Shown: in pieces, positions 1 through 64,000 of the stretch | Layout: each line of letters starts with the position of its first letter | Position numbering within the stretch: position 1 is the first letter of the stretch | NCBI GenBank assembly: GCA_036012755.1 | Contig: DASCPX010000009.1 | Coordinates: forward strand, 64,001 to 128,000 | From: Myxococcota bacterium | GTDB taxonomy: Bacteria > Myxococcota_A > UBA796 > CAJQPC01 | Direction: 5' to 3' | Length of the DNA stretch: 64,000 bases | Program-made: the position numbers and the translations under genes | The notes under the pieces: generated by a model | What the model was told of the DNA's origin: nothing | Seen by the model: only the letters and a program-made list of their open reading frames with translations | The model's database searches: none

Positions 1-58
1 ATGAGATGAGATATAAGGGAGTCCTTCCAACTCTCCTCCTCAGCTCCCCTCAGCCCGC

Positions 59-2386
59 ATGAATCCACAGGTCACACCTGTTCCGCTGCACAAGGCAGCT
101 CAGCGTCGCTATCTCAGCTACGCGCTCTCGGTCATCACCTCCCGCGCGCTGCCGGATGTGCGCGACGGCTTGAAGCCAGTCCAGCGCCGCATCCTCTACG
201 CCATGCTCCACAGCCTGCACCTGCGGCCAGAGGGGCGCTACCGCAAGTCGGCGGCCGTCGTCGGCGACGTCATGGCGAAGTACCACCCCCACGGGGACCA
301 GTCGATCTACGACGCGATGGTCCGCATGGCTCAGCCCTTCTCGCTGCTCCACCCGCTCGTGGACGGCCAGGGCAACTTCGGCAGCCTCGACGGGGACAAC
401 GCCGCAGCCATGCGGTACACCGAGTGCAAGCTCCAGCCCATCGCGATGGAGCTCCTCGACGAGCTCGGCAAGCAGACCGTCGAGTACCGCCCGAACTACG
501 ACGGTCAACTCTTCGAGCCCGTCGTGCTACCAGCCCGCTTCCCGCAGCTGCTGGTCAACGGGGTCGAAGGCATCGCGGTCGGCATGGCGACCAAGATCCC
601 GCCGCACAACCTGCGAGAGGTCATCGGCGCCGCCGTGCGCCTGATCGACGACCCGACGCTCTCCGTCCCACAGCTCTGTCGCACGCTGAAGGGCCCGGAC
701 TTCCCGACAGGCGGACGCATCCTGACCTCTCGCGAAGAGCTCCGCGCCATCTACGAGACCGGCTCCGGCAAGGTCACGATGAGGGGGGAGTACACGACCG
801 AGAAGGTCGGACGGAAGAACTACGTCATCGTCACGTCGATCCCCTACGCCCAGAACAAGGCGACCCTCATAGAGCGCATCGGCATGCTCGTCGCCCAGCG
901 CAAGGTGCCTCAGCTCCTGGACGTCCGCGACGAGTCCACAGAGGACGTGCGCATCGTGCTCGAGCTGCGGCGAGCGTCGGATGTCGGCCCCGCGATGGCC
1001 TACCTCTTCAAGCACACGCCGCTGCAGCAGAACTTCCACGTCAACCTCACGGTGCTCGTCCCCACGGACAACCCGGACGTGGCGGCGCCGGCCCGCCTCG
1101 ATCTGCGCTCGGTGCTCTGGTACTGGCTCAACTTCCGCCAGGAGACGGTCCGACGACGCTTCGACTACGACCTCCGCAAGCTCCAGGAGCGCATCCACGT
1201 CCTGGAGGCCTTCGAGACCATCTTCGACTGCCTGGACGAGGCGATCGTCATCATCCGCGGCAGCGCGGGCAAGCGGGACGCGGCGGAGAAGCTGATGGGG
1301 CGCTTCGATCTCGACGACGTGCAGGCCGAGGCGATCCTGCAGCTGCGGCTCTACAAGCTGGCCCGTCTCGAGATCCTGCTCATCCGCGAGGAGCTGGAAG
1401 AGAAGCGCAAGGAGGCAGCGCGCATCTCGGCGATCCTCGAGTCCGAGGACGAGCTCTGGCGGGTCGTGAAGGAGGAACTCCAAGAGGTCGCGAAGGCCTA
1501 CGGCCGGCGGCGCCGCACGACCATCGGCGAGCTGGAGACGCTGGAGACCTACGACGAGGACGCCTACATCGTCGCAGAGGACGCGGTCGTCATCGTCACG
1601 CGCGAGGGCTGGTTCAAGCGCCAGGGCCGCGTCACCGGCCTCGACCGGGTCCGCACAAAAGACGGCGACAGCATCGGCTGGGCGCTCAAGGCGAGCACGC
1701 GCTCCACGGTCAGCTTCCTCACCGACCGGGGGATCGCCTACACGATGCGCGTCGACGACGTGCCCGCCACCACCGGCTACGGCGAGCCGGTCCAGGCCCA
1801 CTTCAAGTTCGCTCCGGGCGAGCGCCTCGTCGGCGTGGTCGGCTTCGATGCACGGATCCGCCCCAAGGCTCCGACCGGCACGATCGAGCTCTTCGACGAC
1901 GAGGTCCCACCGCCCCACATCGTCGCCGTGAGCCGCCAGGGCCGGGGTGTCCGCGTAGCCCTGTCCACCTTCGAGGAGCCCTCGAAGAAGGGAGGCCGCA
2001 AGTTCATGAAGGTCGGCAAGACCAACGACAGCGTCGTCGCCGCCTGGGCCTCTGACGGCTCCGAGCACGTCAGCATCGCCACGACGAAGGGGCGGATGCT
2101 GGTCTACCCGGCGGCCGAGGTCAACACCGTGAGGGCCGCCGGCAAGGGGGTCCTGGCCATCAAGCTGAACACCGGCGACAGCGTGCTCGCCTTCGAGCTC
2201 ACGACCGAGCGCTTCGGCGGAGCGACCGTGCGGACGACCCAGGGACGCGAGGAGACCGCGCGCCCCTCCAAGCACCTCGGCAAGCGCGCCGATCGCGGGA
2301 GCGTCGTGCTCAGGCGTGGTGGCTTCAGCGAGTGGCTCCAGGAGCCCCAGGTCCTCCTTGGTCCCGCCGAGGAAGGCTCGAAGTGA
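59..2386 (+). CDS. parC: Type IIA DNA topoisomerase subunit A (ParC/GyrA family; probably Topo IV-like)
   Basis: [21 protein letters not shown], catalytic AAMRYTE tyrosine, GPDFPTGG, C-terminal pinwheel repeats. No canonical QxRGGxG GyrA-box, so parC rather than gyrA is an inference. Confidence 0.9.
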
Positions 2387-4296
2387 CCGGGCGCTACGAC
2401 GAGAAGAGCTTCCAGTTCCTGGAGGGGCTCGAGGCCGTCCGCACCCGACCCGGGATGTACATCGGCGGGACAGGCAAGGAGGGCCTCCACCACCTCATCT
2501 GGGAGATCGTCGACAACGCGGTCGACGAGGCCATCAACGGCTTCGCCAGCTTCATCAAGGTGGTGCTGCACGAGGACGGCAAGACCATCACCGTGGACGA
2601 CAACGGCCGCGGGATCCCCGTCGGACTCAACAAGAAGTACCGCCGCAGCACGCTGGAGCTGGTCTTCACGAAGCTCCACGGCGGCGCGAAGTTCGGCGAC
2701 GACAGCTACCTCACCAGCGGCGGCCTGCACGGGGTCGGCTCGAGCGTCGTCAACGCCCTGTCCTCCTCCCTGGAGGCCCGCGTACGGCGAGAGGGCCGCG
2801 AGTACGAGATCGCCTTCCGGCGCGGTCGGCCGCGTCACGCGGTGACCGACACGGGGCCCGCCCGCGGAACGGGCACGCGCATCACCTTCTCCCCCGACGA
2901 GGACATCTTCGGCCCCTTCGACTTCGACCCCGACCTCATCCGGGAGCGCCTGGAAGTGAAGGCCTACCTCAACCGGGGCCTGCGCCTCTTGTTCCGGGAC
3001 GAGGCCTCCTCGCGAACCCAGGAGTTCAAGCACGACGGCGGGCTGTCGGACTACCTCGAGCACCTCGTCAAGAAGGGCGACAAGGTCCCGACCCAGCCGA
3101 TGCCCTTCCTCTTCGACCGCCGGGACGCGCTCCCTCGGGTCGAGGTCGCGCTGAGTTGGACGGACTCGCCGCGAGAGCAGCTCTTGTCCTTCGTCAACGG
3201 CATCCCCACCAGAGACGGGGGAAACCACGAGCTGGCGCTGAAGGGCTCCATCGTCAGCGCACTCCGAGCCTTCATCGAGGCCCACTCCTTGGAGGTCCGA
3301 GGGGTCAAGCTCTCCGCGGATGACATCCGCGAGGGCGTCGTCGGCCTGGTGAGCATCTTCATCAGCGATCCCCAGTTCCAGGGGCAGACGAAGGAGAAGC
3401 TGAACAACCCCGAGTTGAAGGGCCCCCTCGAGGCGCTGTTGTCGCCGGCGCTGGAGCAGTGGCTGCACGACCACCGCGAGTGGGGCGAGGCCATCGTCAT
3501 GCGCGCTGTCCAGGCGGCGCGAGCACGCATGGCGTCGAGAGCGGCCGCGAAGCAGGTGCGGCGCAAGTCGGCCACCTCTCACCGGCTGAACCTCCCTGGC
3601 AAGCTCGCGGACTGCTCCTCCACGGACCCTGGCAACAGCGAGATCTTCATCGTCGAGGGCGACAGCGCCGGCGGCTCGGCCAAGCAGGGTCGGGATCGGC
3701 AGACCCAGGCGGTCCTTCCCCTACGTGGAAAGGTCCTCAACACAGAGAACGCCTCGCTCGCCACGGTCGTGAAGAACAACGAGCTCGGAGACATCGTCAA
3801 GGCGCTGGGCTGCGGAATCGGCGCCGACTTCGATCTGTCTCGGCTGCGCTACGACCGGATCATCCTGCTCATGGACGCGGACGTCGACGGGCACCACATC
3901 GCCACGCTCTTGTTGACCTTTTTCTACCGCCACCTCCCGCAGCTCATCGACGCAGGCCACGTCTACCTCGCCCAGCCGCCGCTCTACCGAATCGACGCCG
4001 GCAAGGACACCTGGTGGGCCGCGGACGACAGCGAAAAGGACCGCATCCTGGGCAAGCTGCCGGCGCGCTACAAGCCGGAGATCAGCCGCTTCAAGGGCCT
4101 GGGCGAGATGATGCCGAAGACCCTGTTCTCGACAACCCTGGACCCGCGCCGGCGACGCCTGTTGCGTGTCGTGGTCCCGGCGACCAGCCGGGTGATGACG
4201 GACAACGTCATGTCAGAGCTCATGGGCCGTGACCCTTCTGCCCGCTTCCGCTTCATCATGGACCGGGCAGGGGACGTGGAGGCTCTCGACGTGTGA
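2383..4296 (+). CDS. parE: Type IIA DNA topoisomerase subunit B (ParE/GyrB family)
   Basis: [68 protein letters not shown] start at 2383 overlaps the upstream TGA (GTGA). Confidence 0.9.
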
Positions 4297-6029
4297 GGTG
4301 GCTCGGAGCACTCGGCGGCTACCTACTGGTGGTCGTGTTGCTCACCTGGCCGCTGCCCATGGGCGGGAGTGTGCTCGGCTACCCCAACGTCGATCTGCTC
4401 GACACCATCACGCTGCGCGGCCTCTTCGCAGGGGGCGCGGCCTACTTCCCGGTCGGCTACCCGCTCCACCTGCTGTTGCCGAACGTGCTCGACCACGCGC
4501 TGGGCTGGCCGCTGGCGAAGCTCCTCCCCTTCCCGCTCTCCGACAACCTCTGGTGGCTGCTGGTGCTGGTCGGAAACGGCCTGGCGGGACACTGGATGGG
4601 CTGGCGGCTCAGCGGAGATCACCTCGTCGCAGCCTTCGCCGGTTGCGCCTGGCTGTGCTCCGACTGGCTCCTGCGCGAGGCCAACCTCCACCACGCCCCC
4701 CAGGCGCTTGCGCTGTTCGCGCCGCTGTGCCTGGCGCATGCCATACCGGCCCTCCGCGGTGGGAGCCGAACAGACGCACTCCTGGGCGGACTCTTCCTGG
4801 GGCTCGCGTCGGTCGCCTATTGGTACTTCGGTCTGTTCCTGGGCGTTGCGCTGCTCACCCAGCTGCGGCGGAGCACCTGGCGTCGGGCCCTCGAAGGGGC
4901 AGGCGTCGCCTTGCTGATCGCCGGTCCGTTGCTCGCGTGGACCCTGGCGCACGCCGCGCAGATGCCGCTGGCAGATCCGGCCGTGACGCCCGCGCCGCTG
5001 CAGGTCCCCGGAGACGTCTCGGCGCTGCCGGAGTCCATGCGCTTCGTGGCCCAGCACGGAACCGACCCCGCCCTGCCCTTTCGCGGGGAGCCGCTGGACC
5101 GCAGCAACCGGGTGCCGCTCGTGCTGCTCGGACTGGCCGCAGCAGGCCTGGTGCTGCGCCGCGAGTGGCGCCTGCTCGCCATGGCGCTCACCGGCCTGGT
5201 CTTCTCCCTCGGCCCCTTCCTGAAGCTCGGCGAGGACCTCGTGCTCGTCGGCGAGGACCCGCTGTCCCTGCCCTTCCGCTGGCTCGGCTCACTCCATCCC
5301 TTCCTCGAGCGTCTCCACTGGCCCGAGCGCTGGGGTCTGCTGATCCCGCTCGGGCTGATCCCCCTCGCGCTGAGGGTGCCCCGGGTGCAGCTCCTCACGC
5401 CGCTGCTGGTCGCAGAGGTCCTCCTGCTCAGCGGCAACGCGCCCCTGCAGACCTGGGACGTGTCCGACCTCGAAGGCTGGCGGGCGGTCGAGGCCGCGGA
5501 CGGGGCGGTGCTGGAGCTCCCCCTGAGCCGAGGTGGACTGGCAGCCCCGCTGGTGGGGCTTCACGCCCGCTACCACCGCCGGGCGATCGTGAACCCGCTG
5601 TTGCTGCCACCAGGGGAAGCGCCGCCAGAGGCCTGGCAGGACTGGGTGCACTCCCAGCCGCTGGTAGAGGCGATCCTGGAGCTCGAGAACGGCGGGAACC
5701 CCGGGGACCCCGGGCCCGACGCCGTGCGGTCGCTGGCGGAGGAGGGGGTCGGTGCGATCGCGCTGGACGCTCTCCCCGGCTCGGTGATGAAGGGCTCACA
5801 GGTCATTCGGAGCCGGCAGCAGCTCTCGAAGCTCCTGGGCGACCCAGAGGACCACGGCTGCGTGCTCGTGTGGTGGGTCAAGCCGCCACGCTGGCAGACC
5901 GAGCCGGTAGACAACGGCCACGCGTGGCGTGAGGGGGTGGAAGAGCGCTACGAGGAGACCGCGCGGCCAGAGCTGAACACGCTCATCGAGCCTGTGTGGA
6001 ACTCCCGGTTGGGCAAGGAGGACAAGTGA
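4293..6029 (+). CDS. Polytopic membrane protein, possibly GT-C/YfhO-like glycosyltransferase
   Basis: 578 aa with many hydrophobic segments and a soluble C-terminal part (GAVLELPL, RAIVNP); GTGA overlaps at both ends. Function is inferred. Confidence 0.6.
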   Translation: MRWLGALGGYLLVVVLLTWPLPMGGSVLGYPNVDLLDTITLRGLFAGGAAYFPVGYPLHLLLPNVLDHALGWPLAKLLPFPLSDNLWWLLVLVGNGLAGHWMGWRLSGDHLVAAFAGCAWLCSDWLLREANLHHAPQALALFAPLCLAHAIPALRGGSRTDALLGGLFLGLASVAYWYFGLFLGVALLTQLRRSTWRRALEGAGVALLIAGPLLAWTLAHAAQMPLADPAVTPAPLQVPGDVSALPESMRFVAQHGTDPALPFRGEPLDRSNRVPLVLLGLAAAGLVLRREWRLLAMALTGLVFSLGPFLKLGEDLVLVGEDPLSLPFRWLGSLHPFLERLHWPERWGLLIPLGLIPLALRVPRVQLLTPLLVAEVLLLSGNAPLQTWDVSDLEGWRAVEAADGAVLELPLSRGGLAAPLVGLHARYHRRAIVNPLLLPPGEAPPEAWQDWVHSQPLVEAILELENGGNPGDPGPDAVRSLAEEGVGAIALDALPGSVMKGSQVIRSRQQLSKLLGDPEDHGCVLVWWVKPPRWQTEPVDNGHAWREGVEERYEETARPELNTLIEPVWNSRLGKEDK

Positions 6030-6856
6030 GCAGCCTGTTTCGCGACGACCTGTTGAAGGGCAAGGTGGCGCTGGTCACCGGAGGGGGCACCGGCATCGGC
6101 GCGGCCATCGCTCGGGAGCTCGCGAGCATCGGCGCCACCGTCGTCATCGCCTCCAGGAAGGAACAGAGCGTGCGCCCCGCCGCCGAGCACATGGGTGTCC
6201 ACTGGAAGGTCTGCGACATCCGGGACCGCGAGCGCGTGACGGAGGTCTGCGCTGGGATCGTGGACGATCACGGCAGCTTCGACATCCTCGTGAACAACGG
6301 TGGCGGCCAGTTCTTCAGCCCGGCGGAGATGATCAGGCCCAAGGGCTTCGACGCCGTCGTGGGTACGAACCTGACAGGCACCTGGAACATGATCCGCGGC
6401 GCAGCCGATGCGTGGATGCTGAAGCACGGCGGCCGCATCATCAACATCACGATGTTGTCCCAGCGCGGCTTCACGGGCATGGCCCACTCCGTCGCCGCCC
6501 GCGGAGGCGTCGAGGCGATGACGAAGACCCTGGCTGTCGAGTGGGCCAACCGCGACGTGCTCGTGAACTGCATCGCCCCCGGGTACATCGGCTCCAGCGG
6601 CTTGAAGCGCTACCCGGTCGAGCTGGGCATCCTCCAGATGATCAAGACGGTCGTGCCCCTGAAGCGCCTCGGCACACGCAACGAGATCGCCTGGATGGCC
6701 GCCTACCTCGCCTCGCCAGCCGGCGCCTACATCACGGGCCAGACCGTCACGATCGACGGCGGCAAGGAGCTCTGGGGTGACCTTTGGCCGATCTCGGATC
6801 CTCCGGGCATGGGTCCGGCCGTGCCGGAGCTCGACCCCTGGGAAGAGGGGGGTTGA
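6026..6856 (+). CDS. SDR oxidoreductase (trans-2-enoyl-CoA / 2,4-dienoyl-CoA reductase-like)
   Basis: VTGGGTGIG, LVNNGGGQF, HSVAARGG, VNCIAPG, IDGG; AAGGAGG RBS and GTG at 6026. Confidence 0.88.
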   Translation: MSSLFRDDLLKGKVALVTGGGTGIGAAIARELASIGATVVIASRKEQSVRPAAEHMGVHWKVCDIRDRERVTEVCAGIVDDHGSFDILVNNGGGQFFSPAEMIRPKGFDAVVGTNLTGTWNMIRGAADAWMLKHGGRIINITMLSQRGFTGMAHSVAARGGVEAMTKTLAVEWANRDVLVNCIAPGYIGSSGLKRYPVELGILQMIKTVVPLKRLGTRNEIAWMAAYLASPAGAYITGQTVTIDGGKELWGDLWPISDPPGMGPAVPELDPWEEGG

Positions 6857-6866
6857 CCCCGGCGCG

Positions 6867-8390
6867 TCATGCGACCCGCTCCGTGACCAGCACCTGCCGG
6901 AGCACCTCGTCGACGTCCAGGGTAGAGAACGGCGGCCGCAGCCACAGGCCGTGTGCGGGCGGGGGCTGCTTCGCTCCGAGCAGCAGGACCACCCGCCCCG
7001 CGATGCCAGGGTTCCTCGTCCCGAGGAGATCCCGCACGTCGCGACCACCCAGGCCCGGCAGGTAGCGGGCGCAGAGCACCGCGTCTGGTTTCTCCGACTC
7101 GACCGCGGAGAGCGCCTGGCCCAGCGTCGTGCAGAACTGCACGTGGTGGCCTCCGTCGCGCAGCATCCCCGCAAGCGAGCTGGTGTCGCCTCCGCGGGGA
7201 TCGACGACAAGCACCTTGGCGCGGACCGGCTCCACTCCCTCGGCGGCGCCCGCCGGGAGCTCGATTCGATAGGTAGCGCCCCGGTTCGTGTCCTCGACGA
7301 CGGAGAGACGGCCGCCGTGCGAGCGCACGATGCCCGCGGCGACGCTCATGCCGAAGGCTGTGCCGCGTCCCGGCGCGGAGAGACCCCGGAGCCGGTCACG
7401 CAGGCCCGGCGGAACGCCGGTGCCCTGGTCTCGGACGTCGATGCGCACATAGCGACGGTCGAGCCGAGCCGTGATCCGGATCTGCCCCCGCCTGCCCATC
7501 GCGTCCGCTGCGTTGAGCATCAGCGCCGCGAGGACCTGCTCGATCTGGACCCGGTCGCAGGGCAGCGTCAGCTCCGGCGGGTCGACGTCGAGGACCACCT
7601 CGATCTCCTCGACGCGACGCCCGCTTGCCTCCCGAGCACCCATCAGCAGCTCGGCGACGGCGACCTCTGTGCGCTCGGCGACCTCTGGGCGCGCGAAGAC
7701 CTGGAGGTTGGCCACGATCAACGCGATGCGCCGAGCGTGATCCTCGATGAGGTCGTAGTGCCTGGCCGCGATGCCCGGCTCGACGTCGTCTCCGAGGGCA
7801 TCGAGGAGCTCGAGTCGCCCGAGGATGATCGACAGCGGCTCGTTGATCTCGTGGGACACGGCCGAGGCGAGCTCACCGATGAGCGCCAGCCGACGCGCCA
7901 CCTGCAGCTCCTCCTCCAGCATCTGGTAGACGCTCAGGTCGTGGAGCACGACGAGGTGGAGCTCCTCGGAGATCGAGCCGCAGCTCAGGTGGACCGGACG
8001 CCCGTCAGCGAGGTGCAGGTCGGCGACGCCGCCCTCGAGCACCCTCTCCAGCAGGCTGGGATCGCGGACGTGCTCGGCGAGCCGGCCCTTCAACCCGGCC
8101 GCCCGCGCCGCAGCGTTGCGCTCGCAGATGACGCCCTTGGCGTCCAGCGTCACCAGCATGTCGGGACACTCGTTCCACAGGGCTCGGAAGTGGGCCTCAG
8201 AGAGCTCCAGCGCTCGGTTGCGGAGCAGGACCGCCTCCTCGAGCGAGGTCATCGAGCGGCGCACCGCGACCTGGTCCAGCTCCTGCCCCCGCGCCTCTCG
8301 CTCGGCCCTTCGCACCAGCGCGTCGATCGTGCGCCGTGCAGCAGCGAGCTCCGCCTCGAGCTCCTCGATCCTGGCTTCACGCGGATCCAA
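6867..8390 (-). CDS. Cytoplasmic hybrid histidine kinase (coiled coil, PAS-like, HisKA, HATPase, receiver-like)
   Basis: H-box SHEINEPL, N-box LMLNAADA, DQGTG, C-terminal KVLVVD receiver fold. Confidence 0.85.
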   Translation of the reverse strand: MDPREARIEELEAELAAARRTIDALVRRAEREARGQELDQVAVRRSMTSLEEAVLLRNRALELSEAHFRALWNECPDMLVTLDAKGVICERNAAARAAGLKGRLAEHVRDPSLLERVLEGGVADLHLADGRPVHLSCGSISEELHLVVLHDLSVYQMLEEELQVARRLALIGELASAVSHEINEPLSIILGRLELLDALGDDVEPGIAARHYDLIEDHARRIALIVANLQVFARPEVAERTEVAVAELLMGAREASGRRVEEIEVVLDVDPPELTLPCDRVQIEQVLAALMLNAADAMGRRGQIRITARLDRRYVRIDVRDQGTGVPPGLRDRLRGLSAPGRGTAFGMSVAAGIVRSHGGRLSVVEDTNRGATYRIELPAGAAEGVEPVRAKVLVVDPRGGDTSSLAGMLRDGGHHVQFCTTLGQALSAVESEKPDAVLCARYLPGLGGRDVRDLLGTRNPGIAGRVVLLLGAKQPPPAHGLWLRPPFSTLDVDEVLRQVLVTERVA

Positions 8391-9513
8391 ACACGACCCC
8401 GGCCAGCGTGTGGTTCACGAGCAGCGGACCGAACTGCTCGCCGTAGGTGGAGAAGCCGGCGGCGGGCAAGAACAGCATGGCGTCGGCCAGCTCCGCCTCC
8501 AGGCCACGGGCTCTGGCCGCCAGGAGCCGCCCGCCGCAGTTGAACAACAGCGCGCCCGCGGGCTCGTCGAGCTCCGCGAGCTCACGGCTCATGCGGGCCC
8601 GGGTGTCCTCGACGAGGTCCTGGCCGTGCATCACCTGGAGGACGTCACCGTCCGCCACGGCGCCCCGCATCACGAGCGATCCATCGGACCCGCAGAAGGG
8701 GGACCGCATGAAGAAGGTGTCCGCGACGCGGATGCCAAAGCAGATGGATCCGGCCGACGGCAGCATCGGTTCGCTGGCGAGCGCGCCGCGGTCGAGCCCG
8801 GCGAGGTCCTCGTAGATGTGCTCGGCAGGCCAGCCGTCGAGCTCGTGCACGACGCGGGCGTCGGGGTCCGCTCGGGTGACGACGACTCGTCTCTGGCCCG
8901 GGCGGAAGTGGTGGACCGCGAAGGGGTGGAAGGCCACGCTCGGCTCGATCAAGGCCACCAGCGTCGCCGATGGCCATGCCCGCCCATCGAGGAAGACCGT
9001 GGTGCCCCCCATGCGCAGATCGTCTCCGGCGCTGCCGCCGACCAGGGAGAGTCCGGGCGCCGAGAGGCTCAAGGCGGCGACGACCCGCTCCTCGGCTCCG
9101 CTGAGACCATCCGTGAGCGTCAGGAGCAGGTGCCGCCCGGCGGAGAGCTCCTCGCGCTGGAGGCCCAGAGCCGCCGACAGCTTCTCCATGAGCGCCTCGC
9201 CCTCCGAGAAGACGAAGCCCGGGGTGTCCTCGACGACCTCGACCGCCAGCCTCGCCTGCGCGCCAAGGGCAAAGGCGCAGAGCCCGCCCGAGGTGAGGCC
9301 CAGCGGGCCGACCTCGCCCATGGTGGTGCAGCCGAGGGTGACGCTCCCGACGAAGGCCTCCGCGACCGCCTCGGCGAGGACAGCGCTGTCGTGCGCGGTC
9401 CCGTGGAAGACGAAGACCGCAGACCAGGAGCCGGGAAGGTCCGCGCGCAGCTGTTCGACTGCGGAGCGCGTGTCCGCCCGAACCGAGGCAGCGACAGCAC
9501 ACACGGAGGACAT
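8377..9513 (-). CDS. FIST signal-transduction domain protein
   Basis: LGCTTMGE, GGSAGDD, ELDGWPA, LFNCGGR, GFSTYGEQ, NHT motifs; GGAGGAGG RBS. Confidence 0.9.
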   Translation of the reverse strand: MSSVCAVAASVRADTRSAVEQLRADLPGSWSAVFVFHGTAHDSAVLAEAVAEAFVGSVTLGCTTMGEVGPLGLTSGGLCAFALGAQARLAVEVVEDTPGFVFSEGEALMEKLSAALGLQREELSAGRHLLLTLTDGLSGAEERVVAALSLSAPGLSLVGGSAGDDLRMGGTTVFLDGRAWPSATLVALIEPSVAFHPFAVHHFRPGQRRVVVTRADPDARVVHELDGWPAEHIYEDLAGLDRGALASEPMLPSAGSICFGIRVADTFFMRSPFCGSDGSLVMRGAVADGDVLQVMHGQDLVEDTRARMSRELAELDEPAGALLFNCGGRLLAARARGLEAELADAMLFLPAAGFSTYGEQFGPLLVNHTLAGVVFGSA

Positions 9514-9544
9514 GGCCAGCCTCCTCCTCCCGGATCCTACGCGA

Positions 9545-10021
9545 TCAGACCTCGACGCAGACGGCGTTGTCGACGATCTCGACCTGGAAAGTGGTGATGC
9601 TCTCGTCCACGGTCAGGCACTGACCCGTGCGAACGTCGAACTGCCAGCCGTGGTACGGGCAGGTCAGGACGTGCCCCTCGAGGCGGCCCTCTCCCAGCGG
9701 CCCCTCCATGTGCGGGCAGGTGTTCGTGCAGGCGTAGTACTCGCCGTCGACGTTGGAGACCGCGATCGCGACTCCGGCGACGATGATCTCGATGACCTGC
9801 CCGGGCTTCAGCGCGTCCTTGTGCAGCACGACCTCGAAGCCGTCTGGCGGGGTCACGTCCTTTGGAGCCTCGACCCCGAGGTTCAGCGCCTTCTCGGCGG
9901 AGTGTATAGGCCGCTCCGGCGCCGACTCCGAGGGGCAGTTGGAGCCTCCGCCCAGCATGGAGCGGACCTTGCTACGAAAGCCGTTCTCACGACCGAAGAC
10001 GATGTCTTTCAACAGGCTCAT
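9545..10021 (-). CDS. Rieske 2Fe-2S ferredoxin with N-terminal extension
   Basis: CPHMEGPL and CPYHGWQFDVRTG ligand motifs. Confidence 0.9.
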   Translation of the reverse strand: MSLLKDIVFGRENGFRSKVRSMLGGGSNCPSESAPERPIHSAEKALNLGVEAPKDVTPPDGFEVVLHKDALKPGQVIEIIVAGVAIAVSNVDGEYYACTNTCPHMEGPLGEGRLEGHVLTCPYHGWQFDVRTGQCLTVDESITTFQVEIVDNAVCVEV

Positions 10022-10030
10022 GACCCCAAC

Positions 10031-11860
10031 CTAAAACGCCGTGGGCAAGACGACGAGTCGACCGTCGGCTGGTGAACCGACGACGAGGTCCAAAGAGCCG
10101 TCCCCGTCGACATCTCCGATGGCCGCGCTCGCCCCGAACTCGGCCCCACCGAGGACCGTGGCCTCGGCGTCCACGGGGAGCGTGGTGGAGCGCGAAGCCA
10201 GGCCTTCGCCCAGGAAGACGTAGACCTCCTGGCCGTCCGGGTCGCCCACGACGAGATCACCCCGCCCGTTGGCGTCGAGATCGCCGGTCCCGACGATGTC
10301 CCAGTCCCGGGCGCTGGACCGGTCGAGCTCGATGCGGTCGTCGATCAGGGTCGCGGGCTTGCTGAAGAAGGTCCCGTCGGTCGGCACGAGGTGGACGCGC
10401 GTGGTGCCGGAGTCCTGGCTGACCACAGCGAGGTCGTCGCTGCCGTCCCCGTCGTAGTCGCTCACCACGGTCAGCTGCTGGCCGAAGCGCCAGTTGCTCT
10501 TGTCGCCCTTCACGCTGCTGATGTCGTCGACATCGACCACGGAGGATGCGCCGAAGGTCGAGCCGTCGAGCACGTAGATGGCACCCCCGTCGGGCTTGGA
10601 CACCTGGTCGTCCGGCGCGCCCATGACAAGGTCATCGACCCCGTCACCGTCGACGTCGAGGACCGCGAGCGCGGCGCCGAGCCCGTCCACCCCGCTGTCG
10701 GCGTCGTAGACCTTGACCACGAAGTCCTTTTCCAGGTCCGAGGTACCCGCCAGGTCCGCCTCCAGCATGAAGACGACCCCCTGGTCGCCCTGCCCCGAAG
10801 CCGAGCCGACGGCGACGTACCCGCCGAAGAGTGCGAGGTCGCCGTCCACCGCGAAGGCGGACTCGAAGAGCCCATCGGCTGCGCTGGCAGAGCCGGTCCC
10901 CTCGACGAGGCCGTCGTCGAGCAGCCAGACCGCGCGGTCGCCCGGAGCCGAGACAGCCAGCTCCTGCTTGCCGTCGCCGTCGAGATCGGCGACGAGGAGT
11001 GCAAAGCCGAGCCCCTGGTTCGCGCCGCTGGGCTGGAGCGACAAGCCCGCCTCGTTCAACCCGAGGCTGCCCCCAGGACGCCCGGCGATGTCCGCGCCGT
11101 CCCACCGCGCGAGGTAGCCGCCGCCGCCAAAGACGCCGCCGTAGTCCGGCAGCGTGGCGAAGACCTCTGCTCCGGCGTCGCCGTCGACCTCCGCGACGAC
11201 GAGCTGGCGGCCGAGATCCCCCGTCGTGGTCGCCTTGATCTCGACCGTGTCGGCGATGGCGGTCCAGTCCCCGTCCTCGGTGCTGTCGCAGTCGTTGTCG
11301 ATGCCGTCGACGATCTCGTCGGCGCTGGAGTTGATCGCCCCGTCCTCGTCCTCGCAGTCGAGGTCCTCGACGTCGTCGCAAGGATCGAAGCCCTGGGACT
11401 TGTAGGTGTCGTTCTCGTAGTCGCCGGTTTGGGTCTCGGACTTGGGGATGCCCTCGCCGTCTCCGTCGGCGTCGTAGTCGCAGGCCCGATCGCAGTCCTG
11501 GTCGACGCCGTCGTAGAACTCCTCGGTCCCGTCTGGGTTCACGAGGTGGTCGTCATCGTCGCAGTCGTCGCCGGTCGGGTCCCACCTCTCGCTGCGGAAG
11601 CCGTCCAGATCCTGGTCCATGTCGTTGTCGTCGCAGTCCTGGTCCGTGCCGTCGTACCAGATCTCGTCCCGGCCCGGGTTCACCGCCGCGTTGTCGTCGT
11701 CGCAGTCGACGTCGTCGGTGTAGCCGTCGTGGTCATTGTCCTCGGGCTGCGGTTCATCGCTGTCCGGGATCTCGGTGTCGCTGTCGTCCGTCCCGATGCT
11801 CCCTGTGTCGTAGACCACCACCGGTGACGGGCAGCCCAGGAGCCACAGCATCAGCGTCAT
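10031..11860 (-). CDS. Lipoprotein with MopE-like/putative metal-binding repeats and FG-GAP (integrin alpha-like) repeats
   Basis: LLGC lipobox; repeated DCDD...NPG..E.wYDG.DQDCD units; DLDGDG..EL and DVDGDG.DDLVMGAP repeats; GGAGG RBS. Confidence 0.85.
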   Translation of the reverse strand: MTLMLWLLGCPSPVVVYDTGSIGTDDSDTEIPDSDEPQPEDNDHDGYTDDVDCDDDNAAVNPGRDEIWYDGTDQDCDDNDMDQDLDGFRSERWDPTGDDCDDDDHLVNPDGTEEFYDGVDQDCDRACDYDADGDGEGIPKSETQTGDYENDTYKSQGFDPCDDVEDLDCEDEDGAINSSADEIVDGIDNDCDSTEDGDWTAIADTVEIKATTTGDLGRQLVVAEVDGDAGAEVFATLPDYGGVFGGGGYLARWDGADIAGRPGGSLGLNEAGLSLQPSGANQGLGFALLVADLDGDGKQELAVSAPGDRAVWLLDDGLVEGTGSASAADGLFESAFAVDGDLALFGGYVAVGSASGQGDQGVVFMLEADLAGTSDLEKDFVVKVYDADSGVDGLGAALAVLDVDGDGVDDLVMGAPDDQVSKPDGGAIYVLDGSTFGASSVVDVDDISSVKGDKSNWRFGQQLTVVSDYDGDGSDDLAVVSQDSGTTRVHLVPTDGTFFSKPATLIDDRIELDRSSARDWDIVGTGDLDANGRGDLVVGDPDGQEVYVFLGEGLASRSTTLPVDAEATVLGGAEFGASAAIGDVDGDGSLDLVVGSPADGRLVVLPTAF

Positions 11861-11921
11861 CGGTCCTCCGAGGCACGCATCGTAGCCGAGCCGCTATACG
11901 ATGGCGTCAGAGCGAGGACTG

Positions 11922-12560
11922 ATGATTCGAGATCGACTCAAGGGTGCCCTGCGCAAGGTGGCGCTGAAGGCCTTCGGCATGGAGCGCGAGGCATCCGACC
12001 GGACCACGGAGAAGACCAGGGGCTCGACGGAGTACGACCCCTCGAAGATCCCCAAGATCGTCAGCGGTAGCGGAGACATGCCCCTGGCCACCGATCAGGA
12101 GCTCATCGGCAGCACCTACCTCGCAGCGCAGCTGATCGGCGGCGTGCCCGGGACCATCATCGACACCCGGCCACCCGAGGAGTGGATGGCCGGCCACATC
12201 CCGGGAGCGCTCCTTCTCCCGGGGGACCAGATCCGGGGCCGGCCCGAGCTGTTGCCGGGGCCCTCCGACCGCATCAGCGTCTACGACGCCACGGGCGAGC
12301 AAGGCGCCTTCGGCGTTGCGGAGAAGCTGCGTGAGCAGGGCTTCCGGGTCTGCCGGTCCCTTCAGTCGGGCTGGGCCGGCTGGATCGAGCACGGCGAGCC
12401 CGTCGAGAAGCCGGAGGCCCGGGCCGGACACAACCTGGGTGACTCGGTCGAGACCAACGACGGGCGCCGAGGGGTCATCCAGGGATTCGGGCAAGGCACC
12501 GTCGATCTGCTCTGCGAGGACGGACCGGCGTTGGGAGTGGCCGAGGCCGAGCTGAAGTGA
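11922..12560 (+). CDS. Rhodanese-like domain protein (active-site Cys replaced by Asp)
   Basis: IDTRPPEEWMAGHIPGA and LQSGWAGW motifs; YDATG at the active-site loop. Start is 11922 (GAGGA just upstream) or 11901. Confidence 0.8.
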   Translation: MIRDRLKGALRKVALKAFGMEREASDRTTEKTRGSTEYDPSKIPKIVSGSGDMPLATDQELIGSTYLAAQLIGGVPGTIIDTRPPEEWMAGHIPGALLLPGDQIRGRPELLPGPSDRISVYDATGEQGAFGVAEKLREQGFRVCRSLQSGWAGWIEHGEPVEKPEARAGHNLGDSVETNDGRRGVIQGFGQGTVDLLCEDGPALGVAEAELK

Positions 12561-13117
12561 TCCTCCTGGCCTCTGCCTGCTCCACGACCCAAGCGGGCCC
12601 GATCCTCTTCGCGGCAGCGTCCACCCGCGTGGCGGTCGAGGAGGCGCTGTCGGACTGGGAGGGCCCGCCGGTCAGGGCGTCCTACGCCGCCAGCTCGATG
12701 CTGGGACGGCAGATCGAGGCCGGCGCTCCGGCGGACGTCTTCCTCAGCGCGCACCCGGAGTGGCTCGAGGGCGAGGTCTTCCTGCGCAACGAGATGGTGC
12801 TCGTAGGGACCATCACCGACTGCGTCATCGTCGCGGACGAGCATGTTCCGGCTGGAACGTACGCGCGCCAGGGGCTCGGAGAGCAGAGCTACGTCTCGGC
12901 CGCCGACGCCTCCGCGGTCGTGGTGATGTACGAACAGGCCCACTGCAGCGCCGCGGCCATCTACCGCACCGATCTCCAGGAGCCCTGGGAGGTGACCAGG
13001 GTCCTCGCCACCGAGCCCATCGAGTACCCGATGGCGGCGCTGACACCGGAGGGTGAGCGGCTCGAGGCTCACCTCCGGGCCCGACACGAGGTCTTCGTGG
13101 AGCACGGCTTCCGCTGA
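12557..13117 (+). CDS. modA: Compact ModA-like molybdate-binding lipoprotein
   Basis: FAAAS, SYAASSMLGRQIEAGAPADVFLSA, VPAGTYA, IYRTD, IEYP, HGF terminus. Confidence 0.75.
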   Translation: MILLASACSTTQAGPILFAAASTRVAVEEALSDWEGPPVRASYAASSMLGRQIEAGAPADVFLSAHPEWLEGEVFLRNEMVLVGTITDCVIVADEHVPAGTYARQGLGEQSYVSAADASAVVVMYEQAHCSAAAIYRTDLQEPWEVTRVLATEPIEYPMAALTPEGERLEAHLRARHEVFVEHGFR

Positions 13118-15606
13118 GGTGGCTCGCGCTGGTCGGCGTGGTCTCCGCGGGCGCACTGCTGGCGGTCGAGCCACCCGCCGCTCCGGGCCGCGCCGTGGTC
13201 TCCGAGCCCAGCCTCGCCGATGCCGTCGCGGCCTTCGAGCGGGGGGACGACCTGCTCGCCATCGCCTCGCTGGAGGCCTGGCTCGAGGGGGACCAGGGTC
13301 CCTGGGGTAGAGAGCGCGACGCCGGTCGCTTCCTCCTCGGCTGGCTGCACATGGAAGAGGGCAACCACAACCTCGCCAGCGAGCAGTTCACCAGGGTCCG
13401 CGCTGCCGGCGGGCCCCTCGCCGTCTACGCGGCCTTCTACGAGGCCCAGGAGGATCACCGGCGGGGCCGCCACAGGGTCGCGGCCTCCGAGTGCAAGACC
13501 TACCGCGCCACCTGGCCAGAGGGTCCTCATGCCGACGCCTGCCTGATCCTGATGGGCGATGCCTACGTCGCAGCCGGCCTCCGCGCCCCCGCGCTCGGGG
13601 CCTACCAGGCCTTCCTCGACGAGAACCCCGGCACGCCGAGAGAGGAGGAGATCGCGCTCGGCATGGCCCTGGCAGAGGCCAACGTGAACCCTGGAAAGGG
13701 CGCCCGCGGACTGAAACAGCTCACCCTCGAGCACGACTTCCTCTGCACCGCATCGGCCGCCCAGACGGAGCTCGACGCGCTGCTCGATCTCCACGATCTG
13801 TCCGAGCCCGAGGTCGACGCGCTGCTCGCCGCCCAGCTCCTGGCGATGTCCCAGCGAGACGGCGGCTTCGGTCCCCAGGCCTGGGAGGCCTACCAGGACA
13901 TCCTCGCCACCTGGCCAGAGGACGCCAGCGAGTGGGGGACAGGGACCTGGGAGCGCTTCTGCTGGCGCACCCACCGCTACGGCGATCTCGGAGACGCCTT
14001 CGCCGGTCAGTACGAGAAGACCAAGGACGGCGAGGACGCCTGGTTCGCCTTCAGGGCCTACTTCCGGGGGGGCGACTTCGTGCAGAGCGCGAAGTGGGGC
14101 GAGGTCGGAATGGCCAAGCACTCCTCGCATCGGCGCTGGCGGCGCTCGCGGGACGTCGTCGCCCACAGCCAGCAGCTCGCCGGGAACTACCCGAGGGCCC
14201 GCGAGCACTGGGACATCCTCGCTCGGACCGGGGGCTCGCTGGGACGCGGGGCCGAGTGGTTCGCGGCCTTCTCCGCCTACCGCGCCGGGGAGTACGAAGA
14301 CGCGCTCACCCGCTTGGACGCAGTGGTGGCCGCCGGGGACGAGCGCGAGCTGCAGGGGCTCTACTACCGCGGAAAGACGAAGTCCAAGCTCGGCGACCGC
14401 GAGGGCGCGCAGAAGGACTGGCGGCTCATCCTCGATGGACACTCCAGCAGCTGGTATGGGCTCTTGCTGCGCTCGAAGTGGCGCAAGCTCCCGGATCCCG
14501 CGGCCCGAGACGGCGGCTGGTCGGACGTTCCCAGCCCGCCAGAGCCGAGCTCGTCCCCCTCCCCCTCGTTGGCCCGTGTGCCTCTCGTGGACCTCGGCGA
14601 GCCGGGGGGCGCTCCACCTCCTCGGGAGTTCTCGTGGGCGTCGTCCAGCCGAGAGGACACAGAAGCGCCCACCACCCTGGTGGCTGGTGGTCCCCTCGGG
14701 GCCCTCGAGCTCATCGATCCCTACGAAGCGGGCCGCTGGTACGACCCGGCTCGTCAGGAGGAGGCCTTCCGCGACTTCGCCAGGACCTACGAGTCCATCT
14801 GGCCCCACCTCCCCGCCGCATACGACCTCGCCGGAGTCGGCCTCTACGAGATCGCGGGCGAGTACGTCGCCGACTGCTACGACGAGTACCAGTGGGCCGC
14901 AGGAAAGCGGACCGAGCGCCAACGCCTGGTCCGGACGGTGGCGATCCCGAAGTCCAAGTGGCGCGAGATCTTCCTCTACGTCCAGGACCACCACCACGTC
15001 GCCCGCTTCTCGATGGGCCTGGCGCCGGCGGCGCCGACACCCGAGGAGTGGACCAAGGCCATGCGCCTGGCCCACCCGGCGGCCCACCGCGCGACGGTCA
15101 CAGCGTGGTCGCGGGAGCACGACCTCGACCCGCTGCTTGCGCTTGGTCTCATGCGTCGGGAGAGCCTCTACCGGAGCACCGCGCTGAGCCACGCCGGGGC
15201 GGTGGGGGTCATGCAGATCATGCCGCTCACCGGATCTCGCGTGGCCTGGATGCTCGGTGAGCCCCGCTACACCCCGGCGGACCTGGAGGACCCCTCGATC
15301 AACATCCGCTACGGCACCTTCTACCTCTCGAAGCTCCGCGAGCGCTTCGATGGCAACTGGCCCCAGGCGGTCGCGGCCTACAACGGCGGCCCCGTGCACG
15401 TGAGCTCCTGGAGCCGCAGCTGGCAGGGCCGCATCGACACCGACGACTGGGTCGAGCAGATCCCCTTGAAAGAGACCCGCACCTATGTGAAAGGCGTCGC
15501 AGAGAACTACGCGGTCTATGTCAGGCTCTATGGCCCCGCAGACGCCGTGGTCCACGTGCCCTTCGACCTGTCTGACGACGATGACCCGGGAGTGATCGAT
15601 TTCTAG
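13114..15606 (+). CDS. Soluble lytic transglycosylase (TPR-like N-terminus plus SLT domain)
   Basis: LMRRESLY, SHAGAVGVMQIMP, AAYNGGP, ETRTYVKGV. Start uncertain: CTG at 13114 overlapping the upstream TGA, or GTG at 13138. Confidence 0.88.
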   Translation: MRWLALVGVVSAGALLAVEPPAAPGRAVVSEPSLADAVAAFERGDDLLAIASLEAWLEGDQGPWGRERDAGRFLLGWLHMEEGNHNLASEQFTRVRAAGGPLAVYAAFYEAQEDHRRGRHRVAASECKTYRATWPEGPHADACLILMGDAYVAAGLRAPALGAYQAFLDENPGTPREEEIALGMALAEANVNPGKGARGLKQLTLEHDFLCTASAAQTELDALLDLHDLSEPEVDALLAAQLLAMSQRDGGFGPQAWEAYQDILATWPEDASEWGTGTWERFCWRTHRYGDLGDAFAGQYEKTKDGEDAWFAFRAYFRGGDFVQSAKWGEVGMAKHSSHRRWRRSRDVVAHSQQLAGNYPRAREHWDILARTGGSLGRGAEWFAAFSAYRAGEYEDALTRLDAVVAAGDERELQGLYYRGKTKSKLGDREGAQKDWRLILDGHSSSWYGLLLRSKWRKLPDPAARDGGWSDVPSPPEPSSSPSPSLARVPLVDLGEPGGAPPPREFSWASSSREDTEAPTTLVAGGPLGALELIDPYEAGRWYDPARQEEAFRDFARTYESIWPHLPAAYDLAGVGLYEIAGEYVADCYDEYQWAAGKRTERQRLVRTVAIPKSKWREIFLYVQDHHHVARFSMGLAPAAPTPEEWTKAMRLAHPAAHRATVTAWSREHDLDPLLALGLMRRESLYRSTALSHAGAVGVMQIMPLTGSRVAWMLGEPRYTPADLEDPSINIRYGTFYLSKLRERFDGNWPQAVAAYNGGPVHVSSWSRSWQGRIDTDDWVEQIPLKETRTYVKGVAENYAVYVRLYGPADAVVHVPFDLSDDDDPGVIDF

Positions 15607-16741
15607 CTGGCTGTCACTGCTGCTCTGCGCCGGACGCTTCTCGCGCGAGGTCGCGGAACCCCCACCGCCGGACCCGACGCCGATCGCCGAGACCGCGGTG
15701 GCGGACAAAGCGCCCAGGGCTCCGGCGCTCTTCCCGGAGCTTCCGGTCTCGCTCGACGAGCTGCCGGAGGGGCTGCACTCGCTCTCGGCCCAGGGCTGCA
15801 ACGCCTGCCACTACGAGGTCCACGACGGCTGGGCCGAGTCCGACCACGCGAACTCGGCCCTGGCGATCCCAAACGCCTCGCCCCTGTGCACGAGCTGCCA
15901 CCTGCCCCTGCAAAGCCAGCAGTCGGTGCTCCTCGAGGAGTACGGCGGGGGCGCCCTGAACACGGCGATCACCAAGGAAAACCCCCACTGGGACGCGACC
16001 CTGGCCAGCGAGGGCGTCACCTGCGCCGCCTGCCACGTGCGCGAGGACGTCGTCGTCGGAACCAGGCCCGCGCCCGGCGCCCCCCACCCCGTCGCGGTGA
16101 GCGACGAGCTGTCCTCTTCAGAGGTGTGCTCGGCCTGCCACCAGCTGACGACGCCGGGGGCCAGCGAGCCGCTCTACGACACCTATGGCGAGTGGTCCCG
16201 GTCACAGTTCCCGGCGGTCGGCGTGCGCTGCCAGGACTGCCACATGCCACCCCGGAGCGGGCTCGTGACCGCTGGACGCTACGAGGCCCACGCGGACCAT
16301 GCCCTGAGCTCGGAGCTCTCCCGGGCGGTCTCGATCTTCCTCACCACGCCGCCGGTCCTCCAGCGGGGTGAGCCAGTCGAGCTGGACTTGGTCATCACCA
16401 ACACCGGCGCGGGCCACTCGGTGCCCACCGGCTCACCCTTCGTCGGCCTCCGCCTGGAGGTCCAGGTCGTCCTCGATGCAGACGACGAAGAGACCGGCGA
16501 AGCCCTCGGCGACCCCTTCCAGCACATGCTCCAGCGCCACGTCTCCCCCGACCCGCCGTACGCGATCGGCGAGGACACACGCCTCCACGCGGGGGCGTCG
16601 TTGGAGCTCACTCCGGTGCTCGATCTGCCCTACGACGGCGGAAGCGGTCCCGGTGCCGTCGAGGTTCGCCTCGTCCGCGTGGCCGGTGACGGCTCGGAAG
16701 AAGTGGAGCACATCCGGCGCTTTGTGGTCGAGGTCCGATAG
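15599..16741 (+). CDS. Multiheme (pentaheme) cytochrome c
   Basis: Five CxxCH motifs (CNACH, CTSCH, CAACH, CSACH, CQDCH) and NTGAGHSVPTG. Start uncertain: first standard start is GTG 15698, but a hydrophobic in-frame leader runs back to ATT 15599. Confidence 0.85.
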   Translation: MSSWLSLLLCAGRFSREVAEPPPPDPTPIAETAVADKAPRAPALFPELPVSLDELPEGLHSLSAQGCNACHYEVHDGWAESDHANSALAIPNASPLCTSCHLPLQSQQSVLLEEYGGGALNTAITKENPHWDATLASEGVTCAACHVREDVVVGTRPAPGAPHPVAVSDELSSSEVCSACHQLTTPGASEPLYDTYGEWSRSQFPAVGVRCQDCHMPPRSGLVTAGRYEAHADHALSSELSRAVSIFLTTPPVLQRGEPVELDLVITNTGAGHSVPTGSPFVGLRLEVQVVLDADDEETGEALGDPFQHMLQRHVSPDPPYAIGEDTRLHAGASLELTPVLDLPYDGGSGPGAVEVRLVRVAGDGSEEVEHIRRFVVEVR

Positions 16742-16750
16742 GATCCCGCA

Positions 16751-17959
16751 ATGATCCGACACGCCGCACTGACCGACGACGGCAAGCGCCGCGACCACAA
16801 CGAAGACGCATTCCTCGCCCTGCCGGAGCACGGGGTCTTCCTCGTCGCTGACGGGGTCGGAGGTCGGGCCTGCGGCGAGGTCGCCGCCGCGATGACCGTC
16901 GACACCTTCCAGGAGGCAGCGGTCGACCTGCGGGACGCCGTGGCCCTCTACACGGACAACCCCAGCCGCCCGACGCGCAACAAGGTGCTCGAGAGACTGA
17001 CAGAGGTCTGCCAGCAGGCCTCGCGCTCGGTCTACGAGGCCGCAGAGGCCGAGAGCCGCCGCGGCATGACGACCACGCTCGTGGCCTGCGCCGTCGGCGG
17101 CGGCGCCATCTTCCTCGCCCACGTCGGTGACTCCCGCGCCTACCTCCTGCGCGAGGGCGAGCTCCTCCAGCTCTCTGACGACCACTCGATGGTCAACGAG
17201 CTCGTCCGTACCGGGCAGATGACCTACGAGGAGGCCAAGCGGAGCCGCTACCGCAACGTCATCACTCGGGCCATCGGGCTCCAGCCCTCGGTCCAGCCGG
17301 ACGTTGCCGCGGTAGAGGTCCTCCCGGGGGACCGGCTCCTGCTCTGCTCCGACGGGCTCTCCGATCCGGTGCCGGCCATGGACGTCTGCCGGCTCCTGTC
17401 GAGCGGAACCCCTGCGCAGGCGACCCAGGCGCTCCTCCAGGAAGCCCTCGACAACGGCGGGCCCGACAACATCACGGTGCTGGTCGTGGACCCGGACGCC
17501 TCACCCCAGGCCGAGGCCGCCGCAGCCCGAGCCGAGGTCATGGCTCAGCTCTTCCTCTTCTCCGATCTGCCCTTCCACGCTCGCGCCCGCGTCGGCCGCA
17601 TGGTCAGCGAGGTCTTCACGACCCCCGGCGACCTCGTCGTCGACCAGGGAGACGCGGGACGCGCGATGTACGTCGTCGTGCAGGGCGAGCACGAGGTCGT
17701 CCGCGACAACGTGGTGCTGGCCACCCTCGGCCCCGGCGAGCACTTCGGCGAGCTTGCGCTGGTCGACGCCCAGCCGCGCAGCGCCTCCGTACGCAGCAAG
17801 CACTACGGCTCGCTGATCACCATCGAGCGCTCGGCGCTGGACGACTTCTGCCGCAGAGAGCCCGAGCTCGGCAGCCTCGTGCTGTGGAAGTTGCTGGGCA
17901 CCGTGAGCGCGCGCCTGCGCGGCGCGTCCGAGCGCATCGCCGACCTCGAGAACGAGTGA
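16751..17959 (+). CDS. PP2C-type Ser/Thr phosphatase fused to a cyclic-nucleotide-binding domain
   Basis: RDHNED, VADGVGG, HVGDSRAY, LCSDGL, GGPDNIT; C-terminal FGELAL...PRSASV. Confidence 0.92.
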   Translation: MIRHAALTDDGKRRDHNEDAFLALPEHGVFLVADGVGGRACGEVAAAMTVDTFQEAAVDLRDAVALYTDNPSRPTRNKVLERLTEVCQQASRSVYEAAEAESRRGMTTTLVACAVGGGAIFLAHVGDSRAYLLREGELLQLSDDHSMVNELVRTGQMTYEEAKRSRYRNVITRAIGLQPSVQPDVAAVEVLPGDRLLLCSDGLSDPVPAMDVCRLLSSGTPAQATQALLQEALDNGGPDNITVLVVDPDASPQAEAAAARAEVMAQLFLFSDLPFHARARVGRMVSEVFTTPGDLVVDQGDAGRAMYVVVQGEHEVVRDNVVLATLGPGEHFGELALVDAQPRSASVRSKHYGSLITIERSALDDFCRREPELGSLVLWKLLGTVSARLRGASERIADLENE

Positions 17960-17963
17960 GTTT

Positions 17964-18167
17964 CTGCGGCGATCACTGCGGGTGACCGTCCCTCGCTTGC
18001 CCCGGACACCGCCGGGCGGCGGCAACCGGGCTCGCCGACCTTCGGGTTTGGCAACGCTTCGCCCTGTTGGCCCTTCTCGCAGTGTCCAGACACACCTTCG
18101 TCGGGCCGCCTACCCCGGCGGGCCCGTTTCGGCGCGATCATCCGATCCACCTACGTGATCGCCGCAG
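17964..18167. repeat. 204-bp intergenic element bounded by a 13-bp perfect inverted repeat (MITE-like or structured ncRNA)
   Basis: CTGCGGCGATCAC (17964-17976) and GTGATCGCCGCAG (18155-18167); inner pairing of 18010-18023 with 18105-18120; ACC-TTCG-GGT hairpin at 18038-18047. Confidence 0.6.
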
Positions 18168-18180
18168 TAGATCGGGGCCC

Positions 18181-19020
18181 ATGAAGCTCCGCGTGTCCTG
18201 CTCGCCCGACGCCGACGACCTGTTCATGTTCCGGGCCCTGATGGAGGGTCTCATCGACCCTGGTGGGTTCGAGTGGCAGATCGATACACGGGACACAGAC
18301 GCGCTCAACCGCCTCGCGACGGACGAAGGGCCTGACGTCACGGCGGTGAGCGTCGGCTACTACCCCCGTATTGCCGAACGATATCAGCTCCTTCCGCATG
18401 GCGGCTCTGTCGGCGACGGCTACGGCCCGGTCTTGATCACTCAAGAGCCCCAGGAGCTCTCGGAGCTCGGCGGCGCGCGCATCGGGATCCCTGGCGAGAC
18501 GACCACGGCCTACATGGTGCTGCGACTGATCCTGGAGGACTTCCAGCCATCGGTGGTGCCCATCACCCCGTACTCGGCCATCTTCGATGCCCTCCGTGGA
18601 GGCGACCTCGACGCTGGCCTGGTCATCCACGAAGGCCGCCTCACCTACGAGGAGCTCGGCTTCCACTGCGTCGTCGACATCGGGGCGTGGTGGAAGGAGC
18701 GCACCGGTCTCCCCCTGCCGCTGGGTGGCAACGTCATCTCCCGGCGCCTCGGCGAGGAGCGCATCGCCAGGGCCTCCGCCGTGCTCCGAGCGAGCATCCA
18801 GCACGCCATCGACCACCGGGACGAGGCCATCGCCTGGCTGCTCCGATCCGGAGGGGCGCTCCACAACGCCGAGCGCGTCTCGACCTACCTCGGCATGTAC
18901 GCCAACGCCGAGACCCTGGAGTACTCGGCAGAGGCTCGCTCCGGGATGGTCGAGCTCTACCGCCAGGCGCACGCTGCGGGGCTCTTGCCAGAGCCCGTCG
19001 TAGTCGACTTCGCCCCTTGA
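18181..19020 (+). CDS. mqnD: 1,4-dihydroxy-6-naphthoate synthase (MqnA/MqnD family, futalosine menaquinone pathway)
   Basis: SPDADDLFMF, GDGYGP, IPGETTTA, GLVIHEG, LPLPLGGN, YLGMYAN. Confidence 0.85.
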   Translation: MKLRVSCSPDADDLFMFRALMEGLIDPGGFEWQIDTRDTDALNRLATDEGPDVTAVSVGYYPRIAERYQLLPHGGSVGDGYGPVLITQEPQELSELGGARIGIPGETTTAYMVLRLILEDFQPSVVPITPYSAIFDALRGGDLDAGLVIHEGRLTYEELGFHCVVDIGAWWKERTGLPLPLGGNVISRRLGEERIARASAVLRASIQHAIDHRDEAIAWLLRSGGALHNAERVSTYLGMYANAETLEYSAEARSGMVELYRQAHAAGLLPEPVVVDFAP

Positions 19021-19742
19021 GCGAGCGCACCGTCGATCGGCTCGCCGGCGACTGGATGATCGTGCAGCTGGCCCGCGGCCATCGCTTCTCTGCGGACGAC
19101 ATGCTCACTGCCTGGACGGCGGCTCGGGCGGCGCCGTCGGCGCGGCGGCTGTTGGACCTCGGCAGCGGCATCGGCTCGGTCGGGCTGATGGCGCTCCACC
19201 AGCTGCCGGAGGCGTCGCTGGTGACGGTCGAGGCGCAGGCCGTGAGCTACGAGCTCCAGCTCGAGACCCTGGCCCGCAACGGGCTGCAGCCGCGCGTCCA
19301 CGCGATCCACGGGGACCTCCGGTCGGTGGAGCTCCCTCGCGAGTTCGAGCTCGCGACGGGCTCTCCCCCCTACATCCCAGAGGGCCACGGCGTGCTCCCG
19401 GCCCACCCCCAGAAAGCCGGCGCCCGCTTCGAGCTTCGGGGTGACGTCTTCGACTACTGCAAGGCCGCAGCGAGGGCGCTGGTCGTCGACGGCACCTTCG
19501 TCTTCTGCCACTCGGGGACCGACCCCCGCCCCGAGCGGGCCATCGCAAAGGCGGGTCTCACGCTGGTCCAGCGTCGGGATGTCTTCTTTCGCCACGACAA
19601 GCCCCCGACGGTGGCCTTGTTCACCTGCCGCTGGTCTGGCACGCGCGATGACGCAGAGGCCCTGGTCATCCGAGACGAGACCGGCGCACACACGGCGGAG
19701 TACACAGCGATCCGCCAGGCCTTTAGGCTGTCAGGGTGCTGA
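19017..19742 (+). CDS. SAM-dependent methyltransferase, tRNA1(Val) A37-N6 (TrmN6/YfiC)-like
   Basis: GHRFSADD, LDLGSGIG, GSPPY, ARFE; TTG start overlaps the upstream TGA. Confidence 0.78.
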   Translation: MSERTVDRLAGDWMIVQLARGHRFSADDMLTAWTAARAAPSARRLLDLGSGIGSVGLMALHQLPEASLVTVEAQAVSYELQLETLARNGLQPRVHAIHGDLRSVELPREFELATGSPPYIPEGHGVLPAHPQKAGARFELRGDVFDYCKAAARALVVDGTFVFCHSGTDPRPERAIAKAGLTLVQRRDVFFRHDKPPTVALFTCRWSGTRDDAEALVIRDETGAHTAEYTAIRQAFRLSGC

Positions 19743-20602
19743 GCTACCTGCTGACCGAGCCCGCCCCGGAGCACCTCTACTGGAAGGGGGCCACAGAGGG
19801 CACCCACACCCTGCGGTGGCAGGGGGTCGCGGGCTTCTCCCTCGAGCACGACCAGAAGACCCTCTGCATCGACCCCTACGTCTCCCGCTCCGGACTCGCC
19901 AAGACGCTCTTCGGGCGCCTGGACGTAGACCACGACTCCCTGGAGCGCTGCTTCCCGAGGGCCGACGCCATCCTGATCGGCCACAGCCACTACGACCACG
20001 TCCTGGACGCTCCAGCCCTGGCCCGGCGTACCGGAGCCACGCTCTATGGATGTGCCTCGAGCGCTCGCGTGGCCAGGGGCTGGGGTCTCGCCGAGGACCA
20101 GATCTGGGTCGTGTCGCCGGACGAGGAGGTCGAACTGGTCCACGGCTCCGCCAAGGCAGTGCCCAGCGACCACGGCAAGTTCTTCCTCGGCCGGGGGGGC
20201 TGGCCACACGGGACCATCACGGAGCCGATCCGATACCCGCCGAAGACCAGCCAGCTCAAGCACGGCCAGGTCTTCACCTGGTGGGCGGACTGGGGCGGAC
20301 TTCGCATCGTGCACGTCGACTCCGCGGACTACGACACCGAGCGCATCCGCAAGCTCGACTGCGACGTGCTCTGTCTCTGCGCGGTCGGGCGCCAGTACCG
20401 GCCCGGCTACACGCGGGAGATCATCGACGCCACACGGCCGAGCCTCGTCGTGCCCTGCCACTGGGACCACTTCTTCCTGCCGTTGGATGCCCCGACGCGC
20501 CAGCTCCCGGGGGTCGATCTGGAGGGCTTCGTGCGCGAGATCGAGGCCTGCGGCGCCAAGCCAGTGGTCCTGCCCATCGGAGGCTCGCTGGGCATCGGCT
20601 GA
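19736..20602 (+). CDS. Metallo-beta-lactamase fold hydrolase
   Basis: IDPYVSR, GHSHYDH (HxHxDH), VPCHWD. Confidence 0.88.
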   Translation: MLSYLLTEPAPEHLYWKGATEGTHTLRWQGVAGFSLEHDQKTLCIDPYVSRSGLAKTLFGRLDVDHDSLERCFPRADAILIGHSHYDHVLDAPALARRTGATLYGCASSARVARGWGLAEDQIWVVSPDEEVELVHGSAKAVPSDHGKFFLGRGGWPHGTITEPIRYPPKTSQLKHGQVFTWWADWGGLRIVHVDSADYDTERIRKLDCDVLCLCAVGRQYRPGYTREIIDATRPSLVVPCHWDHFFLPLDAPTRQLPGVDLEGFVREIEACGAKPVVLPIGGSLGIG

Positions 20603-20620
20603 TGGGTGTTAGGGGACGGG

Positions 20621-22723
20621 GTGCTTCTCCTGGCAGGCTGCATCGCGGACGGACCGACCTTCGGCATCTCCCGGGCGGGCGAGGACCCGCGGACCCTGGT
20701 CTTCAACAACGCCACCGAGCCCGAGTTCATCGATCCGACCCAGGCCACGGGCCACCCGGACGGACGCATCGCGCAGGAGATCTTCGACGGGCTCACCGAG
20801 TACGGGCCCATCGATCTGTCCCCCCAGCCAAGCCACGCGTTGTCCTGGGACACCCACCCCGATGGGCGGGGCTACACCTTCCACCTGCGCGACGACGCCG
20901 TCTGGTCCGACGGGACGCCGGTCACCGCCCGGGACTACGCCTGGTCCTGGGAGCACGTCCTCAACCCGGCCTACCTCTCCCGCTACGCCCAGCAGCTGTA
21001 CTTCGTGGAGCGCGCGCCGCTCTACAACAGCTCCCGGGTCTTCATCGGCGACGACGGCGCTGTCCTCGAGGCCACCGGGAGCAACGTCGTCGCCCTCACA
21101 GACGACCTCGACGAGCTCGACGACGGCAGCGTCCACGTCGTGGCCGCCCGGACCGACACGGAGCTCGAGCTCGTCTACCGCGCTGGCTGCCCGGATCTCG
21201 CGGACCTGCTGGCTCTGTTCGACTGCAGCGGCCCCGAGCTCCGAAAGACCGTCTCCTTGGAGCTCACAGAGGCCGCCTGGCCGATGCCGAACCAACGGGT
21301 GCTCACCGAAGACGTCGTGCTCCACACCCCGGGCGGCGAGGTCCCCCTGTCCCGGGGCGAGGAGGTCGTGCTCATCGGCGGCGGCAAGGTCTTCTACCCG
21401 ACCTCGGAGAAGACCGGCACGCTGGATGCCTCCAAGCTCGCCGATCCCCGAGCCGAGCACATCCGCTACGACCTCGTGGAGCTCGAGCCGATCGACTGGT
21501 CCGGCGAGGGCCGAGGGGACACGGGCGCGCCGAGCGAGCTGCCACCTCTCACGAGGACAGCCAGCCTGTCGGAGCTCCGCGTCTCGGCCGAGGTGCTCGG
21601 CTTCCGCGTCGAGGACGACCACACCTTCACCGTCAGGCTCTCGGGAGTAGCCCCCTTCTTCCTGACCCTGACGAGCCACACGACCTTGAGGGCCGCCCCG
21701 CGACAGGCCTGGGAGGAGCACGGCTCGCGCTGGACGAGGCCAGGGAACATCGTGAGCAGCGGGCCCTTCCTCCTGGAGACCCACATCGTGCGCGACCGCT
21801 TCGAGCTCGTCGCGAACCCGGACTGGTACGACGCCGAGAACCTGGCCTTCGATCGGGTCATCGCCTACTCGATCGACAACCTCCACACGAGCGCGAACCT
21901 CTATCGGGCCGGCTACACGGACTTCGTCGTCGCCAACGACATCCCCGCCGAGTTCATCCCGATGCTGAAGGACAAGGAGGACTTCACCGTCAGCCCGGCG
22001 CTGTCGGTCTACGTCTACCGGATCAACACGACGAAGCCCCCCTTCGACGACGCGCGCGTCCGACGGGCCCTGGCGATGGCGGTCAACCGAGAGGACGTGG
22101 TCAAGGTCTTGAAGGCGGGCCAGCTCCCGGCGGACCACATCGTGCCCCCCGGGCTCCCCGGCTATGACCCCGCCCGCGGGCCGGGCTTCGACCCGGAGGC
22201 CGCCCGCGCCCTGCTCGCAGAGGCTGGCTACCCGGGCGGCGAGGGCTTCCCGGAGACCAGGATCCTCTACAACACGCTGGAGACCCACAAGCTGGTCGCG
22301 GCCATCGTGCAAGACAACTGGGCCAAGGAGCTCGGCATCGACGTCCAGCTCGAGAACAGGGAGTGGAAGACCTACCTCAAGACGGTCAACAACCTCGACT
22401 ACGACGTCGCCCGCGGGGGCTGGATCGGCGACTACCTCGATCCGCTGACCTTCCTCGAGCTCTGGATCCAAGACGGCGGGAACAACAACACCGGTTGGAC
22501 CGACCCGCGCTACGACGCCCTCATCCACGAGGCATCGCAGACCTCGGACCCCGCGGATCGTCTGGCGGTCCTCGCGGAAGCAGAGAAGCTCTTGAACGAG
22601 GAGATGCCCTTCATCCCCATCTACCACTACGTCTGGACGGACCTGACGCAGCCGGACGTCAAGGGCACGCACCCGAACCTGCTGGACCAGCACGCCATTC
22701 GCTACATGCACATCGAGCGCTGA
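20621..22723 (+). CDS. oppA: Oligopeptide ABC transporter substrate-binding lipoprotein with a large insertion
   Basis: LAGC lipobox, EPEFIDP, YTFHLRDDAVWSDG.PVTA.D, PPFDDARVRRAL, GWIGDYLDP. Start is GTG 20621 or 20606. Confidence 0.9.
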   Translation: MLLLAGCIADGPTFGISRAGEDPRTLVFNNATEPEFIDPTQATGHPDGRIAQEIFDGLTEYGPIDLSPQPSHALSWDTHPDGRGYTFHLRDDAVWSDGTPVTARDYAWSWEHVLNPAYLSRYAQQLYFVERAPLYNSSRVFIGDDGAVLEATGSNVVALTDDLDELDDGSVHVVAARTDTELELVYRAGCPDLADLLALFDCSGPELRKTVSLELTEAAWPMPNQRVLTEDVVLHTPGGEVPLSRGEEVVLIGGGKVFYPTSEKTGTLDASKLADPRAEHIRYDLVELEPIDWSGEGRGDTGAPSELPPLTRTASLSELRVSAEVLGFRVEDDHTFTVRLSGVAPFFLTLTSHTTLRAAPRQAWEEHGSRWTRPGNIVSSGPFLLETHIVRDRFELVANPDWYDAENLAFDRVIAYSIDNLHTSANLYRAGYTDFVVANDIPAEFIPMLKDKEDFTVSPALSVYVYRINTTKPPFDDARVRRALAMAVNREDVVKVLKAGQLPADHIVPPGLPGYDPARGPGFDPEAARALLAEAGYPGGEGFPETRILYNTLETHKLVAAIVQDNWAKELGIDVQLENREWKTYLKTVNNLDYDVARGGWIGDYLDPLTFLELWIQDGGNNNTGWTDPRYDALIHEASQTSDPADRLAVLAEAEKLLNEEMPFIPIYHYVWTDLTQPDVKGTHPNLLDQHAIRYMHIER

Positions 22724-22726
22724 GCC

Positions 22727-23641
22727 ATGGCCGGACACATCGCGCGTCGGCTGCTGGCGATCCTGCCCCTGGTGGTCTTCCTCGCCTTCACCACCTTCCT
22801 GCTGCTCCAGCTGGCGCCCGGTGGCCCCTTCGACGCCGAGCGCAACTTCCCCCCGGAGATCCAGAAGCAGCTCGAGGCGCGCTTCGCCCTGGACGCCCCC
22901 TGGTACGAGCAGTTCTGGGGCTACCTGGTCGGCCTCGCCGACGGCACCCTGCCGAGCATGAAGCGGCCGGGGCTGACCGTCGGCGAGCTCATCGGCTCCA
23001 GCTTCCCGGTCTCGCTGACCCTGGGCACCCTGGCGATGGGCTTCGCCCTCTGCCTCGGCATCACCAGCGGCATCATCGGCGCGATCCGCCAGAACAGCGT
23101 CTGGGACTGGACCACGATGAGCATCGCGCTCATAGGCATCAGCGTCCCGAACTTCGTGCTCGGGCCGCTGTTGATCCTGGTCTTCGCCCTGGGTCTGGGC
23201 TGGGTCCCGCCCGCTCGCTGGGAAGGGCTCGACACGATGATCCTGCCGGCCATCACCCTGGGGCTGGCGTATGCCGCCTACATCGCTCGCCTGACCAGGG
23301 CGGGCATGCTCGAGGTGATCCGCACCGACTTCGTGCGCACCGCCCGCGCCAAGGGGCTCTCGGAGTGGGTGGTCGTCGTGCGCCACGCCTTGCGAGGGGC
23401 GCTGCTGCCCGTCATCACCTTCCTGGGTCCGGCCACCGCCCGCATCATCACGGGCACGGTCGTCATCGAGAAGATCTTCCAGGTCCCGGGCCTCGGCTAC
23501 TACTTCGTCCAGTCAGCGCTCGATCGCGACTACTCGATGGTGCTCGGCGTCGTCTGCTTCTACGCCAGCATCCTCATGGTGCTGAACCTGCTCGTCGACG
23601 TCGCCTACACCTGGCTCGACCCGAGGGTGAAGCTGGCATGA
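22727..23641 (+). CDS. oppB: Oligopeptide ABC transporter permease
   Basis: LAPGGPF, RTARAKGL, IEKIFQVPGLG, LDPRV. Confidence 0.92.
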   Translation: MAGHIARRLLAILPLVVFLAFTTFLLLQLAPGGPFDAERNFPPEIQKQLEARFALDAPWYEQFWGYLVGLADGTLPSMKRPGLTVGELIGSSFPVSLTLGTLAMGFALCLGITSGIIGAIRQNSVWDWTTMSIALIGISVPNFVLGPLLILVFALGLGWVPPARWEGLDTMILPAITLGLAYAAYIARLTRAGMLEVIRTDFVRTARAKGLSEWVVVVRHALRGALLPVITFLGPATARIITGTVVIEKIFQVPGLGYYFVQSALDRDYSMVLGVVCFYASILMVLNLLVDVAYTWLDPRVKLA

Positions 23642-24555
23642 CCGCTACCCCCCATGTCATCGAGGGGAGCTCCTTGTGGGCCGATGCCTGGAAGCGCTGG
23701 AGGCGTCACCGGGTCTCCGTCGCCAGCGCCGTGGTGATCGGGCTGGTCTTCGCCTTCTGCGTGCTCGGTCCCCCCCTCACCGCGGCCAGCCTGGGCTGGA
23801 CCTACGAGATGCAGGACATCGACCTGGGCGCCTCCCCGCCGAGTTGGTCCCACCCCTTCGGCACGGACGTGCTCGGTCGGGACGTGATGGTGCGCACGAT
23901 GCTCGGCGGACGGGTGAGCCTGGCGGTGGCCCTGGTCGCGACCGCGGTCTCCCTGGCGGTCGGCGTCACCTACGGCGCCATCAGCGGCTTCGCCGGTGGC
24001 CGGGTCGACGCCGTCATGATGCGCGTCGTCGATCTCATGCTGTCCACGCCCTACCTCCTGCTCGTCATCGTGCTGATGGCGGTCATCCCCCCTTCGGTCG
24101 TCAGCATCGGCGGCCTGGACGGCTCGATCATCCTGATGTTCGCTGCCCTCGGCTTCGTCAGCTGGCTGATCCTCGCCCGCATCGTGCGCGGCCAGGTCCT
24201 GGCCCTCAAAGAGCGGGAGTTCGTCGAGGCCGCCCGCGCCATCGGGGTTCCGCCCCTGACCATCCTCTTCAGACACATCGTGCCCAACACCCTGGGGCCG
24301 GTCATCGTCTACAGCACGCTCACCATCCCGAGCGTCATGCTCAGCGAGGCCTTCCTGTCCTTCCTCGGACTGGGCATCCGGGAGCCAGAGGCCAGCTGGG
24401 GAACCCTGGTCAACGACGGCGCAAACGCCATGGTCGTCTACCCCTGGCTCCTGATCTTCCCGGGCGCCATCATGACGCTCACGCTCTTCTGCTTGAACTT
24501 CCTGGGTGACGGCCTGCGCGACGCGCTGGACCCCTCGGCACAGGAGGGCTCGTGA
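23638..24555 (+). CDS. oppC: Oligopeptide ABC transporter permease
   Basis: HPFGTDVLGRD, EFVEAARAIG, LSFLGLG, GDGLRDALDP; ATG at 23638 overlaps the oppB stop. Confidence 0.92.
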   Translation: MTATPHVIEGSSLWADAWKRWRRHRVSVASAVVIGLVFAFCVLGPPLTAASLGWTYEMQDIDLGASPPSWSHPFGTDVLGRDVMVRTMLGGRVSLAVALVATAVSLAVGVTYGAISGFAGGRVDAVMMRVVDLMLSTPYLLLVIVLMAVIPPSVVSIGGLDGSIILMFAALGFVSWLILARIVRGQVLALKEREFVEAARAIGVPPLTILFRHIVPNTLGPVIVYSTLTIPSVMLSEAFLSFLGLGIREPEASWGTLVNDGANAMVVYPWLLIFPGAIMTLTLFCLNFLGDGLRDALDPSAQEGS

Positions 24556-25520
24556 GCGTCCTGCGCGTCGAGGAGCTCCGGACGCACTTCTTCACGGACG
24601 ACGGAGTCGTCAAAGCCGTGGACGGCGTGTCCTTCGAGGTCGAGCGTGGCCGGATCCTCGGGCTGGTCGGCGAGTCCGGCAGCGGCAAGAGCGTCACGAA
24701 CCTCTCGGTCCTCCGACTCGTGCCGAGCCCCCCCGGGCGCTACGTCGGCGGTCGGATCCTCTTCCACGGCGAGGACATCCTGAAGATGCCGGAGGCGGAT
24801 CTGCGACGCCTCCGCGGCAACCGCATCGCGATGATCTTCCAGGACCCGATGACCTCGCTGAACCCCTATCTGCGGGTCTCCCGCCAGATCGGAGAGGTGC
24901 TCGAGCTGCACGAGGGCATGAGCAGACGAGGCGCGAATAAGCGAGCGACCGAGCTGCTCGAGATGGTCGGCATCCCGGACCCCGAGACGCGCATCGACCA
25001 GTACCCCCACGAGTTCTCCGGAGGCATGCGCCAGCGCGTGATGATCGCGATGGCCCTGGCCTGCAAGCCGGAGCTGCTGCTCGCCGACGAGCCCACCACA
25101 GCGCTGGACGTCACGATCCAGGCACAGATCCTCGATCTCATCCGGGACCTCTGTCGAGAGCTCGGAACCGCGGTCATCCTCGTCACCCACGACCTCGGCG
25201 TGGTGGCGGGCCTCGCCGATGACGTGGCGGTCATGTACGCCGGGCGCATCGTGGAGCAGGCGCCGGTGGTGTCGCTGTTCTCGCAGCCACAGCACCCCTA
25301 CACGAAGGGACTGCTCGCCAGCGTCCCGCGCCTCGACAGCCGGGCCCAGCTCTTGCCGATCGACGGGCTGCCCCCGAACGTCGCGGATCTTCCCCCAGGC
25401 TGCGCCTTCGCCCCCAGGTGTCCGGAACGCAGCGAGGCCTGCGGAGAGATCCCGCCCTGGTTCGGACCTCGCGATCAGGGAGGCGCCTGCTGGCTCCTCG
25501 CCCCTGGAGAGGAGCCGTGA
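24552..25520 (+). CDS. oppD: Oligopeptide ABC transporter ATP-binding protein
   Basis: [37 protein letters not shown]. Confidence 0.93.
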
Positions 25521-26482
25521 GCCTGCTCAGTGTCCAGGACCTCAAGGTGCACTTCCCGGTCTACTCCACTGGCCTGTTCCGCCGGGTGACCGGGCAGGTC
25601 AAGGCCGTCGACGGGCTCAGCTTCGACATCGAGCGCGGAGAGATCCTGGGGCTGGTCGGGGAGTCCGGCTGCGGCAAGAGCACGACGGGACGAGCCGTCC
25701 TCCGACTCCTCGAGCCCACCTCGGGGCGAGTCACCTTCGACGGCACAGACGTCAGCTCGCTCGCTGGCACGGACCTGCGGCGCTTCCGCCGTCGCGCCCA
25801 GATCATCTTCCAGGACCCATACGCCTCGCTGAACCCGCGCATGACGGTGGGCGCCATCATCACAGAGCCCCTGAAGACCCACGGACTGCCCGGGGGCTTG
25901 GGCCGGGCCCAGGAGCTGATGGAGCTCACGGGCCTCGATCCGCGCTTCGTGCGCCGCTATCCCCACGAGTTCTCCGGCGGCCAGCGCCAGCGCATCGGCA
26001 TCGCCAGGGCCTTGGCGAGCGAGCCCGAGCTCATCGTCTGCGACGAGCCGATCTCCGCCCTCGACGTGAGCATCCAGGCCCAGATCCTGAACCTCCTGCA
26101 GGACCTCGCCCGCGACCGGTCGCTGTCCTACCTCTTCATCGCCCACGATCTCTCGGCCATCCGCCACGTCTGCGACCGCATCGCCGTGATGTACCTCGGA
26201 CGCCTCGCAGAGGTGGGCACCTTCGAGCAGATCTGCGATGGGCCACGCCACCCCTACACCCAGGCCCTGGTCTCCGCGGTCCCGGTGCCCGACCCGGTGT
26301 TGGAGCGCCAGCGCGAGCGCATAGTGCTGACCGGCGACGTGCCCTCCCCGCTCTCACCGCCCCCCGGCTGCCGCTTCCACACCCGCTGCCACAAGCGCCA
26401 ACAGCAGCGCTGCGACACGGAGCTACCCGAGCTCCGCGATCTCGAAGAGGGCCGCCGAGCCGCCTGTCACTGGCTCGACTGA
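25517..26482 (+). CDS. oppF: Oligopeptide ABC transporter ATP-binding protein
   Basis: GESGCGKS, FSGGQRQR, CDEPISALD, GCRFHTRC; GAGGAG RBS and GTG at 25517. Confidence 0.93.
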   Translation: MSLLSVQDLKVHFPVYSTGLFRRVTGQVKAVDGLSFDIERGEILGLVGESGCGKSTTGRAVLRLLEPTSGRVTFDGTDVSSLAGTDLRRFRRRAQIIFQDPYASLNPRMTVGAIITEPLKTHGLPGGLGRAQELMELTGLDPRFVRRYPHEFSGGQRQRIGIARALASEPELIVCDEPISALDVSIQAQILNLLQDLARDRSLSYLFIAHDLSAIRHVCDRIAVMYLGRLAEVGTFEQICDGPRHPYTQALVSAVPVPDPVLERQRERIVLTGDVPSPLSPPPGCRFHTRCHKRQQQRCDTELPELRDLEEGRRAACHWLD

Positions 26483-27374
26483 CTCGCGGGACCGACGAGC
26501 CAGCGCCGGGTCACGCGACGCAGCCCCGGGGCGACCCAGGGCTTCCCCGTGAGGGCCTTGAAGCAGCCGACCGCGCGAATCGCGCGGTTGGAGAAGGCGA
26601 CGACGCAGATGCCACCGACCAGCCCGACGATGGCGGCAGGGTGCTCGGTGAGGGCCGAGAGCCCACCGAAGACGACGCCGAAGAAGGCGTAGCCCAGGCG
26701 CGTGAGCCCGAAGAGCACGAGGGACTGGATGGCGGAGCTGCGCACGAAGGGCCTGTCCTTTCCCTTGACCAGGTAGTAGAGCGAGGCCAACAGCCAGATG
26801 CCTTGGAAGGGCATCCAGCAGAGCATCGCCGCGGTCTTGTCGCGATGCCGAAGACATCGCCGGTTCGAGCGCCGGCGTCGTCCACGAAGGCGACCCCCAG
26901 GGCCTCCGCGACCTCCTCGCCCAGCTTCACGGACGCCGGCCCCTGCTGAACGTTCAGGCGGATGAGCAGCGGGCGTGGTCCTTGTTCTGTCGCCAGCTCC
27001 AGGGCGAGGAACTTCACCAACCGGTTGGGCTGTCGGATCTGGACGGCCGTGGGAGACACGGCCACCCCATCGAGCGTGCCAGCGCCTATGTCGAGGACGT
27101 GCCGCGACTCCTCGGAGATCTGCTGGGATCGCGCCGCCTTGCGCAGCCCCAGGATCAGGCCCAGGAGCGCGACCGGCCCGAAGATCGCTCCCCAGAACAC
27201 CGGCACGAGCCACCCGTCCTGGTAGCCCAGCGCCGAGAACAACCCCCAGAGGAACAAGACCAGGACGGGCACGAGGATGGCCTGCAGCCGACCCTGGGTG
27301 CGGATGTGGGCCTGGGGCACCTGGAAGGTCCAGGCTCCATCTTCGACCACGACCCACCCGTCGATGTTCTTCAT
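26467..27374 (-). pseudogene. Membrane protein with C-terminal DUF4870-like domain, split by a 1-nt frameshift near 26843
   Basis: N-part MKNIDGW...TGDVFGI continues as DKTAAMLCWMPFQG...PFVRSSAIQS in a shifted frame. May be an assembly error. Confidence 0.6.
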
Positions 27375-27381
27375 GCCTCGC

Positions 27382-28707
27382 TCAAACCATCCGGAAGCCA
27401 CCCCTTCGACCGACGAGGAGGACTCGGCCCGCGAGCAGCACCGAGACGGCGACGAGCATCGCGTCGAGGCCCAGCCACAGCCCCCTGGCCCCTAGGTCCA
27501 GGCCAAAGGCGAAGCCAGCGGCCAGGGGCACGCCGATCACCCAGAAGGCGACCAGCGCCAGCACCGCCGGGAAGCGCGTGTCTCCAGCGCCACGCAGCAC
27601 GCCGGCCGCCACCGCCTGGACCCCGTCGAAGAGCTGGAAGGCCGCGGCCAGCGGCAGCAGCAGCAGCACGACGCCCTGCACCTCGAGGTCCGTGGTGTAG
27701 GCCGCCGCGAGCCACCCGGGCACCGCGAGCAGGACCCCCGCGCTCGCCCCCATGATGACCAACGACATCGCGATGGCGATCCACCCGCTCCGCTGCCAGG
27801 GTTCGCCAGCCCCCAACAGGTTGCCGACCCGAGTCGCCGCCGCGGCTGAGAGGCCCCACGCCACGCAGAAGGCGACGGCTGTCATGTTGAGCGCGATGCT
27901 GTGAGCCGCCAGCTCGGTCGCTCCGATGAGCCCCATGAAGATCCCGACGCAGTTGAAGGCCCAGACCTCCAGCGTGACGTGCACTCCGACCGGCCCACCG
28001 CGCCAGAGCAGCTCGAGCAGCGCTCGAGCGACGAAGCCCTCGCGAAGGGGGACCCGGCGAGCGGAGATGGCGCTCCAGGTGAGCGCCGCGAGAGCGACCG
28101 GCATCAACAGCCGCACCAGGGCGGTCGCGTGCCCGCTCCCCACCGCCCCCAGCGCCGGCAGGCCGAGGGCTCCGTTGATGAAGACCTCGTTGAGCGCGAT
28201 GTTGAGCAGGTTCGCGATGACGATGACGATCGCGGCCGGGCGCATGATCTCGATGCCCTGGAGGAACTGCTTGAGCGCCCAGAAGGCGAAGCTCGGCGCC
28301 ACGCTCCAAGACAGGGCCCGGCAGTAGGCGCCCGCGGTGGGGAGGATCTCTTCTGGCTGTCCAAGGGCCCTGAGCGCCGGCTCGGCTACCCAGTGCAGCG
28401 CCGTGATCGGGATGGCGACGATCAGTCCCAGGACCAGGGCGCGCAACAGCGCTCGCCCGGCTGTCTTCGGCTGGCCCGATCCGTGAGCCTGCGCGAAGAC
28501 GGGATCGAGACCCAGCATCAGGCCGATGCCCGGGATCATGGTCCCGAAGGCCCAGATGTTGCCAGCCGCCAGGCCGGCGAGCTCGGTCTCGCCGAGGCGC
28601 CCGACCATCACGAGGTCCTCGACGGACATCGTCATGAAGCCGACCTGGCCGATCATCACGGGCCAGGCGAGCTCGAACAGTCTCCTCAGCTCACTCTTCT
28701 TCTGGAT
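27382..28707 (-). CDS. MATE family efflux transporter
   Basis: ELRRLFELAWP, MVGRLG, LGAVGSG, TRVGNLLGAG, QLFDGVQ, LRGAGDT. True start probably lies upstream of GTG 28659 (see findings). Confidence 0.92.
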   Translation of the reverse strand: MQKKSELRRLFELAWPVMIGQVGFMTMSVEDLVMVGRLGETELAGLAAGNIWAFGTMIPGIGLMLGLDPVFAQAHGSGQPKTAGRALLRALVLGLIVAIPITALHWVAEPALRALGQPEEILPTAGAYCRALSWSVAPSFAFWALKQFLQGIEIMRPAAIVIVIANLLNIALNEVFINGALGLPALGAVGSGHATALVRLLMPVALAALTWSAISARRVPLREGFVARALLELLWRGGPVGVHVTLEVWAFNCVGIFMGLIGATELAAHSIALNMTAVAFCVAWGLSAAAATRVGNLLGAGEPWQRSGWIAIAMSLVIMGASAGVLLAVPGWLAAAYTTDLEVQGVVLLLLPLAAAFQLFDGVQAVAAGVLRGAGDTRFPAVLALVAFWVIGVPLAAGFAFGLDLGARGLWLGLDAMLVAVSVLLAGRVLLVGRRGGFRMV

Positions 28708-28727
28708 TCGCAGCTCTTAGCGCGAAA

Positions 28728-29285
28728 TCAGAGGCGGTAGTCGACCGCCTTCTCGAAGAGCGCCGTGTCGTCCTTGCTGACCTTGACCTCGACGTTGCCG
28801 TCGGTCGAGGCGACGGGCGCCTGGAGCTTGAGGAAGGCGACGGTCGGGCCGTTCATCGCGAGGCTGGAGGCGGTGACCATCTGGCGGGTCTCGCCGACCT
28901 TGTTGCCATCGACGAAGACCTCGCCCACGAGCCAGTAGGCACCCTCGAAGTCTGCGGGGCTGCGTCCCACGAGGACGGGGAGCTCGACGACGACGCTGTC
29001 GCGGTCGACGTGGACGACGCTGGCGTCGTAGTTGCCGGAGAGCGGGACCTGGCCAGCGCTTCCGTAGGGAAGGGTCTGGGCCACCGGGATCGACACGATG
29101 CGGAAGTCGGCGAAGTCGTCGTCCTCCTCGCTGTCGAACAGGTCGAAGTCGTCTGCGCTCGGCGCGCTGTCCGCGGCGAGCAACTCGGCGTTGCGATCGC
29201 CCTCGACGAGGAAGTCGAACTCGTCGTCTGTGCTCGCGAGAGCGTCCTGGGCGAAGGCGGGGGCGATGAGGAGTGCAACGAACAT
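28728..29285 (-). CDS. Exported acidic hypothetical protein
   Basis: Signal-like MFVALLIAPAFA-QD, DDEFDF-type acidic repeats, GC3-rich codons. Confidence 0.7.
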   Translation of the reverse strand: MFVALLIAPAFAQDALASTDDEFDFLVEGDRNAELLAADSAPSADDFDLFDSEEDDDFADFRIVSIPVAQTLPYGSAGQVPLSGNYDASVVHVDRDSVVVELPVLVGRSPADFEGAYWLVGEVFVDGNKVGETRQMVTASSLAMNGPTVAFLKLQAPVASTDGNVEVKVSKDDTALFEKAVDYRL

Positions 29286-29362
29286 CGTTTGAACCTGTCT
29301 GGGTAGGGATGGAGTCGAGGGCTGGTCGGACCGCGTTGGTCTCCACGACTCGATCGCCACAT

Positions 29363-29379
29363 AGCAAACGCCGTGCCAA
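29363..29379 (-). promoter_or_regulatory. Sigma-54 (RpoN) -24/-12 promoter
   Basis: Minus strand TTGGCACGGCGTTTGCT matches TGGCAC-N5-TTGCW, about 78 nt upstream of ATG 29285. Confidence 0.8.
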
Positions 29380-29527
29380 GCCCCATGTGCCTGGAATTGC
29401 GGGCCCTGTACCTGGAGACTCGTCCGGATTCTCGGACCGTGTCCAAGAAAGTCGAACACCCCCGCCGGCATGACCACCAGCGTCACAGCGGACGCGAGTC
29501 CCCAGAGCAACTATCCTCGCGGGTGCT

Positions 29528-31495
29528 TTGAGTTCCTCCAGCCAGCTCGGTCGCTACCACCTCCTCGAGCGCATCGCCCTGGGTGGCATGGCCGAGATCC
29601 ACCTCGCGTTCGAGCGGGGGACCGCCGGCTTCGAGCGCGTCGTGGTGCTCAAGGTCTTGCGCCGCGATCTCGTCGATGATCCCGACCACGTGCGCATGTT
29701 CCTCGCAGAGGCCCGCACGATCGCGCGCCTGAACCACCCCAACATCGTGCACGCGCACGAGCTGGAGGAGGCAGGCGGTACCTGGTTCATCGCGATGGAA
29801 CACGTCGCAGGCTCGAGCTTCCGGGAGCTCCTGGTCGCCGTGCGGAAGCGCGAAGAGCTCGTCCCCGTGGAGGTGGCCGTAGCCCTGATGCTCCAGGCCT
29901 GCGCCGGCGCCCACGCCGCCCACGAGCTGCACAACCCCGCCGGCGAACCGCTGGGCCTCGTCCACCGGGACATCTCCCCCGACAACCTCATGCTCCGCGC
30001 CGACGGACACGTGAAGCTGCTCGACTTCGGCATCGCGAAGGCCCGCGAGGACCAGCAGACTCGCGAGGGCACGCTGAAGGGGAAGATCGCGTACATGAGC
30101 CCGGAGCAGTGCCAGCAGCACGCGCTGGACCGACGCTCGGATGTCTTCAGTCTGGGCGTCGTGGCCTGGGAGCTCCTCGCGGCGTCCCGGCTGTTCCGGC
30201 GCGACAGCGAGTACGCGTCGATGCAGGCGGTCGTGCAGGGCGACCTGCTCGACCTGCGCGAGAGGCGCGAGGATCTCCCAGAGGAGCTCGTCGTTGTCAT
30301 CGAGCAGGCCCTCGCCCTGCACCCGGAGGACCGCTTCGAGAGCGCAGTGGCCATGCGCAATGCGCTCTCCGCCCTGGCCGATCCGATGGTGTGGGACCTT
30401 CGCCCAGACGTCATCGCCAGCTGGGCCGAGACGCGGCTCGGCAAGGCTCAGGAACACCGAGCGAGGCAACTGGAGGCGTCGATCACGGCCACGCTCCAGG
30501 GCGAGGACGACTTCACGCTCGAGGACGGCACCGAAGAGGTGGCCCGCCCACCGGATCGCGGGCGGAGCAATCCACGCCCACACTTCGTCTGGGGCGGGCT
30601 GGGGCTCGCGATCGGAGCGCTGGGGGTGCTCACCCTGCTCAACCACCAGGAGGCCGAACCGGACGCGGTCGAAGACGTCCGGCTGGTCCTGCCACCGGAA
30701 GGAGACCCGCTGGTCATCGGGCTGGCGCCAGTGATGGATCCCCTGCCCTACCTCGCCGCCCACGAGGGCATGCGCCTCCACCTGGAAGAGCGCCTCGGGC
30801 GGCCCGTCGAGCTCCGAACGCACGACTCCTACGACGCCTTGAGCAGAGCCCTGGCGGAGGGGGCCGTCCCCTATGGGTCCCTGCCTCCGCTGTTGTACCT
30901 GAACACGCTGCGCTCCACGCCCGTCGAGGTCCTGGCCTTCAAGAGGGTCGACGGCGGCTCGGGAACGGACGCCGTGCTCCTGGTCATGGAGGACGACGAC
31001 ATCGCGACCCCGGCCGAGCTCGCCGGGAGCATCGTCTGCTTCACGGACCCCGCCTCGACGACGGGCTACGCGTTGCCGCGGGCGACGCTTCGCCAGGCGG
31101 GCCTCGACCCCGACGTGGACGTCGAGGCTCACTTCTCCGGCAACCACCTCCAGGTCATGCGCGACCTCGTCGAGGGTCGATGCCGCGCCGCCGCGACCTA
31201 CGACGACGCGCTGAGGGCTGCCGAGCGCGAGGACGTCCCGGTCGGCCAGCTCCGTGTGCTGAGCTTGACAGGCCGCACACCCCAGGACGCCATCTGCGCT
31301 GGTCCGGCAGCCGCGGCGGCCGAAGCGGAGGCGCTCCGGACCACGCTGTTGAGCTACCAGCCGGAGACGATCACGCCAACGGTCGAGCAGATCACGGGCT
31401 TCGCGGCCGGGGACGACGGCGACTACAGCCAGCTGCGCGAAGCCCTCGAGATGGAGCAGGCGGCGCTGGACAGCACGGGCGACCGCGCGCGTTAA
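29528..31495 (+). CDS. Membrane Ser/Thr protein kinase with extracytoplasmic PhnD-like substrate-binding domain
   Basis: GGMAEI, HRDISPDN, DFGIAK, YMSPEQ; one TM helix; FTDPASTTGYALP and FSGNH PhnD motifs. Confidence 0.88.
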   Translation: MSSSSQLGRYHLLERIALGGMAEIHLAFERGTAGFERVVVLKVLRRDLVDDPDHVRMFLAEARTIARLNHPNIVHAHELEEAGGTWFIAMEHVAGSSFRELLVAVRKREELVPVEVAVALMLQACAGAHAAHELHNPAGEPLGLVHRDISPDNLMLRADGHVKLLDFGIAKAREDQQTREGTLKGKIAYMSPEQCQQHALDRRSDVFSLGVVAWELLAASRLFRRDSEYASMQAVVQGDLLDLRERREDLPEELVVVIEQALALHPEDRFESAVAMRNALSALADPMVWDLRPDVIASWAETRLGKAQEHRARQLEASITATLQGEDDFTLEDGTEEVARPPDRGRSNPRPHFVWGGLGLAIGALGVLTLLNHQEAEPDAVEDVRLVLPPEGDPLVIGLAPVMDPLPYLAAHEGMRLHLEERLGRPVELRTHDSYDALSRALAEGAVPYGSLPPLLYLNTLRSTPVEVLAFKRVDGGSGTDAVLLVMEDDDIATPAELAGSIVCFTDPASTTGYALPRATLRQAGLDPDVDVEAHFSGNHLQVMRDLVEGRCRAAATYDDALRAAEREDVPVGQLRVLSLTGRTPQDAICAGPAAAAAEAEALRTTLLSYQPETITPTVEQITGFAAGDDGDYSQLREALEMEQAALDSTGDRAR

Positions 31496-31504
31496 GCGCT
31501 GGTC

Positions 31505-32725
31505 ATGACGATGATGATGCTTGCGCTGCTCGCCTGCGAGCAGGAGACCGACGAAGCCCTCGAGCTGATCCCCGAAGTCGAAGAGACCATCTTGGAGGAG
31601 ACGCCCCCGACCACGGTCGAGGCCCCAGCCGATGTGGCCGCGCCCCCCGCCGATGCGCTGACGACCAGCTCGGGCCTCGCCTACGTGGTGCTGAAGCCGG
31701 GCAAGGGCGACAAGCCAAGCGCCTACGACAAGGTCACGGTCCACTACACGGGCTGGACGGCCGACGGGAACATGTTCGACAGCTCGGTCACCCGCGGCGA
31801 GACGAGCAGCTTCCCCCTCAACCGCGTGATCCCCGGCTGGACCGAAGGGCTCCAGCTCATGTCCGTCGGAGAGAAGACCCGCTTCTGGATTCCACAGGAC
31901 ATCGCCTACGCCGGTATGCCTGGGAAACCAGCTGGCATGCTGGTCTTCGACGTCGAGCTCTTCGAGGTCGAGCCTGGTCCGAGGGTGCCAGAGGACGTCG
32001 CCGCCGCGCCGGCGACCGCGAACCCTCGCTCCAGCGGCTGCGCCTGGCGCCAGGTCACCGCCGGCACCGGGACCGATACCCCCGCGGCCGGCGACATGGT
32101 GGAGTTCCACTTCACGGTCTGGAACGCCGCCGGCGAGCTCCAGGAGAGCACGATCTCGTCCGGTCGAGCTGTCCAGGCTCCGATCGACGAGGTCGTCGAG
32201 CGCACGCCCATCTGGTCGGACGAGCTCCTCGAGATGAACCCTGGCGAGACTCGACGCATCTGGGCCCCGGCTGCTGCCCTGACCGTCGACGGCCGCCCGC
32301 CGCCTCCGGGGGACCTGGTCTTCGACCTCCAGTTGGTGTCCTTCGAGACCCCGCCGCCTCCGCCAGCGACCCCCTCTGATGTCACCGCCGCCCCGGCCGA
32401 CGCCAAGAAGACCGCGACGGGCCTCGCATACAAGGTCCTGAACCCCGGCACGGGAACGCAGAGGCCTACGGCGAGCGACAGCGTCACCGTGCACTACAGC
32501 GGCTGGACCACCGACGGGAACATGTTCGACAGCTCCGTCGCTCGCGGCGAGCCCTCGAGCTTCCCGCTGAACCGCGTGATCGCGGGCTGGACAGAGGGCC
32601 TCCAGCTGATGGTCCCAGGAGAGAAGACCCGCTTCTGGATCCCAGAGGACCTCGCATACGGCGGTCAGCCCGGGAAGCCCGCCGGCATGCTGGTCTTCGA
32701 CGTGGAGCTGCTCACCATCGACTGA
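31505..32725 (+). CDS. Multi-domain FKBP-type peptidyl-prolyl isomerase lipoprotein
   Basis: VTVHY.GWT.DG.MFDSS...VI.GWTEGLQLM...LVFDVEL twice, plus a degenerate middle domain; LLAC lipobox. Confidence 0.92.
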   Translation: MTMMMLALLACEQETDEALELIPEVEETILEETPPTTVEAPADVAAPPADALTTSSGLAYVVLKPGKGDKPSAYDKVTVHYTGWTADGNMFDSSVTRGETSSFPLNRVIPGWTEGLQLMSVGEKTRFWIPQDIAYAGMPGKPAGMLVFDVELFEVEPGPRVPEDVAAAPATANPRSSGCAWRQVTAGTGTDTPAAGDMVEFHFTVWNAAGELQESTISSGRAVQAPIDEVVERTPIWSDELLEMNPGETRRIWAPAAALTVDGRPPPPGDLVFDLQLVSFETPPPPPATPSDVTAAPADAKKTATGLAYKVLNPGTGTQRPTASDSVTVHYSGWTTDGNMFDSSVARGEPSSFPLNRVIAGWTEGLQLMVPGEKTRFWIPEDLAYGGQPGKPAGMLVFDVELLTID

Positions 32726-32729
32726 GGGC

Positions 32730-33848
32730 TCAGTCCAGGGTCGTCATGACCTCGTCGAGCATGTCCATGCAGAAGACGTTCTCCTCTGGCGTGCCCACGG
32801 TGATGCGGAAGATGTCGCCGAAGTCGTGCTCCAACAGGGGCGCGAAGGTCTTGACCTTGACGCCTCGCTCGAGCATGCCCGCCGCGATGGCCTTGGCGTG
32901 CCGGCCAGCGGTGGTGCGCACGAGGACGAAGTTGGCGACCGAGGGGTAGGTCTGGAGCCCGGACTGGGCCCCGATGCGCTCGCACAAGAGCGCGCGAGCC
33001 TCTGCGGTCCGCTGTCTCACGTCGGGCAGGTGCTGGCCGTCCTTCAGCGCGGCGACGCCCATGCGCTCTGCCAACAGCGGAATGCGGTAGTCCGTCACCT
33101 GGCCCTCGAGCTCGGCGACGAGCCCCTCGCTGGCGATGATGTAGCCGATGCGCACCGCGGCGAGGCCATAGGCGAAGGACATCGTGCGGGTGCACACCAC
33201 GTTCGGGTACTTCGCGACGAGGTCGACGAGGTAGTCGTGCTCGTGTGGCGAGAGGTACTGGACGTAGGCCTCGTCGAGCCAGAAGGTGGACCCCGTGTAC
33301 CTGGCGATGAGCGGCTCGATCTGCTCGCGGGTGACCAGCACGTTGCCGGTGGGGTTGTTGGGGTTGGCGATGTAGACCAGCCCGTCGCCCTGCTGGATGG
33401 CGGCCTCCAGCGCCCCGAGATCCAGCGCGTAGTCGGCCTCGTGGGACAGCGGCACGAGGCGAACCGTGAGCCCCGAGGCGATGGCCTTCAGCGGCACCTT
33501 TCCGTAGGTCAGAACCGGCGTGATGATCGGGTAGCCCTCCTTGTGGACGAGGTGCTTCAGGATCCGCATCGGCTTGGACTTGATGGCGCTCCGGATGAGG
33601 TGGGGCAGCACCTGCTTGAGGATGGGTCCGCTGCCGTTGTGGAGGTAGACCATCTCGGGGGTGCAGCCGCACTCGGCGGCGATCAGCGCGCGCAGCTCGC
33701 TGTTCTCGGCGTTGCTGTAGTTGCGGAGCGAGGTCCGGCTCGAGTGCTCCTGGAGCACGTCGATGGCCGCCTGGCTGCAGTAGGTGCCGTCGTTCAGGCC
33801 GAGGTTGATGGGCAGCTGCCAGCTGGAGGTGTCGACGTTCGTGGGCAT
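32730..33848 (-). CDS. Class I/II PLP aminotransferase, HisC-like (conserved Lys replaced by Phe)
   Basis: NGS, ANPNNPTG, LDEAY, RTMSFAYGLAAVRIGY, SVANF, RITVGT. Confidence 0.85.
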   Translation of the reverse strand: MPTNVDTSSWQLPINLGLNDGTYCSQAAIDVLQEHSSRTSLRNYSNAENSELRALIAAECGCTPEMVYLHNGSGPILKQVLPHLIRSAIKSKPMRILKHLVHKEGYPIITPVLTYGKVPLKAIASGLTVRLVPLSHEADYALDLGALEAAIQQGDGLVYIANPNNPTGNVLVTREQIEPLIARYTGSTFWLDEAYVQYLSPHEHDYLVDLVAKYPNVVCTRTMSFAYGLAAVRIGYIIASEGLVAELEGQVTDYRIPLLAERMGVAALKDGQHLPDVRQRTAEARALLCERIGAQSGLQTYPSVANFVLVRTTAGRHAKAIAAGMLERGVKVKTFAPLLEHDFGDIFRITVGTPEENVFCMDMLDEVMTTLD

Positions 33849-33860
33849 GGTGCGCGCGAC

Positions 33861-34916
33861 CTAACGCACCCTGATGACTCCCGTCAGCGCCACACCTGTC
33901 GCGAGGGCCGTGAAGTCCGGGTCGGTCGGCCAGAACCGGGCGTAGTAGAGACCCTGCTGTCCTTCGTACACGAGCTCGTCACTGCCGGAGGCGACGACCT
34001 CGCCGGGTATGCGGACCAGCTGAAGCTCGACGTCCCCCTCTGAGTGGCCCTCGACCAGGAGCTCGGCGGGGCCATCGATGACCCCGCCGGGGCCGGCGCG
34101 CTGCCGCCTGGTCGATGCTTCGATCCGCAAGGAGACGTCGGGCTCTCCAATGACCACGCGGCCGGCGACGAGGGCGTCGATGGGGAGCTCCCCGTCCAGC
34201 ACCCGCACCCATGTCGTCGGCCAGCCCAGGGGCGGGTTCAGGAAGTCGTCGGGAACCGTCCCGCCCCAGCGATGGCAGTCTGAGCCACCGACCGGGACCA
34301 CCCCGTCGGCGGCTCGGGCCTCCCACTCGGAGACGGACTCGGCGTCCCATGGGTCGAAGCGGGCTCCCCCGTTGTAGACCTCCAGCGCGTCGAAGTCCTC
34401 GCTCGTCCAGTCGTACTCGACCCAGGGCGCGGCGGCGTGAGGGTGCTCGACGATCGCCCACCCGCCCTTGGCGACACACTGTTCCACCGCGTCTTTACCG
34501 CTGACCTCACCAGGCGGTCGGTCGATCCACACCTCGAGGTCGACGAAGGCCCCCTCCAACGGCAGGCAGCCGACGTGGCCAGTCGGCCCTCCGTTTCCCT
34601 CCAGGGATGCGATCGGGCTGATCTCGCTCCCTTCGATCACTCCCTCTGGCCAGGCAACACCTGAGATCTCGGGGCCTTGGTTCGGACAGTCCTCGACGTC
34701 CTCGCAGCCCATCGAGCCCTGGGCGTTGGAGTGGTCGGTGATGAAGAGGAAGTCCAGGCCCGCCTCTTCCATGGCCGGCCCGAGGGCTTCGACGGTGCCG
34801 TTGCCGTCCGTGTCGTTGCTCCCGACGCTGCTGTGCACGTGCAGATCCCCGGCGAGCCACACCCCGTCGAGGGGTGGGACAGAACAAGCCGACAACATCG
34901 TGACCATGGACCCCAT
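33861..34916 (-). CDS. PHP-domain (CehA/McbA-like) metallohydrolase lipoprotein
   Basis: WLAGDLHVHS, ITDH, EHP, LEVYNG, GGSDCH. Confidence 0.85.
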   Translation of the reverse strand: MGSMVTMLSACSVPPLDGVWLAGDLHVHSSVGSNDTDGNGTVEALGPAMEEAGLDFLFITDHSNAQGSMGCEDVEDCPNQGPEISGVAWPEGVIEGSEISPIASLEGNGGPTGHVGCLPLEGAFVDLEVWIDRPPGEVSGKDAVEQCVAKGGWAIVEHPHAAAPWVEYDWTSEDFDALEVYNGGARFDPWDAESVSEWEARAADGVVPVGGSDCHRWGGTVPDDFLNPPLGWPTTWVRVLDGELPIDALVAGRVVIGEPDVSLRIEASTRRQRAGPGGVIDGPAELLVEGHSEGDVELQLVRIPGEVVASGSDELVYEGQQGLYYARFWPTDPDFTALATGVALTGVIRVR

Positions 34917-34952
34917 CGCGTAATGCTACCTTTGCCTCAGTCTGGGAGTCCC

Positions 34953-35612
34953 GTGAAGAGGTTCGTCTTTATTTCGCTGGCCCTTGGAGCGACCGTCGCG
35001 TGCGTCCCCGCACCGCTGGACGTGTCCTTCGACGCGGACGGCGCCGTCGACCTCAACCTGGGCGAGGACCCGGACGAGCAGATCTCCGAGTGGGAGTTCT
35101 ACGATGGCGGCGGCTGGCACAAGGCCGACGGCTGCCAGGACGAGCTCACCGCGACGGGCAACGAGGTGGGCGACGTCACCGCCGACGCCGAGTTCAGCGA
35201 CCAGTTCGGCGACGCCGTACGGCTCTACGACTTCTGCGACCGGGCAGTACTGCTCGTGTCCGGGGCCTTTTGGTGAAGCGCCTGTGTGGCGGAGGCTCCG
35301 TCACTGCAGTCGACCTTCAAGGAGTACGAGGAGGACGGCCTGATCGTCATCCAGATGCTCGCCGAGAACAACAGCAGCTCCACGCCCACGCAAGAGGATC
35401 TGGAGAGCTGGGCCGCGAACTCGGGCCAGACCCATCCGGTCGTCGCTGACGCTGGCTGGGCCGTCAGCAACCGCTTCGAGGTCGACTACGGCATCCCGAC
35501 CTTCTCCCTGCTTGCACCGGGCATGGAGGTCGTGACCGTGGACGACGGGGCATCGGAGAGCGTCATCCCAGACCACCTGCCCTCCGACTTCGAGCTTCCA
35601 GGCCAGGAGTAG
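34953..35612 (+). CDS. Selenocysteine-containing thioredoxin-fold redoxin (TlpA/AhpC-TSA-like) lipoprotein, Sec108
   Basis: GGGAG RBS and GTG; MKRFVFISLALGATVAC; DQFGDAVRLYDFCDRAVLLVSGAFW-TGA-SAC continues in frame to YGIPT...TAG 35612. Confidence 0.85.
35282..35309 (+). promoter_or_regulatory. Candidate bacterial SECIS hairpin
   Basis: CTGT-GTGGCGGA-GGC-TCCGTCAC-T-GCAG stem-loop with a G-first apical loop starting 17 nt after the UGA. Confidence 0.65.
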
Positions 35613-35687
35613 ACACCGGGTCTGACAGCCCTGTGACGTTGCCCCGAGCAGCGTGAGATAGGCTCCCTCGCCGGGAGCCTGTTTTTC

Positions 35688-38495
35688 ATGCTGCAGCTGC
35701 TTTTCCTTGGGTCCGCGCTGGCAGCGGAAGCCGAGCTCATGCCGATGGGACCGCTGATCGCCGACGGCATCACGCCAGCCCGCATCCAGGTGTCCGTGCC
35801 GGGGGCGATGCCCGGAGACAAGGTGAAGCTCAAGCCCTTCGAGGGCACGGCGAGCGGTGGCGCCGTCACAGCCCCCGGGGTCGTCAGCTTCAGCTTCCTC
35901 GCCCCGCGGCGCTACGAAGAGGACGGCTCGAAGGTCCGCGTCATCATCAAGGGCGCCGTCAGCGTCGACCAGACCTTCACCATTCCCCTGGAGCCACCGG
36001 CGAAGTCCGAGCTCGAGCTGTCGTTTACGCCGGAGTCATGGACCGTCGGAGACAAGGGCACCGTCGAGGTCAGCATCGGCGCCACCGGCCAGCATCCCCT
36101 GCCCGCCTCGGCGCGCCCCGTGATGCTGGAGGCGAACATCGGCAAGATCACCGGGCTCAGCGAGGGCGACGACGGCCAGTGGACCGCCACCTGGACGCCC
36201 CCTGCGGTGAAGGTCGCGACCAACGCGCTGTTCACCGCGACGGACCTGTCGTCGCCTGACACGGTCGTCGGCCAGTCCCACTACGCCCTGAAGGTGCAGG
36301 CGCAGCAAGAGGTGAAGGCCGCCAGCGGGAGCCAGAACGTGCTCGTCATCGGGTCGGCGCAGTACGGCCCATCGACCGCCAGCGAGGACGGAAAGGTCGT
36401 CTTCGATGCCCTCCTGGACCCGAGGGTGACCGAGGGCACGCTCCAGTCCGTCGACGAGACCGGCTACCGCAGCGACACGACCGTGCCGCTGGAGCTCGAC
36501 TCGCCGGCCGCAGTCGCCTTCGCACCGCTGCCGAAGATGGTCCCCACCGGCCGCCAGATCGTCGTCCACGTCGCCCTCATGGAGCCAGACGGATCGGCTT
36601 GGAGCAGCGCAGCGCCAAAGATGGAGGGCGCCTCGGAGGCCGAGAGCCTGGGCCGTGGGTGGTTCGCCTTTTCGGCCACGGCCCCCTCCGAGCCCGGGGC
36701 CTGGACCCTCGTCGTCGAGGCGGAGGGAGAGCTCCGGGCCATCCGCAAGCTCACGGTCATCGACGCGGTCCCCGACGTGACGCTCAGCGCCGATCCGGTC
36801 GGCCTCATGCCTGGCAAGAGCGCCTTCTCGGTCACGGCCCACCTCAAGGACGCCGACGGCACCGCTCTCACCAAGCGCAGGCCTGCCTTCGAGGTGGAAG
36901 GGGCCTCGCTCCAGAGCGGGCCAAAGGACAACGGCGACGGCACCTACACGGCCCGGTACTTCGCCCACAAGAGCGCCGACACCGCCAGGGTGAGCGTGCA
37001 CGCCGCTCCGAAGGCGACGGGGCTGGCGGTGGCTCGGCTCTCTCTCTGGCCCATGCAGGGGTCGGTGGCCGCGGACGGCTCGTCCACGACGGAGATCGCC
37101 ATCGTGGCCGAGGACGCCTACGGCATGCCGGTCCCGAACGTCGAGGTCAGCCTGACGACCCCGGTCGGAGACGGTGCGATGAAGCCGACGGCGAAGACGG
37201 ACCGCTACGGCTTCGCCGCGGTCAGCTACCGCACCGGTTCGAGCGTCGGACCCGCGGCGGTCGTGGCAGACGCCAAGGGCATCGTCGGCACGACCGTGCT
37301 CTACCAGCACGCCCCGGGCTCGGATCCGGTCGGCGTGGAGCCCGGAGGATCCGAGACGGACCTGGCACGGGCCCAGGCCTGGCGCTCGGCTCGACCGGCC
37401 ATCCAGGTCGCCAAGATGGGCGCTGATGTCGGTCCGCCGGCCCGGGTCGCGATCACCACGACGCCCTCCTACACGACGCCAGGCGCCGCCATCCTGGTCA
37501 CCGTGCGCGTGCTCGACGAAAACGGCAAGGCCGTGCTCACGTCGAGGCCGAAGGTGAAGGCCACCATCGGCAAGGTCGGCTCGATGACCAACAACGGTGA
37601 CGGCAGCTACAACCTGCCGCTCCAGCTGCCCGCGGGGCAGGACGGCCCCGTGACGCTGACCGCGACCGCCGGGGGGGCGACGGGGAGGCAGGAGCTGCCG
37701 ACGCTGGCCTCGCTCGGGGGCGCGCCGCCACCGACCCAGGACAAGGGAGACAAGGGAAGCGGGAAGAAGGATGACGGGCTCCCGACCGCGGGCAAGAACC
37801 CCAACCGCATGGACCTGCGCAACCAGTCAGCGCGCTTCTACCTGGCCGTCGGCGGCTACAAGTACACGGCCCTTCGGGTGAGGAACGGGGACGAGCCCAG
37901 AATCCCCTCGGAGATCGGCTTCCATCGCAAGGGGACGAGCCCCGTCCCCGGCGCCGGACTGGCCGCCAGCGGCCACCCGAAGGGCAACATGGTCGGCTAC
38001 GACGTGCGCCTCCGCTTCTCCGGGTACACGACGCAGGTCGGCGACGGCCTCTACTACGATGGCCTGCCCTACTTCGTCGGCGCCGTGCGGGCGAAGTTCG
38101 ACCTCGCCAGCGGGCTGGCCGCCTACGGGTCCGCGGGTCTCCACGTCGTCGACGTGCCGATCTACCGCTACAACGACGACCTCGACGACGTCGATCGCCT
38201 CAACAAGATGGTGCCCGGCCTGCGCATCGGCGGCGGCGTGACCTACACCAACCGCTTCGCTCACGCCCAGTTCGAGCTGGCCGAGAGCTTCGGACTCCTG
38301 CCGAAGGTCACGCACACGGGGCTCCTGGTCGAGGGCCGCGTCCCCATCGGCCCGGTGAGCATCGTGGTCTTCGTCGAAGAGGACATCGAGTTCCAGCACA
38401 TGCGCTACTGGGTGGGGACCGGCGACAGCGAGGACCGCGTGCTCATCCGGGGCCGCCAGGCGACGACGCTCTTCGGGGTCGGCGCGGCCTTCTGA
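35688..38495 (+). CDS. Large exported protein with invasin/Ig-like domains and a probable C-terminal outer-membrane beta-barrel
   Basis: Signal peptide; ADG...AEDAYGMPVPN and DNGDGTY/NNGDGSY Ig motifs; amphipathic beta-strand tail ending FGVGAAF. Confidence 0.75.
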   Translation: MLQLLFLGSALAAEAELMPMGPLIADGITPARIQVSVPGAMPGDKVKLKPFEGTASGGAVTAPGVVSFSFLAPRRYEEDGSKVRVIIKGAVSVDQTFTIPLEPPAKSELELSFTPESWTVGDKGTVEVSIGATGQHPLPASARPVMLEANIGKITGLSEGDDGQWTATWTPPAVKVATNALFTATDLSSPDTVVGQSHYALKVQAQQEVKAASGSQNVLVIGSAQYGPSTASEDGKVVFDALLDPRVTEGTLQSVDETGYRSDTTVPLELDSPAAVAFAPLPKMVPTGRQIVVHVALMEPDGSAWSSAAPKMEGASEAESLGRGWFAFSATAPSEPGAWTLVVEAEGELRAIRKLTVIDAVPDVTLSADPVGLMPGKSAFSVTAHLKDADGTALTKRRPAFEVEGASLQSGPKDNGDGTYTARYFAHKSADTARVSVHAAPKATGLAVARLSLWPMQGSVAADGSSTTEIAIVAEDAYGMPVPNVEVSLTTPVGDGAMKPTAKTDRYGFAAVSYRTGSSVGPAAVVADAKGIVGTTVLYQHAPGSDPVGVEPGGSETDLARAQAWRSARPAIQVAKMGADVGPPARVAITTTPSYTTPGAAILVTVRVLDENGKAVLTSRPKVKATIGKVGSMTNNGDGSYNLPLQLPAGQDGPVTLTATAGGATGRQELPTLASLGGAPPPTQDKGDKGSGKKDDGLPTAGKNPNRMDLRNQSARFYLAVGGYKYTALRVRNGDEPRIPSEIGFHRKGTSPVPGAGLAASGHPKGNMVGYDVRLRFSGYTTQVGDGLYYDGLPYFVGAVRAKFDLASGLAAYGSAGLHVVDVPIYRYNDDLDDVDRLNKMVPGLRIGGGVTYTNRFAHAQFELAESFGLLPKVTHTGLLVEGRVPIGPVSIVVFVEEDIEFQHMRYWVGTGDSEDRVLIRGRQATTLFGVGAAF

Positions 38496-38549
38496 GTCGA
38501 CCTCGGGAGCGGGCCTCGCCCCCCGTGTCAGCGTGGTTGTCGTCAGTCC

Positions 38550-38686
38550 GCCGACTGGGACCGGCAACTCGCTCTCGGTGAAACAGGGTGTTTCAGCCAG
38601 GCCGACTTGGGCCGGCAACTCGCGCTCGGTGAAACAGGGTGTTTCAGCCAGGCCGACTTGGGCCGGCAACTCGCTCCCGGGGAAAC
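38550..38686. repeat. 51-bp tandem repeat (about 2.7 copies) with an internal palindrome
   Basis: CCGGCAACTC starts at 38561, 38612 and 38663; each full unit carries TGAAACA-GGG-TGTTTCA. Confidence 0.9.
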
Positions 38687-38937
38687 CGCACGTCAGCGTG
38701 CAATCTGGGCGAGGCTGACGCGCAGGGTCCACGAGACTGCACGCCGGTGTCCATCCTGAGAGGCTCCGCCCGCCACGCGTCTCGGTCTCTCGATCCACAG
38801 CGTCGGCGGATCTACGAGGCGGCGAGGAAGGGCGGGGAGTCCACCCACCCCACGGTCACGGACTGCTCCGAGGGCGTACACTACGCCACCAGGGCAAGCC
38901 GAGGTGACCCTCACTCCGCTTCTTCCGCCTCCTCTAC

Positions 38938-39546
38938 ATGCGCACAACGTCCCTGTCGCTCCCCGGAGCCGGGAGCAGGGGCTACGTCCGCTTCCTGTAC
39001 TCGATCTGGGCCCTCGTCTACGACTGGACCGTGGCCTGGGACGGGGCCTATCGAGGCAACGCCAGGAGCATGATCGAGGCGGTGGTCAGCGAGGGTGACC
39101 GGGTCCTGGACGTGGGGGTCGGGACAGGGCTCCTCGCCGAGTACGGCGCGCCTCTCGCGGGCGAGTACGCCGGCGTCGACTACTCCGGAGGCATGCTCTC
39201 CAAGGCCGCGAGCAAGATCGCCAGCCTGAAGCTGGGCAACGTGAGGCTCCAGTGGGCGGACGCCCGGAATCTGCCCTTCGGGGACGGGGGCTTCGACGCG
39301 GTCGTCAGCTCCTTCGTCCTGCCCCACTTCGCTCGGGAGGAGAAGGTCGAGATCCTGCGGGAGATGGCCCGGGTGTTGCGAGGAGGAGGGAGGCTGGGGC
39401 TCTTCCTCGCCCAGGGCGAGATCGCTCCCCTGTTCTCGACCAGGGAGCAGCTGGAGGAGTTCCTGGAGGCGGCTGGCTTTGCCCAGGTCCGGATCGAGGA
39501 TCGCGACGATGTCTACCGGGTCGTCACGGCAGTGAAGCCCGCGTGA
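38938..39546 (+). CDS. Class I SAM-dependent methyltransferase (UbiE-like)
   Basis: VLDVGVGTG, GVDYSGGML, DARNLPF.DGGFD, RVLRGGG. Confidence 0.85.
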   Translation: MRTTSLSLPGAGSRGYVRFLYSIWALVYDWTVAWDGAYRGNARSMIEAVVSEGDRVLDVGVGTGLLAEYGAPLAGEYAGVDYSGGMLSKAASKIASLKLGNVRLQWADARNLPFGDGGFDAVVSSFVLPHFAREEKVEILREMARVLRGGGRLGLFLAQGEIAPLFSTREQLEEFLEAAGFAQVRIEDRDDVYRVVTAVKPA

Positions 39547-40162
39547 GCGGCGACGGCGAGTACTGGGAGAAGAACGCCCGGCGCTACGACCGCGCCACCC
39601 TGCTCCTCAACAAGAACTTCTCTGGCATGGCGCAGGCGGTCGCCGATGCCGTCGCTGGCTCTGAAGACGTGCTGGAGATCGCCGCGGGCACGGGTCTGGT
39701 GACCGCTGCGGTGGTCCCGGTGGTCGGTCGCCACATCGCCACGGATCGGTCTCCGGAGATGCTGGAGGTCCTCCGGGGACGCCTCGACGGGCAGGCCAAC
39801 CTGGAGGTGCGCACAGCGGACGCCCTGGACCTCGACTTCGAGGACGGCACCTTCGACGCGGTGCTGGTCTGCAACCTCCTCCACCTGTTGCCCGAGCCCT
39901 GGTGGCGCTGGCCGAAGCTCGGCGTGTCCTCCGGCCCGGAGGACGCCTGCTCGCTCCCACCTTCTGCCACGGGGAGGGTGTAGTAGCCGCGGTCTTGTCC
40001 CGGACGCTCTGGGTGACCGGCTTCCGGGTCGTCACCCGCTTCGGAGGCGACGAGCTGGACACCCTCGTGACCGAGGCGGGCTTCGAGGTGCAGGACGCCC
40101 GCTGGTTCCCGGGGCTGCTGCCCCTCCGCTACGTCGAGGCCACACACCAGCCTATGGAGTGA
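39543..40162 (+). pseudogene. Class I SAM-dependent methyltransferase with a 1-nt frameshift at about 39897-39900
   Basis: VLEIAAGTG...NLLHLLPEP continues as VALAEARRVLRPGG in another frame; restoring one C in CCC rejoins them. Confidence 0.8.
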
Positions 40163-40760
40163 CCGGCTCCAGGTCGAAGAGGAAGGGGTGGACCACCTCG
40201 GCCTCGTCCTCGAAGCGCGGCCAGTCGGCGCCGTAGATGGCCGACCCGAAGCAGCTCTGGACACCCATCGGCACGTCGGAGTGGTCCTGCACCCAGACCT
40301 CGCCGAGTCCGGCTGGGCCGATGTCGAAGCGCATGTCCACGTGGCCGGAGAGCTCTGGGTACTCCATGGCCCAGGCCTCGACGCAGTCCTTGACCTCCGG
40401 GATCATCTCGTCGACGACCTCCCGTATGGCAGCGGGGGTCTGCTCCGCCGTCACCGGGGGCAGGAACCTGCGCAGAGGCTCGACCGCCGTGTCTTCCAAG
40501 GTGGCTTCGGGCTCCGGCACGTCCTCCATCGCGGCCACCTCGAGGGGCTCCGCAGAGGTGCGGGTCTTGCGCGGCTCGGTCACCGTGCGCTCCCCCGGTC
40601 TCGGCACCCGCGTCTGGACGGGCTCGTCGGGCTCGCGCTGTTGGGCCGGGTCCTCGCCCGCCGGAGCATCACCCGCGGCGACCTCGGAGCTGCCCATGAT
40701 CCACCCCAACAGCAGCAACACCGTGAGCACCACGACCCCGAAGAGGACCCGACGGCTCAC
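40152..40760 (-). CDS. Membrane-anchored protein with AgmX/PglI-like C-terminal domain
   Basis: N-terminal TM, Pro/Glu-rich linker, EVKDCVE...PELSG.V...F.I...SCF...WP...HPF. Confidence 0.65.
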   Translation of the reverse strand: MSRRVLFGVVVLTVLLLLGWIMGSSEVAAGDAPAGEDPAQQREPDEPVQTRVPRPGERTVTEPRKTRTSAEPLEVAAMEDVPEPEATLEDTAVEPLRRFLPPVTAEQTPAAIREVVDEMIPEVKDCVEAWAMEYPELSGHVDMRFDIGPAGLGEVWVQDHSDVPMGVQSCFGSAIYGADWPRFEDEAEVVHPFLFDLEPVTP

Positions 40761-43465
40761 TCGGGCTCGCTGGCGCCCAGCAGCTCACCGAGAGCCGTGA
40801 TGTGCTCTCCGTACGCGGCCCAGTCGCCAGCCTTCTGGGCCTCGATGGCGGCTGCGTAGATCTCGGCCGCCTGCTGCATCGCTGGCACCTCGACCTCCAC
40901 GGTCGTCATCTCGCCGGTCTCCTCGTCGACGACCTCTTCCGTGCGGACCTCGACGGTCTCCTGGACGGTCTCGCCGAAGACCTTCTCGAGGGCCTCTTCG
41001 AGAGTCGGCTCCATCGCGATGCGCTCCTCGTAGGAGACGATGACGCGCTTGAGCTCCGGGAGCTGACCGGTCGCCGCCTTCAGGTAGAGAGGCTCGACGT
41101 AGAGCAGGCTCTTCTCGATCGGGATGACGAGCAGGTTGCCTCGCACGACCGAGCTGCCAGACTGCGACCAGAGCGTGATCTGCTGGGAGATCTCGGGATC
41201 CTGGTCGATGCGGGCCTCGATCTGGTTCGGTCCGAAGACCAGCTTCTGCTTCGGGAACTGGTAGAGCAACAGGCGCCCGTAGTGCTCCGGATCGCAGCGG
41301 GCCGCGAGCCAGCTGATCATGTTGTCCTTGCCCGTCGGGACGAAGGGACGGAGCAGGATGAACTCGGCCTCGGACTCGCCCGGGAGCTCCATGATCAGGT
41401 AGTAGCTCTCCATCTTCTGGGCGCTGCCGCCGTAGAGCTCCTTCGGCGACTCCCACATGTCCTCTCGGTTGTAGAAGACCGTGGTGTCCGTCATGTGGTA
41501 CGAGGCGTAGAGCCTCGCCTGGATGTCGAAGAAGCCCACCGGGTAGCGAAGGTGGGGGACGATCGACTCCGGCATCTCGGACATCGGGGTCAGCGCCCCC
41601 GGGAAGATGTCACCGTAGACTTGGATGAGCGGGTCCGTCTCGTCGGAGACGTAGAGCGTCACGGTGCCGTCGAATGCGTCCACCACGACCTTCACCGCGT
41701 TGCGGATGTAGTTGAAGCTGCCGCCGTAGGGCTCCGAGTACGGATAGCGATTCGTCACGGTGTAGGCGTCGATGATCCACACCAGCCGCCCATCGGCGAC
41801 GACGAGGTAGGGGTCGCGGTCGAAGCTCAAGAAGGGCGCGACCTCTGCGATCCGCTCGTCGAGCGTGCGACGCATGAGGATTCGACTGTCGTCCTTCAGG
41901 TACTGGGACAGCAGGATGTCCATGCTCGAGTAGTAGATGGCGAAGAGTGTCTTCCTCCAGCCCTCGAGTGGCACCCCGCCTTCGCCGGCGTAGGTCGTGT
42001 AGACGTTCTGGTCCCCGTCCGGGTAGTCGAACTCCTCGATGCCTGCCTTCACGAAGACGTAGCGGTCGGTGAGCTCGCCGTAGTAGATCTCGGGCCGGTC
42101 GATCTGCAGATCTGCGTTGGCCGAGGGTGGGATGTCCTTCACGAAGAGCTCGGGCAGGCCCTCCGAGGTCACGATGTTCACCGGCGAGACCGTCAGGCCG
42201 TAGCCGTGGGTGTAGCTGAAGTGCTCGTTGACCCAGCTGCGCGCCTGCGCCGGCACGTTGGCGTAGTTCAGCTCTCGGGCGGAAAGCATCACCTGGCGGA
42301 TCTGTCCGTCGAGCACGTAGCGGTCGATGTCGACGTCGTGGAAGTCGTAGTAGAGCCGGATCTCCTGAATCTGGGCGAAGGTCTGCAACAGCGGCCGATC
42401 GTCCCAGATGCGGATGTTGTCCAGCGTGTCCGGGCGCGCCTCGATGTCCGCCAACGTCAGCCCGGTCTCGGCCTCGAAGGGCTCCACGTCGATGCGGTCG
42501 AGGGCATAGGCGCTGCGTGTCCCCGAGATGTTCCGCTCGAGGTAGGGCTGCTCCAGCGTGAGCTCGCTCGGCGTGACGATGTACTGGTGCAGCAGGTTGG
42601 GCCAGGCCTTCGCGATGACGAGCGCGACCACGTAGATGGCGATCGAGACCGCGCCTGGCCGCCAGCTCCCGCGGAGGCCACCGGCGATCAGCGCGACGCC
42701 AGCCAGCACGGAGGCACCGACCATGACCCAGGCGCTGGGGATGCCGGCGTTGATGTCCGCGTAGTCAGCACCCCAGACCGCTCCCCGGTTCGTGAACAAG
42801 AGCAGGTAGCGATCGAGGTACCAGCCCGCCGCGATGGCGAAGAACCAGCCGCCGCCGAGGACCGCGAGGTGTCGGCCCGCCCGAGCGCTGAGCGAGATCC
42901 GCTTCAGCAGCACGTCCCGGAGGAGGTAGAAGCCACCGGTCAGCGCGATCGTGATCACGAACAGCGCGCTGGCGACCGACTGCGCGAGCTCCAGCACCGG
43001 GAGCGTGAAGACGTAGAAGCCGATGTCCTGCAAGAAGACGGGGTCCGTCTCTCCGAAGGGCCTCGCGTGGACGGCGGTGAGCACGTCGAGCCACTGTCTG
43101 GACAGCGGTCCCCCCGTGAGCAGGCCCGCGAAGACGGCGCCGAGCCCCAAAACCCACTTGACAGCGGACCGCAGGCTCTGGGGTGGGATCTTGCCCTCTG
43201 CGAGCAGGCGGCTGAGCAGGCCGTAGTTCAGGCCCGCCTCGCGGTGGGCGAAGGCGAGGTTGACGAGCACGAAGGCGAAGCCCAGGACCAAGCCTCCGAG
43301 CCACAGGCCGAGGGCCGCCCCGACGTGCGCCTGGAAGACCTGGGAGTAGCCGACGGCGTCGAACCAGAGCCAGTCGACGAGGACCTCGACGAGTGGGCGA
43401 TGGAGGACCCACAGTCCGAAGATGACCCCCAGGGCGATCCAGATGCGTGTGCGGTACTTCTGCAT
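40757..43465 (-). CDS. UPF0182 family membrane protein
   Basis: DWLWF..VGY, DPVF..DIGFYVF.LP, NIRIWD, YTHGYG, NYIRNAVK, GNLLVIP, YVEPLY. Confidence 0.93.
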   Translation of the reverse strand: MQKYRTRIWIALGVIFGLWVLHRPLVEVLVDWLWFDAVGYSQVFQAHVGAALGLWLGGLVLGFAFVLVNLAFAHREAGLNYGLLSRLLAEGKIPPQSLRSAVKWVLGLGAVFAGLLTGGPLSRQWLDVLTAVHARPFGETDPVFLQDIGFYVFTLPVLELAQSVASALFVITIALTGGFYLLRDVLLKRISLSARAGRHLAVLGGGWFFAIAAGWYLDRYLLLFTNRGAVWGADYADINAGIPSAWVMVGASVLAGVALIAGGLRGSWRPGAVSIAIYVVALVIAKAWPNLLHQYIVTPSELTLEQPYLERNISGTRSAYALDRIDVEPFEAETGLTLADIEARPDTLDNIRIWDDRPLLQTFAQIQEIRLYYDFHDVDIDRYVLDGQIRQVMLSARELNYANVPAQARSWVNEHFSYTHGYGLTVSPVNIVTSEGLPELFVKDIPPSANADLQIDRPEIYYGELTDRYVFVKAGIEEFDYPDGDQNVYTTYAGEGGVPLEGWRKTLFAIYYSSMDILLSQYLKDDSRILMRRTLDERIAEVAPFLSFDRDPYLVVADGRLVWIIDAYTVTNRYPYSEPYGGSFNYIRNAVKVVVDAFDGTVTLYVSDETDPLIQVYGDIFPGALTPMSEMPESIVPHLRYPVGFFDIQARLYASYHMTDTTVFYNREDMWESPKELYGGSAQKMESYYLIMELPGESEAEFILLRPFVPTGKDNMISWLAARCDPEHYGRLLLYQFPKQKLVFGPNQIEARIDQDPEISQQITLWSQSGSSVVRGNLLVIPIEKSLLYVEPLYLKAATGQLPELKRVIVSYEERIAMEPTLEEALEKVFGETVQETVEVRTEEVVDEETGEMTTVEVEVPAMQQAAEIYAAAIEAQKAGDWAAYGEHITALGELLGASEPE

Positions 43466-43505
43466 GGCAAGGGGTGTAACCACGCGCGCGATAGACTCGC
43501 CCCCC

Positions 43506-44654
43506 ATGCTCTGGGTCTCCCTCGCCATCGCTGCGCCGCTCTTGGTCGATCCGGACGTGAACCGGGACGAGGCGGCGGCATCCGTCCAGTCCGCCGCCGG
43601 GATCGAGGATCTCCAGGTGATGGGGCTGGAGGAGCTCCTCGGGGCCCGCCCGCCGCTGCTCTCCGGTGACGGGCAGGTCGATCTCTGCACCCGCGCCCCC
43701 TCCTCCGCCGGCCAGGTCTCGGAGCAGCTCGGCAAGGCCGAGGACAGCGTGTCCTACATGGACTACGAGGCGGCGCTCTCGGAGCTCGACGAGGTGGACG
43801 GCCTGCTCGCCTGCCTGCGGGACCCCGTGAGCCCCGCCGACGCCGCCCGGGCCTACTTCCTCCGCGGCATCGTGGCCTTCGACTCCGGGGACGAGGGCAA
43901 GGCGCTGCAGAGCTTCGTCCAGGCGCGCCAGTTCGACCCGGAGATCGCCTGGGACACAGCCTTCCCCCCTCGGGCCCAGGGCGTCTTCGACCAGGCGACG
44001 ACGATCTCGGCGGAGCAGGCTCCCGCCTCGCTGCTCCTCGTCCCGGCTCCCCCCGACATCCGAGTCGACGGGAGGCTCGCGTCCACCACCGGGAGCCAGC
44101 TCACCCTCGGCCCCGGCCGCCACCTCGTCCAGCTCGGGCCCGAGCCGATGACGACCTTCCAGGTGGAGCTCCAGGCCGGCTCCGAGGCCACCCTGGTCGT
44201 GCCAGCCATGGTCGACGAGCACGCACTGCGCGAGATCGCGACCGACGATCGCGTCGCCCTCAGCGCCGCGCTCGGGGCTCTGCTCGGCGAAGGCCAGCTC
44301 GTCTTCGTGGCCGTCCCCGGGGGCATCTGGAAGGGCAGCGCCGGCGGGCGCGCATGGGAACAGATCGTGGCCACGGAGCCCGTCGCGATCGCCGAGATCA
44401 TCGAGGTCCCGGCTCCCGAGCTGGAGCCAGGGGACAAGGGGGTGCGAAGGGGCCTGCTCGGGGTCGCCATAGGCACCGCGGCGGTCAGCGGGGCGCTGTA
44501 CGGCGGGGCCGCGCTCACGAACCAGGCCTTCTACGCCAGCGACACTCCGACCGGCCAGCTGGAGCAGGTCCAACAGCTCAACAACGGGCTCATCGTGGCC
44601 TCGGCTGGCCTCGGGGCCGTCGCCGTGGGCCTTGGCGTCGTGGCGGTCTTCTGA
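43506..44654 (+). CDS. Exported/membrane hypothetical protein (helical TPR-like plus PEGA-like region, C-terminal TMs)
   Basis: Signal-like MLWVSLAIA, IRVDGR...LGPGRHLVQ, glycine-rich C-terminal helices. Confidence 0.65.
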   Translation: MLWVSLAIAAPLLVDPDVNRDEAAASVQSAAGIEDLQVMGLEELLGARPPLLSGDGQVDLCTRAPSSAGQVSEQLGKAEDSVSYMDYEAALSELDEVDGLLACLRDPVSPADAARAYFLRGIVAFDSGDEGKALQSFVQARQFDPEIAWDTAFPPRAQGVFDQATTISAEQAPASLLLVPAPPDIRVDGRLASTTGSQLTLGPGRHLVQLGPEPMTTFQVELQAGSEATLVVPAMVDEHALREIATDDRVALSAALGALLGEGQLVFVAVPGGIWKGSAGGRAWEQIVATEPVAIAEIIEVPAPELEPGDKGVRRGLLGVAIGTAAVSGALYGGAALTNQAFYASDTPTGQLEQVQQLNNGLIVASAGLGAVAVGLGVVAVF

Positions 44655-45919
44655 TGTTCCTGCTGACCAGCTGTCTCTGGATCTCGGACGAGGACCTCGC
44701 CCGTGAGCTGAAGCGGCGAGAGCGCCCGGGAGAGACCCCGGAACCCACCGTGATCCTGGAGCTCTCCGGCACCGGGAGCTACGGCGCCGCGCTGGCGGCC
44801 TACGACGAGGACGGCGACGGAGTCCGCGAGCTGGCCATCGGCCTCCCGGACGCGGTGGATGGTGACGTCGACGTGCTCAGGTTCGGGGCGGAGGGCCCGG
44901 ACGTGACCGCGCTGGTCTTCCAGTCCATGAGCGAGACCAACGATGGACCTTGCGAGGCAGGCGGAGTCCTCGCCAACGCCGGTGACCTCGACGGAGACGG
45001 CGACGAAGAGCTCATGATCGGCATGCCTGGCTGCACGGTGGGAGGCGCCGACGGCGGCTGGGCCTTCTGGAAGGGCGGCAAGAACAACCCCAAGGGCGAG
45101 TTCTTCTTCTCCGGGAGCTTCGACCCCGGCACGGACATCGCGCGCTCGCGTGACCACGACGACAACGGCTACGACGACGTCATGATCGGCGCACCTGGCT
45201 ACGCGGAGTCGACCGGCGCGGTCTTCCTGAAGCGCTACGAAGAAGAGCCAGGTGACATCGTCATCTACGTCGGCGAGAACGTCGGCGACCGCTTCGGCGG
45301 GGCGGTGACCGGACCCGGCGACACCAACGGCGACGGAGCCTCGGACGTCGTCATCGCCTCACCCGAGGCCGGCGGCGGGGCAGGAGCCGCCTACCTGATC
45401 GTCGGGCCGCAGCCAGCCACCAGCGTCGCCACGCCGGTGGAGGCTTCCACCCCCCGGACGAACGGAGCCAGCGGCAGCGGGCTGGGCTCCGAGCTCGGCA
45501 GCGGCGGGGACGTCAACGACGACGGCCTGGACGACTGGCTCATACAGGTCCCGGGCCTGGACGAGGTGCTCGTCGTGCTCGGCTCCTCGAACGATGACGC
45601 CGCGGTCGACCTGATCATCCACGGCGAGCCTGGGATCGGCGCCGCCCTGGAGATCTCGGACCTGGACGCCGACGGCTCAGCCGAGCTCCTCGTCGGCTCA
45701 CCCTTCGGAGAGGGCGCGGTCTATGTCTTCGAGGCCCCCCTGAGCGCCTCGATGGAGCTCACGGACGCCACGACGACGATCATCGGAGCCGTGGACGGAG
45801 GTGAGTTCGGGGCCTCGCTGGCGGTCTTCGCCGATCTCGACGGTGACGGCATCGGGGAGGTGGCAATCGGCGCGCCGACGGAGCAGACTGTCGAGCTGTT
45901 CACCGGACTCACCTACTGA
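44654..45919 (+). CDS. FG-GAP (integrin alpha-like) repeat lipoprotein
   Basis: LTSC lipobox; repeated GDLDGDG/GDVNDDG...IGAP units; TGATG coupling at both ends. Confidence 0.85.
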   Translation: MFLLTSCLWISDEDLARELKRRERPGETPEPTVILELSGTGSYGAALAAYDEDGDGVRELAIGLPDAVDGDVDVLRFGAEGPDVTALVFQSMSETNDGPCEAGGVLANAGDLDGDGDEELMIGMPGCTVGGADGGWAFWKGGKNNPKGEFFFSGSFDPGTDIARSRDHDDNGYDDVMIGAPGYAESTGAVFLKRYEEEPGDIVIYVGENVGDRFGGAVTGPGDTNGDGASDVVIASPEAGGGAGAAYLIVGPQPATSVATPVEASTPRTNGASGSGLGSELGSGGDVNDDGLDDWLIQVPGLDEVLVVLGSSNDDAAVDLIIHGEPGIGAALEISDLDADGSAELLVGSPFGEGAVYVFEAPLSASMELTDATTTIIGAVDGGEFGASLAVFADLDGDGIGEVAIGAPTEQTVELFTGLTY

Positions 45920-47460
45920 TGCAGCCTGCTCCCCTGGCAAACGGCCGCTACGTGCTCGACCGCAGCCTCGGCGAGGGCGGCATGGCAACGGTCTGGTTCG
46001 GGCAGGACACCCTGCTCGATGTCCCCCGCGCGGTGAAGGTGCTGGCGCCTGCGATGGCCAGGAACGAGACCCTGCGGACCCGCTTCCTACACGAAGCGCG
46101 CACGATGGCAAAGCTGCGGCACGCCAACATCGTGACCGTCTTCGACGTCGGCATGGACCAGCGCAGGCCCTACATCATCATGGAGGTGCTGGAGGGGGGC
46201 AGCGTCGTCGACTACGTGCACACCTACGGGCCGATGCGCCCGTCGGTCGCTGTCCGCCTGATCCGCGGCGTGCTCAACGGCCTGGGCATCGCCCACGCCG
46301 CCGGGGTCGTCCACAGGGACGTGAAGCCCCACAACATCCTCCTGACCATCGAGGGCATTCCCAAGCTCACGGACTTCGGCATCGCCCAGGCGGACGGCCG
46401 CAAGAGCCTGACGCGCACGGGCATGATGATGGGCACCCTCGCGTTCATGTCGCCAGAGCAGCGCTCGAACCCGAAGGGCGTGGACCACCGCGCGGACCTC
46501 TACAGCGTCGGCACGACCCTGTACTCGATGCTGACCGGAGACGAGCCCTTCGACCTCTACTCGACGGAGCTGCGAGAGCCTCGACTGCAAGCGGTCCCGG
46601 ACGCGCTGGCGGAGATCCTGCGCAAGGCCTGCGCGCTGTCGGCGGACGCCCGCTACCAGTCGGCCGAGGAGCTCGACGCGGCGCTGGCGGCGGTCGAGGG
46701 CGAGCTCGCCGAGGGCTTGGCTGCCGAGGCCGCCTGGGTGATGCTCCTGGAGCAGCTCGGGGAGACCTCGGAGAAGCAGACCGGTCCGCTGCCCGAGTTG
46801 CCGGAGGGCAGCCAGGACACCCTCATGCCGGTCGAGGACCCCCAGGACGCCCACACCTCGGCCCAGGGGACGATGGACCTCCACTCCCTGCCCAGCGGCC
46901 TGACGGACACGGAGCCGCCTCGCCGATCGCGCATGCCGATGCTGCTCGCGCTGTTGTCGGTGGCGGTCCTCACCGGTGGTACGACGTGGTGGCTGGCCCA
47001 GCCCGACGCGGTCGTGGAGGAGCCGAAGGTCGTCGAGCCGGTGGCGAAGCCGCCTCCACCGCGCAAGGCGCCCGCAGCCGTCGAGGTCGCGGAGGAGCCG
47101 ATCGAAGCCGAGGCCCCAGAGCCGGTGGAGGAAGAGGTGGAGGAGGAGGTCACGCCAGCGCTTGTTTCCGCGCCGATGGTCGTCGCCGCGCCGACCGAGC
47201 CGGCGCCCGAGGAGGCCACGGAGCCAGCCGCCGCGACCGTCCAGGCCTACATCAACACCAAGCCCTGGTCAGACCTGAGCATCGACGGAGTGTCGAAGGG
47301 CACGACCGGCTGGAAGGGCAGCCTGGCGATCGGGACCCACGCCCTGTCCTTCACAAGCCAGGACGGCGAGACCATCACCCAGACCGTGACGGTGAAGCCC
47401 GGAGCCCCCTTCCGCCACTGCTACGACTTCGCCGCCCAGGGGCCCTGCGCGCGCCGCTGA
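45919..47460 (+). CDS. Membrane Ser/Thr protein kinase with C-terminal PEGA-like domain
   Basis: LGEGGMA, AVK, HRDVKPHN, DFGIA, FMSPEQ; TM; INTKPWSDLSIDG. Confidence 0.92.
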   Translation: MQPAPLANGRYVLDRSLGEGGMATVWFGQDTLLDVPRAVKVLAPAMARNETLRTRFLHEARTMAKLRHANIVTVFDVGMDQRRPYIIMEVLEGGSVVDYVHTYGPMRPSVAVRLIRGVLNGLGIAHAAGVVHRDVKPHNILLTIEGIPKLTDFGIAQADGRKSLTRTGMMMGTLAFMSPEQRSNPKGVDHRADLYSVGTTLYSMLTGDEPFDLYSTELREPRLQAVPDALAEILRKACALSADARYQSAEELDAALAAVEGELAEGLAAEAAWVMLLEQLGETSEKQTGPLPELPEGSQDTLMPVEDPQDAHTSAQGTMDLHSLPSGLTDTEPPRRSRMPMLLALLSVAVLTGGTTWWLAQPDAVVEEPKVVEPVAKPPPPRKAPAAVEVAEEPIEAEAPEPVEEEVEEEVTPALVSAPMVVAAPTEPAPEEATEPAAATVQAYINTKPWSDLSIDGVSKGTTGWKGSLAIGTHALSFTSQDGETITQTVTVKPGAPFRHCYDFAAQGPCARR

Positions 47461-47474
47461 GATAGAGCCGCCCC

Positions 47475-48659
47475 ATGCTGCTGTCGCTCGCGCTGTCGTG
47501 TACGTCCCCGGAGCCCACGCCGCCCCTCGAGCAGGAGGAGTCCGCCAGCGAGGGCCACTGGACGAAGCTCGACACCCTCGCCTTCGGGCACGCGGACCAC
47601 ACGGCGACGATGCTGCCGGGGCAGCAGATCATCGTGCTCGGTGGCTTCTCGGACAAGGTCGAGCGCGTCGACGTCCCAGCCCGTCGGATCCGCGCGGCGA
47701 GTCCCCTCCCCCAGGCGCGCATGAACCACGCCGCCGCGGCGCTGCCAGACGGGCGGCTGATCGTCGCCGGCGGCGAGGTCTACGACCGCGACACCCGCGA
47801 GCGCACGGCGACCAACACCGTCTTGATCTGGGACCCCGAGACCGACACCTGGTCCGACGGACCGGCGCTCTCGACGGTGCGAGTCGACTTCACGCTCAGC
47901 CCCTATGGCGACGGCGTGATCGCCATCGGCGGCAAGGACGGCGAGGGTGCCGTGCTCGGCCGAACAGAGGTCCTGGCAGCTGGCGCCTGGCTGGAGGGCC
48001 CGGCTGTGTCCCCGCGTCACGGCCACGACGTGGACGCGTGGCGAGGTGGACTCGTCATCACCGGTGGACGCGACGGCGACCCGGTGGGCCTCGTCGAGCA
48101 CATCGTCGAGGGCCGCACGAAGCTGCTCGCCACGCTGTCGCCACCTCGCGCGGACCAGGTGACGCTGGTGCTGGACGACGACAGCCTCATGGTCATCGGC
48201 GGAGACGACGGCACCGACGTGCTCGCTGACGTCGACCAGCTCGTCGACGGTCAGTGGGTGGCGCTCACCCCCTTGTCCCATCCCCGCTCCCAGCACGGCG
48301 CGGGCCAGGTGGCCGATGGCCGCGTCGTGGTCTTCGGAGGCCGTCCGGTGGTGGCCTCCCCCGACGCCCTGCCGATCCGCGACGTCGAGATCTACGAGGC
48401 CGACGGCGCCTGGCGAGAGGCCAACCGCCAGGTCCAGGCCCGCTACGAGGGCGTGACGCTGCCGCTGGAGGACGGGAGGGTCCTCGTCGCCGGTGGGAAC
48501 TCCCGGGGCAAGGTCATCCTCGAGGTCTCGGTCTACTCTCCGGAGCCCAAGCCGCCGCGGGTCAAGCAGCCAGAGGACACAGCGCCTCCGGAGCCCGCGG
48601 AGCCCTCGGAGCCCTCGGAGCGACCCCCTGCTCCTCCCGGACTGCCCCCGGGGATCTGA
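47475..48659 (+). CDS. Kelch-repeat lipoprotein
   Basis: R..H.A..L.DGR..V.GG repeats; LSC lipobox. Confidence 0.88.
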   Translation: MLLSLALSCTSPEPTPPLEQEESASEGHWTKLDTLAFGHADHTATMLPGQQIIVLGGFSDKVERVDVPARRIRAASPLPQARMNHAAAALPDGRLIVAGGEVYDRDTRERTATNTVLIWDPETDTWSDGPALSTVRVDFTLSPYGDGVIAIGGKDGEGAVLGRTEVLAAGAWLEGPAVSPRHGHDVDAWRGGLVITGGRDGDPVGLVEHIVEGRTKLLATLSPPRADQVTLVLDDDSLMVIGGDDGTDVLADVDQLVDGQWVALTPLSHPRSQHGAGQVADGRVVVFGGRPVVASPDALPIRDVEIYEADGAWREANRQVQARYEGVTLPLEDGRVLVAGGNSRGKVILEVSVYSPEPKPPRVKQPEDTAPPEPAEPSEPSERPPAPPGLPPGI

Positions 48660-48661
48660 CC

Positions 48662-49114
48662 TCAGTCGCCCCGGATGCTGTCCGGATCGAAGAGCGCGGC
48701 GATCTGGATTCGAGCGCCGCTGTCGAGGATCTTCGTGTGGCAACCCAGGCGGTGGCTGGGTTCGCGAGGTGGACCCGGCTCGCGGGCCCGCCCATCGTGG
48801 GGATCCCCGCGTACGTGAGCCTCGATGGTCAGCTCCTCGTGCTCGCTCATCTTCGACAAGCCGGTGGCGTCGAGCGTCTCGAGCCTGCAAGAGCCACAGC
48901 CTCCGTCCGGACAGGTCCCGCCCGCACGCCGACCGGTGGAGATGGTGAGGCCGTTTGCGTCCGCGGCCATCAGGATCGAGTAGTGCTTCTCGACCTGAAG
49001 CGGCCTCTCCGTCCCGTCCGGGAGGACGAAGGTGATGGAGCAGGTCGAGACCTCCGGGCCCTTGCCGAGACCGAGGATGTCCTTGAGCTTGTTGCGAATC
49101 CCGAAGCGGGACAT
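48662..49114 (-). CDS. 2Fe-2S ferredoxin-like protein
   Basis: CPDGGCGSC (Cx4Cx2C) and RLGC; GAGGAGG RBS. Confidence 0.85.
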   Translation of the reverse strand: MSRFGIRNKLKDILGLGKGPEVSTCSITFVLPDGTERPLQVEKHYSILMAADANGLTISTGRRAGGTCPDGGCGSCRLETLDATGLSKMSEHEELTIEAHVRGDPHDGRAREPGPPREPSHRLGCHTKILDSGARIQIAALFDPDSIRGD

Positions 49115-49123
49115 CCGACCTCC

Positions 49124-49927
49124 TCAGCCCTTCAGCGCAGCGGTGAGAAAATCATACGCGTCGTCGGTGCTGTCGCTCAGGTGGAAGAGGTCCTTGTCCT
49201 TGGCAGAGATCGTCCCCCACTCGATCATGGCGTCGACGTTCAGGACCTCGGTCCAGTACTCCGAGCCGTAGAGCACGATGGGCAAGGGCTTCTTCACCTT
49301 GCCAGTCTGGCGGAGCGTCAACAGCTCGGCGAACTCGTCGAGGGTCCCGAAGCCGCCGGGGAACACGACCATGGCCTTGGCCAGGTACATGAACCAGTAC
49401 TTCCGCGTGAAGAAGTAGTGGAAGACGAAGCCGAGTTCGGGCGTGACGTACTGGTTGAGGCGCTCCTCGAAGGGCAACGAGATGCCGAGGCCCACGCTCC
49501 GACCACCCTCGACGTCCGCGGCGCCCCGGTTGCCAGCCTCCATGATGCCCGGCCCGCCGCCGGTGCAGACGAGGTACTCGTGGCCGTTGGGGCGCTCCAA
49601 GCCGAACTCGGTGAAGCGACGGGCGAGGACCCGACAGTCGTCGTAGTAGCGGCTGCCGCGCAGCCTCCTCTTTGCGAGGAGGACCTCCTCCTCGAGCTTC
49701 GCGGACTCGCCGTTGCCCTCTGCGAGCGCCTTCTGCGCGTGCTCCAGCCGGCTCCGTGCGACCTCTCCGGGGAGCGTCCGGGCCGAGCCGAACATCACGA
49801 TCGTGTCGCGGACGTTGTGCTCCCGGAAGCGCAGGCGCGGCTCTTCGTACTCGCAGTTGATCCGAATCAGCCGGGCAGCTGGAGAGTTCAGGAATTCCAG
49901 GTTCTTATAGGCCTTCTCGTGGACCAT
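49124..49927 (-). CDS. LOG family (TIGR00730) nucleotide monophosphate nucleosidase
   Basis: FGSAR, TGGGPGIMEAGN, FHYFFTRK, PGGFGTLDE. Confidence 0.92.
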   Translation of the reverse strand: MVHEKAYKNLEFLNSPAARLIRINCEYEEPRLRFREHNVRDTIVMFGSARTLPGEVARSRLEHAQKALAEGNGESAKLEEEVLLAKRRLRGSRYYDDCRVLARRFTEFGLERPNGHEYLVCTGGGPGIMEAGNRGAADVEGGRSVGLGISLPFEERLNQYVTPELGFVFHYFFTRKYWFMYLAKAMVVFPGGFGTLDEFAELLTLRQTGKVKKPLPIVLYGSEYWTEVLNVDAMIEWGTISAKDKDLFHLSDSTDDAYDFLTAALKG

Positions 49928-50052
49928 TGTCCGTCCTATTCGGTCTTGGGTCCCCCATGGGTATGCCGCCGGTAGCGGCTTGTCGCAGCGCCGGTGTCCG
50001 AAGGGCAGCAACACGACAGGACGGGCCCCGGAAGCCCAGGAGACAAAGCCCC

Positions 50053-50547
50053 ATGCGAAGCCTCATTCTCTTCTCCGGCCTCATGGCCACCACTACCGGC
50101 TGCATCGTCTACGACTACGACGAAGACTGCGATCCGGACATCCCCTGCCACGACGGGAGCTGGGACGACCTCGATGACTCCGGTCTGACCGACGACGTCG
50201 AGGAGGAGATCCCGGTCGAGCTCTCCTTCACCCCGGACCACGCCGAGCAGGGCGAGGTCTTCTCCGCGGTCATCCGCGTGACCGACGGCGAGATGGACCT
50301 CTCGAGCGTCAGCGAGATCACGATCTACGGCGACGCCATCCTCCACTCGGCGGTCGCCCGGCCCGACAGCATCACGGCCATCTTCGAGCTCTCAGCCGAC
50401 GGCGAGCTCGGCCCGGTCGACATCGTGCTCGAGACAGCCGCCGGAGACGGTGAGCTCATCCCAGGCGCCTTCACGGTCTTCGAGGCCGGCAGCGGGAACT
50501 CCGCGAACGACTGGAACGACGGCTCGGCCGAGGACGACTGCGAGTGA
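50053..50547 (+). CDS. Acidic lipoprotein with a probable Ig-like fold
   Basis: MRSLILFSGLMATTTGC; FTPDHAEQGE...GAFTV; AGGAG upstream. Confidence 0.7.
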   Translation: MRSLILFSGLMATTTGCIVYDYDEDCDPDIPCHDGSWDDLDDSGLTDDVEEEIPVELSFTPDHAEQGEVFSAVIRVTDGEMDLSSVSEITIYGDAILHSAVARPDSITAIFELSADGELGPVDIVLETAAGDGELIPGAFTVFEAGSGNSANDWNDGSAEDDCE

Positions 50548-50651
50548 CGCGGCCGTCCGCGACCTCGGGCCTCGCTCTCCAGGAGCGGGGCCCAGCCCTT
50601 GCGGGCTCGCGGAGACGCGCTACCGGTGAGACCGGAGCGCGAAAGGTGGGA

Positions 50652-51143
50652 ATGGACGTCGAGGTCCTGTATCGACGCTACGGGGACATGGTCCTCGGTC
50701 GCTGCAGGACGCTGCTGCGCAACGACGCGGAGGCCCAGGACGCCTGCCAGGAGGTCTTCCTCAAGGTCCACCGCTACCGCCACAGCTTCCGAAACGAAGC
50801 CAAGCCCAGCACCTACCTCTTCCGGGTCACCACGACGGTCTGCCTCAACCGGATCCGGTCCCGGGGCCGGCGCAAGGAAGACCTCGTCGATGAGCCGGCG
50901 CCGGTGGCGGTCGTGGACTCCCACCTCTGTGGCGTCGATTCGCGGCAGCTCGTGGACCTCCTCCTCGAGGAAGCCGACGAGCGCACAGCCGCCTGCATCG
51001 TCCACCACTACGTCGACGGCATGACCCACGCCGAGATCGGCACGATGCTCGGCCTCTCCGGCGCTGCGATCCGCAAGCGCATCTCCACCTTCAAGAAGCG
51101 ATTCGCCGCGAATCCCCCCAACTGGATCGGCGAGCTCGAGTAG
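50652..51143 (+). CDS. ECF RNA polymerase sigma factor
   Basis: LYRRYG, AQDACQEVF, TYLFRVTT..CLN, GMTHAEIG.MLGLS. Confidence 0.92.
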   Translation: MDVEVLYRRYGDMVLGRCRTLLRNDAEAQDACQEVFLKVHRYRHSFRNEAKPSTYLFRVTTTVCLNRIRSRGRRKEDLVDEPAPVAVVDSHLCGVDSRQLVDLLLEEADERTAACIVHHYVDGMTHAEIGTMLGLSGAAIRKRISTFKKRFAANPPNWIGELE

Positions 51144-51147
51144 CGAA

Positions 51148-51849
51148 ATGGAACACCTGTCCACACTCTCACTGCACCAGCTCCGCTACGGCGAGCTCGA
51201 CGACACACAAGAGCGCGAGGCCCGCGCTCACCTCGCTGAGTGCGAGCACTGCGCCAGCCTGCTCGCCGCCCAGCAGAACCACCGCGAGGCCTTCGTGCTC
51301 TCGCCCGTCCCGCCTGCCCTGCGCGAGCTCGAGCCCGCCACGCCCTGGTGGCGTCGGCTGTTCGCCGGCCAGTGGACCGGCCCCCTCGCGGCGGTCGCTG
51401 CGCTGATGCTCATCGTGCCCATCGCGCTGTTGGTCCCTGGCGAAGAGGACCCGATCACCGAGGAGCCCGAGATCTCGGAAAAGGGCGGCATCCACCTGGA
51501 GGCCTGGCTCGAGACGAACGAGGGCCCGGCGATCCTCGACGAGAACGCCTTGCTGCGTGCCGGGGATCGCGTGCAGCTCAAGTTCGCAAGCCAGGGCCGT
51601 CCCTTCGCCAGCTTCGGCGGCCTCGACGAGGCAGGCAACACAGAGGTCTACGGCACCGTCAGCACCACCGGCGAAGGCATCGAGACCGCACCCTTCGCGC
51701 TCACCTTGGACGACGCTCCGGGAAGACAACGCTTCTTTGCGCTGTTCACGTGGGAGCGCCCGAGCGAGGACACCGTCCGTCAGTCCATTTCCAGCGGGCA
51801 GGCACCAGAGGGTGGCATCCTGAGATCGATCTCCTTTCGGAAGGACTGA
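51148..51849 (+). CDS. Zinc-binding anti-sigma factor (zf-HC2, TM, ActD/DUF4384-like extracytoplasmic domain)
   Basis: AHLAECEHC (HxxxCxxC), one TM, LRAGDRVQL...LTLDDAPG..RFFALF. Confidence 0.85.
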   Translation: MEHLSTLSLHQLRYGELDDTQEREARAHLAECEHCASLLAAQQNHREAFVLSPVPPALRELEPATPWWRRLFAGQWTGPLAAVAALMLIVPIALLVPGEEDPITEEPEISEKGGIHLEAWLETNEGPAILDENALLRAGDRVQLKFASQGRPFASFGGLDEAGNTEVYGTVSTTGEGIETAPFALTLDDAPGRQRFFALFTWERPSEDTVRQSISSGQAPEGGILRSISFRKD

Positions 51850-53633
51850 TGGTCCAACTGCTGGTTCTGGCGACCGCGCTGAGTTCCGAGGCCGAGGCCG
51901 AGGTGGGCCGTCGCGCTCTGCTCGTCGGCGCCAATGACGGTGGCATCGACCTGCCGGCGCTGCGCTACACGCAGAACGACGTCGCTCGCATGGAGGACGT
52001 GCTCGTCGAGCTCGGCGGCTTCGAGCCAGAGGACATCGTGGTCCTCCAGGGTCCGGACGGGGCGACGCTGGCGGTCGAGCTGCAGCGCATGCAGTACGAC
52101 TCGGTGGCCGGAGAGGACATCTTCCTCTTCTACTACTCGGGCCACGCCGACGCCCGAGGCCTGCGGCTCGGCGACGACGTCTACCCCTTCGAGGAGCTCC
52201 GCGAGGACTTCGCCCGCACCGACGCCGACGTGAAGCTCGGCATCCTCGATGCCTGCCGCAGCGGCCAGATCACCCAGGCCAAGGGCGCTGTGGTCGTCGA
52301 CCCCTTTCTGGCCGACAGCCTCGATGCCCAGGGCGTGGCCTGGATCACCGCCTCCAGCGGCGACGAGCTCGCCCAGGAGTCCCGCTCCCTGCGAGGCTCC
52401 TTCTTCACCCACCACCTCGTCTCCGGCATGCGCGGCGCGGCGGACAACGGTGACGGCGTCGTCTCCCTGAGCGAGGCCTACAGCTACGCCTATGCACAGA
52501 CCGTCGAGCGCACCTCGGCCGCCGGCGCCACCCAGCACCCCGAGTACGACTTCCAGATCGCAGGAAAAGGCGACCTGGCGCTCACCACGCTGTCGAAGGC
52601 CACCTCTCACGTGACCCTGTCGGCCGGCTACGGCGGCGAGATCGCGATCCTGCGGGACGGACTGCTGGTGGCCGAGGTCGACAAGCCGGTCGACCAGGAG
52701 ATGACGCTCGCGCTGCAGCCCGGCACCTACACCCTGCGACGTCGCGAGGGAGAGAAGATCTACGAGGTCCGCCTCGGTGTCGAGGAGGGTGCGCATCGCA
52801 CGGTCGGCACACGCTGGGGCGAGAGCGCCACAGAGGTCGCCAGCTGGAAGGGCACCGTGCCACGCCCCGGGGACCTCGACACCCAGAAGATCGTCGAGAG
52901 CACCGTCGACGCCGCCCGGGACTTCGAGTTCCGCCACAACCCCTACGTGGCGATGAGCTTCTCGACCCTCGTCCCGGGCGCCGGCCAGATGTACAACCGC
53001 CAGTACGGCAAGGGCCTGCTCTACCTCGGCAGCACCTACGTGCTGGTCGGGACCGGCTTCGCCTTCAACACGGTCGGAGACGAGGGCCCGGCCTTCAAGG
53101 GAAGCGTCATCGGCCCGACCCCTGCCAACGCCGCCGGATTCGCGCTCTGGGGCATGGCGATGAGCCAGGCCTACTACCAGCAGAAGTACGGCGACGACAA
53201 GCCGGAGCGAAAGGCCGAGGGCGTCCACGTGAGCCTCGAGACCGCCTGGACGGATGACTGGGACGCCCCACACACTGCGGGCATCGCGGTCGACTGGGTC
53301 ATCACGCCCGGAGTCAGCATCGGGCTGGACCGGACGGGCTGGACCAAGGCGCCCGATTCAGAGGACACCGGCGTCTTCAACATCGGCGGCCGCATCATGG
53401 TCGCCCCCGAGTGGCAGCGCTTCCGGCCCGGTGTCTTCGGCGCGACCAACCTGCGCATCGGACGCCACCTCGACACCCAGCGGACCATCCGTCCCGTGCT
53501 CGGGGCAGGCGTACAGTTCCGCTGGTTCGTCACCCCCCGCTACTACCTCACCTTCGAGAGCCGCGGCGAGTACGACGACGGCGAGCTCTACTGGGTCAAC
53601 GGCGGCGGCCTCGGCGTGCAGCTGGGCGGCTGA
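51849..53633 (+). CDS. Exported caspase-family (peptidase C14) protein with PEGA-like, DUF5683-like and beta-barrel-like C-terminal domains
   Basis: ALLVGAN, YYSGHAD, LDACRSG, SFFTHHLVSGMRGAAD; LVPGAGQMYN; amphipathic beta-strand tail. Confidence 0.9.
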   Translation: MVQLLVLATALSSEAEAEVGRRALLVGANDGGIDLPALRYTQNDVARMEDVLVELGGFEPEDIVVLQGPDGATLAVELQRMQYDSVAGEDIFLFYYSGHADARGLRLGDDVYPFEELREDFARTDADVKLGILDACRSGQITQAKGAVVVDPFLADSLDAQGVAWITASSGDELAQESRSLRGSFFTHHLVSGMRGAADNGDGVVSLSEAYSYAYAQTVERTSAAGATQHPEYDFQIAGKGDLALTTLSKATSHVTLSAGYGGEIAILRDGLLVAEVDKPVDQEMTLALQPGTYTLRRREGEKIYEVRLGVEEGAHRTVGTRWGESATEVASWKGTVPRPGDLDTQKIVESTVDAARDFEFRHNPYVAMSFSTLVPGAGQMYNRQYGKGLLYLGSTYVLVGTGFAFNTVGDEGPAFKGSVIGPTPANAAGFALWGMAMSQAYYQQKYGDDKPERKAEGVHVSLETAWTDDWDAPHTAGIAVDWVITPGVSIGLDRTGWTKAPDSEDTGVFNIGGRIMVAPEWQRFRPGVFGATNLRIGRHLDTQRTIRPVLGAGVQFRWFVTPRYYLTFESRGEYDDGELYWVNGGGLGVQLGG

Positions 53634-53642
53634 CCGTCGCGC

Positions 53643-54965
53643 TCAGGCGCAGGCCTCTTCGACGTCCTCGACCGTCTTCGGGCAGGCGGCGGTGAGCACC
53701 TCCGGGCCGTCCTCGGTCACGAGCACGTCGTCCTCGATGCGAATCCCGATGCCTCGGAAGCGCTCGGGGGCCTCTTCATCGTCGGGGGGGACGTAGAGGC
53801 CCGGCTCCACCGTGAACACCATGCCCGGCTCGAGCAGGCGGGATGACCCGCTCGCCGAATAGGAACCGACGTCGTGGACCTCCATGCCGAGCCAGTGGCT
53901 GGTCCCGTGCATGTAGTAGCGGCGGTAGCTCTTGTCCTCGATGAGCTCGTCGACCTCGCCGGCGAGGAGCTCGAGCTCGACCATGCCCTGGGTGAGGCGA
54001 CGGATGGCGAGATCGTGGAGGTCCTTGATGCGGGCCTTGCCCGGACAAGCGTGCTCGATGACCTCGATCTCGGTGGTCAGCACCAGCTCGTAGAGCTCGC
54101 GCTGAGCGGAGCTGAAGCGACCGCTGACCGGCAAGGTCCGCGTGATGTCCGCCGTGTACCAGGCGTACTCGCAGCCAGCGTCGACGAGGACCAGCTCCCC
54201 GGCCCGAAGCGGCTCGCGGTTGGTGATGTAGTGGAGGATGCAGGCGTTGGCGCCCCCACCGACGATGGTCGGGTAGCCCGGCCCCGCTCCTCCATGGCGA
54301 CGGAAGGCGTAGTCGATGAAAGCCTCGAGCTCGTACTCCCGGACTCCGGGTGCCGCTAGCTTCATCGCGGCGAGGTGGGCCTCGCAGGTGATCGCCGCCG
54401 CCCTGCGCAGCCTGTCCAGCTCCCAGGGGCCTTTCACGAGTCGCATCTCGTGGAGCAGTCGCCCCGGGTGGATGAAGGCATCCGGGAGGGGCTGCAGGGC
54501 CTCTCGCGCGGTGCGGCGAACGGAGGCCAGGCAACCCAGCACGAGACGGTCGCGCTCCGGGTCCTCGCCAGCTGCGTAGTGCAGCGTGTGGACGCCGATC
54601 AGGAGCTTGCCCAGGTGACCCTGGAGCTCCTCGTAGTCGTGGGCGTCGTCAGCGCCGTAGCGCTCCTTCGCGCCCTCGGGGCCTTCTCGAACGCCGGTCC
54701 AGACCTCTCGATCCGGGTCCTTAGGTTGGACGAACATGGTGAACGGGCTCTCAGCGTCAGGGCGCAGCAGCACCGCGACCCCGGGGTCCTCCCAACCACA
54801 CAGGTACAGCAGATCCGAGAGCTGGCGGTAGCGGTACTCCGAGTCCCCGTTGCGGATGTGCTGACGAGCACCGAAGAGCAGCATTGCTTCGCCGGGACCG
54901 AGCTTGTCGAGCACCGCCGCGCGCCGCGCGGCGTAGGTGGCACGATCGGCTTCGGGGATCGACAT
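53643..54965 (-). CDS. pepP: Xaa-Pro aminopeptidase
   Basis: YRQLSD, ILHY, DAGCE, ADITRT, HGTSHWLG..VHD, TVEPGLY, GIRIEDD. Confidence 0.93.
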   Translation of the reverse strand: MSIPEADRATYAARRAAVLDKLGPGEAMLLFGARQHIRNGDSEYRYRQLSDLLYLCGWEDPGVAVLLRPDAESPFTMFVQPKDPDREVWTGVREGPEGAKERYGADDAHDYEELQGHLGKLLIGVHTLHYAAGEDPERDRLVLGCLASVRRTAREALQPLPDAFIHPGRLLHEMRLVKGPWELDRLRRAAAITCEAHLAAMKLAAPGVREYELEAFIDYAFRRHGGAGPGYPTIVGGGANACILHYITNREPLRAGELVLVDAGCEYAWYTADITRTLPVSGRFSSAQRELYELVLTTEIEVIEHACPGKARIKDLHDLAIRRLTQGMVELELLAGEVDELIEDKSYRRYYMHGTSHWLGMEVHDVGSYSASGSSRLLEPGMVFTVEPGLYVPPDDEEAPERFRGIGIRIEDDVLVTEDGPEVLTAACPKTVEDVEEACA

Positions 54966-55010
54966 GTTCGACACTTAGCTCGAAACCAACTGGGTCTCTC
55001 GCAATCCTCT

Positions 55011-55039
55011 TTGACAGCCGACCTCATGGGTGTGAGTGT
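55011..55039 (+). promoter_or_regulatory. Possible sigma-70 promoter for the GNAT gene
   Basis: Perfect TTGACA at 55011-55016, 17-nt spacer, weak -10 GAGTGT. Confidence 0.35.
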
Positions 55040-55074
55040 CTACGGGGCACTCTCGGAAAAGGCAGGAAGACATA

Positions 55075-55596
55075 TTGGAATACTCACTCTCGGGTCAGGA
55101 CGGACAGACCTACCGAATCCAGACCCGCGAAGTGAGAGAGCACGACCCGGACCTCATCAAGACGGTCGTGGACATCGACCTGATGACCTGGTCGGAGCAG
55201 ACCTTCAGCCGCTACACGGCAGCGCTGATGCTGCGTCACGGCCGGACCTTCCTGCTGCTCGCGGACAACGTCCCCATCGGCACCTGCCAGGTCATGCGCA
55301 GCTGGGACCGACCGACCGAAGCGGTGCTCTTCAGCATCAGCATCCGTCCCGGCTGGCGTGGCCGCGGTCTCGGAACCCGCTTCCTCGAGGACGTGCTCCA
55401 CACCCTCGAGGGCTCGGGGATGCGCTCGGTGGTGCTCTCGGTCGAGGCCACCAACAACCACGTCCTGGGGATCTACGAGAACCGCTTCGGCTTCGTCCGC
55501 GTGGGCCTGCTCGCCAACGAGTACGGCAAGAAGACGGACGAGGTCATGCTGCGAAAGGTCCTCGCACCCTCACTGGGAGAGGTGGTCCCGCTGTAG
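55075..55596 (+). CDS. GNAT family N-acetyltransferase (RimI-like)
   Basis: ISIRPGWRGRGLG, LSVEATN, IYENRFGF. Start is TTG 55075 (AGGA upstream) or GTG 55036. Confidence 0.85.
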   Translation: MEYSLSGQDGQTYRIQTREVREHDPDLIKTVVDIDLMTWSEQTFSRYTAALMLRHGRTFLLLADNVPIGTCQVMRSWDRPTEAVLFSISIRPGWRGRGLGTRFLEDVLHTLEGSGMRSVVLSVEATNNHVLGIYENRFGFVRVGLLANEYGKKTDEVMLRKVLAPSLGEVVPL

Positions 55597-55609
55597 CGGA
55601 TCACAGAAC

Positions 55610-56623
55610 TCAGCGAGCGGCCGTGGTCTCCCCGAGCATGGCGTCAAAGCGGACCCTGGTCTGCTCGAAGGCGGCGCTGTCGGTGTCGGCGAGCTGGCGA
55701 CGAACGGTCTCGTGGTACTCGAGCGGGTCGAGCGTCTTGCCGTCCCTGTCCAGCTGGTAGTGGAGATGCGGAGCCGTGGAGCTCCCGGTGTTGCCGCTGT
55801 CCGCGAGGATCTGGCCCGACCTCACGAACTGGCCGGCCTTGACCGAGAGCTTGTCCAGGTGGAGGAACTTGGCCAGCGTGCCGTCGGAGTAGCGCAGCTC
55901 GACGCAGTTGCCGTTGGCGGCGTGGTTCCAGTTGACCCGGGTCACGGTGCCGGACTTGGGCGCGACGACATCCGAGCCGACCGGCGTCTTGAAGTCCATG
56001 CCCTTGTGGTTGGGCCGATCCTTCAACAGCGAGGTGATCTGCTGGTAGTCCTCGAGCGGACCGGCCACCAGGCGGCTGGAGACCTCTGTCCCGTCGTCGA
56101 ACCAGTAGCTGGCGAAGTCGTCGCCCTGGGCGTGGAACCCGTAGGCCTTCAGCGTGCGGCCGAGCTTGCCGCTGTCGTACCAGGCCACCGGCATCTCGAT
56201 GTCGCCCGCCTCGTCGATGCGGTAGACGGCCCACACCTCGTCGCCCTTCTGGACGTGCCGGCGCAAGTCGAGATCCCACATGAACAGCCGGGAGTAGACG
56301 GCGGCGACCGCGTCGGCCTTGTCGTCGACCTCGCCCTGGAAGGTCCGCGCCAGGCTGTGGTCGATCTCGCCGTGGACGACTTGCCAACCAGCGGCGGGCG
56401 AAGCCGCCACCGGTGCGTGCGCGACGAGCTCGGGAGGAGCCACGTCAGCGACCTCGGAGACGCTGGCTGCTTCGGCCTCGATCGCCGCGACCTCCTCGGA
56501 CTCCTCGCCGTCCTCACCCGTGGTGAGCTCGACCGCGAGCAGGACGTTCAGGCCGAGGCTCACGCCGAGGAGTCCATAGAGCAGGTAGGGGGGCGTGTCG
56601 GGTCGGTACTTGTCGGTGCGCAT
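55610..56623 (-). CDS. M23 family metallopeptidase
   Basis: HKGMDF, FLHL, SGNTGSSTAPHLHY; N-terminal TM. Confidence 0.92.
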   Translation of the reverse strand: MRTDKYRPDTPPYLLYGLLGVSLGLNVLLAVELTTGEDGEESEEVAAIEAEAASVSEVADVAPPELVAHAPVAASPAAGWQVVHGEIDHSLARTFQGEVDDKADAVAAVYSRLFMWDLDLRRHVQKGDEVWAVYRIDEAGDIEMPVAWYDSGKLGRTLKAYGFHAQGDDFASYWFDDGTEVSSRLVAGPLEDYQQITSLLKDRPNHKGMDFKTPVGSDVVAPKSGTVTRVNWNHAANGNCVELRYSDGTLAKFLHLDKLSVKAGQFVRSGQILADSGNTGSSTAPHLHYQLDRDGKTLDPLEYHETVRRQLADTDSAAFEQTRVRFDAMLGETTAAR

Positions 56624-56721
56624 GCAGGTCTCCGGGGTGGCTGAGCATCGCTCGCCGATCTGGACGTGTCAAGGCATGCGTTGAAGGTGTTTCGAGGTCA
56701 ATCCGCGGCTAAGGTGTGGCG

Positions 56722-57267
56722 ATGTTCACGTACTCTGCGGAATCGCCTCCGACGGTGCCGAAGGCGCTCCTCGACGGACCCGTCCTGGAGGGGATCGAAG
56801 AGGACGAAAAGCGCTCCTTCTTCGGCCGCCTGCGTTTCCTCGTCGCCGAGAGCCGGACGCGCTTGTTCCAGGAAGGCGAGCCCGGCGACAGGCTGTGGGT
56901 GCTGTTGTCCGGCACGGTCACGCTCACTCGCGAGACAGAGGGAGGCGAGGTCGTCGAGCTCGACCGCGCCCGGACCGGGGACGTCTTCGGCGAGCTGGCG
57001 GTGATCTCCCCCGCGTCGCGCTTCGCGACGGCGACGACCGTCGGTGGGTGTCAGCTCGTCGTGCTGGAACGGGCCGCCTTTCGCGCGCTGATCAAGCAGC
57101 GTGACCCAGCCGCAGAGGCGCTGCTGCGCTTCCTCACCCACCGGATCTGTCGACGGCTTCGCCAGGTGGACGCCCGCATCGCGCTGGTCCACGACGCGCT
57201 CAACGGCGCCAGCGACGCTAGCCTGAGGCGGCGCGCGGCGGACCTCGACGCGTTCGGGGAGTACTGA
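56722..57267 (+). CDS. Cyclic-nucleotide-binding domain protein
   Basis: LFQEGEPGD, GDVFGELA...RFATA. Confidence 0.88.
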   Translation: MFTYSAESPPTVPKALLDGPVLEGIEEDEKRSFFGRLRFLVAESRTRLFQEGEPGDRLWVLLSGTVTLTRETEGGEVVELDRARTGDVFGELAVISPASRFATATTVGGCQLVVLERAAFRALIKQRDPAAEALLRFLTHRICRRLRQVDARIALVHDALNGASDASLRRRAADLDAFGEY

Positions 57268-57791
57268 TGCAGAAGCTCTCCGACTGCCACATCTTCCGCG
57301 GCATGGACGCCCGCACGGTCGAGGCGATCACACAGGTCCTGTTCCGTGTCGAGGTCGACTCCGGCGAGACGCTGTTCACCCAGGGAGCAGAGGGCACCTC
57401 GCTGGTCATCGTGCTCGACGGCTTGTTCGAGCTGGTCCAGGCGACGGAGGGAGGCGAGATCCACCTCGCCGACGTACAGCCGGGCCGGGTCATCGGTCTG
57501 ACCTCGCTGATCGATCCAGGCCCGCGGACCGCCACCTTGCGTGCCATGGACGACGGGGTCGTCGCCGTGCTGGACGCGGTGACATTCCAGAAGCTCTGGA
57601 GCGCCCAGGGCGACGCGGCGGCGAAGCTCCACTACCAGCTGGCGCTGATCGCCATCGAAGAGGTCCGTTCCGCGAACCGCAAGCTGATGGAGCTCCTCGA
57701 CGCACCCCTGCCCGAGCGCGTCCCCGAGCACGTCAGGAGACTCTTGCCAGCCCTGGACAGCAAGATCTACCAGGCCGGCTCCTTCCGCTGA
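57267..57791 (+). CDS. Cyclic-nucleotide-binding domain protein
   Basis: LFTQGAEG, GRVIGLTSLID.GPRTATL; TGATG coupling. Confidence 0.85.
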   Translation: MQKLSDCHIFRGMDARTVEAITQVLFRVEVDSGETLFTQGAEGTSLVIVLDGLFELVQATEGGEIHLADVQPGRVIGLTSLIDPGPRTATLRAMDDGVVAVLDAVTFQKLWSAQGDAAAKLHYQLALIAIEEVRSANRKLMELLDAPLPERVPEHVRRLLPALDSKIYQAGSFR

Positions 57792-57800
57792 CCGCGCGGC

Positions 57801-58559
57801 TCAGGCGACCTCGAGCTCCAGCGAGCGCTGCTCTGCCGGGAGCGCGTTCGCCATGACCGCGTGGACCTCTTCGACGTGAGCGTCCAGGCTCTCGAGAGCC
57901 CAGCTGCTCGTGTCGATCGCCTCCAGGACGCTGACCTCGATGTCCGTTCGCACAAAGCTCGCCACGGTGTGCTTGGGCCAGTTCTTGTGGGCGTTGGTGA
58001 CCATGATCGGCACGATCGGGAGTCCGGTCGCGATGGCCAGGTGGGCGAAGCCCTTCTTCAGAGGACGAAGGCGGCCGTCCTTGCTGCGCGTTCCCTCGGG
58101 CCAGATCCAGATCGACGCGCTGTGTTCCTTGACGGCCACGGCCACGTCCTTGAGGCCGGCGATGGCGCGCTCGCGGTTCCCACGGTCGATGAGCAGGTGC
58201 CCCGACAGGACGTACGCCCAGCCGAACAACGGCACCCTCGCGATCTCCTTCTTGGCGACGCCCACACCACCGATCGGGCAGAGGAGCATGGCCAGGAACA
58301 TGTCGGTCATCGCCGTGTGGTTGGACACGAAGATGGCCGGCTTGTACTCGTCGATGCGCTGCCGGTCGACGTAGGTCACGTCTGCCTTGCACAGCCAAAG
58401 GCCCACTGGCGAGACAGTCTGCCCGTAGTAGTTGCAGACGCGGATGCGCGCACCGCGCCAGGGCAGCAGCACTACGAGGACACACACGAGCACAGCCGCG
58501 GTGCCGAGGAGCCAGCTCACGCCTAGCAGCATGCGGATGGTGCCGTCGATCCTCTTCAC
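57801..58559 (-). CDS. plsC: 1-acyl-sn-glycerol-3-phosphate acyltransferase (lysophospholipid acyltransferase)
   Basis: SNHTAMTD, AKKE, IDRGN, WPEGTRS; GTG at 58559 overlaps the upstream TGA. Confidence 0.88.
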   Translation of the reverse strand: MKRIDGTIRMLLGVSWLLGTAAVLVCVLVVLLPWRGARIRVCNYYGQTVSPVGLWLCKADVTYVDRQRIDEYKPAIFVSNHTAMTDMFLAMLLCPIGGVGVAKKEIARVPLFGWAYVLSGHLLIDRGNRERAIAGLKDVAVAVKEHSASIWIWPEGTRSKDGRLRPLKKGFAHLAIATGLPIVPIMVTNAHKNWPKHTVASFVRTDIEVSVLEAIDTSSWALESLDAHVEEVHAVMANALPAEQRSLELEVA

Positions 58560-59695
58560 CGCGCCTTGGTAACCCGCTCGTAGACGGCCTCCAGTCGCCT
58601 CGCGCACTGGTCCCAGGTGAATCGAGAGGCGATGTCCGCTCTCGCCTCGGCTCCCAGGCGCGCCCGCCGTCCCGGGTCCTGCTCCAGGGACGCCAGCGCC
58701 AGGGCGAAGGCCGCGACGTCCCCGTCCGGTACTGGCACCACCCCCGCGATGTCTCGTGCCGAGCCCTCGGCGCAGACGGTCGGGAGTCCGAAGCCGAGGG
58801 TGTTCAAGAGCTTCATGGGGTAGCCGCTGCACACGGCGCGGGGGAGCGCGGCCATGTCTGCGGCCGCAAGGAGGTCGCGGACCCTGTCCCACGACGGGGT
58901 GACGACGAAGCGCTTCCGGTCGGCCTCGATCGACATCGAGCGGCTCTCCCACTTGCCCAGCGAGGACGCGGAGACCATCAGCAGCCCCAGGGTGTCCAGG
59001 CTCGCCACAGCGTCGATCAGCACCTCCAGGTCCTGGTAGGGGTCCGGGTTGCCGGCGTAGATCACCCAGGCGCGGTCACCGAGATCGAGCTCTGCGCGCG
59101 CACGCTCCCGGTCCCCCACGAGCTCCTCAAGATCGACTCCGGGAGGGATGAAGGTGACATCCCGACACCCGAGGGAGCGCAACAGCGGCGCCGCCTGCTC
59201 GGAGATGGCGACGCAGGCATCTGCCCGCCGGGGCACCGCCCCGTCCAACCAGGTCCCGATGCGCCGTGCCGCCCGGCGCGCCGCCGGTCGCTCGAAGTAG
59301 CGATGCAGCTCCTCTGCCATCGTGTTGTGGTTGTTGTAGACCACCGGCACGCCGTTCAGAGCCCTGGCGATGTAGGCCGCCACGGGGGCCTCGTAGTTGT
59401 GAGCGTGGACCACGTCGATCCCGGCCCTCAGGGCGACCAGGCGCGCGGTGAGGGCGACGTCCAAGAAGGGCTTCACGAGGTCCGGCCCTGCACGCAGGCT
59501 GTCGTATGCAGGAAGCCGCGGCGTCCTGATGACCTCTATGGCCGGGTCGACCTCCCCAGAGCCGTGCCCGTAGCAGGCCACGATGACCCGATGACCACGC
59601 CGGGCCAGCGCCCGGGACATGCCATGCACGTAGACCTGTGAGCCCTGTGGGCTGGGAAAAGGAAAGGCCGCCGCCTGCACGATCGTCAACGGCAT
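58556..59695 (-). CDS. Glycosyltransferase family 4
   Basis: [35 protein letters not shown]. Confidence 0.88.
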
Positions 59696-59772
59696 CCTCG
59701 AGTCCTATCCTGCCCCGGCTTCACGCTGGGCGTCGGGCTGCGTATACTGCGTCACAACACGAAGGAGGAGCC

Positions 59773-60504
59773 GTGTTCATTCTCTTGATCTCCCTGCTCA
59801 GCGGGTGCACAAAGGACTGCATCGAGGGCTACGCCATGGGCGCGGACGGGAACTGCTACCCGGTCGGCGACAGCGGTGACAGCAACGTCGAGGGCGACGC
59901 CGACACCGACGCCGACACCGACGCTGACACCGACGCGGACTCCGACGCGGACAGCGACGCAGACTCCGATGCGGACAGCGACGCAGACTCCGATGCGGAC
60001 AGCGACGCAGACTCCGATGCGGACAGCGACGCGGACTCCGACGCGGACTCCGACGCGGACTCCGACGCAGACTCCGACGCAGACACCGACGCAGACTCAG
60101 ACGCAGACGCAGACGCAGACGCCGACGGCGACACGGATCGCGACTGCAGCGCCTCCGGCGGAGGCATCTGCGGAGAGGTCACCGGAACGCATCCTGGCGT
60201 TGCCTGGGGCGTCGAGGTGAGAGAGAACGCCTCGGACACCATCCCCTTCGCCATGTACGCGCCCCCGACTGGAGCGACGGGATCCTGGCCAGAGGACTAC
60301 TCGGTCGTCGATGGTGACGTGCTCGGAAAGAAGGGCAGCGGCGGGACCTTCGACACCGCCAACTACTACGTCTATGTCATCGCCGACACGGACGGAGACG
60401 GCTACCTCGACGCCAACGCCGGTGACGACTACGCCGCATACAGCGGCAACCCGGTGTCGGTCACCTCTGGCTCGCTCACGACGGTGAACCTCACCTATCC
60501 CTGA
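59773..60504 (+). CDS. Lipoprotein with a long (Asp-X)n repeat
   Basis: GGAGGAG RBS and GTG; LSGC lipobox; DADT/DADS tract; TATACT -10-like box upstream. Confidence 0.85.
59896..60138 (+). repeat. 12-bp-unit coding microsatellite encoding DADS/DADT
   Basis: About 81 codons alternating Asp with Ala/Ser/Thr. Confidence 0.95.
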
Positions 60505-60977
60505 TGCTCGGGAGCCCCCGGGTTCCCCAGCCGCCTGCGCGCCGCCTCTTCCAGGGCGGCGCGTATTTGATCAGGCCCGGCGTTGCTGTTGAGGTAGCCC
60601 AGGGGCGCGAAGCGCTGCTCGAGGTTCTTCCAGCGGCGGGGCTCGTGGTCGAAGTCGTAGCTGAAGACGACGGGGATGACATGTCCCGCGGCCCGAACAG
60701 CCGCCAACACGTAGGCGCCCTGGTTGTCTTCGAGGAAGCGGGTAGCGCGCTCGCGGTCACCGTTGCACCGGTCTTCGGCGGCGGCCATGTCGCCGATCAG
60801 CCGTGACGCCGGCACGCGGTCGAAGCGCATGTCGAGGAAGACGACGTCGTAGTGCTCGGCGGCGAGCCGGTCGAGGGCTTCGTGGCCGTCCCCGGCCCGC
60901 ACGAGCGTGAAGCCAGCCAGGAAGCGGGACAGGGTGCTGCTGTACTCCTCGCCGTCCTCGACGATCAGGACCCTCAT
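60495..60977 (-). CDS. Stand-alone response regulator with a loop insertion
   Basis: [21 protein letters not shown] overlap with the upstream kinase. Confidence 0.82.
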
Positions 60978-63622
60978 CTCCCCTCCAGGTGGATCTCCGC
61001 GCGAGGCAGGCGTACGACGATGGCTTTCTGCCAGCCCTCTTGGGCCTCGACCTTGATGGAGCCTTCCTGACGCGTCACGAGATCGACGGTGAGACCTAGG
61101 CCGCGGGCGATGTAGCGACCACGGATCATCTCGTCCGTGAGCGGTGAGACCGCGTTGTCGAGGAAGCGCAGCACCACCCACTCCAAGCCGGTCACGAAGT
61201 CGGCTTCCGTATCGAGCGAGAGCCCGATGCGCCGCTGCCCGGGTTCCCTCTCATCGAGGACGGCGTTGAGGCCGTTGCGCAGGATGTTCACCACGATGTC
61301 CTCCAACTCGCCCCTGAAGATGCGGACCGGCAGGGCCTCTTCCGGAGCCCGGAGCTCGAGCTCGGGGAGACGGCGCCCGGCGAAGGCCGGCTCGCGGGTG
61401 AGGTGTAGCCAGCAGTCCCGCAGGACCTCGCCATCGACCGGCAGCACGCACACCTCCGCGAGGATGCGGCCGAGCTCGATGTAGCCGGTGTGGTTGAGCG
61501 CGTGGCTGATCCGGAGGAGCTCATCGACGTCGTCCTCGGCGTCGGCGAGATCTGCGAAAGCGGCGCACATCGGGGCGATGACAGGGTCGAGGCGACGCAG
61601 GTTCAAGCGCATGGCGTGGCGCCTTCCGATCCTCTCCAGCTCGCGCACGTAGCCGTTCCATCGCTCGAGGATCCCGCCCCGGACGAGCCGCGCGACCGCC
61701 TCTGCGGCGGGCACCGGATCGCCCCGCTGAAGGGCCGCGGCGGCGGCGGGCAGCACCGTCGTGTTGTGCTTGAGCACCTCGTGTCGCATGGCGCTCAGCA
61801 CGGTCGCGACATCGTGGTAGCTCTCGGGGGCCACCTCCAGGAGCTCCTGGAGCGTCGCGCCCGTGCGGCGACGCCAGAACAACACCGCCGGGACCGCGAT
61901 CAGCGCCAGCCCGGCAGCACCCGCCCCACCGAAGGTCAGGCGGAAGCGCGTCTCCAGCTCGTCGCGGAGCAAGACGGCGGCTTCGTGGCGCCGACCGCCG
62001 GTGGCTCGCGCGAAGTACTCGGACAGGAGCTTGCGGGCCTCGAGCCAGTCACCCTCCTCGTCCGCCAGGGCAGCCAGGGCGTACCAGGCTTCTTCGGCCC
62101 CCAGCTGTGCGGCCTCGTGGAAGGCATCGGCTGCCTCGCCTCTGTGGCCGGCGTCCTGGTGGAGGTAGCCGATCGCCAACACCGTCAGCGGCTGAACGGG
62201 CCGGACCTCGAGGCTGCGCTCGTAGGTCTGCAGAGCGCCGGCGCTGTCCGCCGCGCGCAGCTGCAGGTGGGCGAGCAGGTTGAGGGCGTCGACGTACTCG
62301 GGTGACTCCTCCAGGGCGAGCTGGACCTCGATCAGGGCCTTGTCGTCGTCCTGCTGGCGCTCCAGGTAGACCTTGGCGAGCTTGAAGTGGAGCCAGGCGG
62401 ACTCGGCGATGCCGTCCGGGGGCCTGGCGAGCAGGGCCTCGACCTCTGGCGGGTCCGGGCGCGTGCGGACGAGGTCCGCGATGGCAAGCCTGGCCTGCTC
62501 CGCGAACTCGCCCTCCGGCGCACGGTCCACGTAGCGCTCGTACGCGTCCACCGCGCCGGGGAAGTCACCGGCCTGTTGGCGGATGGTGCCAAGGAGGTAG
62601 AGCAGCTCTACCCAGGCCGGACGCAGGGTCTGGGCGCGCTCGAGCTCGTCCGCGGCTTCGCGGTGACGGCGTCCGCCATAGCGACGCGCCAGCAACAGCC
62701 CGAAGCTGACCCTCCATGTGGCCTCGTCCGGCTCCAGCGCGATGGCGGTCAGGTAGGCCTGCTCGGCTCCCGCGATGTCGCCGAGCTCCAGGGCGACGTC
62801 CCCCGAAGCACCCCAGACCTCCGGGGATCTCGGCGCCAGCTCCAGGAGCACGTCGAGCCGAGCTCGGGCACGCTCCAAGCGCCCCTGCGCGATCTGGAGG
62901 CGCGCCTCCTCGAGCTCCTTCCGCTGCTGCGGGTCGAGGGCCTCTGCGCCGCCGATGGCGAGCACGGCGGCGGCTGCCTCGACGTCGAGGCGCTCCAGAC
63001 GGGCGCGGACCTCTTCCGCCAGCGCCCCCTCCGGCCAGAGCTCCAGGTAGGACTCGAGCCAGGCCCGCGCCTCCTCCCGCTGGTCGGCGGCCTTCAGCGC
63101 CTCGGCGAGCGCGATGAGGTGGAGTCCAGTCGCGGTCGGATCCTCCTCTGGGCCGCCCAGCTCGAGGTAGGTCTCGAAGGTCGCGACAGAGCCGGCGAGA
63201 TCTCCGGACAGCAGCGAGGCCTCGGACTCCAGCCGCCAGGGCTCGGCGTCGCCGAGGCGCAGCTTGCGCAGCCGGCGGTAGAGCTCGACCGCCTCCTCCG
63301 GGTGCTCCTCGCGGATCAGTCGGGCCAGCGCCTGGACGGCGTCGGCGTCCATCGGCATCTGTCGCAGGACCCGCACCGCGTCGTCGAGCTCGCCCTGCTG
63401 CTCGTGGCAGCGAGCGAGGCCGACCCCCGCCTGGGAGTACGCCGGGTCCCGCTCCAGCACGAGCTCGTAGGCAGCCGCAGCCCGGCTCCACTGTCCACCC
63501 CGCTCGTGCTGGAGCGCCGCCCGGTACAGCTGCTGCCCGATGGGATCGAGGCCGGCGCCGTCGAGGTCGCCACCAGCGGGGGGCTCCTGCGCGAACGCCA
63601 GCGCCAGCAACAGGGCGATCAA
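60974..63622 (-). CDS. TPR-repeat membrane sensor histidine kinase
   Basis: Signal peptide, about 550 aa of TPR-like helices, TM, H-box MRHEVLKH, N-box NILRNG, FLDNA, RGLGL. Confidence 0.78.
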   Translation of the reverse strand: MIALLLALAFAQEPPAGGDLDGAGLDPIGQQLYRAALQHERGGQWSRAAAAYELVLERDPAYSQAGVGLARCHEQQGELDDAVRVLRQMPMDADAVQALARLIREEHPEEAVELYRRLRKLRLGDAEPWRLESEASLLSGDLAGSVATFETYLELGGPEEDPTATGLHLIALAEALKAADQREEARAWLESYLELWPEGALAEEVRARLERLDVEAAAAVLAIGGAEALDPQQRKELEEARLQIAQGRLERARARLDVLLELAPRSPEVWGASGDVALELGDIAGAEQAYLTAIALEPDEATWRVSFGLLLARRYGGRRHREAADELERAQTLRPAWVELLYLLGTIRQQAGDFPGAVDAYERYVDRAPEGEFAEQARLAIADLVRTRPDPPEVEALLARPPDGIAESAWLHFKLAKVYLERQQDDDKALIEVQLALEESPEYVDALNLLAHLQLRAADSAGALQTYERSLEVRPVQPLTVLAIGYLHQDAGHRGEAADAFHEAAQLGAEEAWYALAALADEEGDWLEARKLLSEYFARATGGRRHEAAVLLRDELETRFRLTFGGAGAAGLALIAVPAVLFWRRRTGATLQELLEVAPESYHDVATVLSAMRHEVLKHNTTVLPAAAAALQRGDPVPAAEAVARLVRGGILERWNGYVRELERIGRRHAMRLNLRRLDPVIAPMCAAFADLADAEDDVDELLRISHALNHTGYIELGRILAEVCVLPVDGEVLRDCWLHLTREPAFAGRRLPELELRAPEEALPVRIFRGELEDIVVNILRNGLNAVLDEREPGQRRIGLSLDTEADFVTGLEWVVLRFLDNAVSPLTDEMIRGRYIARGLGLTVDLVTRQEGSIKVEAQEGWQKAIVVRLPRAEIHLEGR

Positions 63623-64000
63623 GCCAGTCGCTTCCTGAGCTCTCGCACCTTCAACCCCAGCTGGTTGAAGCGCAGCTGGACCTTCCGGGCGTTCTCTGCG
63701 TCGCCCATCAAGACCTTGGCCATCTCCGCGAAGTCGCCCTGGTAGGTGAGGTAGAGCGCCGTGAAGTACTGGCGCTCGACGTCCGCGGCGACCTTGTTCA
63801 GGGTCTCATGGGGCCGCACGCCGACTTCGAGCCTCCACCCGTCAGCCGGGGCCTCGACCTGGGGTCCCTGGGTGTGACGAAGCAGATCGCGGACGAGCTT
63901 GGGCCGGACCTGGACTACCTCCGGCCGCTGTATGTGGCGCAGCTGGACGAGCTCGGTGAAGGCGAAGACCAGCGCGTTCTCGACCGTCATCGCGAACTCG
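63619..64000 (-). CDS. C-terminal part of a probable sigma-54-dependent (NtrC/Fis-type) transcriptional activator, truncated by the window edge
   Basis: EFAMTVENA resembles the end of the AAA+ domain (REL..vE.A), followed by VERQYF...GD...MA..L HTH-like tail. Confidence 0.65.
   Translation of the reverse strand, partial: EFAMTVENALVFAFTELVQLRHIQRPEVVQVRPKLVRDLLRHTQGPQVEAPADGWRLEVGVRPHETLNKVAADVERQYFTALYLTYQGDFAEMAKVLMGDAENARKVQLRFNQLGLKVRELRKRLA

Follow-up and report, generated by a model that had tools for sequence, protein, structure and literature searches.

The 64,000-nucleotide stretch of DNA analysed here (the window) carries a series of genes whose predicted products begin with extremely short hydrophobic segments that lack Lys and Arg (Table 1). 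In eight of these the segment ends in a lipobox cysteine, and five others have an SPI-like start. The families matched include SBP_bac_5, SBP_bac_11, FG-GAP/MopE, and Invasin/Big_1, and the proteins are therefore of exported types. Two small lipoprotein genes with canonical leaders serve as contrast cases.

Table 1. Genes in the window with ultra-short or contrasting canonical N-terminal signals
Coordinates	Strand	Product	N-terminus	Basis and remarks
10031..11860	-	FG-GAP / Cu-binding_MopE lipoprotein	MTLMLWLLGC	Cys is residue 10; Pfam
12557..13117	+	SBP_bac_11-like solute-binding lipoprotein	MILLASAC	GTG start overlaps preceding gene's stop; Pfam
20606..22723	+	SBP_bac_5 (OppA-type) solute-binding lipoprotein, ABC importer operon	MLGDGVLLLAGC (GTG 20606) or MLLLAGC (GTG 20621)	Pfam E=3.6e-86
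28728..29285	-	Acidic 185-aa protein, SPI-like start	MFVALLIAPAFA, then QD	Coding onset at ATG; no Pfam family matched
31505..32725	+	FKBP-domain lipoprotein	MTMMMLALLAC	Pfam FKBP_C, 3 stretches; stop 3 codons upstream
33861..34916	-	351-aa lipoprotein	MGSMVTMLSAC	Stop 3 codons upstream; no Pfam family matched
34953..35276	+	Small lipoprotein, canonical leader (contrast case)	MKRFVFISLALGATVAC	N-terminus read from ORF
35688..38495	+	Invasin_D3 / Big_1 surface protein, SPI-like start	MLQLLFLGSALA, then AEAE	ORF's first start; Pfam
43506..44654	+	Protein with SPI-like start, start ambiguous	MLWVSLAIA	GC3 0.92 (coding)
44654..45919	+	FG-GAP lipoprotein	MFLLTSC	1-nt stop/start overlap (TGATG); coding onset; Pfam
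47475..48659	+	Kelch-repeat lipoprotein	MLLSLALSC	Stop 3 codons upstream; Pfam Kelch families
50053..50547	+	Small lipoprotein, canonical leader (contrast case)	MRSLILFSGLMATTTGC	N-terminus read from ORF
51849..53633	+	Peptidase_C14 (caspase-domain) protein, SPI-like start	MVQLLVLATALS	ATG overlaps preceding gene's stop; coding onset; Pfam
59773..60504	+	243-aa lipoprotein		GTG start; AAGGAGGAG ribosome-binding site upstream; coding onset 59770; no Pfam family matched
60974..63622	-	TPR-repeat protein, SPI-like start	MIALLLALAFA, then QEPP	TTG start overlaps preceding gene's stop; Pfam

In-frame stop codons lie 11, 1, 3, 3, and 3 codons 5' of the starts at 11860, 20606, 31505, 34916, and 47475, respectively, and comprise three TAG, one TAA, and one TGA. 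We also considered the reassignment of a single stop codon, which is ruled out because TAG, TAA, and TGA all bound starts in the window. At 11860 no start codon is found between the stop and the proposed start, which is preceded by a GGAGGA ribosome-binding motif. For the starts at 12557, 44654, 51849, 59773, and 63622, coding potential sets in no more than one codon away (exactly at the start, for 12557), and all of these except 59773 are pinned by an overlap with the preceding stop, as an earlier note on this DNA had stated. In addition, both 31505 and 34916 fall within metagenome contigs from other runs (X5, X6, and X7), for which no indels are listed. The two candidate GTG codons of the SBP_bac_5 gene give leaders of different length; its orthologues in seven relatives are alignable at the cysteine, while their leaders vary from MILLLGC to MTPRAAPLLIAALAAGC, some containing Arg and others lacking it, and place 6 to 16 residues ahead of the Cys.

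The observation of ultra-short signals free of basic residues is thus confirmed. All eight lipoprotein starts named in the earlier note are present, and our lipobox pipeline placed each of them in its 'short_only' class. The leaders at 34953 and 50053 are canonical, as had been claimed. The five SPI-like starts it reported were also found, although the one at 43506 is ambiguous, as the frame is also open from an ATG at 43422, which would lengthen the protein by 28 residues including an Arg. This gene is absent from the gene calls owing to its overlap with a long ORF on the minus strand.

Across the genome, a hydrophobic run with a lipobox cysteine near the start occurs in 731 of 5830 genes, far more often than by chance: an internal control window of 70 residues gives 40 of 3565. 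The pattern tested ([LVI..][ASTVI..][GAS]C ending a hydrophobic stretch near the N-terminus) is a heuristic that misses atypical lipoboxes, such as those at 34953 and 50053, and admits some false positives, as the control indicates. For 431 of the 731 lipobox genes, no ATG, GTG, or TTG start could provide a Lys/Arg-containing n-region, and once the coding onset is applied 564 (77%) are short and free of Lys and Arg; 146 lipoproteins of the same genome look canonical. Where the start is fixed (n=353), 269 lipobox genes lack Lys and Arg and have an early hydrophobic core, versus 73 with Lys or Arg. An in-frame stop lies no more than 14 codons from the cysteine in 122 lipobox genes, and no more than 10 in 64. 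A ribosome-binding motif precedes 137 of 311 short starts (44%) and 479 of 1048 reference starts (46%), its position peaking at about the same place in both, versus 1018 of 5415 internal start-like codons (19%).

The cysteine of the short class is residue 6 in 4 genes, 7 in 61, 8 in 192, 9 in 126, 10 in 73, 11 in 49, and 12–14 in 59; residue 8 is thus the commonest position genome-wide. Leu occupies position -3 in 391 of the 564 short signals (A, G, or S at -1 is given by construction), and lipobox composition is alike in the short and canonical classes. The core is not: at positions -6 to -2 the short signals have a mean Kyte-Doolittle value of 3.07 and 2.8 Leu of five residues, compared with 2.54 and 2.0 for canonical signals of this genome and 2.45 and 1.65 for outgroup signals (Mann-Whitney p=6e-12 and 5e-9). 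The first 20 mature residues of the short class carry a mean net charge of -3.1. However, the canonical class is nearly as acidic (-2.6), and acidic mature N-termini therefore do not separate the classes.

Similar reductions are found in candidate SPase I-type signals. The signal of BamA is short and free of Lys and Arg (MIHLLLAFWIALA, then Q), and comparable signals are seen on OmpA-family proteins and several TonB-dependent receptors. In 394 genes with fixed starts, a hydrophobic segment that is free of Lys and Arg and no longer than 16 residues begins within four residues of the Met; the AxA motif of these signals was judged by eye and is unscored. Of 2455 start-fixed genes, 20 have Tat-type RR signals with long n-regions, and the genome encodes TatC; the short class lacks twin-arginine motifs by definition, since it comprises signals with no Lys or Arg. 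Because Tat signals keep their long n-regions, the trait appears to be specific to Sec signals. Several in-order LolA orthologues keep Lys or Arg (e.g. G002, MIRLFASLL), with N-termini that are hard to place, and LolA of this genome has an ambiguous start and may keep a leader containing Lys or Arg. Together with the 146 canonical lipoproteins, this suggests that some substrates still need the n-region. Most exported proteins of this genome are predicted to bear uncharged export signals of about 7–12 residues.

Strictly short lipoprotein signals account for 9 of 12 in a congener and 29 of 108 in 14 other genomes of the order, versus 0 of 57 in seven outgroup genomes, where the relatives were sampled at only 80–200 kb each and are not independent, and the sampling of the outgroup and of families f2, f3, and f6 is small. 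Early hydrophobic N-termini free of Lys and Arg show the same distribution (26 of 94 and 36 of 100 in the order versus 2 of 67 in the outgroup). Signal reduction is a lineage trait, near complete in this genus and widespread but partial in the order, which comprises uncultured marine bacteria of Myxococcota type. No prior description of it was found in open-access PMC and bioRxiv full text. That these starts are artefacts, in which wrong or non-canonical start codons, a different genetic code, or misassembly mask normal n-regions, is largely refuted and hardly credible. The genome is 68% G+C with many ORFs open far upstream, and in 279 of the 731 lipobox genes a start further upstream would bring in Lys or Arg, but stops of all three kinds lie 1–11 codons 5' of five window starts, 122 genes have the cysteine close to a stop, coding onsets and ribosome-binding motifs agree with the short starts, no indels are listed in the contigs of other runs, and the identical pipeline that yields 0 of 57 in the outgroups does detect long Tat signals in this genome.

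In canonical signals the lipobox cysteine lies at about residue 15–35 (PROSITE PS51257 rule). The short signals share with canonical Sec/SPase II signals of the E. coli Lpp type a lipobox with its invariant Cys placed after a hydrophobic core, the presence of Lgt and LspA, and the usual exported families, such as solute-binding proteins. Unlike those, they have no Lys/Arg n-region, the cysteine is typically at residue 7–11 (mode 8), and the core has only about 4–7 residues and more Leu. In the same way, the SPase I-type signals have the hydrophobic core, small-x-small motif, and acidic mature start of the tripartite n-h-c signals described in passages of PMC5875014, but the n-region is missing and the whole signal has only about 10–14 residues.

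We consider it probable, at roughly 0.65, that these are genuine Sec-type signals, for both SPase II and SPase I, that have been cut down in this lineage to the initiator Met, a Leu-rich core, and the cleavage motif. With the Lys/Arg n-region lost, what remains of the signal would be the Met, some 4–8 core residues very rich in Leu, and L-[LAS]-[AGS]-C or AxA. The short and highly hydrophobic core may dock in the lateral gate of SecY, with orientation provided by the N-terminal amino group and the strongly acidic early mature region rather than by basic residues. The lipobox would then be handled by Lgt, LspA, and later steps of the ordinary kind. This erosion may have been permitted by looser signal proofreading after Ile at E. 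coli position 187, in the pore ring of SecY, was replaced by Ala or Ser in this clade. A core of 4–6 residues plus a lipobox is, to our knowledge, shorter than any signal demonstrated to function, and its access to the active sites of LspA and Lgt is a further difficulty for this reading. According to passages of PMC5875014, removal of n-region charge slows export but does not abolish it (citing Inouye 1982), and the h-region's length and hydrophobic density are critical for export; the E. coli n-region-charge mutants would resemble the present case in that export without positive charge is possible, if slower. Ordinary machinery that tolerates these signals by means of compensating features would fit the data as well as modified machinery does.

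The segments might instead be uncleaved N-terminal membrane anchors, or belong to proteins modified or targeted by another route. Lipidation and cleavage of the short class are predicted from sequence, which leaves room for this reading, and the segments are probably too short to cross the bilayer as a helix. However, the lipobox is strongly conserved (Leu at -3 in 391 of 564), the same cysteine is present in orthologues with ordinary leaders, and a twin-arginine motif is absent from the short class, albeit by construction. Moreover, solute-binding proteins and BamA are necessarily extracytoplasmic, and their place outside the cytoplasm also argues against this reading. We therefore regard this reading as very improbable.

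The genome encodes SecY, SecA, three SPase I matches, two LspA, and five Lgt (LspA and Lgt over the Pfam cut-off), and as judged by sequence, Sec, SPase I, LspA, and Lgt look ordinary apart from the SecY position discussed below. An lspA-lspA-lgt-lgt cluster is located at G000:C59:100000-102591, with three more lgt copies elsewhere, and the same cluster is present in two congeners. Ultra-short signals could thus have dedicated, specialised paralogues, namely one LspA of the tandem pair and some among the five Lgt. This seems improbable, if less so than membrane anchors. Both LspA copies retain GNxxDR and FNxAD, which we take to be the catalytic-Asp motifs. All 31 in-order genomes searched have three to six lgt copies, including families in which no short signals were seen, and genera with a single lspA have short signals (e.g. 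G018, 4 of 7 strictly short). Copy number of lspA and lgt does not track the trait across the in-order genomes searched.

A modified export machinery is possible, and the strongest alternative to reduced signals handled by ordinary machinery is that the trait requires a modified translocon, with Ala/Ser at I187, Ser/Ala at T168, and, in one subclade, Ala at S282 acting as natural prl alleles; signals of 7–12 residues that lack an n-region would be exportable through such a channel alone. At the SecY column equivalent to E. coli I187, all 28 in-order genomes have Ala or Ser (Ala in this genome), whereas all 26 outgroup genomes have Ile. Of 141 columns conserved in the outgroup, this is one of only two that are replaced, and the distribution of the residue coincides with the clade that has Lys/Arg-free signals. 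The change at T168 is likewise order-wide. Passages of PMC2171872 assign I187 to the isoleucine ring of SecY and place S282, a known prlA position, just below it. Most prl mutations fall in the pore ring or plug and let defective signals through (passages of PMC3518225 and PMC2171872), reducing the fidelity of signal recognition (PMC3518225), and a passage of PMC13537251 reports super-active translocators from diverse pore-ring substitutions. Like prlA suppressor strains, the order has an altered pore-ring residue.

However, the replacement is a single evolutionary event, so its match to the trait amounts to n=1, and with two of 141 columns replaced and six ring positions, a match to the ring would arise by chance in about 8% of cases (a rough estimate). 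Among 150 diverse SecY cluster representatives, this position is I in 80, V in 25, A in 13, M in 12, T in 8, S in 7, P in 1, and C in 1, with gaps in 3. Because a small residue (A, S, T, or C) is present in 29 of 150, or about 20%, the replacement is suggestive only. Runella SecY has Thr at this position, yet its signals are canonical and 0 of 6 lipoprotein signals are strictly short. Within the order, two families with Ala (f3: G020, G026) have 0 of 13 strictly short lipoproteins, and Ala at S282, restricted to genera g1–g4, shows no clear relation to trait strength among the in-order genomes. I187 is outside the prlA positions listed in the passage of PMC2171872 (G69, I191, I278, S282, and I408), a difference from prlA strains, and in the searched supplement of PMC13537251, I187A and I187S were not found in the SecY variant library, the sole I187 variant there being I187M. 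Canonical Sec signals (the 146 lipoproteins) and Tat signals also coexist with the short signals in this genome. In contrast to prlA strains and the E. coli charge mutants, the trait is natural, genome-wide, and apparently the norm, and is not a laboratory defect.

On balance, a necessary causal role for SecY seems unlikely, though it is the least so among the alternatives. The broader proposal of an order-wide rewritten Sec grammar, in which Ala or Ser at I187 (with Ser or Ala at T168) relaxed proofreading in the ancestor and n-regions then eroded lineage by lineage, is a little more doubtful again. The earlier note had inferred a modified Sec/Lgt/Lsp recognition system from the window. This is partly supported: the order-wide pore-ring replacement speaks for its Sec part, while the ordinary LspA motifs and an lgt/lspA paralogy that does not track the trait speak against the remainder.

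If the reduced signals are genuine Sec-type signals, the minimum functional signal would be far smaller than has been assumed, as three quarters of the lipoproteins and the essential BamA would rely on bare signals. For these abundant marine bacteria, predictors built on the textbook form may miss part of the secretome and lipoproteome, and the signals could act as very short export or lipidation tags. Should the rewritten grammar prove true, the order would provide a natural case of co-evolution between translocon gate and signal and the shortest functional export and lipidation tag, with lipoprotein signals of seven residues. The trait, together with the clade-specific change in the SecY pore ring, would offer a natural system for the study of translocon proofreading, which has so far been approached mainly through laboratory prl mutants.

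We identified a hydrophobic run with a lipobox Cys near the start in 731 genes of the source genome (6.73 Mb in 250 contigs, 68% G+C, 96% complete), using a lipobox motif and a gene caller that are both heuristic; in the control, an internal window of 70 residues, 40 of 3565 genes have the same motif. The codon-likelihood caller was purpose-built because spurious ORFs are abundant at 68% G+C. It was trained on long ORFs of high GC3, also gives the onset of coding potential in each ORF, and predicted 5830 genes, which occupy 91% of the genome. The earlier note had proposed, from the window alone, that export signals are systematically ultra-short and lack a basic n-region, and this is borne out genome-wide, as 564 of the 731 lipobox genes (77%) have short signals. 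Under the stricter classification, a K/R-containing leader is impossible from any ATG, GTG or TTG start in 431 genes (strictly short), and a further 133 have a short start nearer the coding onset. The remainder comprises 146 canonical-looking genes and 21 that are neither (12 'other' and 9 without a candidate start).

Fewer than 12 residues precede the Cys even from the farthest-upstream ATG, GTG or TTG in 311 of the 720 genes that have an upstream stop on the contig. The Cys lies at most 14 codons from the upstream stop itself in 122 genes, which rules out a normal leader whatever the start codon, and at most 10 codons in 64. Within the short class the Cys is most often residue 8 (192 genes), followed by 9 (126), 10 (73), 7 (61) and 11 (49), and the consensus is M-[LI]-L-L-L-L-[AGS]-C. 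When the start is fixed by both an upstream stop and the coding onset (2455 genes in all), 269 lipobox genes are K/R-free with a core starting at most four residues from Met, 73 carry K/R ahead of the core, and 11 are K/R-free with a later-starting core. A Shine-Dalgarno-like motif, scored 4–18 nt upstream, accompanies 44% of short starts (137 of 311) and 46% of unambiguous starts outside the lipoproteins (479 of 1048), compared with 19% of start-like codons that lie internally and in frame (1018 of 5415). Short and reference starts also share about the same motif peak position and similar start-codon usage.

From their sequences, the short signals are predicted to work in the same way as Sec/SPII and Sec/SPI signal peptides, although they fail the textbook features of length and a basic n-region. 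The latter is given as a general feature in passages of two reviews (PMC9360617, PMC5875014), and a passage of the SignalP 6.0 paper treats a two-residue n-region as a minimum, not an average (PMC9287161). A prior description of the trait was not found in the full-text open-access PMC and bioRxiv literature.

The core of the short signals is significantly more hydrophobic (mean Kyte-Doolittle 3.07) than that of canonical signals in the same genome (2.54) or the outgroup (2.45), and has 2.8 Leu per five core residues versus 2.0 and 1.65. According to Freudl 2018 (PMC5875014), zero or negative n-region charge lowers the transport rate, and both the length of the h-region and its hydrophobic density are critical. 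The more hydrophobic, Leu-rich core fits this known trade-off, and may make up for the absent n-region charge. Position 2 is in most cases occupied by Leu, Ile, Thr, Ser or Phe. Methionine aminopeptidase usually leaves Met in place before such residues, so the terminal amino group, once deformylated, would be the sole possible N-terminal positive charge. In the short class, the mature proteins begin with 20 residues of mean net charge -3.1 (91% negative), which would favour an N-in/C-out orientation and PMF-assisted translocation. However, the mean for canonical signals is hardly different (-2.6), and acidity is therefore a background property that does not discriminate between the classes. 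Genome-wide, the roughly 20 residues after the lipobox Cys typically form acidic linkers rich in Pro, Asp, Glu, Thr and Gly (mean 4.2 D+E and 1.1 K+R per 20). None of the computed features accounts for the way in which Lgt and LspA would gain access to a lipobox behind a core of 4–6 residues.

That recognition by Sec, Lgt and Lsp may be modified, as the earlier note inferred, is partly supported: a SecY pore-ring residue is changed order-wide, but the LspA motifs are kept. Aligned to the full-length E. coli protein (5abb_A, for native numbering), the single SecY keeps five of six ring isoleucines (I82, I86, I191, I278 and I408) and has Ala at I187. Across 54 aligned SecY sequences, the 26 from outgroup genomes uniformly have Ile here, and the 28 from genomes of the order have either Ala (19) or Ser (9). 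In SecY, the one component covered by a scan for clade-specific substitutions, 141 columns reach 92% or more conservation within the outgroup, and only two of them are replaced across the order: the I187 position and T168 (to Ser/Ala). S282, which lies immediately beneath the ring, has become Ala only in g1–g4 among the genera. A natural prl-like SecY channel underlying the short signals is an attractive, if weakly evidenced, idea. I187 is named a ring member with prlA positions listed as G69, I191, I278, S282 and I408 (Cannon et al. 2005, PMC2171872), prl mutations fall mostly in the plug or pore ring and reduce signal-recognition fidelity (Trueman et al. 2012, PMC3518225), and many pore-ring substitutions are super-active in a 2026 variant screen (PMC13537251), whose supplement contains I187M alone among I187 variants. 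However, the replacement is a single evolutionary event, and by our own estimate two replaced columns have an approximately 8% chance of one falling on any of the six ring positions. The position also varies in a wider set of SecY sequences, 150 representatives clustered at 50% identity, where the tally is I 80, V 25, A 13, M 12, T 8, S 7, P 1, C 1 and three gaps. Moreover, Runella has Thr there and ordinary K/R-containing lipoprotein signals (0/6 strictly short), and family f3 has Ala with 0/13 strictly short. As a separate observation, the SecY matches of genomes G021, G051, G067, G045, G040 and G050 were each reported with one in-frame stop (TAG or TGA) inside the match.

Besides SecY, the source genome has matches for SecA (one), SPase I (three), LspA (two, in tandem) and Lgt (five). 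The lspA and lgt genes cluster also in two congeners and partly in other genera. Alignment to solved LspA structures shows that both copies keep the GNxxDR and FNxAD motifs, which we take to hold the catalytic aspartates; compared with S. aureus LspA, both also have about 13 extra residues separating the DF motif from FNxAD. We rejected lspA/lgt paralogy as the cause, since copy number does not follow the trait: lgt has 3–6 copies in each of the 31 in-order genomes searched, also where short signals are few, and such signals persist in genera that have a single lspA (1–2 lspA matches in 30 of 31 genomes, none found in G020).

In the window, all eight lipoprotein starts first noticed are present, and our pipeline independently places 8/8 in the 'short only' class. 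Five cannot be extended, each having an in-frame stop close upstream: TAG at 11 codons (11860-), TGA at 1 (20606+), TAA at 3 (31505+), TAG at 3 (34916-) and TAG at 3 (47475+). With three kinds of stop involved, one reassigned stop codon cannot account for them and was rejected. Starts 12557, 44654, 51849, 59773 and 63622 have frames open upstream, yet coding onset lies at most one codon away. Starts 31505 and 34916 are spanned by contigs from three other metagenome runs, for which no insertions or deletions are listed. The leaders at 34953 and 50053 are canonical, as first noted, and four SPI-like starts are well placed, while 43506 is ambiguous. The window's short-signal genes encode solute-binding proteins and FG-GAP/MopE, Kelch, Invasin/Big_1 and FKBP domains.

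Features of the window and of other contigs of the source genome
Feature	Position	Strand	Remarks
Type II topoisomerase A-subunit-like (775 aa) and B-subunit-like (637 aa) genes	59-4296	+	4-nt overlap; function from N-terminal sequences and database matches; A-subunit-like gene served for taxonomic placement
923-aa gene, divergent	40757-43528	-	Next gene overlaps its 5' end: 22 nt with start 43506, 106 nt with start 43422
Gene real by GC3 (0.92)	43422-44654	+	Absent from gene calls because of a long spurious minus-strand ORF
Three genes tightly coupled through stop/start codon overlaps	50646-53633	+	Next three rows
Protein with sigma-factor-like N-terminus	50646-51143	+	N-terminal resemblance; outside the Pfam scan
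Cys/His-containing protein	51148-51849	+	Outside the Pfam scan
Predicted exported caspase-domain (Peptidase_C14) protein with DUF5683-like stretch	51849-53633	+	
lspA, lspA, lgt, lgt in a row	G000:C59:100000-102591		Loci L101-L105; outside window
BamD (YfiO) homologue	G000:C149:39926-40537	-	Apparent start MFALLLTLSLPAVA followed by AKNQ; lipobox Cys absent

The GyrA/ParC-like protein is nearest to those of MAGs that carry the labels Myxococcota bacterium (72%), uncultured proteobacterium (73%) and Deltaproteobacteria SAT32/UBA796 (63–64%), and less close to Bradymonadia (56%) and Polyangia (51%). DNA of the window (G000:C9:64001-128000, G000 being the source genome) is also found in marine, seawater and hydrothermal-vent metagenomes of several studies.

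A hydrophobic start just as short and bare is present in a further 394 non-lipobox genes of the start-fixed set, which include some cytoplasmic and membrane proteins. Among proteins that must be exported, BamA begins MIHLLLAFWIALA followed by Q, several TonB-dependent receptors begin MLWLSMTLALA-QEPP or MIQLLVALALA-QEPP, and OmpA-family proteins begin MIWMLAGLAQA-QDDD, MLQLLIGLAQA-QSTQ or MTWLVALALA-DPVT; a minority of these classes retain ordinary signals. TatC is encoded, and 20 of the 2455 start-fixed genes have twin-arginine signals with long n-regions, indicating that the loss is specific to Sec-type signals and not a by-product of start calls. E. coli BamD is a lipoprotein; the homologue here would be an SPase-I substrate.

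The SBP_bac_5 lipoprotein has orthologues in seven relatives, which line up at the Cys but differ in their leaders: MILLLGC and MTLLLTLSC in the same genus, MLLLLALAC, MLTTLSLHALLLSC, MLTSTLSLYTALFLSC and MTPRAAPLLIAALAAGC elsewhere in the family, and MRILTPALVLVLASC in another family. We applied the same pipeline to 80–200 kb samples per relative, and the resulting fractions of strictly short lipobox genes come from small samples of non-independent genomes. They are 9/12 in congener G002 (12/12 with coding onset); 5/8, 3/7, 2/8, 2/10, 3/14, 4/6 and 4/7 in other genera of the family (G003, G012, G004, G013, G009, G007 and G018); and 0/3, 0/9, 0/4, 3/10, 1/6, 0/9 and 2/7 in other families of the order (G019, G020, G026, G021, G028, G030 and G024), for an in-order total of 29/108 outside the genus. 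Four genes of G030 are short by coding onset, two or three without K/R (e.g., MSLLLLLAC, MLLLSLLAC). Samples of seven outgroup genomes (three of the same class, four of the same phylum) yielded 0/57. When all N-terminal hydrophobic segments of start-fixed genes are counted, those that begin early and lack K/R make up 36/100 in other genera of the family, 26/94 in other families and 2/67 in outgroups, where both resemble cytoplasmic enzymes. Many in-order 'canonical' leaders are themselves minimal, with MR- or MK- leading directly into the core. The direction is clear: short signals are a property of the order and are most extreme in the genus of the source genome.

Follow-up and report, generated by a model that had tools for sequence, protein, structure and literature searches.

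Selenoproteins of the UxxC type that resemble peroxiredoxins (Prx-like) or TlpA are an established marine kind and have been catalogued since 2005-2008. A Sargasso Sea survey from 2005 lists a 'Prx-like protein UXXC 21' as well as a 'Thiol-disulfide isomerase-like protein' (of the TlpA-like model cd02966, UxxC), the latter with four sequences (PMC1088965). In the GOS data the family 'Prx-like 1' (pfam00578, UxxC) has 225 Sec sequences and 2,740 Cys homologs from marine samples, and 'Prx-like 3' (pfam08534) is also marine (PMC2398784). The 'Prx-like thiol:disulfide oxidoreductase' selenoproteins (PF00578, UxxC/UxxU) are found in Table 1 of PMC13188914 and also in PMC9312934, and a review from 2022 lists the same families together with a 'Redoxin family protein' (UxxC). 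Repeated Cys-to-Sec conversions in families of thiol oxidoreductases were described in a study from 2006.

The gene described here adds a member to this kind. It lies in the window, by which is meant the whole stretch of 64,000 nucleotides of a Myxococcota contig that was analysed. Midway through the gene there is what looks like a stop codon, but this codon almost certainly specifies the active-site selenocysteine of a thioredoxin-like enzyme anchored to a membrane. With the Prx-like thiol:disulfide oxidoreductase selenoproteins, as far as their published description goes, it shares an AhpC-TSA domain that scores over the cut-off, Sec as the first residue of UxxC and a marine origin. Cys homologs that are far commoner, and a prediction by the combined logic of Sec/Cys pairs and bSECIS elements, are likewise common to both. 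The differences are a lipoprotein anchor, TSP3-type repeats, a radiation within the Myxococcota and several SECIS registers, none of which is mentioned in the passages that describe the earlier families. The words 'lipoprotein', 'periplasm' and 'signal peptide' do not occur in PMC2398784, and neither 'lipoprotein' nor 'periplasm' occurs in PMC13188914. The Sargasso thiol-disulfide isomerase-like selenoproteins also have a TlpA-like thioredoxin fold, the UxxC motif and a marine metagenomic origin, and, as judged from its description, this CDD-defined family may be either identical with the window family or its sister. A literature search on selenoproteins in Myxococcota gave nothing relevant by title or abstract, and a search combining bacterial selenocysteine with lipoprotein signal peptides gave only the Haft preprint on selenoproteins, which concerns other families. 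The window gene does not overturn the current understanding. It strengthens the case that selenium is used by uncultured marine Myxococcota not just in cytoplasmic enzymes but also in the cell envelope, by lipid-anchored redox enzymes exported through the Sec translocon.

Bacillus subtilis ResA, Bradyrhizobium TlpA and CcmG resemble the window protein in having a W-C-x-x-C-type site where helix 1 begins, together with a cis-Pro loop and an extracytoplasmic tether to the membrane. They also have a reductant of the DsbD/CcdA type, for which a DsbD_TM protein encoded in the window genome (66 bits) is a possible counterpart. They differ from the window protein, which has Sec instead of the nucleophilic Cys, a predicted lipid anchor instead of a transmembrane helix, scores far under the cut-offs of their models, and no cytochrome c maturation context. 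Etrx1 and Etrx2 of Streptococcus pneumoniae are lipoprotein-anchored TlpA-like redoxins as well, and 4hqs, 2yp6 and 4hqz are found among the sequence and fold matches; these proteins are, however, Cys-based and Gram-positive. Etrx1 and Etrx2 are linked to MsrAB. The UGC-containing TlpA proteins ('ResA-like WAxxUGC', NF041054) have a ResA-like fold that uses Sec, but there the Sec is placed as W-A-x-x-U-G-C while the arrangement here is W-U-x-x-C. Membership in this family was rejected, the motif of the window protein being W-U-S-A-C and its score 19.7 bits, far below the cut-off of 300.

The gene and its surroundings contain the following features:

34944..34948, plus strand: Shine-Dalgarno-like GGGAG, 4 nt 5' of the GTG start, seen in the sequence; orthologs have GGAGG/GAGG at equal distance
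34953..35612, plus strand: complete predicted selenoprotein gene of 219 codons plus TAG, encoding a redoxin lipoprotein whose active site reads U-S-A-C
34953..35003, plus strand: predicted signal peptide and lipobox (..ATVA-C17), with Cys17 predicted to be lipidated and to begin the mature protein, from ortholog comparison
35133..35135, plus strand: codon of Cys61, invariant in the alignment of homologs
35235..35237, plus strand: codon of Cys95 (DFC motif), also invariant in the alignment of homologs
35274..35276, plus strand: in-frame TGA, the predicted Sec codon (Sec108), in a column conserved in homologs
35283..35285, plus strand: codon of Cys111, the putative resolving Cys of U-x-x-C, invariant, from translation and alignment
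35283..35308, plus strand: SECIS-like hairpin with a core stem at 35286-35293/35297-35304, the loop GGC at 35294-35296 and three further pairs past a one-base bulge
35496..35498, plus strand: codon of Pro182 (G-I-P), the cis-Pro position of the thioredoxin fold, invariant and aligned with the Pro of PLPTT in ResA
35660..35686, plus strand: terminator-like hairpin (AGGCUCCC/GGGAGCCU) with UUUUU directly behind it, located 48 nt past the stop codon, from folding

The frame running from the GTG at 34953 to the TAG at 35610-35612 has the TGA as its sole internal stop. Around this codon the read-through translation is ...AVLLVSGAFW-[TGA]-SACVAEAPSLQ...VDYGIPTFSLLAPG..., and the segment YGIPTFSLL follows further on. 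The original prediction had proposed W-[TGA]-S-A-C within a single frame of 219 codons, and a product of 219 residues with Sec108 and Cys111; translation of 34953-35612 with read-through gives exactly this. SD-like GGAG motifs are also found upstream of the starts chosen for the orthologs. The terminator-like hairpin, which was spotted by eye and then folded, has an energy of -28.5 kcal/mol (z = -6.29, none of 200 shuffles being as good), and a consensus promoter/terminator scan of 34600-35900 called no site, including at this hairpin. Taken as a whole, 34953-35612 is very probably a genuine selenoprotein gene.

Gene callers were expected to break such a gene in two, and this is what has happened in the public databases, where the gene calls are halves only. 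ORF calling with Table 11 splits the window gene into 34677..35276 and 35286..35612. A search for proteins of near-equal length among 5.8 billion proteins gave five matches (P0002-P0006), none of them a full-length Sec form; in an alignment of four of these, P0002-P0005, the Sec column is occupied by Cys. When short lengths were searched, 19 matches were found. Ten of these are distinct N-terminal halves from other assemblies, all ending exactly at ...AFW. The other nine represent the C-terminal part and begin at an internal start codon. Contigs of 64-210 kb carry several of the half-gene matches, and one match bears the name 'hypothetical protein'. The window gene and dozens of its homologs are stored publicly as pairs of 'hypothetical proteins' of about 107 residues. 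As the window protein scores below the cut-off of every NCBIfam model, the gene will continue to be overlooked.

Contigs from two separate studies (X1, X2), either of which may be the source sample, match 34900-35700 with no differences. A sequencing error at 35274, which had been named as a possible refutation, is ruled against by the TGA being reproduced in these contigs and by the ten database proteins ending in ...AFW. Among contigs from runs X8 and X9 none bridged the TGA with at least 31 letters on each side, and no RNA runs containing the stretch were found.

Homologs are present in all of the 61 genomes searched (the window genome and 60 relatives), and most of the best matches have exactly one in-frame TGA. 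A hand count of the rows from this search gave 44 without a stop and one with TAG only, while the remaining approximately 100 have one or two TGA. At 17 close homolog loci the TGA occupies the identical column, within (A/G)(A/G)FW-U-xxC. A motif filter was passed by 28 of 32 named loci, which come from uncultured MAGs titled mostly Myxococcota, Deltaproteobacteria or Proteobacteria; 22 of the 28 have TGA and six have TGT/TGC. Another 60 regions were then added, and a tblastn-anchored analysis of all loci resulted in 98 distinct family members. The codon in the active-site column is TGA in 67 of these, TGC/TGT in 27 and one for Asp/Ser in four, but since the regions were chosen partly by a TGA flag the 67:27 ratio of TGA to Cys is not a frequency. 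In all 67 TGA-bearing homologs, which belong to related uncultured marine Myxococcota, the TGA is the first position of U-x-x-C. The Cys forms that the original prediction had suggested looking for at this column are therefore found in 27 of the 98 family members, and also in all four of the aligned database proteins, where the site reads WCGAC, WCGPC, WCAAC and WCVSC.

The conservation extends to both sides of the TGA, where C61, C95, W107, U108, C111, E138, W153, D166, P182, P189, G190 and P210 are invariant. In every Sec form that is not cut by the end of its locus the frame 3' of the TGA stays open for 96-115 codons. Raw counts of synonymous and non-synonymous changes around the TGA, made against four orthologs, were uninformative at an identity of about 50%. 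Cys61 and Cys95 may form a structural disulfide.

The window genome (6.73 Mb in 250 contigs, 68.4% GC) encodes the complete machinery for selenocysteine, the presence of which had been put forward as a check on the prediction. The tRNA-Sec reaches 62.7 bits where the gathering score is 47, and ARAGORN calls it as tRNA-SeC with anticodon TCA. SelA (497 bits in the genome search), SelB (291 bits) and SelD (340 bits) are, like the tRNA, over their curated cut-offs. SelB is complete with 601 residues and has the SelB-wing_2 and SelB-wing_3 domains, while SelD has an in-frame TGA of its own. The same genome contains a second family member with TGA in the active-site column (on contig C27), and seven paralogs with Cys.

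The hairpin 3' of the TGA was claimed to have a loop starting with G at a spacing of 17 nt, and this is what is found, its extent being 35283-35308. The core stem has 8 bp and -10.5 kcal/mol, and the apical loop begins 17 nt past the UGA. The published bSECIS model has a loop of 3-9 nt with a G within its first two positions, an upper stem of 4-16 bp, a distance of 16-37 nt from the UGA to the loop, and an energy no higher than -7.5 kcal/mol (PMC13188914, Fig. 2 legend). When these constraints were applied directly, the window hairpin fell within all four of them (loop GGC, 8 bp, 17 nt, -10.5 kcal/mol). Folded alone it is not above chance, as a 67-nt fold gave z = -0.69 with 46 of 200 shuffles at least as good, which is as expected given the high GC content. 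The hairpin therefore counts only through the comparison with homologs. A permissive Rfam scan of 34000-36500 gave nothing at the hairpin and no bacterial SECIS family among its matches.

This comparison separates the two groups of homologs. With contiguous stems only, the strict bSECIS model is satisfied by 43 of the 67 Sec forms and by 2 of the 27 Cys forms (Fisher p 2.5e-7, a value that, like the other Sec/Cys p-values for hairpins, overstates the evidence as the sequences are related), which means that 24 of the 67 Sec forms fail it. Looser thresholds for the hairpin gave 57/67 and 6/27, respectively. The total folding energy 3' of the codon is alike in Sec and Cys forms (p 0.45) and only the bSECIS-specific criteria distinguish them; the hairpin signal is therefore specific and not an effect of GC content. 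The loops of the Sec forms that pass are GGC/GUC, GGU, GGUCU and GGA, with GG first in 36 of the 43, and the hairpins of the Sec forms occur in registers where the loop starts 17, 21, 24 or 29 nt past the UGA.

Covariation was calculated on an ungapped alignment of the 17 close homologs, 15 of which are distinct. In the register of the window only 49% of the cells are paired, and the covariation (0.142 vs 0.077, reached by 7 of 500 shuffles) supports it weakly. Most homologs have their hairpin in other registers. In the family-wide register made up of columns 27-32/36-41, 78% of the cells are paired and the covariation is 0.484 against a shuffled mean of 0.255; none of 500 shuffles reached this value, and slid controls stayed at <= 0.202. 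Within the genus of the window the rows of the alignment display two-sided changes, from G-C to C-G and from G-U to U-G, by which the hairpin is kept.

The read-through protein matches two Pfam families over their cut-offs, AhpC-TSA (PF00578) with 40 bits against 26 for residues 72-178 and Redoxin (PF08534) with 26.9 against 26.6, and both matches span the TGA. GSHPx gives a weak match (E 0.11). The best NCBIfam model is a ResA subfamily, with 39 bits against a cut-off of 170, and because of this score the window protein is not ResA itself; the TlpA model gives 23.2 against 230. The window protein consequently has a TlpA-like fold, yet is neither ResA nor TlpA proper. The closest solved relative by sequence is B. 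subtilis ResA (E 1.2e-6), in whose CEPC motif the first Cys is the residue matched to U108. An AlphaFold2 model made from 16 aligned sequences has pLDDT > 85 over residues 61-210, residues 1-53 being disordered, and displays a helix at 109-128 that begins directly after U108. The top Foldseek matches to this model are ResA structures (E 3.6e-10, target TM 0.80), and the match 4nmu_D has a TM of 0.85. Other TlpA-like redoxins, including the pneumococcal lipoprotein Etrx2 and SdbA, follow, and the peroxiredoxins Bcp and AhpE are also among the matches. The TlpA/ResA-type features present are thus the thioredoxin fold, W-U-x-x-C at the N-terminus of helix 1 and the cis-Pro loop. The original prediction had recognized a motif of the TlpA/AhpC-TSA type and had taken the IP as the thioredoxin cis-Pro; both assignments hold, the former as an AhpC-TSA domain with a ResA/TlpA-like fold and the latter through the invariant P182, which coincides with the conserved Pro of ResA.

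The N-terminus of the window protein, MKRFVFISLALGATVAC, fits a lipoprotein signal, as had been proposed, and the orthologs have kept this signal. In each of the 12 whose N-terminus is complete, a basic residue comes first, then a hydrophobic segment, then the Cys of a lipobox (..LVAC, ..VGC, ..AGC), and C17 is nearly invariant in the alignment of homologs. These calls were made by matching a lipobox pattern. It is found in 52 of the 67 Sec forms, with five more running off their locus upstream and ten lacking it by this filter, and in 18 of the 27 Cys forms. Many relatives have DxDGDG repeats (TSP3-type, PF18884) between the anchor and the domain, while the linker of the window protein is short and acidic.

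A mechanism can be proposed from these data, and as a whole it is considered likely. Translation would begin at the GTG at 34953. At the UGA at 35274, SelB carrying Sec-tRNA(Sec) would bind the downstream hairpin, and selenocysteine would be inserted instead of the chain being terminated. Directed by its N-terminal signal peptide, the chain would then pass the Sec translocon and receive a lipid at Cys17, leaving the mature protein tethered to a membrane by an acidic, disordered linker of about 35 residues, with the TlpA/ResA-like domain in the cell envelope. The predicted active site, W107-U108-S109-A110-C111, would be at the N-terminus of helix 1, where Sec108 would be the attacking nucleophile and the resulting mixed selenenylsulfide would be resolved by Cys111. 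The most likely activity is a reduction of disulfides, or of sulfur oxidised in other ways, in proteins of the envelope, with a membrane electron transporter of the DsbD/CcdA type re-reducing the enzyme.

It might be argued that the TGA is a true stop: the locus could be a pseudogene or carry a nonsense allele, the assembly could be in error, or two small proteins could be made separately. The splitting by gene callers agrees with this, as does the GTG at 35286, which opens an ORF of 108 residues. Such a stop would, however, cut the thioredoxin fold at its catalytic residue, and it would have to be present in the identical active-site column of 67 distinct homologs from many genomes whose flanks are conserved on both sides. 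Together with the Sec machinery, the enrichment of SECIS-type hairpins in the TGA forms and the identical sequence in the contigs of two studies, this makes a true stop highly improbable. Even less credible is a read-through that places Trp or Cys at the UGA, whether through a near-cognate tRNA, a suppressor tRNA or a changed genetic code. Nothing specific favours this; sequence analysis cannot tell read-through products apart. TGA is an ordinary stop in the relatives, as four orthologs end in it. Moreover, the homologs have Cys and not Trp in this column, and the genome has a dedicated tRNA-Sec, SelA, SelB and SelD.

A more serious alternative accepts the same selenoprotein gene but makes the product an envelope thiol peroxidase of the GPx/Prx-like type, where Sec would be oxidised to selenenic acid and Cys111 would resolve it, rather than a reductase of protein disulfides. 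Sec is the classical peroxidatic residue, AhpC-TSA is the best Pfam family, and there are the weak GSHPx score and the Bcp and AhpE matches to consider; the reviews also name the family 'Prx-like' (PMC13188914, PMC9312934). A peroxiredoxin proper was nevertheless rejected. The peroxidatic motif is given as PxxxT/SxxC(U) in PMC13188914, while the LLVSGAFW that precedes U108 lacks both the Pro at -7 and the Thr/Ser at -3. As W-U-x-x-C is the arrangement found in TlpA/ResA, and ResA/TlpA-like proteins are the best matches in both sequence and fold, the peroxidase is regarded as unlikely and the disulfide-reducing envelope enzyme is preferred.

A quick maximum-likelihood tree was made from all 98 domains, with no rows omitted. 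Sec and Cys forms are interleaved in it, so that at least eight changes are needed, of which the starred branches alone force three to four. The window gene is in a starred clade made up of 11 Sec forms and one degenerate form. The repeated switches between Sec and Cys, together with the several SECIS registers, make the family a natural experiment for asking which changes in the mRNA, and in the surroundings of a catalytic Cys, its replacement by Sec requires. Phe is found at position -2 in 58 of the 67 Sec forms and in none of the 27 Cys forms; an association between this Phe and Sec was nevertheless not established, as there are only three well-supported independent pairs (p ~0.25).

A wider picture may be sketched, although as a whole it is rather doubtful. 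Marine Myxococcota of this order might run a selenium-based redox system in the envelope, built on a radiation of lipid-anchored TlpA-like proteins, often with TSP3-type calcium-binding repeats, with several Sec paralogs per genome and some of these in tandem pairs. The SECIS would have been rebuilt in at least four registers (17, 21, 24 and 29 nt) in the course of repeated exchange of Sec and Cys, and Phe(-2) would be a Sec-specific determinant in catalysis or in UGA decoding.

In several genera the orthologs are flanked by an aminotransferase gene upstream and by a gene for a Big_1/Invasin_D3 protein of 935 residues downstream. The conserved downstream Ig-like protein contains no Cys, and these neighbours were rejected as a functional clue, as neither of them suggests a redox partner or a substrate. 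The adjoining gene upstream of the window gene, at 33861-34916 on the minus strand, has no counterpart in the flanking sequence examined for any of the relatives. That it is real is shown by its homologs, some of which are labelled as CehA/McbA family metallohydrolases by their sources.

The redoxin gene and its flanks in the window contain three features relevant here:
33861-34916, minus strand, a gene for a product of 351 residues whose N-terminus is lipobox-like (..MLSAC);
35268-35270, plus strand, the Phe106 codon of the redoxin gene, position -2 to the active site;
35688-38495, plus strand, the gene of a protein of 935 residues that carries Ig-like domains (Invasin_D3 and Big_1).

The Sec forms of the redoxin family, which have TGA at the first CxxC column, differ from the Cys forms when it comes to the residue found at position -2. 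Phe is present there in 58 of 67 Sec forms versus none of the 27 Cys forms, which have M, E, A, Q, G, D, or T instead. An independent-contrast test of this association, with three pairs, was underpowered. In the Sec forms with this Phe, the codon string is mostly TTC TGG TGA.

Among relatives (loci L021-L133), the SECIS-type hairpins of the family occur in at least four registers. The distance from the UGA to the apical loop is 17, 21, 24, or 29 nt, and the apical loops are GGC/GUC, GGU, GGUCU, or GGA. That one protein family displays several registers suggests that the SECIS-type element has been re-made repeatedly within one coding segment.

Sec-form paralogs are found in adjacent tandem pairs in several genomes of relatives (L088, L090, L097, L098, and L101), and the search of relatives' genomes listed two in-frame TGA codons for a few redoxin homologs. 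Four family members (L124-L127) have Asp or Ser at the Sec/Cys position and also lack the second Cys. They are nested among the Sec forms on the family tree and look like redox-dead derivatives.

The genome containing the window encodes two further candidates:
contig C27, 349268-349270, minus strand, TGA of a second redoxin family member, at the first CxxC position (AAW-U-GVC);
contig C70, 290568-291446 (locus L018), minus strand, selD with one in-frame TGA.

The C27 paralog carries TSP3-type repeats, its N-terminus resembles a lipobox signal, and a hairpin lies 3' of the TGA; it is probably another unannotated selenoprotein of this genome. Since selD contains an in-frame TGA, SelD itself is probably also a selenoprotein, which is a common arrangement.

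The gene order in the window is aminotransferase, the 33861-34916 gene, and then the redoxin gene. Some database homologs of the 33861-34916 product carry the name CehA/McbA family metallohydrolase. No counterpart of this gene was found in the fetched flanks of any relative, and in these relatives the aminotransferase-to-redoxin gap is about 100 nt. Its presence at the redoxin locus is a local gene insertion or rearrangement. On the other side, several genera keep the Invasin_D3/Big_1 protein gene immediately 3' of their redoxin ortholog, and it also adjoins two Cys-form homologs. The protein encoded in the window contains no Cys among its 935 residues.
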